Source: Chiloscyllium plagiosum
Taxonomy: Eukaryota
Direction of reading: 5' to 3'
Assembly: GCF_004010195.1 (NCBI RefSeq)
Contig: NC_057756.1
Location: 5,220,348-5,276,862, forward strand
Length of the DNA: 56,515 nucleotides
Shown here piece by piece: positions 1 through 56,515 of the stretch (its first letter is position 1; each line of letters begins with the position of its first letter). The notes beneath the pieces were generated by a model. That model saw nothing but the letters and a program-made list of their open reading frames with translations, made no database searches and was not told where the DNA came from. Both the position numbers and the translations under genes were made by a program.

Positions 1-735
1 ACCCTAACCTACACATCCCTGGGCACTATAGGACAATTTAGCAAGGTCAATCCACCCTAACCTACACATCCCTGGGCACTATAGGACAATTTAGCATGGC
101 CAATCCACCCTAACCTGNNNNNNNNNNNNNNNNNNNNNNNNNNNNNNNNNNNNNNNNNNNNNNNNNNNNNNNNNNNNNNNNNNNNNNNNNNNNNNNNNNN
201 NNNNNNNNNNNNNNNNNNNNNNNNNNNNNNNNNNNNNNNNNNNNNNNNNNNNNNNNNNNNNNNNNNNNNNNNNACCCTAACCTACACATCCCTGGGCACT
301 ATGGGACAATTTAGCATGGCCAGTCCACCCTAACTTACACATCCCTGGACACTATGGGACAATTTAGCATGGCCAATCCATCCTAACCTGCACATACCTG
401 GGCACTATGGGACAATTTAGCATGGCCAGTCCACCCTAACTTACACATCCCTGGGCACTATAGGACAATTTAGCACTGCCAATCCACCCTAACTTACACA
501 TTCCTGGGCACTATAGGACAATTTAGCACTGCCAATCCACCCTAACCTGCACATCCCTAGGCATGATGGGACAATTTAGCATGGCCAATCCACCCTGGAC
601 TGTGGGAGGAAAACCACGCAGACACGCGGCAGAATGTGCAAACTCCACACAGACAGTCACCCGAGGCTGGAATCGAACCCAGGGCCCCGGCGCTGTGAGA
701 CCACAGTGCTGACCCACTGAGCTACTGACAGAACT
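1..735 (-). mobile_element. HE1-type V-SINE with an internal 53-bp tandem array (interrupted by a gap)
   Basis: Unit acatccctgggcactatgggacaatttagcatggccaatccaccctaacctgc repeats from 1 to ~597. It is followed by the reverse complement of the SINE core and tRNA-like head (gtgcaaactccacacagacag...tcgaaccc...ccactgagc). Confidence 0.85.
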
Positions 736-960
736 GAAACCAACATGGTCGTTCTGAAAGACGAGAGACTTATCAAACAATCAAGGTGTTTTCCAATGCA
801 TAATTTCAGTTACATTACACCGCAATCTTTTGCTATAAATTCTGTGTCTTACGATCTTATTCTCCACAACCAGCTGATGAAGGAGCAGCGCTCTGAAAGC
901 TAGTGCTTCCAAATAAACCTGTTGGACTATAACCTGGTGTTGTGTGATTTTTAACTCTGT
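730..960 (+). mobile_element. Solo terminal repeat (pLTR) of Penelope-like family A with hammerhead motif
   Basis: Closely similar to 7160-7360. CTGATGA at 874-880, hairpin GGAGC/GCTCT, then GAAAGCTA at 895-902. Confidence 0.8.
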
Positions 961-1156
961 CTGAATGGGTCACTTTTAAGTACTTCTAATTCTGATATCT
1001 GGTCGGCATGGACAAGTTGGAACGAAGGGTCTGTTTTTGTGCTGTACATTTCTATGACTATTTTTCAATGAATAGATAACGGCGCCCTGGAAATGCTAGA
1101 TGCATTAATGTCCTGACACCTGTAGCCTGCAAATGTTGATCAGCTGGTAATGAGCT

Positions 1157-1580
1157 AGGAGAAAGTGAGGACTGCAGATGCTGGAGGTCAGAGTCGAGAG
1201 GGTGGTGCGGTAAAAGCACAGTAGGTCAGGCAGCATCCGAGGACCAGGAGAGTCCACGCTTCAGGTAAAAGCCCTACATCAGGAATGAGGGTGGGAGCCT
1301 CGGGAGTGGAGAGATAAATGGGAGGGGGGGGTTTAGGGCTGGGGAGAAGGCAGCTGGGAGTGTGATAGGTGGATGGAGGTGGGGATGAAGATGATAGGAT
1401 GTTGATCCCTTGGGGTTGAAGGGTCTCGAGACGGAAGATGAGGCGTTCTTCCCCCAGGCGTCAGGTGGTGAGGGAGCGGAGGAGGCCCAGGACCTGCATG
1501 TCCTCGGCGGAGTGGGAGGGGGAAGTTGAAGCGTTCGGCCACGGGGCGGTGGGGTTAGTGGGTGAGGGTGTCCCAGAGAT
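1157..1580 (-). mobile_element. Penelope-like family B 3' fragment (GIY-YIG C-terminal remnant plus terminal repeat)
   Basis: Minus strand encodes an EERLIFRLETLQPQGIN-like remnant. Same terminal sequence (ggagaaagtgaggactgcagatgctgg) as 8795-9610 and the hairpin inserts. Confidence 0.75.
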
Positions 1581-2019
1581 TCATGAGCTGCCTGTTATGA
1601 TGGGGGCTTGAGAAAGCCACTTCCACTCAATGCTGTAGCTTCAGCTGGGAAACCTGTCACAGCACGTTCTCTGAACAAAGACGACTAAAGGCCATTTTAC
1701 CGCTCACTCCGGTCTGAACGCTTCCTGGCCTGGTCTGGGCCTACACGTGACTCCAGACCCACGGCGATGTGGTTGACTCTCGACCGCCCTCTGGGCAATC
1801 AGGGACGGGGCAATAAATGGTCAGCGATGCAGACGTCCTGCGAATGGGCAGAAAAAACCAGCACACCCGTTACCTCTCGGCGATGGGAAAATAACGACAG
1901 CGAGTAAAGAATCAGGGGACCGGGCTTTCCAATGACAACACATCTGCTGGTGATGGGGGCAGCGGGGTCTGAGGAACACCACACTCAGAGCTCTGCAGTG
2001 ATTCCCGGTCCCCGCGCCA

Positions 2020-3295
2020 CTCTCACACGGCAACAGACCCTTCAGCCCAACCTGTCCACGCCGACCAGGTCTCCTAACCTGAAGCATTTGGCCCACATCC
2101 CTCTAAACCTTTCCTAACCTGACCAAATGCTGTCATTGTACCAGCCTCCACCACTTCCTCTGGCAGCTCCTTCCATACCCGCACCACCCTCTGTGTGAAA
2201 AAAATTCTCCCTCAGTTCCCTTTTAAATCTTTCCCCTCTCATCCTAAACCTATGCCCCTCTAGTTTCGGATTCCCCTATCCTGGGAAAAAGAGGTTGTCT
2301 ATTCACCCCATCCATGCCCCTAAATATTTTATAAACCTCTATAAGGTCACCCTTCCACCTCCAGCTCTATCCAACCTCTCCTACTAACGCAGATCCTCTG
2401 CTCTCGGTAACATTGCTGTAAATCTTTTTCATACCCTTTCCAGCTTAATAACATCCTTCCTATAGAAGGGACGAGAACTGTACGCTGTACTCCAAAAGAG
2501 GCCTTACTAACGTCTTGTACACCCATAGCATGACGTCCCAACTCCTGTACTCAACCGATAAAGGCAACACACCTTCTTCACCATTCTGTCTACCCGTGAT
2601 GCCACTTTCAAGCAACTACGCCCCTGCACCTATTGGTCTGTCTGTTCGACAGCACTCCCCAGGGCCCTACCATTAACTGTCTGAGTCCTGGCCTGGGTTT
2701 ATCTGACCAAAATGCAACGCCTCGCTTTTATCTGAATTGAACTCCATCTGCCATTCCTCAGTCTGCTGGCCCAGATGATCAAGATCCTGTTTAGTCTTAG
2801 ATAAGCCTCTTCCCTGCCCACCATACCACCAATTTTGGTGCCATCTGCAAATTTACTTACCATGCCTCCTGTACTCTCATCCAAATTGTTTATATAGATG
2901 ATGAACAACTGGGGACCCAGCACCGACCCTTGTAGTACACGGCTGGCTACAGGCCTCCAGCCTGAACAATAACCGTCCACCACCACTCTCTGTCTCCTGA
3001 CATGAAGCCAATTTTGTGTCCCATCGGCTAGCCCCTGTGATCTTGCTTTACCAACAATTTACCATGCGGAATCTTGTCAGCAGCCTTGCGAAAGTCCGTG
3101 TTGACAATGTCTACCTTTCAACGAGGTAAAAACAATGACTGCAGATGCTGGAAACCAGATTCTGGATCAGTGGTGCTGGAAGAGCACAGCAGCTCAGGCA
3201 GCATTCAAGGAGCTTCTCACCTACCCTCTTTGTTACTTCTTCAAAAAACTCAAGCTTGTGAGACATGATTTCCCGCACACAAAGCCATGCTGACT
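2020..3295 (-). mobile_element. CR1-clade LINE, degenerate ORF2 3' part
   Basis: RT motifs VLQGSVLGPQLFIIYINNLD and SKFADGTKIGG. Interrupted at ~3120-3212 by a short Penelope-type terminal fragment. Confidence 0.9.
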
Positions 3296-3299
3296 TACA

Positions 3300-5320
3300 T
3301 AGAACACAGAACATTCCAGCGCAGTACAGGCCCTTCGGCCCTCGGTGTTGAGCCGACCTGTGGAACCAATCAGAAGCCCATCTATCCTACGCTGTTCCAC
3401 TTTCATCCATATGTCTATCCAATGACCATTTAGATGCCCTTAAAGTTGGCGCGTCTACTACTGTTGCAGGCCGGGTGTTCCACTTCCCTACTATACTGAG
3501 TAAAGAAACTACCTCTGACATCTGTCCTATATCTATCACCCCTCGTGCTAGCCATCACGAGGAAAAAGGCTCTCACTGTCTACCCTATCTAACCCTCTGA
3601 TTATCTTATATGTTTCTATTAAGTCACCTCTCAACCTTCTCCTCTCTAACAAAACTGCCTCAAGTCCCTCAGCCTTTCCTCATAAGACCTTCCCTCCATA
3701 CCATGCAACATCCTGGTAAATCTCATTCGAACCCTCTCCAAAGCTTTCACATCCTTCCTATAATGCGGTGAACAGAACTGTGCGCAATACTCCAAGTGTG
3801 ACTGCACCAGAGTTTTGTACAGCTACAGCATGACCTTATGGCTCTGAAACTCAATCCCTCTCTAATAAAAGCTAACACATCATATGCCTTCTTTACAACC
3901 CTATCAATCTGGGTGCCAACCTTCAGGGGTCTGTGCACATGGACACGGAGATCTTTCTGCACATCTACACTCTCAGGGATCTTCCCATTAGCCCAGTACT
4001 CTGCATTCTTGTTGCTCCTTCCAAAGTGAATCACCTCACACTTTTCTGCACTAAGCTCCATTTGCCACCTCTCCGCCCAGCTCTGCAGCTTATCTATGTC
4101 CGTCTGTAACCTGTAACATCCTTCAGCACTATCCACAACTCCATCAACCTTAGTGTCATCACAAATTTACTAACCCATCCTTCTACGCCCACATCCAGAT
4201 CATTTATAAAAATGACAAACAGCAATGGCCCCAAAACAGATCCTTGCGGTACACCACTGGTAACTGAACTCCAGGATGAACATTTCCCATCAACCACCAC
4301 CCTCTGTCTTCTTTCAGCGAGTCAATTTTTGATCCAAACCGCTATCTCACCCTCAATCCCATGCCTCTGTATTTTGTGCAATAGCCTATCGTGGGGAACC
4401 TTATCAAACGCCTTACTGAAATCCATATACACCACTTTACCCTCATCCACCTGTTTGGTCACCTTCTCAAAGAACTCAATAAGGTTTGTGAGGCACGACC
4501 TACCCTTCACAAAACTGTGTTGACTGTCCCTCATCAACTTATTCCTCTCAAGATGATTATAAATCCTATAAATCCTTCTCAAAACTCAATAAATCCTGTC
4601 TCTTATAACCTCTTCCAACACCACAACCAAAGTAAGGCTCGCTTGTCTATAATTACCACGGTTGTCTCTAATCCCCTTCTTGAACAAGGGGACAACATTT
4701 GCTACCCTCCAGTCTTCTGGCCTCAATAAATCCTGTCTCTTATAACCTCTTCCAACACTATACCCACAACCAAAGTAAGACTCGCTTGTCTATAATTACC
4801 ACGGTTGTCTCTAATCCCCTTCTTGAACAAGGGGACAACATTTGGTATCCTCCAGTCTTCTGGCACTATTCCTGTAGACAATGGCAACATAAAGATCAAA
4901 GCCAAAGGCTCTGCTATCTCCTCCCTGGCTTCCCAGAGAATCCTGGGATAAATCCCATCTGACCCAGGGGGCTTATCTATTTTCACACACTCCAGAAGTG
5001 CTAACACCACCTCCTTGTGAACCTCAATCTTGTCTAGACTTCTCTCTGATCAGTCCTCACCTTTCTAAATGCATGTAAACCCTGTCTTTCAGTGCCCTGT
5101 CCAGCAATTTACCCACCACTGACCTCAGGTTCATTGGTTTACTGTTCCTTGGCTTTTCCTTGTGGCCTTCTTTAAATAACGGCACCACCTGAGGCCGGTC
5201 TTCTGGTACCTCACCGTGGCGGATACAAATATCTCCACTAGGGGCGCCCCGTTTCATCGCCAGCTTGTCACAACATCCTCGGATACACTTGATCAGGTCG
5301 GGGGATTTATCTACCTTTAT
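3300..5320 (-). mobile_element. CR1-clade LINE copies, frameshifted ORF2/RT
   Basis: [53 protein letters not shown] and PGSDGIYPRILWE. Internal ~140-bp tandem duplication at ~4585-4862. Confidence 0.93.
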
Positions 5321-5324
5321 GATG

Positions 5325-7360
5325 TTGGACTGGGGTGCACAAAGTTAAAAATCACACAACACCAGGTTATAGTCCAACAGGTTTATGTGGAAGCACTAGC
5401 TTTCGGAGCGCCGCTCCTTCATCAGGTGGTTGTGGAGAATAAGATGGTTAAAAAGTAGAATTTATAGCAAAAGTTTACAGTGTGATGCAACTGAAATTAG
5501 ATATTGATAATATTCAGATTATTTGTTAAGTCTCTCAGCTTTTAGAATGACCATGTTAGTTTCAGTTCTTTCATGTGTAAATTGCAAAACTTTTTTAAAA
5601 AGTTACATTCTCAAATGCACTTTAACAATTGGTGTCATGTCGGCCCAGATAAGGTATTGAAGGTGTTAACTCCCTGTGAGGATGTCTGTGCCACAATGGT
5701 CAGACTGATTCTAATCTAAAAAACAGATTTACAGAATCTTACATGGATTCAAGCAGTTTTTGAGCAAAGTATAATGTAATTCTGCAAGTGCAAATTCACC
5801 CCACAAACGTATATGTGTATGTGTGCATGTGGGTGTGTGGGGGTTTATAAGTGTCTGTGAGAGGGTGTGTGGAGATGTATGAGTGGGTGTGTAAAGGGGT
5901 TTAAGTCTGTGAGAGGGTGTGTGTTGGAGCGTATGTGTGAGTGTATGAGAGAGGTTCTGAGTGTGTGCGCGTGTGTGTGCATATATATGCGTCTGTGTGT
6001 CTGTTTGTGTGTGTGTGTCCGTCTGTCTGTCTGTGTGTGTATAGTGCAATGGGGTCACCTGCAGTGTGACATGAACCCAAGGTCCCGGTTGAGGCCCTCC
6101 CTATGGGTACTGAACTTGGCTATCAGCCTCTGCTCGGCCACTTTTTGCTGCTGCCCGTCCCAAAGTCAGCCTTGCATCATGGTCACCCGAAGGTCCGAGA
6201 TCGAATGTCCTGGACTGCCGAAGTGTTCTCCGACTGGGAGGGAACACTCCGGTCTGTCGATTGTTGCGCGGTGCCCATTCATCCGTTGCCGTAAGCTCTG
6301 CTCGGTTTCCCCAATGTACCATGCCTCAGGGCATCCTTGCCTGCAACGTATAAGATAGACAATGTTGGCTGAGTTCACATGAGTACCTGCCATGTACATG
6401 GTGGGAGGTGTTCCCACGCGTAATAGTGGTATCCATGTCCACAATCTGACACGTTTTGCAGCGTCCACCGTGACAGGGTTGTATGGAGTTGTCCTGAGAG
6501 CCGGGCAGTTTGCTACAAACAATGATCTGTTTGAGGTTTGGCGGTTGTTTAAAGGCAAGTAGTGGAGGTGTGGGGAAGGTCTTGGTGAGGTGCTCATCCT
6601 CATTGATAATGTGATGCAGGTCACGAAGAACATGGCGTAGTTTTTCAGCCCCTGGGAAGTACTGAACAACGAAGGGTACCCTGTCAGTTGCTGAGTTTCT
6701 GTAAGAAATCTGTAATGTTGCAACAGAAGCTGAGTGTTCAAGATGTCTTCGACATGGCCAGAGAGGTTCTCACACAGAGTCTCATTGCCTGATACGATGG
6801 GACATCCTAGTGTATTGGCGTTGTGTATTTTCTGAAGGCAGTAGAAGTTGCCCACACGGGAAGTTCTTGGGATGAGCAGGGAACTCTGAAGAACTGAGTC
6901 CAAAGTCCTGATCAGTGTGTTTAGTTCACGGGTGTGCTGTTTGGTCAGATCGGCTGGTAGTTGCCAGTAGTGTTCCTGGTTGTTTCGTTGTCAGTACACT
7001 TCCTTGCAATAACCTGTTCTATTCTGAATGACAATGGCTCCTCCTTTATCTGCTGGTTTGATGACAATGTTGTGATTGGTTTTGAGAGCCTGGATGGCGT
7101 TGCGTTGTGCACTTGAGAATATAACTTTTTTAAAAATAGTTTTGTGATTTATATATGAAAGAACTGAAATCAACATGTTCGTTCTAAAAGCTGAGAGACT
7201 TCACAAACAATCCAGGTCTTTTTCAACATATAATTTCAGTTTCATCACACTGTAAACCTTTGCTATAAATTCTGTGTCTTACGATCTTATTCTCCACAAC
7301 CACCTGATGGAGGAGCACCGCTCCGAAAGCTAGTGCTTCCAGATAAACCTGTTGGACTAT
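5325..7360 (-). mobile_element. Penelope-like retroelement (family A), internally deleted, with inverted terminal repeats
   Basis: GIY-YIG endonuclease NIVYLIRCRQGCPEAWYIGETEQSLRQRMNGHR...LPVGEHF. RT N-terminal motifs IVIKPADKGGAIVI and FYCLQKIH...PIVSG. 5365-5600 and 7130-7360 are inverted copies of each other. Confidence 0.92.
5394..5428 (-). ncRNA. Minimal type I hammerhead ribozyme motif (Penelope family A)
   Basis: Minus strand reads CAC-CTGATGA-A-GGAGC-GGC-GCTCC-GAAA-GCTA-GTG: intact core boxes, 5-bp stem II, CAC/GTG stem I and palindromic AGCT in place of helix III. Confidence 0.8.
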
Positions 7361-8115
7361 CCCTTAATTCCTTGTGACATCAAGAATTTATCATGGGAAA
7401 TATTTGTTCAGGATTTCATCCGTCTTCTGTAGTTCTACTCATAGATGGGCTTGTTGATCTTTAAGGGCCCCTCATCTCTCCCTAGTTTTTTTTCTTAATA
7501 TACTTGTATAATCTCTTTGGAGTCTCCTTAACCATATCTGCCAAAGTAATCTCATGTCCCCTTTTTGCCCTCCTGATTTCCCTCTCAAGTATACTCCTTC
7601 ACCCCCTGTACTCCTCAGTTGAGCCCAACTGTCCAAATGCTTCCTTCTTGTTCTTAACCAGAGCCTCAATACCTCTGGTCATACAGTGTTCCCTACTCCT
7701 GCCAGTTTCAGCCTTGACACCAGGAGGAACAGGCTGTCCCTGAACTCTTGCTATCTCGCTTTTGAAAGCCTCCCACTTGCCAGTGCTCCCTTTATCTGTG
7801 AACCACCACTCCAATCAACTTTTGCAAGTTCCTGTCCAATGCCAGCAAAATTGGCCTTGCTTCCATTTCAAACTTTAACCTGTTGACCAGTCCTATCCTT
7901 TTCCATAGCTATTTTAAAATGATAGGATTGTGGTCACTGGTCCCAAAATGCTACCCCACTTACACCTCAGTCACTTGCCCTGTCTTATTTCTCAAGAGAA
8001 GGTCAAGTTTTGCCCCCTTCTCGAGTTGGGTCATCTGCATATTGATTGAGAAAGCTTTCTTAAACACATTTAACAAACTCCTCCCCATCCAAGCCCTTAA
8101 TATAACGGAAAGTTA
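7361..8115 (-). mobile_element. CR1-clade LINE fragment (region between endonuclease and RT)
   Basis: KWEAFKSEIARVQGQPVP and MTRGIEALVKNKKEAF remnants with many stops and frameshifts. Confidence 0.8.
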
Positions 8116-8134
8116 AAACCCTCCTTTTTAAAAA

Positions 8135-8655
8135 TTCATTCACAGGATGAGGGTGTTGCTGGCTAGGCAAACACTTATTACCCAAAGGGCAATTTTTTTT
8201 AGATCAGATTCCCTGCAGTGTGGAAACAGGCCCTTCAGCCCAGCAAGTCCACACCAACCCTCCAAAGAGTAACCCACCTCCCTCTGAGTAATGCACCTAA
8301 CAACTATGGACAATTTAGCGTGGCTAATTCACCTGGTCTGCACAGCTTTGGATTGTGGGAGGAAACTGAAGCACCTGGAGGAAACCCACGCAGACACAGG
8401 GAGAATGTGCAAACTCCACACAGACAGTTGCCCGGAGGCTGGAATTGAACCTGGGACAGCAGTGCTAACCACTGAGCCACCGTGCAGACCAAGAGTCAAC
8501 CATGTTGCTGTGGGGTTGGAGTCACATACGGGCCAGAAGGGTAAGGATGGCAGTTCCCTTTGCTGAAGGACATTAGTGAATCGGACGGATTTTTCCAACA
8601 ATAAACAATGGATTAATGGTGATCATTAGACTCTTAATTCCAGGTGTTTATTGAA
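8135..8655 (-). mobile_element. SINE with CR1-type tail, carrying a nested HE1-type SINE (~8205-8485)
   Basis: Outer parts are the reverse complement of 19760-20098. The inner part has the HE1 core ggaggaaacccacgcagacac...gtgcaaactccacacagacag. Confidence 0.75.
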
Positions 8656-8794
8656 TATTACAAGCCTATTATTCTTACAGTTGCCTGCAGTTCCACTATA
8701 TATTTGCTCATCCGTTTCCTATCAAAGTGAGCACCCCCTTCTTACTTCTCAGTTCCACCCATATGCCTTCACTGGACAAACCCCTAGGAATTAA

Positions 8795-9610
8795 GAGGAA
8801 GTGAGGGCTGCAGATGCTGGAGAGTCCGAGTCGAAAGGTTTGGCGCTGGAAAAGCACAGCAGGTCATGCAACATCTGAGGATGCAAGGAGAGTCAACGTT
8901 TCGGGCATAATCCCTTCATCAGGAATGTGGAGGGGTGAGTGATAAATAGGAAGGTGGGAGTGAGGCTGGGGGAGAAAGGAGAATGCAGGTGGGGGCTGAT
9001 TGCGATAGGTCAGTGGGGAAGGTTGAGCAGGTAGGCGGGAAGGAAGAGGGTCCGAAGGATCCTTCCACATCCGGTGGAGATTGTCCTGCACGTATCCAAA
9101 CACCTCATTTACTGAGTCCGTCGTTCTCAACGTGGGGTCTTCTAGACATCAGGGAGACAGGACACCAAACCGCGGAGCGTTTCAAGGACGCACGCACCAA
9201 ACAATCCCACCGCCCTGTTGGCGAACAGTTCAACTCTCCCCCCCCTGCCAAGGGCATGCAAGACCTGGACCACCTCCACCACCACATCCAAGTCACCTGA
9301 GGGCTGGAAGGAAGAACGCCTCATTGTCCCCCCGCCCCGGGCCCTCCAACCACCCGGCACCAACGTCGACTGCACCGGTTTGGTAAATCTCCCCTCCCTC
9401 ATCATTCCAGCTCCAACCCTCTTGAACGGCACCGCCCTCTTGATCCTGCCCACGCAAGACCCACCACCCACACCTACCTCCCCCCTCGACCCTCCTACTT
9501 ATCTCGCAGCCACCTTCCCCCACTCCGCATTCCTGATGAAAGGCAAATGCCCGAAACGTTGGCTCTCCGTGCCCCTCGGATGCTGCCTGACCTGCTGTGC
9601 CCTTTCCGAC
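8795..9610 (+). mobile_element. Penelope-like family B fragment with inverted terminal repeats and two hammerhead motifs
   Basis: GIY-YIG remnant (GLLDIRETGHQTAERF...HRPVGEQFNSP...EERLI). Inverted ends at 8800-8930 and 9525-9607. Hammerhead cores at 8899-8922 (-) and 9533-9556 (+). Confidence 0.85.
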
Positions 9611-9779
9611 GCCAACCCATTATCGGTACAGATACCCCTGAGGGATGGGGAACTTTCCATTCCAGGGGTACGACCAACCAAAGCCACCCACCCTCACACA
9701 GGGGCAGACTGCGGAGGCTGGGATCGAACCCGGAGCCATTGAGCCCAGGGGCAGCGACGCTAACAACGGAGCCACAGCA

Positions 9780-9984
9780 GGAGCGACAGGGCGTGGCTAC
9801 CCCCCTATTGTTCAAGAGCGTGACGTACGCGGTCCACCGCTTGATTGACGGGAGGCTGACGGGTTCTGATTGGCCCGGCACGTGGGGTGGGCGGGGACGG
9901 GCTCCGATCGGTCCGGATGGGAGAATGGGGGCGGGTCGCTCGCTGACTGACGGACGGACGGGGGGGAGAGGGAGGGGCAAGGGG
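9780..9984. promoter_or_regulatory. CpG-rich promoter-like element running into an assembly gap
   Basis: Non-repetitive and CpG-dense. Clustered TGACGTA (9821), TGATTGAC (9842), CTGATTGG/CCAAT (9866), CACGTG (9879) and GGGCGGGG (9889). Confidence 0.6.
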
Positions 9985-10896
9985 NNNNNNNNNNNNNNNN
10001 NNNNNNNNNNNNNNNNNNNNNNNNNNNNNNNNNNNNNNNNNNNNNNNNNNNNNNNNNNNNNNNNNNNNNNNNNNNNNNNNNNNNNNNNNNNNNNNNNNNN
10101 NNNNNNNNNNNNNNNNNNNNNNNNNNNNNNNNNNNNNNNNNNNNNNNNNNNNNNNNNNNNNNNNNNNNNNNNNNNNNNNNNNNNNNNNNNNNNNNNNNNN
10201 NNNNNNNNNNNNNNNNNNNNNNNNNNNNNNNNNNNNNNNNNNNNNNNNNNNNNNNNNNNNNNNNNNNNNNNNNNNNNNNNNNNNNNNNNNNNNNNNNNNN
10301 NNNNNNNNNNNNNNNNNNNNNNNNNNNNNNNNNNNNNNNNNNNNNNNNNNNNNNNNNNNNNNNNNNNNNNNNNNNNNNNNNNNNNNNNNNNNNNNNNNNN
10401 NNNNNNNNNNNNNNNNNNNNNNNNNNNNNNNNNNNNNNNNNNNNNNNNNNNNNNNNNNNNNNNNNNNNNNNNNNNNNNNNNNNNNNNNNNNNNNNNNNNN
10501 NNNNNNNNNNNNNNNNNNNNNNNNNNNNNNNNNNNNNNNNNNNNNNNNNNNNNNNNNNNNNNNNNNNNNNNNNNNNNNNNNNNNNNNNNNNNNNNNNNNN
10601 NNNNNNNNNNNNNNNNNNNNNNNNNNNNNNNNNNNNNNNNNNNNNNNNNNNNNNNNNNNNNNNNNNNNNNNNNNNNNNNNNNNNNNNNNNNNNNNNNNNN
10701 NNNNNNNNNNNNNNNNNNNNNNNNNNNNNNNNNNNNNNNNNNNNNNNNNNNNNNNNNNNNNNNNNNNNNNNNNNNNNNNNNNNNNNNNNNNNNNNNNNNN
10801 NNNNNNNNNNNNNNNNNNNNNNNNNNNNNNNNNNNNNNNNNNNNNNNNNNNNNNNNNNNNNNNNNNNNNNNNNNNNNNNNNNNNNNNNNNNNNNNN

Positions 10897-11650
10897 AGGG
10901 GGGCATGTGGTGGTCAGGGAGGCAGGAGTGGGGGCATCTGGTTGGCAGGGAGACAGGAGTGGGGGGGTATCTGGTTGTCAGGGAGACAGGAATGGGGGGG
11001 TATCTGGTTGTCAGGGAGACAGGTATGGGGAGTATCTGGTTGTCAGGGAGGCAGGTATGGGGGGTGTCTGCTTGTTAGGGAGACCGGTATGTAGGTTTCT
11101 GGTTGTCAGGGAGATTGAGGTGGCCGTATCTGGTTGTCATGGGGGACCATGATGGGGGTCTAGTTGTCAGGAGGAGTGGGATCAGGCTATATCATTGTCA
11201 CGGACATCTGTAGGGGGGCATCTGGTTGTCAGGGAGACTGGGATGGAGGGTAACTGGTTGTTTGAGATACCATGATGGGTATTCTGGTTGCAGGGAGACC
11301 ATGATGAGTTCTGTGGTTGTCAGGGACACTAGGATGGGGGTATCAGGTTGTGTGGGGCACTATGAAGGGGTTTCTGGTAGTAAGGGAAATCATGATGGTG
11401 TTTTAGGTTGTCAGGGAGACTGAGATGGGGGTATCTAGTTTTCAGGAGAAAGTGAGGTCTGCAGATGCTGGAGATCAGAGCTGAAAATGTGTTGCTGGAA
11501 AAGTGCAGCAGGTCAGGCAGCATCCAGGGAACAGGAGAATCGACGTTACGGGCATAAGCCCTTCTTCTAGTTTCTAGTTTTCAGGCAGACTGGGATAAGT
11601 TCTGGTTGTCAGGATGTGGGAATCTGATTGTCAGGGAGACTGGGGTTGAG
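10897..11650. repeat. Degenerate ~30-bp G-rich tandem repeat
   Basis: Recurrent gtatctggttgtcagggagac...gggg unit. Confidence 0.85.
11444..11572 (-). mobile_element. Short Penelope family B terminal-repeat insertion with 13-bp TSD
   Basis: TSD tctagttttcagg at 11434-11446 and 11573-11585. Truncated inside the hammerhead core. Confidence 0.85.
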
Positions 11651-11659
11651 GTTCTGTTT

Positions 11660-14600
11660 GCTATACATTGCCTGGTTGTGGGGTACAGTTTCGGGGTGCT
11701 TTAGGCACTGTGCCTGGGTGTGGGGTACAGTTTTGAGATATTGTAGGGACTGTGCCTGGGTGTTGGGTACAGTTTCGGGATACTGTAGTCACTGTGCCTG
11801 GGTATGGGGTACAGTTTCGGAAGACTGTAGGCACTGTGCCTGGGTGTGGGGTACAGCTTTGGGATACTGTAGTCACTGTGCCTGGGTGTGGAGTACATTT
11901 TCGGGATAATGTAGGGACTGTGCCTCAGTGTGGGGTACAGTTTTGGGATGCTGTAGGCAGTGTTCCTGGGTGTGGGGTACAGTTTCGGGATGCTGGAGGC
12001 ACTGTGCCTGGGTGTGGGGTACAGTTTCGGGATGCTGTAGGCATTGTGCCTGGGTGTGTGATACAGTTTCAGGATACTGTAGGCACTGTGCGTGGGTGTG
12101 TGATACAGTTTCAGGATACTGTAGGCACTGTGCCTGGGTGTGTGATACAGTTTCAGGATACTGCAGGCACTGTGCCTGGATGTGTGATACAGTTTCAGGA
12201 TACTGTAGGGACAGTGCCTGGGTGTGAGGTACTGTTTCGGGATACTGCAGGCACTGTGCCTGGGTGTGTGATACAGTTTCAGGATACTGTAGGCACTGTG
12301 GAGGAGAAAGTGAGGACTGCAGATGCTGGAGATCAGAGCTGAAAATATGTTGCTGGAAACGCGCAGCAGGTCAGGCAGCATCCAAGGAACAGGAGAATCG
12401 ACGTTTCGGGCATAGGCCCTTCTTCAGGAATCAGGCCTCATTCCTGAAGAAGGGCTTATGCCTGAAACGTCGATTCTCCTGTTCCTTGGATGCTGCCTGA
12501 CCTGCTGCGCTTTTCCAGCAACACATTTTCAGCACTGTAGTCACTATGCCTGGGTGTGGGGTATAGTTTCGGGATACTGTAGGGACTGTGCATGCGTGTG
12601 GGGTACAGTTTCGGGATACTGTAGGCTCTGTGCCTGTGTTTCAGGTTCAGTTTCAGATTACTGCAGTGACTGTGCCCGGGTGTGGGTACAGTTTCGGGAT
12701 ACTGTAGGCACTGTGCCTGGGTGTGGGGTACAGTTTCAGGATACTGTAGGCACTGTGCCTGGGTGTGGGGTACAGTTTCGGGATACTGTAGGCAATGTGT
12801 CTGAGTGTGGGGTAAACTATCGAGATACTGTATGCACTGTGCCTGGGTGTGGGGTACTGTTTCGGGATATTGTAGGGATAGTGCCTGGGTGTGTGGTACA
12901 GTTTCGGGATACTGTAGTCACTGTGCCTGGGTGTGGGGTACTGTTTCGGGTTACTATAGGGAATGTGCCTGAGTGTGTGTACAGTTTCGGAATACTGTAG
13001 GCTCTGTGCCTGTGTTTCAGGTACAGTTTCAGGTTACTGTAGTGACTGTGCCTGGGTGTGGGGTACAGTTTCGGGGTACTGTAGGGACTGTGCCTGAGAG
13101 TGGGGTGCTGTTTCGGGATACTGTAGGCTGAGTGTGGGGTACAGTTTCAGGATTCTGTAGGCACTGTGCCTGGGTGTGGGGTACAGTTTCAGGATTCTGT
13201 AGACACTGTGCCTGGGTGTGTGGTACAGTTTCAGGATGCTGTCAGGACTGTGCCTGGGTGTGGGGTAAAGTTTCGGGATACTGTAGGCACTGTGCCTGAG
13301 TGTGGGGTACAGTTTCGGGATACTGTATGCACTGTGTCTGGGTGTGGGGTACAGTTTCAGGATGCTGTTGGGACTGTGCCTGGGTGGGGTACAGTTTCAG
13401 GATACTGTAGGCACTGTGCCTGGGTGTGGGGTACAGTTTCGGGATACTGTAGGCTCTGTGTCTGGGTGTGGGGTACAGTTTCAGGATGCTGTAGGCACTG
13501 TGCCTGAGTGTGGAATACAGCTTCGGGATACTGTAGGCGCTGTGCCTGGGTGTTGGTTACATATTCGGGATACTGTAGGGACTATGCCTAGGTGTGGGGT
13601 ACAGTCTCGGGATACTACAAGCACTGTGCCTAAGTGTGGGGTACAGTTTCGGGATGCTGTAGGGACTGTGCCTGGGTGTTGGGTACAGTTTCGGGATACT
13701 GTAGGGACTGTGTCTGGGTGTGGGGTACAGTTTTGGGATGCTGTAGGGACTGTGCCTGGGTGTGGGGTACAGTTTCGGGATACTGTAGGGACTGTGTCTG
13801 GGTGTGGGGTACAGTTTTGGGATGCTGTAGGCAATGTGCTTGAGTGTGGAATACAGCTTCGGGATACTGTAGGCGCTGTGCCTGGGTGTTGGTTACATAT
13901 TCGGGATACTGTAGGGACTATGCCTAGGTGTGGGGTACAGTCTCGGGATACTACAAGCACTGTGCCTAAGTGTGGGGTACAGTTTCGGGATGCTGTAGGG
14001 ACTTACAGTTTCGGATACTGTAGGGACTGTGTCTGGGTGTGGGGTACAGTTTTGGGATGCTGTAGGGACTGTGCCTGGGTGTGGGGTACAGTTTCGGGAT
14101 ACTGTAGGGACTGTGTCTGGGTGTGGGGTACAGTTTTGGGATGCTGTAGGCACTGTGCCTGGGTGTGGGGTACAGTTTCGGGATACTGTAGGGACTGTGC
14201 CCGGGTGTGGGTACAGTTTCGGGATACTGTAGGCACTGTGCCTGGGTGTGTGGTACAGTTTCGGGATACTGTAGGGACTGTGCCCGGGTGTGGGTACAGT
14301 TTCGGGATACTGTAGGCACTGTGCCTGGGTGTGTGGTACAGTTTCGGGATGCTGTATGCACTGTGCCTGGGTGTGGGGTACAGTTTCGGGATACTGTAGG
14401 CACTGTGCCTGGGTGTGGGGTACAGTTTCGGGATACTGTGGGCACTGTGCCTGGGTGTGGGGTACAGTTTCGTGATACTGTAGGGAAAGTGCCTGGGTGT
14501 GGGGTACAGTTTCGTGATACTGTAGGGAAAGTGCCTGGGTGTGGGGTACAGTTTCAGGATACTGTAGGGAAAGTGCCTGGGTGTGGGGTAAAGTATCGAG

Positions 14601-15265
14601 ATATTTTAGGCTCTGTGCCTGGAAGTGGGGTACAGTTTCAGGATACTGTAGGCTCTGTGCCTGGACATCGGGTACAGTTTCGGGATACTGTAGGCTGTGT
14701 GTGGGGTACAGTTTCGGGTTGCTGTAGGCACTGTGCCTGGGTGTGGGGTTAAGTATCGAGATACTGTAGGGACTGTGCCTGGAAGTTGGGTACTGTTTCA
14801 GGATACTGTAGTCACGATACCTGAGTGTGGGGTACATTTTCGGAGTACTGTAGTCACGGTGCCTGGGTGTGAGGTACAGTTTTGGGATAGTGTAGGCTTT
14901 GTGCCTGGAAGTGGGGTACAGTTTTAGGATACTATTGGCACTGTGTTAGGGTGTGGGGTACAGTTTTGGGATACTGTAGGCTCTGTACCTGGGTGTGGGG
15001 TACTTTTTGGGATACTGTAGGGACTGTGGCTGGGTGTGGGGTACAGTTTCGGAGTATTGTAGGCTCTGTGCCTGGGTGTGGGGTACAGTCTCGGGATAGA
15101 GTAGGCACTGTGCCTGTGTGTGGGTTACAGTCTCGGCATACTGTAGGCACTGTGCCTGTGTGTGGGTTACAGTCTCGGCATTCTGTAGGCACTGCGCCTG
15201 GGTATGGGGTACAGTCTCGGGATACTGTAGGCTCCGTGCCTGGATGTGGGGTACCGTTTCGGGAC
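11660..15265. repeat. 42-bp minisatellite, ~3.4 kb (about 80 units)
   Basis: Unit gggtgtggggtacagtttcgggatactgtaggcactgtgcct, which explains the 14-aa repeat ORFs (GCGVQFRDTVGTVP). Confidence 0.97.
12301..12533. mobile_element. Fold-back Penelope family B insert with two opposed hammerhead motifs
   Basis: Inverted arms at ~12337-12431 and 12440-12533. Cores CTGAAGA..GAAACGTC at 12404-12427 (-) and 12444-12467 (+). Inserted in the 42-bp satellite. Confidence 0.88.
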
Positions 15266-16654
15266 ATTCTAATCTCGGTGTCTGGTGTGCTTTCTCAAAT
15301 AACCTGTGTCATTATCGCGATGGCGGTGTTTGTGTGTTCCTCATGTCTCTAAAGCCCAGTCTGCTCATTGTTAAAAATGATTGATAACCATACCAGTTGC
15401 AATATGGTCCGGGTTCAATTCAGCCTGTTCAGATATTTTCTCATCAGCCTGTTCCAGGAATACTCCGCGGCCTGTTGCGATACTCCGCGGCCAGTAGGTT
15501 TTAATCCCGAGCCTCCTGGCTCAGAGGTCTGGACACAGAAGCCCCCTGTATCAATCCCCACACAAATCCCCCTTTTTAACCCGCTCCTCGGGATCTGTGT
15601 GATTTTGAGGCTGGTAGATCTTGTTTCTCCTCTTCCCCATTGCCCAATAAAAGTTGGGAGAGTTTGTGTGCACGTGAGTCACTCGGCTGCCCTTGGAACT
15701 GTGCTATCAGGGCCAGAAGGAATGTGTGCAGCCTCATAATTTATTCAGACAGGCAGATAAAAGGCTGAAGGGCGTTCAGGCAGGCAGAGCTGAGCTGTCC
15801 GAGTTGGAGAGAGGAACTCGTGCTGTCTCTCTCAGAACAGTCAAAGAGTAAGTTCAGGCTGTCCCCTACCACGAGGAGGGTCTTCCATGGACTGGAAGAC
15901 AGCAGGTAAAATGAATCTACTGTTGTCTGTTCATTCAGGCATCGCTGCCTGAGACTGCCTTCAGCAGCCCTGCCTGAACTACTGTGGACTGTTCAGTCTT
16001 GGATCACCCACAGAATAGGATGGGGAGAGACGTGGGGAAGGGAGAGAGGGGAAGGTGGGTAGGCGAGAAGGTGGGAAGAGGTGGCGTTGGGGAGGTCGTT
16101 TTGGGCAGGGGTAGAGAGAGGGTGACCGAGAGCGAACGAAACAAGGAAGCGGNNNNNNNNNNNNNNNNNNNNNNNNNNNNNNNNNNNNNNNNNNNNNNNN
16201 NNNNNNNNNNNNNNNNNNNNNNNNNNNNNNNNNNNNNNNNNNNNNNNNNNNNNNNNNNNNNNNNNNNNNNNNNNNNNNNNNNNNNNNNNNNNNNNNNNNN
16301 NNNNNNNNNNNNNNNNNNNNNNNNNNNNNNNNNNNNNNNNNNNNNNNNNNNNNNNNNNNNNNNNNNNNNNNNNNNNNNNNNNNNNNNNNNNNNNNNNNNN
16401 NNNNNNNNNNNNNNNNNNNNNNNNNNNNNNNNNNNNNNNNNNNNNNNNNNNNNNNNNNNNNNNNNNNNNNNNNNNNNNNNNNNNNNNNNNNNNNNNNNNN
16501 NNNNNNNNNNNNNNNNNNNNNNNNNNNNNNNNNNNNNNNNNNNNNNNNNNNNNNNNNNNNNNNNNNNNNNNNNNNNNNNNNNNNNNNNNNNNNNNNNNNN
16601 NNNNNNNNNNNNNNNNNNNNNNNNNNNNNNNNNNNNNNNNNNNNNNNNNNNNCT

Positions 16655-17262
16655 ACTCCTGCACCTATTGTCTATTGTCTATAATAGGAAGAATGTGGAA
16701 AGGTTCAGAGGCAATTTACCAGGTATGGAGGGAAGGTCTGATAAGGAAAGGCTGAGGGACTTGAGGCTGTTTTTGTTAGAGAGAAGAAGGTTGAGAGGTG
16801 ACTTAATAGAAACATATAAGATAATCAGAGGGTTAGATAGGGTGGACAGGGAGAGCCTATTTCCTCGGATGGTGATGGCTAGCATGAGGGGACATAGCTT
16901 TAAATATAGGACAGATATCAGAGGTAATTTCTTTACTCAGAGAGTAGTAGGGGCATGGAACGCACTGCCTGCAGTAGTAGCAGACTCACCAACTTTAAGG
17001 GTATTTAAATGGTCATTGGATAAACATATGGACGAGAATGGAATAGTGTCGGTTAGATAGGCCTCAGATTGGTTACACAGATCGGTGCAACATGAATAGG
17101 AAGGGTTTGGAGGGATATGGGCCAGGTGCTGGCAGGTGGGACTAGATTGGGTTAGGATATCTGGTCGGCATGGACCGAAGGGTCTGTTTCCATGCTGTAC
17201 ATCTCTATGACTGTATAACATCGAGGGCCAAAGGGCCTGTACTGGGCTGGAATGTTCTGTGT
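16655..17262 (+). mobile_element. CR1-clade LINE 3' ends (nested)
   Basis: LERRRLRGDLIETYKIIRGLDRVD...FFTQRVVGAWNALP and typical 3' tails. Confidence 0.9.
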
Positions 17263-17594
17263 TCTTTGGATGGTGTTCCTATGTACCTGTTGCCCTTGCC
17301 CTTCCAGATGGAAGGGGTCATGGGTTCGGGAGGTGTAGTCTTCTTTCAAACAAAATCGTTCACAGGATGAGGACATCGCGAGTCAGGCCAGCATTTATTG
17401 CCCATCCTTAATTGCCCATCCTTAATTGCCCAAAGGACAGTTAAGAGTCAGCCGCGTTGCTGTGGGTCTGGAGTCGCATGTTGGCCGGACCACGCGAGGA
17501 CAGCAGAATTCCGTCCCTAAGGAACGCCATCAACAACTGCATGCTCATTGTTAGACACTTCACCCCAAGCTTGTACTGATCACAGAACACAGAC

Positions 17595-18340
17595 AGAATC
17601 CCAACAGTGTGGAAACAGGCCATTTGGCCCAACAAGCGCACACCGCCCCTCTGAAGGGTAACCAACCCAGACCCATTCCCCCAAGGACTGCTACTCTACA
17701 TTTACCCCTGACTAATGCATCTAACCTCCACATCCCTGGGCACGATGGGACAATTTAGCACGGCCAATCCACCCTAACCTGCACATCCCTGGGCGCTATG
17801 GGACAATTTAGCATGGCCAATCCACCCTAACCTGCACATCCCTGGGCGCTATGGGACAATTTTGCATGGCCAATCCACCCTAACCTGCACATCCCTGGAC
17901 AGTATGGGACAATTTAGCATGGCCAATCCACCCTAACCTACACATCCCTGGACACTATGGGATCATTTAGCATGGCCAATCCACCCTAACCTGCACATCC
18001 CTGGACACTATGGGATCATTTAGCATGGCCAAGCCACCCTAACCTGCACATCCCTGGACACTATGGGACAATTTAGCATGGCCAATCCACCCTAACCTAC
18101 ACATCGCTGGGCACAATGGAACAATTTAGCACGGCCAAGGCACCCTAACCTGCACATCCCTGGGCACAATGGAACAATTTAGCATGGCCAATCCACCCTA
18201 ACCTACACATGTTTGGTCTGTGGGAAGAAACCAGGGCACCCGGAGGAAACCCACGCAGATATGGGGTGAATGTGCAAACTCCACACACAGTCACTCCAAA
18301 GCTGGAATCGGTCCCGGGTCCCTGGCGCTGGGAGGCAGCG
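17595..18340 (-). mobile_element. HE1-type SINE with ~9 internal 53-bp repeats
   Basis: Tail at 17595-17720, array at ~17720-18210, core and head at 18210-18340. Confidence 0.88.
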
Positions 18341-18739
18341 GATTTAAAATCTGAATTAAAATTCCACCATCTGCTGTGGCGAGAATCCCGGAGCATTACC
18401 AGGATCTCTGGATTAACAGCTGGGCGATGGTACTACGAGAGGCTATCACTTCCTCTGTCTTCCGAGCACCCTCGCTGAGTTTCAGCAGTGTGCCTTCCAG
18501 ACGGTATACACTGAACCTGGGTTGTGGAGGGAACGGGGAAGTGGTGCCAATCTGAGGGGCTTGCAGTGTGTACGTTCTGCCCTTCCTGTTGTCCTTTTAC
18601 GACACCCCTGCCACCTCCACCTCCCCCCCCCCCCCCCCCCCCCCACCTGAGGGCTGGAGGGGACCCTTGGTTCTGAACTGCCCCTCCCCTGGAGCGGGGA
18701 GGAGATGGGGTACTGAGGGAAATCTCTGCTCCTCCTTAC

Positions 18740-18885
18740 CGCCAGCAGCTCGGTCTCAGTGATGTTCCAGAAGCTCTTCCAGAAATGCACGTCCAGGTTC
18801 TGAGTGAGTCGCTCAAACTCGGAGCCGCGCAGCTCGGGGTCGATGGCGTATTTGCCACTGGTGAAGATGGAGGTGGCGGCCACGC
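18740..18885 (-). CDS. LIPE: Hormone-sensitive lipase, third coding exon (146 nt, [48 protein letters not shown])
   Basis: Matches the HSL motif [31 protein letters not shown]. Acceptor ccccag|GC completes the Gly codon split from the previous exon. Donor GCG|GTAAGG, phase 0. Confidence 0.97.
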
Positions 18886-19374
18886 CTGGGGTGGGGGGGA
18901 AAGGAAATCAATCTGTCAGCTTCAGCGAGAGCAGGGAGCGGCACGTCACTGATCCGCAATCCCCCCCCCGCCCTCTCCCCAGCCTGAACGTCTTCGTCCC
19001 CTCTCCCGCACAACCCTGTCCCCCCACCATCCAAACCCAGGGAGCACAGCAAGCTCCCGCAGGACTGCAGAAACGATACAACGTGGACGTACTGGGGTCG
19101 CTCGGCCCATCTCCTCCGTGCCGGCCCCAGACACCCTTCCTAATCTCCACCCTGGCAGTGCATTAAAACCCTGGGTACTTGTAAACAAAGTGCCTCCAGC
19201 ACTTAGCTCAGGCAGTGAATTCCAGGCACCCGTCATCCTCAGCGTGAAAATGGAACTTTATCCTTGTGTCCCCTTGAAGTCTGTCCACAGCTTCCTTTGA
19301 ATCCATGAGCCCTGGACGCTCTGTGCCAAGGGAAACAGGTTCACACCCCCGTCTCACTCTATCACTGCTCTGTC

Positions 19375-19562
19375 AGGAGAAAGTGAGGTCTGCAGATGCT
19401 GGAGATCAGAGCTGAAAATGTGTTGCTGGAACAGTGCAGCAGGTCAGGCAGCATCCAGGGAACAGGAGGGCTGAAGAAGGGCTTATGCCCGAAACGTCGA
19501 TTCTCCTGTTCCCTGGATGTTGCCTGACCTGCTGCGCTGTTCCAGCAACACATTTTCAGCTC
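19375..19562. mobile_element. Fold-back Penelope family B insert with 13-bp TSD
   Basis: TSD ctgctctgtcagg at 19365-19377 and 19562-19574. Core CTGAAGA-A-GGGC-TTAT-GCCC-GAAACGTC at 19471-19498. Confidence 0.9.
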
Positions 19563-19759
19563 TGCTCTGTCAGGCTCAGCAAGGCAGCGAGAGATGGCCA
19601 TCTGTACTGCTCCTGTTGCCAGACATGATCAGCGCCCCCCCCCACCTTTGTCTCACTGACCTCAGGGCCCCGTACAGCAGCACCGTCCACCTCCCCCAAG
19701 CCCCTTCCCTGCACTGCGTGGGTCAGCCCAGAGCGCAGCAGGGTTACCGTTGGTACAAG

Positions 19760-20098
19760 AGAGGTGATGGACTCATGGTATTATCACTGGATCGTCAATC
19801 CAGAGAGCCCGGTTACGTTCTGAGGATCCACGGTTCGAACCCGATCACGACAGAAATTTAAATTCAATACGCATCTAGAATTAGGAGTTTTAACGATGCC
19901 CATGAAAATTGTTCGGGGAAAAACCCACTGGGTGCACTAATGCCCTTAAGGGAAGGAAACTACCCTCCTTACTTGGTCTGGGCCTACATGTGACCCACAG
20001 CAATGTGACAGACTCTTGACTGCCCAGAGGGCAATTAGGGACGGGTAATAAATGCTGGGGTGGCCAGCGACGTCCTCACCCCATGAATGAATAAAGAA
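19760..20098 (+). mobile_element. SINE with tRNA-like head and CR1-type tail
   Basis: B-box-like ggttcgaaccc at ~19832. The 3' part is shared with 1720-1850, 8135-8655, 17355-17525 and 35820-35930. Confidence 0.65.
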
Positions 20099-20369
20099 AA
20101 CAGAAAATTTCGGAGAGGTGTCATGAGAGGCCGCATCTTCCTCTCAGCCCTGCAGAGTGCATATCTGCCAACGTTGCTCCCCTCCCCTCCACCAAGGGCA
20201 GACTGCACCCCTCTGTTCCCCACAGGAGCTGACCACCACAGAGGATGTGTGCAGTCGCAAGAGTAACGGCAGGGTTAAGGGACAGTGTTGGGCGCTGGAC
20301 TCTGATGAGAGTCATGCAGGGTCAGGTGGTTGTGGTAAAGTTACTACACTTGCCCATGATGTCTGCAAA

Positions 20370-21940
20370 ATCACTTCTGGTGTTTATTACAAAAGGACTG
20401 GATTATAAAAAATGAAGAAGTGCTGTTACAATTATATAAGGCACTGGCGAGACCACACCGAGAGTATTGTGCCCAGCTCTGGTCCCCTTACTTGAGGAAG
20501 GATGTGGTGGCACTGGAGGTGCTCCAGAGGAGATACACCAGATTGATCCCAGGGATGAAAAGGCTGTGGTCCAAGGAGCAGTTGCACAACTTGGGCTTGT
20601 ACTCGCTGGAGTTTGGGGGCGACATGGTGGCTCAGTGCACTGCCGCCTCCCAGCGCCAGGGACCCGGGTTCAATCCCACCCTTGGGCGACCATCTGTGTG
20701 GACTTTGCATATTCTCACCGTAACTGCGTGGGTTTCCTCCGAGTGCTCCGGTTTCCACCCACAGTCCAAAGGTGTGCAGGTTAGGCTGGATTGGCCGTGC
20801 CAAATTGCCCCATAGTGCCCAGGGATGTGCAGGTTAGGGTGGATTGGCCGTGCTATATTGTCCCATAGTGCCCAGGGATGTGCAGGTTAGGGTGGATTGG
20901 CCGTGCCAAATTGTCCCATAGTGCCCAGGGATGTGCAGGTTAGGGTGGATTGGACGTGCCAAATTGTCCCATAGTGCCCAGGGATGTGTAGGTTAGGGTG
21001 GATTGGCCATGCTAAATTGTCCCATCGTGCCCAGGACTGTGTAGGTTAGGGTGGGTTGGCCATGCTAAATTGTCCCATCGTGCCCAGGACTGTGTAGGTT
21101 AGGGTGGATTGGCCATGCTAAATTGTCCCATAGTGCTCAGGGATGTGCAGGTTAGGGTGGATTGGCCGTGCTAAATTGTCCCATAATGCCTAGGGACGTG
21201 CAGGTTAGGGTGGATTGGCCTTGCTAAATTGTCCCATAGTGTCCAGGGAATGTGCAGGTTAGGGTGGATTGGCCATGCTAAATTGTCCCATAGTGCCCAG
21301 GGATGTGTAGGTTAGGGTGGATTGGCCATGCTAAATTGTCCCACAATGCCCAGAGATGAGCAGGTTAGGGTGGATTGGCCGTGCTAAATTGTCCCATAGT
21401 GTCCAGGGATGTGTAGGTTAGGGTGGATTGGTCATGCTAAATTGTCCCATAGTGCCCAGGGATGTGCAGATTAGGTACCTCAATCGGGGGAAATATAGGT
21501 TATTCGGGGAATGGGTCTGGGTGGGTTACTCTTCGGAGGGTCTGTGTGTACTTGTGAGGCTGAAGAGCCTGTTTCCACACTATAGGGAATCTGTTCCATT
21601 GTATTCTCGAGTGAGGGGGGACCTGACTGAGGTATTTCAAATGGCGAAGGGGATTGATGAGGTGGATGTTGAACGGATGCTCCCTTTTGTGGGATAGTCT
21701 TGAACAAGAGGTCACAGATAATGAAGTTAGTTTCAAAACTGAGGCAAAGAGAAACTGCTTCCCTCGGAGAGTTGTGAATCTGCAGAATCAAACAGCAAGA
21801 AAGGAACAGGTCTGTTTCTGATGGAAAGAGAGATAAAGGGCAATGGGGAGCAGGCAGGAGACCCGAGTTGAGATCGGGACAGCGTTAAATGGCGGAGCGG
21901 GCTAGAAGGGTTGAACTGCCTGCTCCCTAATTCCTGTGTA
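20370..21940 (+). mobile_element. CR1 LINE 3' fragment split by an HE1-type SINE (20615-21590) with ~13 internal 53-bp repeats
   Basis: LLQLYKALARPHREYCAQLWSPYLRKD before the SINE and RGDLTEVFQMAKGID after it. Array at ~20771-21475. Confidence 0.9.
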
Positions 21941-22310
21941 AACACAACAGAAGGCTTCAGCTCTCCCACAGACCAGGAGGAGGAGGAGATCATGCTGGAA
22001 AAGAAGGCAGTGAATTTCGAGTGTGCGTTCCAGGCCGTTGTCTGCAGCATTGTGCCTTGGAACACAGAAGGGGAGCGGATTTCATGGGAAATGACAAATG
22101 ACATCGCTTTGCAAACAATGGGCGCAACCGAGTTTCAGGGGGAGGCGGTGAGATGGAAGGCAAAAGCTGCAGTGAACACGGTTATCAGGAAACCGCAGGG
22201 CAGGAGCGATTCAAGAGTTTTAGCGCAGAAGCAACGGAGAGGAAAAACCGAACAAACGCCACTTAAAGTTAAGCAATAGTTGTCACTGCAGGAGCCTGGG
22301 TAAAACACCA

Positions 22311-22500
22311 AGAGCTGAAAATGTGTTGCTGGAAAAGCGCAGCAGGTCAGGCAGCATCCAAGGAGCAGGAGAATCGACGTTTCGGGCATAAGCCCTTCGT
22401 CGATTCTCCTGCTCCTTCGATGCTGCCTGACCTGCTGCGCTTTTCCAGCAACACATTTTCAGCTCTGATCTCCAGCATCTGCAGCCCTCACTTTCTCCTC
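22311..22500. mobile_element. Fold-back Penelope family B insert with 14-bp TSD
   Basis: 69-bp arms at 22311-22379 and 22398-22466 with one mismatch. TSD taaaacaccaagag at 22301-22314 and 22507-22520. Confidence 0.9.
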
Positions 22501-23399
22501 GAAGAATAAAACACCAAGAGGCAAAGCGAGAAACCAGCAGCCTGAAAGAACGATATGAAGCGACAAAGGGACTCAAAGACACCAGATGAAATCTCTCAAA
22601 GACCAGCAAACCGAACGGCAGAGGTAGGAGTGAGGAGAGAGGTGTTAGTCTTGATTAGTGCCGCCCCTCTGCCTTACACAGTCGCAGGTGATAATGGAAA
22701 GGAAGCCAGAGACTTTCCAAGTGAGGTTCTCCAAGGGAGAGTCGTTTTGGCCCCGAAACACTATCTCTGTTCCTCTCTCTCTGCACAGATGCTTCTGGGA
22801 CTGCTGACTTTCTCCAGGGCAGTCAGCTTTAATTCCAGAGCTGAGCACCAGCAGCATTTTGAGTTTATGTCAATGTTATACGAGGGCTCAAGATCTGTTT
22901 CATGAGCACAATAGGACAAAGAAATCAAACTAAAGTAAGTAGAGGAATTTAGTATGTTTGGAAATAAAAAACGGCCATGGAAGAAAGTCATGGGAGTGAA
23001 GACAGACAGCTCTCCAGGATGTGATGGTTTACACCCCAGAGTGTTGAGGAGTTGATGTACAAACTGCAGGAAGTTCGGATGTGAGTTTTCCAAAACTCTT
23101 GACTCTGCTGAGGAATGATGCCATTGGATTGAGAAAATTCAAAATGTCACTGCATGGGTTAAGGTGGTCAAGAGAGAGAAACCAGTTGACTGCGGTCTGT
23201 AGGCATCCCTGACTGGGCCGGCATTGGTCGCTCATTCCCCAACTGGTCTCCAGGCTGGGAACCAGACAGACTCTAACCTCACACCTGTCTGAGTGGAGAT
23301 GTCACCTTTCCATCTGCTGACAAAACTTCAAGTTATCTTGGGAATGTGACTTGAAAGAAGTTCTGGGATGTACATGTTAATAAATTGAAACCTGAATCC

Positions 23400-24325
23400 A
23401 TAGAGTCATAGAGATGTACAGCACGGAAACAGACCCTTCGGTCCAGCCCGTCCATGCTGACCAGATATCCCAACCCAATCTAGTCCCACCTGCCAGCACC
23501 CGGCCCATATCCATCCAAACCCTTCCTATTCATATNNNNNNNNNNNNNNNNNNNNNNNNNNNNNNNNNNNNNNNNNNNNNNNNNNNNNNNNNNNNNNNNN
23601 NNNNNNNNNNNNNNNNNNNNNNNNNNNNNNNNNNNNNNNNNNNNNNNNNNNNNNNNNNNNNNNNNNNNNNNNNNNNNNNNNNNNNNNNNNNNNNNNNNNN
23701 NNNNNNNNNNNNNNNNNNNNNNNNNNNNNNNNNNNNNNNNNNNNNNNNNNNNNNNNNNNNNNNNNNNNNNNNNNNNNNNNNNNNNNNNNNNNNNNNNNNN
23801 NNNNNNNNNNNNNNNNNNNNNNNNNNNNNNNNNNNNNNNNNNNNNNACCTGCGACTCTACTTTCAAGGAGCTATGAACCTGCACTCCAAGGTCTCTTTGT
23901 TGAGCAACACGCCCTAGGACCTTACCATTAAGTGTATAAGTCCTGCTAAGATTTGCTTTCCCAAAATGCAGCACCTCGCATTTATCTGAATTAAACTCCA
24001 TCTGCCACTTCTCAGCCCATTGGCACAACTGATCAAGATCCTGTTGTAATATGAGGTAACCCTCTTTGCTGTCCAGTACACCTCCAATTTTGGTGTCATC
24101 TGCAAACTTACTAACTGTACCTCTTATGCTCACATCCAAATAATTTATATAAATGACAAAACGTAGAGGACCCACCACCGATCGTTGTGGCACTCCACTG
24201 GTCACAGGCCTCCAGTCTGAAAAACAACCCTACACCACCACCCTCTGTCTTCTACCTTTGAGCCAGTTCTGTATCCAAATGGCTAGTACTCCCTGTATTC
24301 CATGAGATCTAACCTTGTTAAGCAG
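23400..24325 (-). mobile_element. CR1-clade LINE ORF2 3' part (spans a gap)
   Basis: TSGVPQRSVVGPLRFVIYINYLD, SKFADDTKIGG and WQMEFNSDKCEVLHFG. Confidence 0.92.
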
Positions 24326-24492
24326 TGTATGACACTGTGATCTTTTACTATAAATTCTGTATCCTATGATCCTGCCCCACTAGTTACCTGACGAAGGAAC
24401 AGTGCTCTGAAGGCTTGCACTTCCAAATAAACCTGGTGTTGTGTGATTTCTAACTTTGTCCACCCCAGTCCAACACTGGCACCTCCGCATCA
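24326..24492 (+). mobile_element. Penelope family A terminal-repeat fragment, decayed hammerhead
   Basis: Similar to 820-960. CTGACGA at 24388, with the GAAA box mutated to GAAG. Confidence 0.7.
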
Positions 24493-24827
24493 GAGGGCGG
24501 TGGTGAGTCAGCAAGGAAAGGGAGGAGTTGATGGATACTGTAGGTAAAGGCAGAATGAATAGACGGACTGGGTGAAGGCTGTTGAAGAGACAGAGGCGAA
24601 GATGCAGAGCGTAGGAGGGTTAGAAGGATTTGCAGAATGGCGCTGAGTCCTCGAAGGGATTGAGAGGCGAGCTGAAATAATTCTGTGTTGGCCCAGAGCA
24701 GGCAGAATATTCCCAGTCTTACATGGCGAGTGGGCTTGACAATGGGAATGGGAGGAACAGCGACTTATTGATCTGTAGAAATTAACGTAGAAATGTAGGA
24801 AATGGGAGTAGGCTGTTCAGCTCTTTG

Positions 24828-25090
24828 AGGAGAAAGTGAGGACTGCAGATGCTGGAGATCAGAGTTGAAGGACGCTGCCTGACCTGCTGTGCTTTCCCAG
24901 CGCCCGAGGTGCAGGAGAGTTGACGTTTCGGGACTGAGTTCATCATCAGGAATGTGGCTTGTGGGTCTTCTCAGCCCCCTTGACCCACAAGCCTCATTCC
25001 TGATGAAGGTCTTATGCCTGAAACGTCAACTTTCCTGCACCTCGGATGCTGCCTGACCTGCTGTGCTTTCCCAGCGCCACACTCTCTACT
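24828..25090. mobile_element. Rearranged fold-back Penelope family B insert
   Basis: Inverted segments, with a hammerhead core CTGATGA..GAAACGTC at 25000-25027 (+) and a decayed one at ~24926-24949 (-). Confidence 0.8.
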
Positions 25091-25875
25091 CACGTTCAGC
25101 CCTTCCTGCCTGTTCTACTGTCCAATACGATCATGGCTGATCACCCGACTCAGTCCCCTGTTCCCACGTTCTCCCTGTTGATCCCTTCAGTCCGAGGAAC
25201 TCTGTCCTATTCCTTCCTGAAACCATTCCAGTGTTTCGGCCTCGATCGCTCCCCCCCGTGGCAGAGAGTTCCAGTCTCCCCCAATCTCTGGGTGAATCTC
25301 CTCATCTCAGTTCTGAGTGGCTGACCCCGTTTCCTTAGCCTGTGACCCCCCCCCCCCCGGATCTGAACTCCCTCATCGTCAGGAACATCCTTTCCCCCAG
25401 CCTGGTCCGGTTAGAACTTCACAGGTTTCTGTGAGATCCCTCCCTCCATTTCTTCCAAACTGCCCTGAATATGGTCCGAACCGATTCAGTCTCTCTTCAT
25501 CCGTCAGTCCTGCCATCCCGGGAGTCAGTCTGGGAAACCTGTATTACACTCCCTCCCTCACCAGGACATTCCTCCTCAGAGAAGGAGACCAGGACTGTAC
25601 ACACGCTACTCCAGGGTGTGGTCTCACCAAGGCCCCCTGTATAACTGCAGCAAGAGCTCCTGCTCCTGTACTCCAAGCCTCTCACTATGAAGGCCACTCT
25701 ACCTTTCACCTTCCTCACCGCCTGCTGTCCCTGCAATGTTTACCTTCAGCGACCGGGATACGATGGCACCCAGGTCGCGTTGCACCTCCCCCTTTCACAA
25801 TATATCGTCATTCGGATCATAATCCACCTCTCTGCTTTTGCAACCAAAGTGGATAATCTCGCATCTATCTGCACT
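25091..25875 (-). mobile_element. CR1-clade LINE 3' fragment
   Basis: QQAVRKVKGRVAFIVRGLEYRSR remnant and a CR1-type tail. Confidence 0.8.
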
Positions 25876-27152
25876 TTACCTCCTGTTACTAGGCCATTGG
25901 GACCTGGATGCCACCGTGGATCAAGTTGGCAGACCCGCTGCCCAGCAGAGGACCGGAGCGGGGTACACAGGAGGAGGGGGGAGGGGGGTGGGGGGTACCC
26001 TCCTGGTCACGTCCCAATACCGGGGCAGCTTCAGTCAGTGAGCTCCAAGCAACAGAGACCAGCCTTCTGGGGCAAGTGGGGGGAGGGGAGGGCCTGTGCC
26101 AGATGGAACGGGTCTGGCAAAATTCACGTGAGGTGGGTGCCTCTTCAGAGGACATTTTGGGGGTCAGAGACCCCCAAAGGATCTCTAACGGGGGCCGGCA
26201 GCCCCCGAAATCCACCCACTGCCCCAATGTGGCGGAGCCTGAAGCTCTTCTGCTCCTGTCAGTTTTCTTTCTTTCGTCTTCTTTCTTTTAACCGTTGCTC
26301 TCTTTTCTCTTTGTCTTTCCTTTCCTTTCAAGCCTTGTGAGACGGTATCGGCAAGGCGTCGAGTGCAGAGCAACACGGCTTTTCCTGGGGCACCTCTTGG
26401 CGATCAGCAGGAGTGGGCCGTACACAAAATGGCGGCAGCTTCCCAGCGATCGGGGCGGTAGCAAGGTCACCACTCCTCCCGACAATCGATCTGAGACTCG
26501 CAAGGCTGTTCGAGACTCCAGGCCAACCACGCTCTCTTTCTTTCATTCTTTCCTTTGTGCCGTTTTTATTTTATTTCTGCTGTTACTATGGTTTAAGATG
26601 ATAGTTGTTTTTTTTTCAAGATTATGGTTCTGTAACCAAGATGGTGCTGGTGAATGGTGACTTTGTACCCTGTTCACTGCACTCACTGTCACACGCACAG
26701 GATTACACAAATCTAATTCCAAACGGCGGAGGGAGCCCCCTAGTTAGGCTTGCCCCCAAGACAGGTACCTTCAGACTCTCACACAGCCCACACATCTCCC
26801 CCAACTCCCTCCCCACATTCCCCCCTGCCCACCCTGACCTTTGAGACCCTCAGACGGCCCGGATTCGCACCCGTGTCCTCACAGAGTGTGGAAGGTTTTA
26901 CAAGCTACTGAACGTCATCAGAGAGAAAGAGAAAAGCACTCACCATACTGAGGTAAGCTACTGACTTCCACTAATGAAGGCATTAAGTTAAAACAGAGAC
27001 AAAACATTTCAAAGTTACTGTGCGCACACCATTGAATCTCCCTCACCATTTTAATTCAAATACATTTTGAGAATTTTGGGTTGTGTTAAACAGAACAGCT
27101 TTCCAAGTCAGGGTTAAGCTTTCTCTACTCTTTGAAACTAAGAGTAAATGGA

Positions 27153-28030
27153 AAGTAAAGCTCCCCCTGCATTGTCACCCATCAAACACTCCCAGGACAG
27201 GGACAAAACGGGGTTAGATACAGAGTAAAGCTCCCTCTACACTGTCCCCCATCAAACACTCCCAGGACAGGGACAGCACGGGGTTAGATACAGAGTAAAG
27301 CTCCTTCTACACTGTCCCCCCATCAAACACTCCCAGGGACAGGGACAGCATGGGGTTAGATACAGAGTAAAGCTCCTTCTACACTGTCCCCCATCAAACA
27401 CTCCCAGGACAGGGACTGCACAGNNNNNNNNNNNNNNNNNNNNNNNNNNNNNNNNNNNNNNNNNNNNNNNNNNNNNNNNNNNNNNNNNNNNNNNNNNNNN
27501 NNNNNNNNNNNNNNNNNNNNNNNNNNNNNNNNNNNNNNNNNNNNNNNNNNNNNNNNNNNNNNNNNNNNNNNNNNNNNNNNNNNNNNNNNNNNNNNNNNNN
27601 NNNNNNNNNNNNNNNNNNNNNNNNNNNNNNNNNNNNNNNNNNNNNNNNNNNNNNNNNNNNNNNNNNNNNNNNNNNNNNNNNNNNNNNNNNNNNNNNNNNN
27701 NNNNNNNNNNNNNNNNNNNNNNNNNNNNNNNNNNNNNNNNNNNNNNNNNNNNNNNNNNNNNNNNNNNNNNNNNNNNNNNNNNNNNNNNNNNNNNNNNNNN
27801 NNNNNNNNNNNNNNNNNNNNNNNNNNNNNNNNNNNNNNNNNNNNNNNNNNNNNNNNNNNNNNNNNNNNNNNNNNNNNNNNNNNNNNNNNNNNNNNNNNNN
27901 NNNNNNNNNNNNNNNNNNNNNNNNNNNNNNNNNNNNNNNNNNNNNNNNNNNNNNNNNNNNNNNNNNNNNNNNNNNNNNNNNNNNNNNNNCCAGGACAGGG
28001 ACAGCACAGGGTTAGATACAGAGTAAAGTT
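27153..28030. repeat. 70-bp tandem repeat flanking a gap
   Basis: Unit acagagtaaagctccctctacactgtcccccatcaaacactcccaggacagggacagcacggggttagat, the same unit as at 51896-52303. Confidence 0.93.
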
Positions 28031-28328
28031 GACAGGAGAGTTCCAGATCAGATCCGAGAGCTCTGAAACAGTCCACAGTTATTGAGTGCGTTAGGAAACT
28101 CAGGGCTGACTAATTGTGGTAGGCTTTGGGTGCTCAGCAACAATCTGAATATTTGACCCTCTTTCTTGAACAAGCACCAAAATCTCACTCATCTGAATGT
28201 CGACACAAAATGCAATAAAGGCAGAGGGCCCAGCAAACGGAGACACTTGTTAAGTGGACAGACACGCACGTACGCGCGGGTGAACAGAAAAGTGTGAACA
28301 CGCTCGTGCGCTAGCCAGTACTCCTTAC

Positions 28329-28419
28329 CCAAGCCAGTGTCATGTTTCCTGTAGTTCTCCCCAAACGATACCAGTCCGATGGAGATAGTTTGCAAGAAAG
28401 GTCGGATTGCGGGGGTGAA
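28329..28419 (-). CDS. LIPE: Hormone-sensitive lipase, second coding exon (91 nt, [31 protein letters not shown])
   Basis: Closely matches vertebrate [24 protein letters not shown]. Acceptor ttccttgcag| and donor G|GTAAGG. Phase 0 in and phase 1 out, matching the neighbouring exons. Confidence 0.97.
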
Positions 28420-30124
28420 CTGCAAGGAACAGAGAAAGGTCAGAATTAATGTTGGGAAATAGAAATGGAATGAATTCGTTTCCCTTCCACTCAATAGTTG
28501 AGCTGTGAGCTAATTCTATACAGCTGCCTTTCCCCATTGGGATAGACCAGACCAAACCCCTCAAAATATATTAAGAAGGTAGCCTAACTCTAACCTCTTC
28601 CTGTTTTCAAGGCAAGTGCTAGGTGTTGCATTCTGGATGCAATCTGATTGGTCAAACCACCAGATTTGAAGCAAAACACACTTTATTCTTATCCTATAGC
28701 TAAAATACAAACAGAAGGAGAAATTGGAATAACAACTCTGTTGGCAAAAGCTTAACAGAATAATAGACTATTTACCAACTCAACAGCAACAGACCCCTGG
28801 CAAAGGCAAATTCAGGAAAATAGATTGCCTCACAGGAAGAGAACCCCAGCTCACATCCAGCTTCGAGATCCCAGCAACGGCTACTGAGAAACTAAAACCG
28901 AAAATAAAAATCCCGGTTCTGAGGGAGCCGGACACCACCCATTCAGGCTGCTTCTATTGTTCCAACTTTATTAAAAACCCAAGGCCTCACAAGTTACTGG
29001 TTTTCAATAGACAGTTCGTCACCTAAAACTTCTCCTCAAAAACAAAACCCAGGACAAAATACACCACTTAAAGCCATGGTATCATCACACCCATGCCCTT
29101 CAACATCTTCGGATGACACCAATCCAATCTTGGATTTAAAATTAACCACTGATCCAGCATTAATTGCAGCTTTCAAAACAAAAATCCAAGATCCCATTAC
29201 CCTTTGCATACAGAATTGACAGCTCTAATTCTAACCTTTGGACCGTGACACCCCTGTCTATGGGATACAGTTACTCTTTAACTGCCTGATTTCCTTTACA
29301 GGTGGGACATTTCCAAACAAGACCCACCTTCTCAGGAATACAAGTCTCACATATGGAATCCCCTTCCCGACATTTATCCCCAGGAGTTATTCGGGTAAAT
29401 TGTTAGCTACACTCTCACCCCCTGACCCACGTGCTTCCAGGTTCGAGCCCATTCTACGTACTGAGTGCAGAAGTTAAGACTGACTGCTTTACTTTACAAG
29501 GCCCCATCACGCCTGGACTGGTCGACGTGAAAGATCCTATCGGGTGATTTGAGACGACGGGCGGGAAAGTTTGTGCAAACCAAAACAGAAATTGCTGGAG
29601 AAACTCAGCAGGTCTGGCAGCATCTGTGAAAAGAGGAAGCAGAGTTGACGTTTTGAGTCTGGTGACCCAGTTCACTCAACTCTGAAGAAGGGTTATGGTG
29701 GGCGCGTGTGATGTGCAGCACCAAGCCAACACAGGGCACACCCACTTCTTCCCACTCACTGCTGCAGCCAGAGAGCAGTGAGGAGGAAATGTACTGAGAG
29801 GCACAGGAAGAGGCAGCAGCTTTCCGCAATGCTATCTGAGCCCAGTAAGGAGGCACTCGCACCTCTGAACAGCTACAATACAAAATAAAGATTGACTTTA
29901 CAGACTGTTCAGTCCCACCTGCTCTGTGCCGGTCTTTCTCCTCTGCGTAACTCTCCTCCTTATCTCCATGTCACCTCCCCTCTTCATCATATCCCTGTCC
30001 CCAACATGTGTTGAGCCAGCTTCCCCTTAAAACGATGGATACTATATATCTCTACCAGTCTCTGAACCTCACATCCTCCCCACTTCCACTCCCCGCAATT
30101 CCCGACCGGACCAATCTCATAGAA

Positions 30125-30803
30125 TTCGACAGTGGGGAAACAGGCCCTTCGGCCCAAGTCGACACTGACCCTTCGAAGACTAACCCACTCAGACCCATTC
30201 CTCCTACCATATTACTCTACATTTCCCCCAACTAATGCACATCCCTCCACATCCCTGGACACTATGGGACAATTTAGCATGGCCAATCCTCCCTAACCTG
30301 CACATCCCTGGACACTATGGGACAATTTAGCATGGCAGATCCACCCTAACCTGCACATCGCTGGACACTATGGGACAATTTAGCATGGCCGATCCACCCC
30401 AACCTGTACATCCCTGAACACTATGGGACAATCTAGCATGGCCGATCCACCCTAACCTGTACATCCCTGGACACTATGGGACAATTTAGCATGGCCGATC
30501 CACCCTAACCTGCACATCCCTGGACACTATGGGACAATTTAGCATGGCCAATCCACCCTAACCTGCACATCCCTGAACACTATGGGGCAATTTAGCATGG
30601 CCAATCCACCCTAACCTGCACATCCCTGAACACTATGGGGCAATTTAGCATGGCCAATCCACCCTAATCTGCACATCTTTGGATTGTGGCAGGAAACCCA
30701 CGCAGACACGGGGGGAATGTGCAAATTCCACTCAGACAGTCACCTCGAGGCTGGATTCGAACCCAGGTCCCTACTGCTAACCACTGAGCCCCCGTGCCAC
30801 CCT
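30125..30803 (-). mobile_element. HE1-type SINE with ~8 internal 53-bp repeats
   Basis: Tail, array (~30240-30680), core and tRNA-like head are all present. Confidence 0.88.
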
Positions 30804-31264
30804 CATCTCATCTTACAGACAGAGTTAATGATTTTGATTGGTGTACAGTAAATACCGGGAAGCACCTGGGGGATAGCTATGGTTGGGCTCGGTGTGCACT
30901 GCTGGGTTTGTGAAGAAAGTGGAGGCTGTGAGCTGGGATTCACTCACACTGCAAACAGCCTGTACCAAGCACAAGCAGCCACTGATCATGAGCTGCCGGT
31001 GCCTGCCCCGAAAGGACCACTTGACAAAGGGCTTCTCTGACAGTGAGGCCAGCTGTTTACAGCATCAACACTGATCTGTGGGCAGGGCGAATAATACAAA
31101 AAAATCACAGAAGGAAAACACAAGAAACGTGCTTCTCGTTTTGGGACTGAAACCAAACGTGGGAGTTGTTGAGAACGTTGGGAAGGGGTAGGCTTGTGTT
31201 GGGGTGTGTGTGCATTTTCAAAGGTAGAGAGTATATTCACAAGGAATGGGCAGGAAGGAGGACT

Positions 31265-31450
31265 GTTTGTGTGTGTGTGTCTGCGTGAGTGTGTCCGTGT
31301 GTTCATGTGTGTGCATGTCCGTGCGTGTGTCTCTGTGTGGTTGCACGTGTGTCTGTGAGAGATAGAGAGAGTGTGTGTGTATGTGTGTGTTTGTGTGTAT
31401 GTGTCTGTGTGTGTGTGTGTGTGTGTATATATGTGTGTGTGTGTGTGGGG
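31265..31450. repeat. (TG)n-rich microsatellite
   Basis: Direct inspection. Confidence 0.9.
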
Positions 31451-32761
31451 CGTGCATGTTATGAGGATTGCGCATGTATGTACGTGTCTGTAGCATATGC
31501 GAATGAGAGCTGTGAGCGTGTGTTGCATGTACATACTTGCCTGTGGTGTGTGAGAACATGAGGCTGTGGTGTGTGTGGATGAGGATTAAGCCGTGTGTGC
31601 ATTTATGTGTTGTATGTGAATGAGGACTCTGTGAGCACGTGTGTAAGTAAGCATCTGCCTTGCGTGTTAATATGAGGAACCTGCGTGAGGTGATGAAGTT
31701 GTGACACCAAATGACATCCTGTTGGTTACCACTGATCGGAAACTGAACCGAACCAGCCAGTTAAACACCCCCTTTGTCACAGACGCTCAGTTGGAACAGC
31801 CATCTACAAGATGCACTGCCGAACTTCACCAACACTTCCATCTAGAAGGATGAAGACAGCACCTACATGGGAACACCGTCCCCTGCAAATTTCCCTCCAA
31901 GCCACTCACCATCCCGACTTGGAAGTATATCCCCGTTCTTTCAGTGTCGCTGGAACTCTACCGCTAGTGGTACTGTGGGTCTACCCACAGCACATCGACC
32001 CTGGAGCAGTTCAAGAAGCAAACTCACAACCACCTTCAAGGGCAGTGACGGATGGATGATAAACGCTGCCCTGGCGAACAATTCCTAGATTCCAGGAATT
32101 AACTTCAAAAGCGTGAATGAGGAATGTATTCTTGTGGTGTGCCTGTATGTGTAGAAGCCATTCCATGAGGAGGAGAGACTGTGCATTTGTTTGTATATAC
32201 GAGGAGTGTAACTGAGAGAGGAGTGCACGGGAGCAGGGATGAGTAAGTACAAGTGGTGGTACGAGAGCATGTGTATGTCTGTTCGGTGTATGTCTGCGAG
32301 GAGTGCATCAATGAAGGCGACAGTAAGTGCTTATGCGCACATGAGTGTGAATGAGATTGTAGCAGCCTCCTGGATGCTAACACACAAATAGATTGCTAAC
32401 TTGGCCAAACAGCAAGGAATGCTGGGTACACTGGCCAAGCAACATTACAAAACTCACATACCAGACACACTGTAAACATGGAAGCCAGGTGTTAATGACT
32501 TCAGCATAATGTAAAAGGCAACAGTTATCCTGGACAGATATATTCCCAACAATTTATCCACTAAACAAAGAAGGGACTGACAGAAAGGCACTAGATCCTG
32601 CTACATAAAAAATCAAGCAGTACCACGCCAGCCAAGTGACTGACAATATTGAAACTATTGACTGTGTCTCCCTTACCAGGCAGAACTATAGAGAGTTCCA
32701 GAAAAAGAGAGAAAGCAGCTTCGCAGAGAAAGTGGGGCGGGGAGAGGAACACTGCAGCTTC

Positions 32762-32892
32762 GCAGAGAGAGAGAGACAGAGAGAGAAAGAGAGACAGACA
32801 GAAAGAGAGAGAGAGAAAGAGAGACAGAGAGAGAGAGAGACAGAGGGGGGGGGAAGCAGCTTTGCAGAGACAGAGGGAGAGGGAGAGAGAGA
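32762..32892. repeat. (GA)n-rich microsatellite
   Basis: Direct inspection. Confidence 0.9.
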
Positions 32893-33529
32893 CTGTATAA
32901 ATTTATAAAGAGACTTGGGAAGTATTTCAAGTGTTAAGGGGCCAAATAGAGAGTATGTTTAGTACTAAAGGTTCTCGTAACCTTTTCCTAATAAAGTTGG
33001 GACTGTTCTGCACTGGCACATGCTTGTGTTCACATTGATTTGACTGCTTCGGTATTGTGGTGACACCTGGGCATGTTCATTCATAACATCCTGCTCAGAG
33101 TTGTCTAACTCGTTTAACGGGGAACAAGACAACACGAGAGAGTGTGTACATGAGGGAGCGCAGACGAGAGGTCTGTTTGTGAGTGAGGGAGGGAGGGAGG
33201 GGGGAACAGTGAGCACAGTGAGAGAAGGCAGCAGCCTGGGCTGCACGGAGCTCCTGCCCGTGTGTTGGGGAGACGTTTGTGTACCTGCGCGTTTCTCTCT
33301 GCCCACAGGGTCAGGTCGGGTACTCATTCCCTCGCTGCGGCTGTACTGCCTGCCCAGGCTCACTTAAACTCTCTCACTTTCTCAGCCAGGATCTGAAGGG
33401 ACGCAGCAGTGATGAGAGAGAGGCAGCGTCTGGACTGAAGGCCATGTAAGGAGCAGGATGACAGCAACCACATGACATTCGCTGAGCTCTTAACCCCCTT
33501 ACGTTCTCTAAGCCTTTAATACTACATCC

Positions 33530-36500
33530 ATAAGCATCCACTCCCTCCACCATCGACGGTCAGTAGCAGCGGTGTGTATTATCTACAAGATGTACTGCAG
33601 AAATTCACCAAAGATCCTCAGACAGCACCTTCCAAACTCACGGCCACTTCCATCCAGAAGGACGAGGGCAGCAGATACATGGGAACACCACCATCTTCAA
33701 AGTTTCCCTCCACTCAACATCCTGACTTGGAAATATATCGCCGTTCCAACACTGTTGCTGAGTCAGAATCCTGGAATCCTCTCCCTCAGGGCATTGTGGG
33801 TCAACCCACAGCAGGTGGACTGCAGCGGTTCAAGATGGCAGCTCACCCCCACCGTCTCCAGGGGCAACTAGGACTGGGGTCATAAATGATGGGTCCAGCC
33901 AGAGACCCCACAGCCCACAAATGAATAATTTAAAAAAATACGGCCCTCTCTCTCTTTCCTGTCTCATGCACAGTGGAGCCAGGACACTGCCTAACAGCGA
34001 CTGGGGTGGGGTAGCCTGACGTGTGGATGTGCTAATAAGGAAGGAGATGGGGGGATGGAAATCTCCTCTTGTAGCTGAGTCACAGCTCTGTAGGTAAATG
34101 TGCGCAGGGCTTCTGTGTAGACTGAAATGGGGGGGGGGGGGAATGCAACTCTCTGGTTGCATCCCTCTCTCACGCACCATGTCAATTACCCTCAGGATCC
34201 AACATGTTTCACTAAGATCACCTCTCACGTTTCTAAACACCAATGCATGCAGACCCAGCTCGTCCAACCTTGCCCCATAAGATAACACCCCTTGGCCAAG
34301 AGATCCCAGAAATTCCCTAATTTCTCTGGATTTTCCCTGATCACCCCTCAACCTCCTATGCTCCAGTGAAAAAAGTCCCATCCCATCCGGCAACAGCCTG
34401 GTTAAATCTTTTCTGAACCGACTCCGGCTTAATCATATCCTTCCTATAACAGGGCAACCAGAACTGGACAGGCTGAGGGGTGACCTTATAGAGGTCTATA
34501 AAATCGTGAGGGGCATAGACGCTATTCTTTCAGTGTCGCTGGAACTCTATCACTAATGGGACTGTGGGTCTACCTACAGCGCATTGACCCTGCAGCAGTT
34601 CAAGAAGACACTAAATAGACACTGTCTTTTCCCTAGGGTGGGGGGGAGTCCAGAACTAGAGGCATCGGAGAGGGGAAAGAGTTAAAAGGGTCCTGAGGGG
34701 CAACTTTTTCATGCAGAGGGTGGTGTGCGTTGAGCTGCCAGAGGAGGTGGTGGAGGCTGGTACAATTACAGCATTTAAAAGGCATTTGGATGGGTATATG
34801 AATAGGAAGGGTTTGGAGGGGTATGGGCCAAGTGCTGGCAAATGGGACTAGATTAAGTTAGGATATCTGTTTGGCATGGACGAGTTGACCGAAGGGTCTG
34901 TTTCCGTGCTGTACATCTCTATGGCTCTAATTGCTTCTAATGCAATTATATCTTTTCTTAAATGACGAGTCCAAGCCTGTACAAGGACTCCAGACAGTGT
35001 CTTAGCCATGCCAAATCGAACTCCTTCTACATAGCACTCCTCTCACAATAAACAATTCATTGGGCCTTTCTAATCACTTGCTGCATCTGCACATGAACTT
35101 TTTGTCAACCATGTACCAGGATGCCCAGATCCTGCTATTTCTCAGGGTTCTGCAATCCTACTCCATTTCAAGACTATGCTGCTTTATTGACTTCTTGCTA
35201 CACGGTGGACAAGTTCATTCTTTGCCTACACCGTACCATTTGCCAAATTTCAAACCATTCACTCATTTTTACGTCTTCCTTTGCAGACCCCTCTTCACAA
35301 TTGCCTTTCCAACTCATCTGCACACCATCTGCAAATTTAGCCAGCAACTCACATGAAGGACACTGGAGAAACTCAGCAGGTTTGGCAGCAGCTGGGGACC
35401 GAGGGAAAAACAGCTCCAAAGAAGGGTCGCACCAGACTCTGTTTTCTCTCTACACAGACACTGCCAGACCTGCTGAGTTTCTCGAGTGCTCTGGGTCTGC
35501 TTCAGATTTCCAGCATCTGCAATATTTTGCCTCTGATTTAGCGAGTGCACCTTCAGTCTACATATCAAGTCGTTTATATAAATTGCAAATAGTTGAGGAT
35601 CCAACACTGGTCGCATCTTGCCAAAAATGAGCCATCTGTGTTCCTTTGTTTCCTGTTAGCTAAGTAATGCTCTATTCACGCTAATATGTAACTCCCATCG
35701 CACCATAAACTATTATTTTGTGTATAAAGTGTGATCTAGCACCTTGATTTCTGTAAATCCAAGTACCATAGGGATTCCCTTTGATCCAGGTTATCTGTCC
35801 TACATCTATCACCCCTCCATATGTGACTCCAGACCCATGGCAATATGGTTGACTCTTAACTGCCCTCTGGGCGATTAGGGATGGGCAATAAATTCTGGCC
35901 TAATCAGAGACGCCCACATTCTGTGATTGAACAAGATGAAAGCTAACCGTCTTGTGGTTTCCTGCTTTCTGTCATGTACGCTGCTTTCCAGTCTGATGGG
36001 ACCTCTGCAGAATCCAGGGGATTGTGGAAAGTTAAAACCAGTGCATCCACCATCTCACTCTTTTCAGAACCCAGGGTGAGGTCTGAGAGGGGGCCTGCCA
36101 GTCTCCAGTTCTCATAATTTTCTCAATACCCTGCCCTGATAAAAAGTCGCTTGCTCCTTTCACCTCTTGACTTACAATTCTTTGCCAGGATGTTATTCTG
36201 CAGTGAAGACAGATGTAAAATATCAGTTTAATTCATCGGCCGTCTCCTCATTTTCCATTGTCAGCTTCCCCTCCAACTCACACGCAGTATAAGTTACTCC
36301 AGCCCTTTTTAAATACCTGCAGAAACTCTTCTTATGTTTTTTCATATTTCTAGTGAGCTATCCCCCTTCCTCTAATTTCTCCCTCGTTATGTTCTTTTAG
36401 CAGTTGTGCTTTGCATTATTAAAAAATTCCGGCCAATCTTCGGACACGCCACAAATTTTCACGGAAAGATAAATCTTTTTACCCCTAAACTCCTTGGATG

Positions 36501-37070
36501 AGGACGGATGGGTTAGGGAAGCAGATTCTAAACCATGTGGAATCCTGATCTTTACGATCTGGAGTACAAAAGCCAGAACGTTAAGCCAAATTCTTGTTGA
36601 AACGGTGGTTCAGCCCCAGTCCGCTGCCAGGCACCATACTCTTGGGAGGAGCCAGGCTACAGCCAGGAGTGAGGGATGACGGTGACGGCAGTGGGGTATA
36701 CTGGAGAAACTGGGATTGTTCTCTGTAGAGCAGTGAAGCTGAACAGGAGGTTCTGATATAGGTGCTGGACTTTCGAGGAGACTATGGCCACAGCCAACAA
36801 AGGGGAACTATTGCCAATGGCAACAGGGTCGATGAGCATACAGGGCAGATCGAAGGAAGTGACGAAGAACCTTCTGACATGACTAATAGCTTGGATTAGG
36901 TTTGGATAGAGGCTGTGGCCCCACAGCACACCTGAAAAGAAAATTTGATTGAAAACACGAAGGACATAATATGATGGAATGAGAGCGGTGGGTGGATTGT
37001 CCTGCAAAAGACATACTATACTCGATGGGCTGAACGGTCCTCTTTGCTGTTGTACTATCCTGTAGTTCTA
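33530..37070. mobile_element. Mosaic of decayed CR1-clade LINE fragments on both strands
   Basis: Remnants such as LFSLEHRRLRGD, VLDPQLFAIYINDL and LAKFADG, plus CR1 3' tails at ~33900, ~34920 and ~37060. Confidence 0.7.
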
Positions 37071-37234
37071 GGACTCGAGGGTGGCTGAGGCCACAGTCAT
37101 AGACCACTTACTGCAGAGTGCCTGACCCCGGGCTGACAGTGACACTCCAGCCACGTCAATGGGAAGGCGCCTCCTGGAGGCAGAGGGCTGTATATGACCA
37201 GCCCAAGGCAAAGCGGCTGGCCATTGAATCGTAG

Positions 37235-37865
37235 AATCCCTATTAGGTGGAAACAGGCCCTTCGGCCCAACAAGTCTACACCAACCCTCCGAAGAATAAC
37301 CCACCCATTCCCCTACCCTATGACTCTACATTTACCCTTGGCCAAAGCACACATCCCTGGGCACTATGGGACAAATTAGCATGGCCAATCCTCCCTAACC
37401 TGCACATCCCTGGGCACTATGGGACAATTTAGCATGGCCAATCCTCCCTAACCTGCACATCCCGGGACACTATGGGACAATTTAGCATGGCCAATCCACC
37501 CTAACCTGCACATCCCTGGGCACTATGGGACAATTTAGCATGGCCAATCCACCCTAACCTGCACATCCTGGGACACTATGGGACAATTTAGCATGGCCAA
37601 TCCTCCCTAACCTGCACATCCCGGGACACTATGGGACAATTTAGCATGGCCAATCCTCCCTAACCTGCACATCCCAGGACACTATGGGACAATTTAGCAT
37701 TGCCAATCCTCCCTAACCTGCACATCCTAGGACACTATGGGACAATTTAGCATGGCCAATCCACCCTAACCTGCACATCCTTGGGCACTATGGGACAATT
37801 TAGCATTGCCAATCCACCCTAACCTGCACATCCTGGGACACTTATGGGACAATTTCCCATGGCCA
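37235..37865 (-). mobile_element. Head-less HE1-type SINE with ~10 internal 53-bp repeats
   Basis: SINE tail at 37235-37345, followed by the array. Confidence 0.85.
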
Positions 37866-38689
37866 ACCATGGTATCCAGCCCCTAGATCCCGAGAATGCA
37901 GCCTCTTGTCAATTTTCCCCTAGGCAATGAAATTCTAAACCGTTGAGGACTGGCAGAACACTCAGCCCACTGTTCTGGTGATAGCTGGTCGGAGGACTTG
38001 TTAGGTTTGCTCCCACACTCAGCTGGTGCTGCACACAAGTTTAACTCCAAACCTCCTTGGCTCACAGACTCTGCGATGCTATTAATGAAGCCGAGGGTAA
38101 GGTTTGCAGAGGTTATTTGGAAACAGAAATGGAGGCGTAGTTGAGTTTCCTGCTCAGCCCTGAATAAAGACAGAGGAGGGAGTCTCACAAGGGCAGCTGT
38201 CGCTTTCCCTGACTCAATATGGCTCCAGGTCAGAGGTTAGGTCCTTATTCCAAGCAATTTGGGGTCAGAGGTACCACTAACCCTGGGATGGGAGAAGGGG
38301 AAGTTCCCACAGATTACAGACCATGGCCTCACATTACCCCCCACCCCCCTCTATCTCTGTAATTTCCCATAGCCCCTGCGAGGAACCAATTTAAACTGTC
38401 CCAAGGCAATTCACGGGAGGGATAGTGGAACATAAATTGGACCTCGGGCCAAGTGAACAGCGGCCTTCGCCTTGGGATGTGACTCTGCTCCGAGAGGGAC
38501 ATTCTAAGGATTGACTTAACAGGGAAAAGAGGAATGGGAAGGTTGAGGGAGGCAGCTGCAGAGCTCAGGACCCCAGGCATCTGATGGCACGCCCAACAAT
38601 CGTCCAATGAAGGAAATCCAGGTCAATTTTTGTCCAACGAGTGCTCCAGTGAATAGCCTTAAGAGACACAGATCTGAGGGTTATAGGAT

Positions 38690-39515
38690 CTGGCAGAGGT
38701 TACAGACAGAGGGAGGGATATTGGGGTTGGAGGAAGCTACAGAGATAGGGAGGCATACAGGGCTGGAGGGGGTTAGAGTTAGGGAGGGGTGTAGGGGTTG
38801 GAGGGGGTTAGAGGGTTAGGGAGGGGTGTAGGGGTTGGAGGGGGTTACAGAGATAGGGAGGGGGTGTAGACCCTCTCTGATACGCTCACACATACATTAA
38901 CCACACTCTCTCTTGCACACACACACGCACATAACCCCTGATCCCCCCCACACTCACACCCACATGCACACATACACATATAAGTTTGGGGGGTGAATCT
39001 GTACTTGCAGAATTATATTTTACTTTGCTCAAAAACTGCATAAATCCATGTAAGATTCTGTAAATANNNNNNNNNNNNNNNNNNNNNNNNNNNNNNNNNN
39101 NNNNNNNNNNNNNNNNNNNNNNNNNNNNNNNNNNNNNNNNNNNNNNNNNNNNNNNNNNNNNNNNNNNNNNNNNNNNNNNNNNNNNNNNNNNNNNNNNNNN
39201 NNNNNNNNNNNNNNNNNNNNNNNNNNNNNNNNNNNNNNNNNNNNNNNNNNNNNNNNNNNNNNNNNNNNNNNNNNNNNNNNNNNNNNNNNNNNNNNNNNNN
39301 NNNNNNNNNNNNNNNNNNNNNNNNNNNNNNNNNNNNNNNNNNNNNNNNNNNNNNNNNNNNNNNNNNNNNNNNNNNNNNNNNNNNNNNNNAGAGATAGGGA
39401 GGGGTATAGGGGTTGGAGGGGGTTGCAGAGATAGGGAGGGGGTGTCGGGGCTGGAGGGGGTTACAGAGATAGGGAGGGGTGTAGGGGCTGGAGGGGGTTA
39501 CAGAGATAGGGAGGG
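38690..39515. repeat. ~38-bp G-rich minisatellite interrupted by a Penelope family A fragment (38870-39066) and a gap
   Basis: Unit gggttacagagatagggaggggtgtaggggctggaggg. The insert is the reverse complement of ~5725-5950. Confidence 0.85.
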
Positions 39516-39562
39516 GAAGAGGCCATGGAGGTGTGTTAATGACGAGGTTGGACTGCACTGAC

Positions 39563-40075
39563 CTGGAAACCCAGGCAGCGCCCATAGAAGCAGCCCTTGT
39601 GCATGGAATTGGACTCATGCAGGAAGTCCTCTGAGAGTCCCTTCTCCTCACCAAAGAACAGGTCACCGTGCTTGTTGGCGGTCAGCAGCCTCTGGGCAAA
39701 GTAGACAAGGGCACGGAGCTGGCAGAGGGCAGAGCAGTAGGCCTCGATCTCCATGCAGTTGTGGTTGGTCCTGAAGAAGATGCTGCGCCGGTTGGCGGAG
39801 ATGTAGCGTGACTTGTGGATGATGTGCAGGATGCAGGAGCGCACCACTTTAATGAGGCTGCGGTAGCCGTTGGCCGGAGTCCGCTCGTCAAAGTCAAAGA
39901 TGGGGAAGATCCCGGTGAAGCTCTGCACCAGCGGCTGGAGGTGGCGGCCGTGCTCCTGGATCTGAGAGAAGGCAGTGACAAAGCGGCGGGCTGTCTCCGT
40001 GGGGTTGAGCCTGAAGAAGCGGATGTTGTCCTCGGTGACGGAGTGCAGCAGGAGGAACATGGTCCTTACATCCAT
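39563..40075 (-). CDS. LIPE: Hormone-sensitive lipase, first coding exon (171 codons, MDVRTMF...HKGCFYGRCLGFQ)
   Basis: Translation shows HSL N-terminal motifs (FDFDERTPANGYRSL, SRYISANRRSIFFR, EIEAYCSALCQLRAL, KGCFYGRCLGFQ). ATG at 40075-40073 in ccATGG context. Upstream polypyrimidine tract with TAG/CAG acceptor at 40101-40096. Donor CAG|GTCAGT at 39563/39562, phase 0. Confidence 0.97.
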
Positions 40076-40153
40076 GGATGGAGTGGTCACCGTGGCTGCT
40101 AGACAGAGGAAAAGGAGGGCACGGTGATTACAAATCCACTGACCCACTCAACA

Positions 40154-40745
40154 GTCAGTCACACAGGGACAGCAGGAGGCCATTCGGCCCACACCTGTCA
40201 GTCCGACAGGGACAGCAGGAGGCCATTCGGCCCACACCTGTCATTCACACAGGGACAGCAGGAAGCCATTCGGCCCACACCTGTCAGTCACACAGGGACA
40301 GCAGGAGGCCATTCGGCCCCTACCTGTCAGTCCGACAGGGACAGCAGGAGGCCATTCAGCCCACACCTGTCAGTCCGACAGGGACAGCAGGAGGCCATTC
40401 GGCCCCCACCTGTCAGTCACACAGGGACAGCAGGAGGCCAATCGGCCCACACCTGTCATTCACACAGGGACAGCAGGAGGCCATTCGGCCCACACCTGTC
40501 AGTCACACAGGGACAGCAGGAGGCCATTCGGCCCCCACCTGTCAGTCACACAGGGACAGCAGGAGGCCATTCGGCCCACACCTGTCAGTCACACAGGGAC
40601 AGCAGGAGGCCATTTGGCCTTCACAAGTCAGTCACACAGGGACAGCAGGAGGCCATTCGGCCCCCACCTGTCAGTCACACAGGGACAGCAGGAGGCCATT
40701 CGGCCCCCACCTGTCAGTCACACACTGACAGCAGGAGGCCATTCT
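40154..40745. repeat. 43-bp minisatellite (~14 units) just upstream of the LIPE acceptor
   Basis: Unit cagtcacacagggacagcaggaggccattcggcccacacctgt. Confidence 0.95.
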
Positions 40746-41794
40746 GCCCTCTTGGGCCTGTCTCACAGGGCCAGGAGGAGGCCATTCTGCCCATAGAGAT
40801 GGTCACAGAGGGGCAGGAGGAATCATTCAGCTCCTCAAGCCTGTGAAATAGGAGGGGGAGGAATCTCATTCTACCCCTGAACAGGAACAGGAGGGGGCCT
40901 GCTGTCCAGTTTCTTGGAACTAGATGTTCGAGACTATTCTGCCATTCGGTCAGGCCCTGGCCATTTTGTAAATTAAACCCTCTTCCCCATCCTAGCTGAA
41001 TTGACCTTTTAGCGCTAATGGTGATCTACTGTACCAGCCTCAGCAGACCTTTGGAAAGGGGCAGAATTATGACAACAGGAGCAGTCCTGTGCAAAACAAC
41101 ATCGCCACCAACATTCATCCCACATCATCCCGTTTCAACAAATGAGGAATGCTACAGTGCCTCAAGTAGGACTCTAAGACATTGAAAAAAGAGTTTTCAA
41201 CTGAATGAGTGTGGGTGAAGTGCACTTCTGGTTGTAACTCAGATCGTATATTGCTTCACAGTCACTGGAATGGGATCCTGGAACACCTTGCTAACAGCAC
41301 CGCTGGAGAAACTTGCCCTTTCACAAACTTGCAGGTCTGGCCTCACTGCTGCCTTGATATCATACAAGCTGAACATTACTCATTCCCTTCAAGGGGTATG
41401 AACTGCACCCAATCCATTAAGCATATATTGACCAGCAATCCAGGGACAAAGCCATGGGGTGAGACTTGATCGCGCTTTGAACTGGGTCAGAGGCTCGCAT
41501 CCCACTCCACAGAAAAGACAGCAAGATCTTCACCGACACTCGCACCCAGCAGCAGAATGCAAAACACAGCATGGGGTCAGGGCTAAGGAAGATTCACATT
41601 GTGGGAGAGGTCAGGGATAGGGGAGAGGAGTACTGAGGTAGTGCCACACAGTGGGATGTGTCAGGGTTAAGGGAATGGCGTACTGAGGTAGTGCCACACA
41701 GTGGGATGTGTCAGGGTTAGGGGAATCAGGTTCTGAGCGAGTGCAGTCCTGAAAGAGTGCTACTCAATGGGAGGGGTCAGGAGTGAGGGAAGGC

Positions 41795-42095
41795 CCTGAT
41801 GAGGGAGTGCTGCACTTTTGTAGGTGTTGTCTGTCAGATGAGACACTAAGACAAGGCCTCTCTGTATTCCCAAGTGGGTGTTAAAAATGTCATGGTGTTA
41901 CTGGCAGAACAGCAGGGGAGTTTTCCCTGGAGTCCTGAGGTCAATATTTATCTCCCAACCAAAATCACGAAAACAGACTCTCTTCTCCTGATCACCTGAT
42001 GCTTGTGGGAGCTTGCTGTGCACCAAGTGTTTGCCACATTCCCTGCATTACTACGGAAACGGTACTTTAGAAAGCGCTCAATTGGCTAGAGAGTG
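41795..42095 (+). mobile_element. Deu-domain SINE (SacSINE1/AmnSINE1-like), decayed
   Basis: Recognisable Deu-core blocks: gagggagtgctgcac, cagatgagac, gcaggggagtt..ccctgg.gtcctg, aatatttatc.c.caacc, ttgtgggagcttgctgtgc. Confidence 0.7.
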
Positions 42096-42518
42096 TAGCC
42101 TCAGACTCAAAGGCAAAGAGCAAGCTCTTTGAAGTGTACAACTCCAGACAAAACTTCTTTGCTGCCTCCTTCCAAGTCTTGCTCCCCCTGTTTATTAAAG
42201 ACTCGTTAACATTGTAATTGCAGTGCATTTACTAATTAAGGTTCTGGCTGAATAATTATCGTGATTTATGGCTATCCCAAGGCAGCTGCAGAACCAATAA
42301 TGAGGGAACTTGGGACCAACTAAACCTATTTACTGTGAATTAAACGGCGTCTCGAAACACAGACTGGGATCAGAAACATCGAAAACAAGGAACAGCAGTC
42401 GGCCGTTGGGCCCTTCAAGCCTGCTCCACCATTTAATATGACCATGCTGATCATCCAACTCTGCACCCTGCACCCACATTCACCCCATCTCCTTCGATAC
42501 CTTTCCACCTAAGAACTA

Positions 42519-42677
42519 CAGAGGATCCTCGATTATCTGAAGGATACGGCTGGGGAGTATTTTGTTCGGTTAATCAAAGTCTGGATAATCGAATACCGGA
42601 TAACATAGTTTAGCCAGGCATCGGGACCTTGCAATCTTGCCGGATAATCCGATACTCGGATAATCGAGGTTCCTCTG
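42519..42677. mobile_element. MITE of Tc1-mariner/pogo (Tigger-like) type
   Basis: TIRs CAGAGGATCCTCGATTATCTGA and CAGAGGAACCTCGATTATCCGA (reverse complement). TA on both sides (42517-18, 42678-79). Internal ggataa repeats. Confidence 0.88.
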
Positions 42678-42799
42678 TATATTGAACTCCTTCTTCAAAT
42701 TATTCTACATTTTGGCATTAACACAGTCCTCATTTTTGAACACAGTCCTCATTGATCCAGTCTCGCTTCCTACGTCAGTCCTGCCATCCCAGGAAACAG

Positions 42800-42999
42800 C
42801 GTCGAGAGTGTGGTGCTGGAAAAGCACAGTATCCGAGAAGCAGCAGAATCGACGTTTTCGGGCAGAAGCCCTTCACCAGGGAGGGGTCAGGGTCGAGGGA
42901 GGGCCATGACAAGGGAGTGCTGCCTGACCTGCTGTGCTTTTCCAGCACCGCACTCTCGACTCTGATCGCCAGCATCTGCAGTCCTCACTTTCTCCTAAT
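42800..42999. mobile_element. Fold-back Penelope family B insert with 16-bp TSD
   Basis: TSD ccatcccaggaaacag at 42784-42799 and 43000-43015. Inverted ends gtcgagagtg.ggtgctggaaaagcacag and ctgtgcttttccagcaccgcactctcgac. Confidence 0.85.
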
Positions 43000-43479
43000 C
43001 CATCCCAGGAAACAGTCTGGTAAACTTTCCCTGTACTTCCTCCACAGCCAGAACATCTTCCTCAGATAAGGAGGCCAAAACTGTGCGCACAAAACCCCAG
43101 GCGTGGCCTCACCACTGGCCCCGTCCAATTGCAGCAAGATGTCTCTGTCCTTGGATCCTCTCGCTATGAAGGACAACATACCCTTTTGCCTCGCTGCACC
43201 TTTCCCAATATATTGCCAATATATTGCTTTGGCTCCCAGAGTGGATAAGCTCACATTTATCCACATCTGCCATGCATTTGCCCACTCACTCAGCGTGTCC
43301 AAAGCACACTGCAGCACCTCTGCATCCTCCTCACAGTTCACCCTCCTACCCAACGTTTTGTGTCATGACTCCTCAGATACTGAAGCAGTCCATGTCCAAA
43401 TGCAGCGAGAGCTGGCCAATATCCTGGATCGGGCTGACAAGTGGCAAGTAACATTCACATCACAAAAGGGCCAGGCAGT

Positions 43480-43892
43480 GACAGCATGGTGGCTCAGTGG
43501 TTAGCACTGCTGCCTCATAGCGCCAGGGACCTGGGTTCGATTCCAGTCTCGGGTGACTGTCTGTGTGGAGTTTGCACATTCTCCCAGTGTCTGCTTGGGT
43601 TACCTCTGGTTTCCTCCCACAATCGAAAGATGTGCAGGTTAGGGTGTATTGGCCATGCTAAATTGTCCCATAGTGCCCAGGGATGTGCAGGTTAGGGTGG
43701 ATTGGCCATGCTAAATTGTCCCATAGTGCCCAGGGATGTGCAGGTTAGGGTGGATTGGCTAGGCTAAATTGTTCAGGGATTAGATGCATTAGTCAGGGGT
43801 AAATGTAGTGTAATAGGGGAGGGTAATGGGTCTGGGTGGGTACTCTGTGGAGCGTTAGTGTGGCCTAATTCCACACTCTAGGAATTCTATGA
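43480..43892 (+). mobile_element. HE1-type SINE with 2-3 internal 53-bp units, nested in a CR1 fragment (~43360-44510)
   Basis: A-box tggctcagtggttagc, B-box ggttcgattcc, V-domain core and tail. Confidence 0.9.
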
Positions 43893-45819
43893 TTTTGTTT
43901 CCAACAAGAGAATATCTAACCAATGCCGTTTGACATTCACTGGCATTACCATCACTGAACCCCCCAGTGTCAACATTGACCAGAGACTGACTTGGATGGA
44001 GCCAAATACACACAGCGGCTACAACACTGGGTGGGAGGCTAAGATATCAACGGAGTGTAACTAAACTTCTGACTAAACTGTATCCATGGCAAAGCAGCAC
44101 ATTTGATTGGCACCACACTCACCACCACCAACATAGACTCCCTCCACCACCGATACTGGGTAGAGGCAGTGCAGACCATCGACAATGATGCACTGCAGCA
44201 AGCCCACCAAGGTTCTTTCAGCAGCATCTTTCAAATCTACCGCCTGGAACAACAAGGGAAGCAGGTAGATAGGAACACCACCAAACCACACACCATCCTG
44301 ACTTGGAACGACATCACCTTTCCTTTCACAGTCCTGGGGTCAAAACTGTTCAACTCCTTCCACAAACCACCGTGGGTCGACTATAGCACGTAGGGAGCGG
44401 GGTCCACCTACAGCACGTAGGGAGCGGTGGTGCAAGGACAGCTCACTGCCATCTTCTCAAGGGGCATCTCGGGATGGACATTGTGCCCGTAACCCAGGAA
44501 CGACTGAAAACAAAAATAATTAAATTCAGGAGATATCAGGACTGGTGGGCTAAAGCCTGGTTGATTGATATTAAGAGCATCTCAAAGGAGGAGAGTGAGG
44601 CAGAGATTTAGGAAGGGAATTCCTGAATCTTGGAAGAAGTTCCAGGGATGGATGGATAGGTGTTGGTGTGTGTGTGTTTGTGTGCGTGTGCCTGGTGAGG
44701 CTAACAGAGTGGGACTTATAAACAAGGGCTAAATTCACATGTTCCCGGACAGGGAGTGCAGACCAAACGTGCGGAGGACTTTAACGTGAGTGAAGTTGCG
44801 GCCAATAGAGTTTTGCTTGGGCTGAGGCAGGACACCAAACAGGAGCTGAGCCCTGAGAGGGGTGGAATTGTCCAGGTCAGTGATAGCTGAGACGCACTGA
44901 AAACCTTCAGCAGGAGGTGCAACTTTATGCTGTACACCGCATGAATGGCTCCTTTGTAGTCAGTGGTAAGGTAGTGGTGAGGGTGGACTGGACTGTGAAA
45001 GTGGAGGAGCAGAGGGTCCATCATTTGGCTGCCATTGTCACGCAGTTGCTCATGAAGGGAGGCTCCTGAGACACTGTTGAGTAGCAAGCCAGTAAACAAG
45101 GAACAAGAGCTGTGACTGTACTCGTGACTAATTCATGTTCTGACTCAGCTCCGTGGGTGGACGAAGAGGGAGTGACAGCGGCAGTGAAAGCAATGTGATA
45201 GCTGGTGTCACATCTCCCCACGCGGATTCCTTTCTTCCCTACTGTCGGCTGTGAAGCAAACGCCAATGGATTGCCTCAGCCTTTGCTGCCTGATCACACG
45301 CCTGCCAAGCACCTTTGGACCGGTCTCCACGTAGAAGGGGTGTTAAAGTGATGTAATTTTGTTGTCCTCGATATCCATCATTGACCTGCAAACTCAACAT
45401 AAACAAACAGGAGGAGGAGGTCACACAGCCCCTTGCCTACCCCTGGAGCTTTCTGTACTTTTCAATAATCAGCACAAAAGGTCAAATGGTCCACTTCGGT
45501 TCCTATTCCACACACATATACAGTGTCAAAGCAGTAAACACAGTCGTCAGCTCTCAGCGATGCCCCGTACAAGATTTCTTCGCTCGTGAACACCTTTACA
45601 ATAAAGGCTAACACACTGTTTGACTTTTCAGTCGCTCGCTTTAGCTGCAACTCTTCTGTACTCCCAAGTCTCTCTGAACAGTGACATTCTGAAGTCGGCG
45701 TGCTGCCACAGTGAATCACCTCACACTTTTATATACACCGTTTGGCACTTCCTAGCACCCAATGCGCCCCCCTCATGCCCTTTTCAGATTCCTCGTGTCC
45801 TCATAGAACACCAAGCACA

Positions 45820-46011
45820 GCTACGTCAGAATCCCACTAATTGACTACAGTTCAGCCTTCAACACTATTATCCCCCTGAGACTGATTACTAAACTTGGTG
45901 ATCTCGGACTAAGCCCCATTCTCTGCAACTGGATCCTCAGTTTCCTGACCCACAGGCCACAATCAGCGAAGATTGGGCACAATATTTCACCCTCACTAAC
46001 ACTCAACACTG
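45820..46011 (+). mobile_element. Rex1/Babar-type LINE RT fragment
   Basis: Translates as [47 protein letters not shown]. Second copy at ~55665-55775. Confidence 0.8.
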
Positions 46012-46927
46012 NNNNNNNNNNNNNNNNNNNNNNNNNNNNNNNNNNNNNNNNNNNNNNNNNNNNNNNNNNNNNNNNNNNNNNNNNNNNNNNNNNNNNNNNN
46101 NNNNNNNNNNNNNNNNNNNNNNNNNNNNNNNNNNNNNNNNNNNNNNNNNNNNNNNNNNNNNNNNNNNNNNNNNNNNNNNNNNNNNNNNNNNNNNNNNNNN
46201 NNNNNNNNNNNNNNNNNNNNNNNNNNNNNNNNNNNNNNNNNNNNNNNNNNNNNNNNNNNNNNNNNNNNNNNNNNNNNNNNNNNNNNNNNNNNNNNNNNNN
46301 NNNNNNNNNNNNNNNNNNNNNNNNNNNNNNNNNNNNNNNNNNNNNNNNNNNNNNNNNNNNNNNNNNNNNNNNNNNNNNNNNNNNNNNNNNNNNNNNNNNN
46401 NNNNNNNNNNNNNNNNNNNNNNNNNNNNNNNNNNNNNNNNNNNNNNNNNNNNNNNNNNNNNNNNNNNNNNNNNNNNNNNNNNNNNNNNNNNNNNNNNNNN
46501 NNNNNNNNNNNTGTATAACACTGGGGTACAGTACTGGTGGGCACGGGTCTGTTACTGTGTAACACTGGGGTACAGTACAGGTGGGGACGGGTCTGTCACT
46601 GTGTAACACTGGGGTACAGTATAGGTGGGGACAGGTCTGTCACTGTAACAGGGGTACAGTGCTGGTGGGGGCAGGTCTGTCACTGTACAACACTGGGGTA
46701 CAGTACTGGTGGGGGCAGGTCTGTCCCTGTGTAACACTGGGGTACAGTACTGGTGGGGGCAGGTCTGTCCCTGTGTAACACTGGGGTACAGTACTGGTGG
46801 GGACAGGTCTGTCCCTGTGTAACACTGGGGTACAGCACTGGTGGGGGCAGTTCTGTCACTGTGTAACACTGGGGTACAGTACTGGTGGGGACAGGTCTGT
46901 CACTGTATAACACTGGGGTACAGTACC

Positions 46928-47932
46928 TACACCAGCAACAATCCCAGCACACACAAACGAAGCTGTATCAGAACACTATTCCAACCAGCCATCCACACTG
47001 CAGCACAGACGAACTTCGGAAAACAGAGGAGAACCACCTATAGGACATATTCAAGAAGAACGGATACTCAAAAAAAATACAGTGCGCAGATTCCTCAAGA
47101 ACAAACCACTACAAACAGACCAGACACAGCCAGAAACCTTAACCACCTTACCATACATCAAAGAAGTTTCAGAAATGACAGCCAGACTACTAAGCCCCCT
47201 CAGAATCCGAGTCGCACACAAACCCACCAACACTCTCAAACAAAAACTAACAAACTTAAAAGACCCAGTACATCCCATGGACAACACCAACGTCATCGAC
47301 AAAAATTCCATGCAAGAACTGCCACAAACACTACGTAGGACAAACAGGAAGAAAGTTAGCCAGCAGGATACACGAACACCAGCTAGCCACAAAAAGACAT
47401 GACCCTCTCTCACCCAGTACATCCCATGGACAAAACCAACGTCATCGACAAAATTCCATGCAAGAACTGCCACAAACACTCCGTAGGACAAACAGGAAGA
47501 AAGTTAGCCAGCAGGATACTCGAACACCAGCCAGCCACAAAAAGACACGACCCTCTCTCCCTCGTAGCCCTCCACCCGCATGAAAAAAACCACCATTTTG
47601 ACTGGGACAACACATCTATCCTGGGACAGGCTAAGCAAAGGCACGCCAGAGAATTCCTCGAGGCCTGGCACTCCAACCACAACACCATAAACAAACACCT
47701 AGATCTAGATACCAGCTCTCAACCCCTCAGAAAACGAACAGGAAATGACATCACCACAAACCCCAGGAACCCCATCCAGGACAAACATATAAACAGAAAG
47801 CAGGGGAGAACAGCTTCGCTTCACTTGGAGGTCGCCTCTGATGATGTTACCCAGCCAGGTAATGAAACGTCTGGGCATCAATCCTACAGCTCAGCGAGCA
47901 AAGCTCAACCTGAGCGACAAACCTTCCAAAAA
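46928..47932 (+). mobile_element. Penelope-like retroelement (family C), 5'-truncated: RT C-terminus, GIY-YIG and hammerhead
   Basis: HKRSCIRTLF, TLPYIKEVSEMTARLL, NVIDKIPCKNCHKHxVGQTGRKLASRIxEH and HHFDWDNTSIL...REFLEAWHS. Hammerhead core at 47838-47871. Confidence 0.92.
47838..47871 (+). ncRNA. Minimal hammerhead ribozyme motif (Penelope family C)
   Basis: CTGATGA-T-GTTACC-CAGCCA-GGTAAT-GAAA-CGTC. Stem I pairing is weak in this copy. Confidence 0.7.
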
Positions 47933-48749
47933 AGGTCTGTCACTATATGTCACTGGGATACAGTACCGTCACTGTATGACACAGGGGTACAGTACTGGTG
48001 GGGGTAGGTCTGTCACTGAGTAACACTGGGGTACAGTACAGATGGGGACATGTCTGTCACTGTATAACACTGGGGCACAGTACTTGTGGGAACAGGTCTG
48101 TCACTGTGTAACTCTGGGGCACAGTACTGGTGGGGACAGGTCTGTCACTGTATAACACTGGGGTACAGTACAGGTGGGGACAGGTCTGTCACTGTGTAAC
48201 ACTGGGGTACAGTACAGGTGGGGACAGGTCTGTCTCTGTGTAACATTGGGATACACAGTGCCTGGTTTGTGTCACCTTGTTTAATTCTGCTTTAGTCTAT
48301 CTAAGATTTATCTGCCTGTCTTCCCGCTCCCTTTTGTCCTCGGTGTCACTCTCTTCCCCCTTGTCACTGTAACCTCTCCTGTTTTCTTGTTTGTGCACCA
48401 CCCTCCTCCTCCTCTTGCCTCTGTGCTCTCCCTCTCTGTCCCCTCTGCCTCGGCCTTCCCTCGCCTTCTGTTCCCCCCTCTGTGTTGCTGTTGTGGCTCC
48501 GGGGGTGAGGAGACCTCCTGCTGTTTCCCACATGCCGTCCTCCTGTGGCTGACAAATTGGTCTTTCTCCGTAGTGAACAACACGTCGAGGAAACCCAACA
48601 CAAGAGAGAAACTTCTCCAATCTCCCAGTGAGCAATCTGGTGTCAGTGTGACCACCACACAGAATCCTTGTGGAGACAGAGCCCCACCTTCCCATTGAGA
48701 ATGCCCTTCATCGTGTTGTGTGGCATTTATCACTGTGCTAAATAGGACA

Positions 48750-50160
48750 GATGTGGAACAGACCTTATCTCAATACCGGGTGTACATGCGGTGCTGGGTG
48801 CCAACAGCAGCAGAAGTGTACTCCAGCACAATCTGTAACCTCATGGCCTGGCGTATCCCCCACTCAACCATTCCCATCTCGCCAGGGGATCAACGCAGGG
48901 TCAATGCAGAGTGCAGGAGGGCATGCCAGAGCAGCAACTGGGCACACCTGAAGTTCAGGTGCCAACCTGGTGAAGCTGCCAGACAGCAGAAGCAGCAAGT
49001 GATGGGCAGAGCTGAGTGATTCCCCCAACTAACGGATCCGATCGAAGCTCTGCAGTCCTGCCATATCCAGTCAGTAATGGTGGGGGGGGGAGTGGAGAAT
49101 TCCACAGCTGGCTGGAGGAGGAGGGTCCACAGACATCCCCATCCTCCCTGAAGGAAGAGCCCAGCCCACCGGGGAGAAAGATAAGGCTGAAGCTCCCGCA
49201 GCAATCTTCAGCCCAAAGTGTCGAGTGGATGATCCATCTCGGCCTCCTCCAGTGGGCCCCAGCATCACAGAGACCAGGCTTCACATTCACTCCACGTGAT
49301 ATCGAGAAACGGGTGGAGATACTGGACACTGGGAAGGCTACGGGCCCTGACAACACCCCGGCTGTAGTACTGAAGACCTGGGCTCCTGAACTTGCTGCCC
49401 TGGCCAAGCTGTTCCAGTTCAGTTCCAACCCTGGCATCCAACCGGCAGAGTGGAAAATTGCCCGGGTATGTCGTGTACATGAAAAGCAGGGCAAATCCGA
49501 CCCGGCCAATTACCCCCCCACCATCAGTCTACACTCGGTCATCAGTGAAGTGATGGAAGGTGACATTAACAGTGCTATCAAACAGCACCCGCTCAGCAAT
49601 AACCTGCTCAGTGACGCCCAGTTTGGGGTCCCCCAGGGTCACTCAGCTCCTGACCTCATTACAGCCTTGGCTCAAACATGGACAAAAGAGCGGAATTCCA
49701 GAGGGGAGGGGAGAGGGACAGCCCTTGGCATCAAGGCTGCATTCGGCCGAGAGTGGCATCACAGAGCCCTGGCCAAACTGGGATCAATGGGTATCAGGGG
49801 CACACTCTCTGCTGGTTGGAGTTATACCTGACGCACAGAGGGAGGTGGTCGGTGGAGGGTCAGTCACCTCAGCTTCAGGCCATCTCTGCAGGAGCTCCTC
49901 AGGGGAGTGTCCCAGGCCCAACCATCTCCAACTGCTTCATCAAAGACCTTCCCTCCATCATAAGGTCAGAGGTGGGGATGTTGGCTGAGGATTGCCCAGC
50001 GTTCAGCCCCATTCACGATGACTCAGGCACTGAAGCAGTCTGGGTCCAAATGCAACAAGATCTGGGCACTCTCCAGGCTTGGGCTGACAGGTGGCAGGTG
50101 GCAGTCTCACCACACAAAGGCCAGGCTGTGACTGTCACCAACAAGACACAATCTATACCT
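48750..50160 (+). mobile_element. CR1-clade LINE (second family), degenerate ORF2/RT
   Basis: LDTGKATGPDNTPAVVLKTWAPELA, NNLLSDAQFG, ALGIKAAFGREWH and GAPQGSVPGPTIS. An inverted 3' fragment follows at ~50400-50775. Confidence 0.9.
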
Positions 50161-51649
50161 GCTGCCCTTGTCCTTGTCGATGGGCACGTGTATTGCAGTT
50201 CCTTCAGTGTTGCTCAGTCCAAATCCTGGGATTCCCTCCCCAATAGCATTGGGGGTGTACCTCCCACTCGAGGTCTGTCGTGGTTGAGGAAGGCAGCTCC
50301 CCACCACCTCCTTCAGGGGCCACTCATGACTGGCAGCAAATGCTGGGCCCAGCCAGTGATGCCAATGTCCAACAGCGGCATTTCAAGAAAGTGGCATGGG
50401 TTTGCAAGGAGCAGTGGTCAATTTCTGCCAAGTGTTTTGTAGATGGGTACCCACTGCTGCTACTGAGCGTCGGTGTCGGAGGGAGGGGATGTTTGTGGGT
50501 GTGAGGCCAATCAAGCGGGGGCCTGCTTTGTCCCTGGATGGTGTTGAGCTTCTCGAGTGTTGATGAAGCTGCCCCCATCCAGGGGCAAGTGGGGAGTATT
50601 CCCTCACCCTCCTGACTTGTGCCTTGTCGGTGGTGAGACAGGAGGTGAGTGACTCGTTGCCGGATTCCCAGCCTTTGACCTGCTCTTGTAGCTGCTGGGG
50701 TGAGTCCAGTCTCTGATCAATGGTAGCGCCCAGGATGTTGTTGGTGGAGGATTCAGTGATGGTAACAGCATTGGGGTGACAGACCGGGAGGGCTGTTGGG
50801 TCTGCAGGGGTTGACAGAGACATGGAGGTTGTGGAAGGATTTGAAAGCCAGTTTGAAAATCTTAAAATGAGGTGCTTGCTTAAGTCAGAATCAATGCCAA
50901 GAGGACTGAGCGAGGCTGGTGGTGGTGGACAGGATTTAGTGGGACTTTGTGTGGACACAGCAGAGGTTTTAATGAGTTTGATGACTTTTCTCTCTGTAAA
51001 CATTCTCCCTCTGTGTCTCTCCAACTCCCTCTCCCCTTCTCTGTCTCTCATGCATCCTTGATCCAAGTCTCTCACCCTCATTTGCAGTCACACGTGCCCA
51101 CTGTCACACAGACACACGTGCTCACTCCTTGTCGCCACAACACACGCGTAATCACAGCGACACCGGCACTCTCATCTCCACATCCTTTCTTCACTTTCAC
51201 CATCCCTTTCTCTCACTCAGTCACAGACATGCTGTCAGGCTGTCTCTGGTGGAGGGTCGTGTGTGCCCTCGGTCCCTCACACACAGTGCCACATGTGCAG
51301 GCTATCACTCCCATACAGGGCAGTCACGGGTGCAAGTTGTTCACGTTGCAGGATTGATCAGCCAGAGGCTGAGACTCTTGAATTCCGAGTCACTAGTCAG
51401 CTCTCTCCAAGGCAATCAGCGTTCAAGTCGTGTCGTACATCTGAAATAAAAAGCCCCAGCTTGTGCTGGTGACTGTCAGCCTTGGCAAATAGTCTGGTAA
51501 ACCCTTCCAGTTAGCTCACATCCTTCAGAGCAAAATGTGTGTGAGTTGGCCATGTGTGTGTCACGTCACTGTGCTCGGTGGCGGAGCTGTGTTGAGCAAG
51601 GTGGGTGGCTGTCACCATCTCAGTGTGTAGCGGGGTGAATGGTAACTCT

Positions 51650-51855
51650 GTTGAAACTTTATTGCTGGAACAGCACAGCAGGTCAGGCAGCATCCAGGGA
51701 ACAGGAGATTCGACGTTTCGGGCACAGGCCCGAAGAAGGGCCTGTGCCCGAAACGTCGAATCTCCTGTTCCCTGGATGCTGCCTGACCTGCTGTGCTGTT
51801 CCAGCAATAAAGTTTCAACTTTGATCTCCAGCATCTGCAGACCTCACTTTCTCCC
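51650..51855. mobile_element. Fold-back Penelope family B insert: perfect 82-bp inverted repeat with 14-bp TSD
   Basis: Arms at 51650-51731 and 51738-51819, loop gaagaa, 36-nt one-sided tail. TSD tgaatggtaactct at 51636-51649 and 51856-51869. Confidence 0.93.
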
Positions 51856-51895
51856 TGAATGGTAACTCTACCGCCTGGGCTCCCGTGGGCTGTTT

Positions 51896-52303
51896 TTAGA
51901 CACAGAGTAAAGCTCCCTCTACACTGTCCCCCATCAAACACTCTCAGGGCAGGGACAGCACGGGGTTAGATACAGTGTAAAGCTCCCTCTACACTGTTCT
52001 CCATCAAACACTCCCAGGGACAGGGACAACACGGGGTTAGATACAGAGTAAAGCTCCCTCTACACTGTCCCCCCATCAAACACTCCCAGGACAGGGACAG
52101 CACAGGGTAAGATACAGAGTAAAGCTCCATCTACACTGTCTCCCATCAAACATTCCCAGGACAGGGACAGCACGGGGTTAGATACAGAGTAAAGCTCCCT
52201 CTACACTGTCCCCCATCAAACACTCCCAGGACACAGGGACAGCACAGGGGGACATACAGAGTAAAGCTCCCTCTACACTGTCCCACCATCAAACACTCCC
52301 AGG
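51896..52303. repeat. 70-bp tandem repeat running into a gap
   Basis: Same unit as 27153-28030. Confidence 0.93.
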
Positions 52304-52961
52304 NNNNNNNNNNNNNNNNNNNNNNNNNNNNNNNNNNNNNNNNNNNNNNNNNNNNNNNNNNNNNNNNNNNNNNNNNNNNNNNNNNNNNNNNNNNNNNNNN
52401 NNNNNNNNNNNNNNNNNNNNNNNNNNNNNNNNNNNNNNNNNNNNNNNNNNNNNNNNNNNNNNNNNNNNNNNNNNNNNNNNNNNNNNNNNNNNNNNNNNNN
52501 NNNNNNNNNNNNNNNNNNNNNNNNNNNNNNNNNNNNNNNNNNNNNNNNNNNNNNNNNNNNNNNNNNNNNNNNNNNNNNNNNNNNNNNNNNNNNNNNNNNN
52601 NNNNNNNNNNNNNNNNNNNNNNNNNNNNNNNNNNNNNNNNNNNNNNNNNNNNNNNNNNNNNNNNNNNNNNNNNNNNNNNNNNNNNNNNNNNNNNNNNNNN
52701 NNNNNNNNNNNNNNNNNNNNNNNNNNNNNNNNNNNNNNNNNNNNNNNNNNNNNNNNNNNNNNNNNNNNNNNNNNNNNNNNNNNNNNNNNNNNNNNNNNNN
52801 NNNNNNNNNNNNNNNNNNNNNNNNNNNNNNNNNNNNNNNNNNNNNNNNNNNNNNNNNNNNNNNNNNNNNNNNNNNNNNNNNNNNNNNNNNNNNNNNNNNN
52901 NNNNNNNNNNNNNNNNNNNNNNNNNNNNNNNNNNNNNNNNNNNNNNNNNNNNNNNNNNNNN

Positions 52962-53842
52962 GGCTGTACAGGTCATTGGTTAGGCCACTGTTGGAATATT
53001 GCGTGCAATTCTGGTCTCCTTCCTATCGGAAAGATGTTGTGAAACTTGAAAGGATTCAGAAAAGATTTACAAGGATGTTGCCAAGGTCGGAGGGTTTGAG
53101 CTGCAGGGAGAGGCTGAACAGGCTGGGGCTGTTTTCCCTGGACCTTGGAGACTGAGGGGTGACCTTAAACAGGCAGCACGATGGCTCAGTGGTTAGCACT
53201 GCTGCCTCACAGCGTCAGAGACATGGATTCAACTCCTGCCTCGGGCAACTGTCTGGTTGGAGTTTGCACAATCTCCCCGTGTCTGCGTGGGTTTCCTCTG
53301 GGTGCTCCGGTTTCCTCCCACAGTCCAAAGATGTGCAGGTTAGGGTGAATTGGCCATGCTAAATTGCCTGCAGTGTTAGGTGAAGGGGTAAATGTGCGGG
53401 AATGGGTCTGGGTGGGTTACTCTTCGGTGGGTCAGTGTGGGCTTGTTAGGCCGAGGGGCCTGTTTCCACACTGTAAGTAATCTAATCTAATCTTAAAGAG
53501 GTTTATAAAACCACGAGGGGCATGAATAGGGTGAGTTTGTGGGTGAGTCCAGAACTAGAGGGGCATAGGTTTAGGGCGAGAGAGGAAAGATATAAAAGGG
53601 ACCTAATGTGTAACTTTTTCCACACAGAGGGTGGTACGTGTATGGAATGAGCTGCCAGAGGAAGTGGTGGAGGCTGGTACAATTACAGCATTTAAAAGGC
53701 ATCTGGATGGGTATATGAATGGGAAGGGTTTGGAGGGATATGGGCCGGGTGCTAGCAGGTGGGACTAGGTTGGGTTGGGATATCTGGTCGGCACGGACGG
53801 GTTGGACCGAAGGGTCTGTTTCTGTGCTGTACATCTCTATAA
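52962..53842 (+). mobile_element. CR1 LINE 3' end with a nested full-length HE1-type SINE (53172-53492)
   Basis: CR1 sequence before and after the SINE. The SINE has a single copy of the unit that is arrayed elsewhere and ends in (taatc)n. Confidence 0.9.
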
Positions 53843-56129
53843 CTGAGACAGCACAGGGTTCGGGGAAGAGTAAAGCTCTCCTGTGTGTAATACCTGGCAT
53901 TGTTTGGATTCTGCTGTCCTGTGGGGCACTGATAAAGTTGCAGTCATCGATAGTCTCCATACTGTTTCACTTGGTCAGCCGTGGTAGTGTGCTGGGGATC
54001 AATCTATAGAACAAGGCTCCCTCAGGAGGCAGCGGATACAGTTGACATCAATCCCTTCAAATGGGATTGCTCTCGGGTCACTCCCTGAGGACGCAGTGTC
54101 TGCTGGCTGTGGTGGAGCAGCTCGCTTTTCACAGCCCCAGAGAGGCTTCCCCTCCTCTCCCAATCCTGATGGATTGAAATGGATTCACCAACAGCTACCT
54201 GGGTCAGAGGTCAGTCAAGATGGCTCTGTTGTCTTCTCTTGGGTACCAGTGTTTGCCTGCAATAGTGGTAGACTCGCCAACTTTCAGGGCATTTAAATGG
54301 TCATCGGATAGGCATATGGATAAAATGGATAGATCGGCCTCAGATTGGTTCCACAGGATGGCGCAACGTCGAGGGTTGAAGGGCCTGTACTGCGCTGGGA
54401 TGTTCCATGTTGTTCAAGCACCTCATTCAGAGCAGTGCTGTGCTGGCTTGTTGGAGGGGATTTGTCTTCTGTTGGGAGGGCAGGTGGTCTGTGTGGACCT
54501 GCTGTCGCCCCCTTCAGCTGCTGGAAGTGTGGGGGACGTCCCGACAGCTTCTGTGGCGAGAGCTGAGGGAGTTCTCCCCTGGCCTACCACGGCGACTGTT
54601 GATAGGCGGGGTTTGGGAGGGGGGTCTCTGGGACTTGCCGTGGGTGGAGAGATGAATGAAAACGATCAGTATAATTGGTGTATGAGTGACTCTGGGCAGT
54701 CTCGGGCCTTCCCCCCCCTGCTGCCAGCTCTTGGCTCTCTATCTTCCTTCCGCTGTTTGTGAGCAGTGGGTTACAGACTGTTCTCAACCAGCTCACACCA
54801 GCGAAACGCAAAAACAACGCTCGCGGGTACCGTTCCGTGTTTGGGCAGTACCTGCCGAACAGTCCCGAGTGCACCAATGGCCGCACCAATTGAAGTTGAT
54901 CAGTGTCTGTCTTGCAGATTGACAGAAGTGGATTCGGGTGGTTTATTCAGCAGCTCAGTGGGTTGCTGTGGGATTGGCCTCCTGTGGTTGGGTGCGTCCT
55001 GTACACTGTCTGGAAGTGACACACATTCACCCGTTGGAAACTGTTCTCTGCAGACAGAAGCAATGTGTTTGTCTCTCGGTTCTCGTGTTCCCCTTGGCTG
55101 TCTCCATGGCAATCTGAGCCCATCTGCCAACCAGGGCATGACCCTTCCTCCTGTGCTGGTGGGCAATTGTGGTACTCTTGTCAACTTTGGATATGGGGCA
55201 GCTTTGTTCCTCATGGGTGCAAGACACTAGAGTGGCAGGAGACTTAGAGCACTTGGTAAGGTGCCACACAGAAAGGTTAATGTGCCACGTACAATCACGT
55301 GGGGTTCAGGGTAATTTGGGTGGATGGATGGTTGGCTAACCAACAGAGAGTTGGGATAAATGGATCTTTTTGTGGTTGGCAAGGTGTGACTACCAGAGCA
55401 CCACAGGGTTCAGTCCTCAGACCCCAACGGTTGGATTTGAATTGAGGCACAGTGGAAAGCTTTGTCTTGTGAGCAATCCAGGCAGAGCACAGAGTTAATG
55501 AGCATAGATAGTAAATAATAGGGAAACAGCAGCAAACACAAAAACACAGGGACAGGTGAATGTTACCTCACACTTTTATACACACCGTTTGGCATTTCCT
55601 GACACCCAATGCGCCCCCCCACATGCCCTTTCCAGATTCCTCGTGTCCTCATAGAACACCAACAACAGCTACGTCAGAATCCCACTAATTGACTACAGTT
55701 CAGCCTTCAACACTATCTTCCCTCGAGACTGATTACTAAACTTAGTGATCTCGGACTAAGCCCCACTCTCTGCGAAAGGGCTATGGGGCGATTTGGAACT
55801 TAGTGCCTGAGAAGTAGAGGCTGAAGCTCCGACTAAACTGTACGTCACTGTGCACTAAAACTTAACCCCTGCCACTCTCCCCACATCTTCCTGTCAATGA
55901 TTTCAAATTCATACTCCCTCTCTCTCTGGTTATCAGCATCTCTGCTAAGAGGGGAGCAGGTCCTTCCTATCCACTCTTATCTCAGCCGCCCATTAGTTTA
56001 CAAACCTCGATGGGCCGAACAGCCTGCAGGGATTCTATGTCAGAGCTCAGGCTCCTCGTTTCGAAAGGAGCTGGGCCTGGGTGAAAGGAACAGAGTATAA
56101 TCCATCCAAGTCTACTGATGCTGCAGGAG

Positions 56130-56515
56130 AAATTGAATTGAATTGAATTTATTTATTGTCACGTGTCCCGAGACACAGTGGAAAGCTTTGTCTTGTGAGC
56201 AATACAGGTAGATCACCGAGTTAAGGAGCATCGATAGTAAATAATAGGTAAACAGCGGCAAAAACGAAAACACAGGGGCAGGTGAATGTTAAGAGTTTGT
56301 GAGTCCGTTCAGTATTCTAACAACAAGTGGGTAGAAACTGTTTTGAAACCGGCTGGTGTGTGTGTTCAGGTTTCTGTACCTTCTCCCCGATGGTAGAGGT
56401 TGTAGAAAAACATTACCAGGGTGGGATGGAGCTTTGAGAATGCCGGCGGCCTTTCCCTGACAGTGGGCCTGGTAGATGGATCCTATAGATGGGAGGTTGG
56501 CCTTTGTGATCGTCC
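56130..56515 (-). mobile_element. 3' end of a Rex1/Babar-like LINE
   Basis: Minus-strand AATAAA plus (caatt)n tail (aattgaattgaattgaatttatttattgtcac on +). Partial copy at 55435-55565. Confidence 0.6.

Follow-up and report, generated by a model that had tools for sequence, protein, structure and literature searches.

The 56,515-nucleotide stretch of Chiloscyllium plagiosum DNA analysed here (contig NC_057756.1; hereafter the window) contains seven short inserts that, very probably, are truncated insertions of a Penelope-like element (PLE), each made anew. Granted this, it is likely that they were built by a two-primer route. The reading as a whole, which on balance we favour, is that these are dead-on-arrival, two-ended insertions made from two primed cDNAs by an EN+, linker-bearing (Neptune/Nematis) PLE. 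The inserts belong to an ordinary class, the anatomy of which has already been published for PLEs, and the family may well be catalogued (Dfam, Repbase). A literature search found no description of these shark inserts, and PMC12602865 has nothing on structure.

Seven inserts share one sequence

The original prediction described at least seven inserts of about 130-260 bp sharing one sequence, most of them inverted repeats, with a tail of about 35 nt on one side only and five clean target-site duplications (TSDs) of 13-16 bp. All of this holds. The common sequence is present at 11444, 12301, 19375, 22311, 24828, 42800 and 51650 in inserts of 120 to about 272 bp. Six of the seven are head-to-head inverted pairs (perfect over 82 nt in 51650, one mismatch over 69 nt in 22311), 11444 being a single arm; the tail measures 33-37 nt and sits on one arm alone; and the TSDs of 11444, 19375, 22311, 42800 and 51650 are exact (Table 1). 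The label "young" suits 51650 and 22311 but not 24828, where the arms differ at 11 of 70 positions.

An nhmmer census of the window returned 21 hits, 14 at the seven inserts, three at two longer copies (1157 and 8795-9617) and four weak ones to more distant families. The window thus has nine loci, and read depth (about 34,500, the mean of 13 low bins being 1.24) points to ends numbering in the tens of thousands. The insert unit forms no tandem array among the 39 TRF rows for the window, and a pattern scan for further copies gave 0 matches in metagenome contigs, viral contigs and prokaryote genomes.

Table 1. Positions of the inserts and the two longer copies in the window. Negative numbers are positions in the element, counted back from its tip; lengths are those between TSDs.
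Feature	Position	Strand	Remarks
11444, single-arm 5'-truncated pLTR copy with tail	11447-11566	-	5' end -124; CUGA lost, GAAA mutated
11444, TSD	11434-11446, 11573-11585		13 bp; 6-nt partial repeat precedes right TSD; length 120-126 bp
12301, tailed arm	12301-12435	-	5' end -134; hammerhead core intact at 12427
12301, tail-less arm	12436-12533	+	-134 to -37; hammerhead core at 12444; junction symmetric without spacer
12301, probable TSD	12286-12300, 12534-12548		15 bp, 13/15 matching (2 mismatches); within 42-bp minisatellite; length 233 bp; inverted arms 102 nt, 94%
19375, tailed arm	19375-19468	-	5' end -94; without hammerhead
19375, tail-less arm	19471-19561	+	-126 to -33/-36; intact core, but stem I without its native 5' strand
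19375, TSD	19365-19377, 19562-19574		13 bp; junction with 2-nt filler; length 184 bp; inverted arms 66 nt, 95%
22311, tail-less arm	22311-22397	-	-121 to -34/-38; CUGA lost
22311, tailed arm	22398-22506	+	5' end -102, plus 6-7 nt filler
22311, TSD	22301-22314, 22507-22520		14 bp; empty site in organisms B and C; length 192 bp; inverted arms 69 nt, 1 mismatch
24828, insert, older subtype	24828-25093		tailed arm on -, internal inversion 24870-24904; tail-less arm on +, about 24969-25091; both 5' ends beyond -134
24828, hammerhead core	25000		stem II damaged
24828, TSD candidate	24815-24821, 25094-25100		7 bp; length about 272 bp; inverted arms 70 nt, 84%
42800, insert, older subtype	42800-42999		tail-less arm on -, 5' end upstream of -126, 12-nt deletion, core mutated
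42800, tailed arm	42918-42996	+	5' end -79
42800, TSD	42784-42799, 43000-43015		16 bp; junction about 35 nt of UTR-like or filler sequence; length 200 bp; inverted arms 33 nt, 94%
51650, tail-less arm	51650-51731	-	-118 to -37
51650, tailed arm	51732-51855	+	5' end -124; CUGA not kept; arms 81/81 identical; own subtype
51650, TSD	51636-51649, 51856-51869		14 bp; length 206 bp; inverted arms 82 nt, 100%
1157, longer single-arm copy, older subtype	1157-1582	-	GIY-YIG C-terminal part 1407-1559, 3' UTR, pLTR, tail
1157, TSD candidate	at 1150 and 1583		7 bp
8795, longer decayed two-armed copy	8795-9617		tailed arm on -, 8795 to about 9020
8795, second part	9057-9453	+	GIY-YIG remnant, then UTR and tail-less pLTR on +

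Target sites

When tandem arrays were left out, duplications of at least 13 bp arose by chance in 5 of 2000 random window pairs; with arrays included, the figure was 7.8% of 1500 pairs. Note that 11444 lies at the end of a 31-bp minisatellite and 12301 inside a 42-bp one, so that their TSDs are weaker evidence. For the 7-bp candidates (24828, 1157), which extend the range of TSD lengths to 7-16 bp, the chance expectation is 328 in 2000. In four of the five clean TSDs (11444, 19375, 22311, 42800), three to four bases also match the element end.

Empty sites in relatives had been suggested as a check, and 22311 provides one: contigs of two related species (organisms B and C, two of two relatives' runs) skip exactly 22301-22506, that is, the insert plus one TSD copy, with flanks that differ by about 6%. 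Insert 22311 was therefore acquired after the split from these species, and the family can be called recently active on that scale only. As a separate observation, in run X15 a contig covering 24524-24850 enters insert 24828 by just 23 letters, and no listed X15 contig bridges 22311.

Fixed 3' ends and variable junctions

Both arms represent the 3' end of the element, directed outward, and their 3' ends are fixed at two sites: tailed arms stop at the tip (about -2 to +1), tail-less arms at about -33 to -37. The 5' ends vary (Table 1); these breakpoints were taken from the alignment, automatic calls being shifted by private variants (12301L, 51650L, 42800L) or overshooting (22311L, 51650R). Our evidence base for the fold-backs is six junctions, all unique (0 of 15 pairs share one). 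In the raw reads, 31,917 leave the 22311 junction and continue upstream, compared with at most 37 for any listed joint back into the sense arm, although the joint table holds the best 15 of 4685 rows and rare shared junctions may exist. Each arm of 19375, 22311 and 42800 (probably also of 24828 and 8795) has sequence absent from its partner, so neither can simply have been copied from the other; the tailed arms of 12301 and 51650, by contrast, include everything in their tail-less partners.

Among the younger subtypes, all nine arms start between -134 and -94, inside the roughly 40-nt hammerhead, and none extends to the UTR, a pattern that random truncation does not explain. In contigs of three runs the loose-end consensus breaks up some 13 letters beyond 22398, at -134; the raw-read consensus follows a single upstream sequence for 30 letters (agreement 0.62).

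A probable linker-bearing parent

The seven inserts derive from about four source subtypes, and the two arms of one insert are always of the same subtype (81/81, 65/66, 56/59, 93/98 and 29/31 sites). That the same sequence terminates GIY-YIG fragments at 1157-1580 and 8795-9610, as originally proposed, is confirmed by tblastn with P0001, the best-matching shark protein for these coding remnants (1407-1559, 68% identity, E 5e-14; 9057-9453, about 37% identity, E 3e-7). The end directly behind these remnants is, however, an older subtype, 68-81% identical to the younger arms, and it is for this subtype that the link is established. Pfam found 0 families in seven decayed retroelement frames of the window; the basis for assigning GIY-YIG is the tblastn match to P0001. 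The copy at 8795-9617 has the layout of the short inserts with a coding remnant added (arms 82% alike over 103 nt). P0001 itself combines RT, a CX4CX2C linker and GIY-YIG; its Pfam matches (GIY-YIG, E 2.5e-4; RVT_1, E 0.008) lie below cut-offs, many homologues carry PF00078/PF01541, and the linker is present in 95 of the 101 listed homologues that show a GIY-YIG-like motif. The predicted zebra shark protein P0007 extends from the EN domain across the UTR into this hammerhead-type sequence. Within the window there is no full-length pLTR-ORF-pLTR partial-tandem parent with this end. A frame that starts with an ATG at -80 stays open as far as the tip; a simple motif search of 120 homologous proteins saw it in 0 of them, and we do not claim this ATG as the ORF start.

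The view that these are retrotransposed Penelope ends (a minimal-hammerhead pLTR plus a one-sided tail) rather than DNA MITEs is supported; the parent, classified by its linker, appears to be of the Neptune/Nematis rather than the Penelope/Poseidon type.

The hammerhead is mostly broken

In the window, our own scan picked up seven hammerhead motifs whose stem II is at least 4 bp long (100 base shuffles gave 0.05 on average), and five of the eight motifs listed in the hammerhead scan are members of the insert family. No hammerhead model appears among 15 Rfam matches up to E 10, all below gathering scores; the best of these matches are miRNA models, also below cut-offs. The catalytic core is kept in 4 of 13 arms and the complete hammerhead in 12301 alone. 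A long hairpin abolishes stem II in the predicted folds of 12301, 24828 and 51650, and the MFE structure of the isolated 12301 hammerhead lacks the hammerhead fold (z 0.84). Because the two ribozymes within an insert occupy opposite strands, they cannot dimerise in one transcript. We rejected hammerhead cleavage as the cause of truncation because no arm begins at the cut, -98, the nearest 5' ends being -94 and -102. An alignment of ten ends offers a hint only of a conserved stem around the proximal start site (covariation term 0.07, single-sequence z 0.11 to -1.50).

Known systems

For canonical EN+ PLEs, PMC3846280 and PMC8557442 describe complex insertions, typically inverted 5'-truncated pLTRs with an optional 30-40 bp tail and a TSD. 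The inserts resemble them in their head-to-head inverted ends, tail at one end, variable TSD and heavy 5' truncation, and roughly in dimensions (tail 31 bp in Pen2a_Av and TSD 8-10 bp, versus 33-37 and 7-16 here). They differ in being densely packed and in having both copies cut within the pLTR, which leaves no ORF. Neptune/Nematis-type PLEs are described as having a C-terminal GIY-YIG with a CX2-5CxxC linker, typical of Nematis too (PMC8557442); P0001 has this arrangement of RT, linker and GIY-YIG, and two of seven inserts sit in minisatellites.

Metazoan PLEs carry minimal type-I hammerheads (min-HHR), according to PMC4209133, with which ours share CUGANGA, the unpaired base ahead of stem II, G10.1-C11.1, GAAA, the palindromic 15.2-16.2 and a short stem I. 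The dual min-HHRs that PMC4209133 notes in Schistosoma, 100-700 bp apart on opposite strands, have the arrangement of the inserts; stem II is 4 bp here versus 7-8 bp in S. mansoni, and most insert arms lack the core. Non-LTR retrozymes, as outlined in bioRxiv 10.64898/2026.07.22.740005, are likewise non-coding, hammerhead-bearing and PLE-derived, and present in a chondrichthyan, but they are head-to-tail tandems with a hammerhead in each unit, whereas here the pairs are inverted, no junction recurs and most of the ribozymes are broken.

How might the inserts have formed?

In the two-primer route, the GIY-YIG domain would nick both target strands some 7-16 nt apart, and each nicked 3' end would prime reverse transcription on element RNA, one at a distal and one at a proximal start site, which would yield the one-sided tail. 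Both cDNAs would halt after about 60-130 nt, mostly inside the hammerhead, and end-joining, with 0-2 nt of overlap or filler, would then link them head to head; the hammerhead would be a passenger, usually cut through. For the Anolis Poseidon element PAc, PMC11167929 reports that the tail is delimited in vitro by a pair of neighbouring RT start sites, that both target strands undergo cutting and extension, and that insertion does not require hammerhead cleavage. The two fixed 3' end sites match this pair, which we count in favour of the route. Our reading as a whole also draws on the unique junctions, the arms with sequence of their own, the shared subtype of paired arms and the TSD bases that match the element end. 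Its transfer to our family is by analogy: PAc belongs to another clade, its RT starts lie 111-118 nt into the ORF, and its AT-rich ATT target preference is, by eye, not obvious at the seven insert sites.

An unlikely but serious contender keeps the same parent and dead-end status and has the inversion arise by self-priming (fold-back of template or cDNA), with EN trimming the tail from one end during resolution. Self-priming on an antisense template and a tail from EN-mediated resolution are proposed in PMC3846280 and PMC8557442, respectively. The shared subtype of paired arms, with identity up to 100%, would follow, as would the contained arms of 12301 and 51650; the 12301 junction resembles an opened hairpin; and in three clean cases the loop lies in the tail-less arm, as expected if the trimmed strand was the first strand. 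Yet junctions offer 0-1 nt of usable self-complementarity, or carry filler (19375, 22311, 51650), and PMC11167929 attributes the tail to two start sites and shows both strands being extended. A DNA-transposon MITE with long terminal inverted repeats would also be short, non-coding, palindromic, TSD-flanked and abundant, but we consider it barely conceivable and largely refuted: the termini are asymmetric, TSD length is not fixed, every copy has a different centre, some copies have a single arm, and an RT/GIY-YIG element ends in this sequence. Long inverted repeats are prone to deletion, so that longer inverted insertions might have lost their centres later, giving short fold-backs with variable junctions. 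The longer version at 8795-9617 and the internal rearrangements in 24828 and 42800 would fit; we nonetheless judge this highly improbable, since the youngest-looking inserts (51650, 22311) are already short and the single-arm 11444 ends in the same zone (-124) without a palindrome to drive deletion.

A further alternative is a short non-autonomous transcript, consisting either of roughly the terminal 134 nt of the pLTR or of the palindrome itself, that PLE protein mobilises in trans; whether self-propagating or as a single-arm version, it seems decidedly doubtful. The confined starts of the nine younger arms, the consensus that dissolves at -134 and the sheer abundance of the family speak for it, as do reports that pLTRs in cis suffice for mobilisation (in PMC3846280) and that non-autonomous PLE derivatives exist (in PMC8557442 and the retrozyme preprint). 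Against it, none of the 15 fold-back pairs has a junction in common, the seven inserts draw on about four source subtypes, the core survives in 4 of 13 arms, the cleavage site coincides with no 5' end, stem II is buried in three predicted folds, the paired ribozymes are on opposite strands, the raw-read consensus continues upstream, and known retrozymes are built head to tail. The self-propagating ribozyme element of the original prediction finds no support here. Somewhat less doubtful, though still improbable, is a variant for the younger subtypes only: their template may be a short non-coding pLTR-only RNA with its 5' end near -134, or the folded hammerhead may be a strong RT stop, and PLE protein would then insert such cDNAs in back-to-back pairs at sites numbering in the tens of thousands. 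If true, this would be a SINE-like PLE partner that integrates as a palindrome, or a first in vivo hammerhead footprint on the transposition cycle.

Implications

Whether the inverted ends and one-sided tail of PLEs come from two primed cDNAs or from self-priming and trimming is debated, and the inserts provide a test set: with two-ended insertions this short, each readable in full and present by the tens of thousands in one genome, junction microhomology, arm subtype mixing and breakpoint position could be counted directly. Such palindromes can be mis-annotated as MITEs or microRNA hairpins, and presence/absence sites like 22311 are usable phylogenetic markers.

Inserts are mostly inverted copies of one element end

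All seven inserts that had been predicted to share one sequence are present in the window (vertebrate DNA, 3,926 N), and six of the seven are inverted pairs, the exception being 11444, which has a single arm. Inverted arms measure 82 nt at 100% identity, 69 nt at 99%, 66 nt at 95%, 102 nt at 94%, 33 nt at 94% and 70 nt at 84%. Both arms of each fold-back are the 3' end of a Penelope-like element (PLE), facing outward. On a scale where the tip is -1, the tail starts at -36, the first base after the hammerhead cut is -98 and hammerhead C3 is -126, tailed arms reach the tip and tail-less arms stop at -33 to -37, which bears out the one-sided tail.

Clean target-site duplications (TSDs) had been proposed for five inserts. 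Exact 13-16 bp flanking repeats indeed border five of the seven, and outside tandem arrays a repeat of at least 13 bp arose in 5 of 2000 random pairs, but one of the five, 11444, lies, as does 12301, in a minisatellite, where chance flanking repeats are common. The TSD candidate of 12301 is 15 bp with two mismatches, that of 24828 only 7 bp. Four of the five clean TSDs share 3-4 bases with the element end.

Segment 21500-25400 was compared with four of 23 listed sequencing runs; all counts reported here derive from the window or from these runs. The original prediction had proposed a check for empty sites in relatives, and they exist: in one contig each of two related species (organisms B and C), 22300 is joined directly to 22507, the 206 missing bases being the 192-bp insert 22311 plus a single 14-bp repeat copy. 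Around this empty site, the flanking sequence differs at 49/753 letters in B and 79/1308 in C. This makes 22311 a genuine insertion with a TSD, one that postdates the split from both relatives. In organism A, raw read depth is ~34,500 on the left-arm bin, against an average of 1.24 across 13 low bins, corresponding to ~28,000 element ends at 90% identity or more, or ~86,000 if single-copy depth is assumed to be 0.4.

Inserts and neighbouring features, with 5' ends of arms on the scale of the element end
Feature	Position	Strand	Details
Insert	11444		Single arm, 5' end -124
Insert	12301		5' ends: tailed -134, tail-less -134 (symmetric junction); both arms keep hammerhead core
Insert	19375		5' ends: tailed -94, tail-less -126; one arm keeps core, without stem I partner
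Insert	22311		5' ends: tailed -102, tail-less -121
Insert 24828	24780-25130		5' ends: both beyond -134, with 35-bp internal inversion; one arm keeps core, stem II damaged; seems to interrupt another repeat
Insert	42800		5' ends: tailed -79, tail-less upstream of -126
Insert	51650		5' ends: tailed -124, tail-less -118
Hormone-sensitive lipase exon-bearing frame	39539-40147	-	Pfam HSL_N, E 5.7e-61
Second hammerhead-bearing end, two copies	874; 5425	+; -	5-bp stem II, different downstream sequence
Decayed RT-thumb + linker + GIY-YIG remnant	6040-7131	-	Different Neptune-type family, ~28-37% to homologue set; just upstream of 5425 hammerhead, same strand
GIY-YIG remnant, third family	46911-47960	+	Internal 148-bp duplication; own hammerhead at 47838, 6-bp stem II
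Older fold-back	35361-35530		43-nt arms, 79%; more distant relative of same end, one-sided tail
Single ends of more distant relatives	3124-3211; 29574-29700	-; -
53-bp minisatellite, six dispersed places	1-596; 17721-18210; 20773-21475; 30244-30677; 37350-37866; 43629-43772

The inserts sit in or around the hormone-sensitive lipase gene. The ends at 874 and 5425 probably belong to another Penelope-like family, and the older fold-back at 35361-35530, with its one-sided tail, means that the layout is not confined to one family. Like the 53-bp minisatellite, arrays of 42, 43/44 and 70 bp recur, which suggests that minisatellites are carried by interspersed repeats. Many fragments (23399-24500, 2699-5344, 49016-50442 and others) have reverse-transcriptase-like translations that we take to be LINE (CR1/L2-type); 23334-24512 has very high copy in reads.

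The parent element

The end had been predicted to terminate GIY-YIG fragments. Coding remnants do precede it in copies 1157 and 8795-9617, the latter two-armed and one-tailed like the short inserts, but these carry an older subtype of the end; beside the younger subtypes, we saw no ORF in the window or the four runs. The best protein match of the retroelement remnant in the window is from Chiloscyllium punctatum, which points to a shark host. The shark protein best matching the coding remnants combines an RT part with a CX4CX2C linker and GIY-YIG, and among the 101 listed homologues that have the nuclease motif, 95 carry the linker; excerpts of PMC8557442 give it as a mark of Neptune and Nematis, not Penelope/Poseidon. 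In one of 120 proteins, a zebra shark prediction, the nuclease reads on into the same hammerhead-type sequence. At 22398, 31,917 raw reads continue into upstream sequence (30-letter consensus, agreement 0.62), while the contig consensus dissolves after ~13 letters, so that some copies reach a common upstream region and numerous others may end or diverge close to -134.

This anatomy upholds the reading of the inserts as retrotransposed Penelope-like ends: an inverted, 5'-truncated copy with a one-sided 30-40 bp tail and a TSD is described as the typical PLE insertion in the available parts of PMC3846280 and PMC8557442, and the older subtype adjoins GIY-YIG remnants. Searches of the published literature turned up no paper that describes the shark inserts.

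Hammerheads and the origin of the fold-backs

The hammerhead in the element end is of the minimal type I and shows the features given in the accessible text of PMC4209133. The window contains seven of these motifs, against 0.05 in shuffles; an Rfam search of the window returned no matching hammerhead model. Only 4 of 13 arms retain an intact catalytic core, and in predicted whole-insert folds of 12301, 24828 and 51650, pairing between the arms leaves stem II with probability 0. Each insert's two ribozymes lie on opposite strands, which would make the dimer thought to be needed for cleavage impossible within one transcript. Dual minimal hammerheads on opposite strands, 100-700 bp apart, are described for Schistosoma (PMC4209133, in part); retrozymes are tandem, whereas the shark inserts are inverted pairs.

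How might such inserts form? Most simply, every nicked target end would prime one cDNA, and both cDNAs would halt early and then be joined. L1 twin priming resembles this route, although here, unlike in L1, the arms overlap in sequence. Excerpts of PMC11167929 report that a PLE protein cuts and extends both target strands, that reverse transcription begins at two internal sites bounding the tail, and that insertion works without hammerhead cleavage. In 19375, 22311 and 42800 each arm holds sequence absent from the other, which fits two templated arms. The rival, self-priming with one tail trimmed later (PMC3846280 and PMC8557442, in the parts available), fits the symmetric 12301 junction and the identity of arms: both arms of an insert always share a subtype, among about four source subtypes, and those of 51650 are identical at 81/81 positions while only 85-90% identical to other young arms. 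Self-priming sits less easily with the little complementarity at junctions, where overlap or filler is 0-2 nt (3-7 nt of filler occur at three tips). Junctions differ in all six fold-backs, and six are too few to decide between two primed cDNAs and self-priming.

No arm in the window starts at the hammerhead cleavage site, and the 5' starts of all nine younger-subtype arms fall inside the 41-nt hammerhead span. Random truncation does not account for this clustering; the inserts themselves are real, well supported and mostly ordinary.
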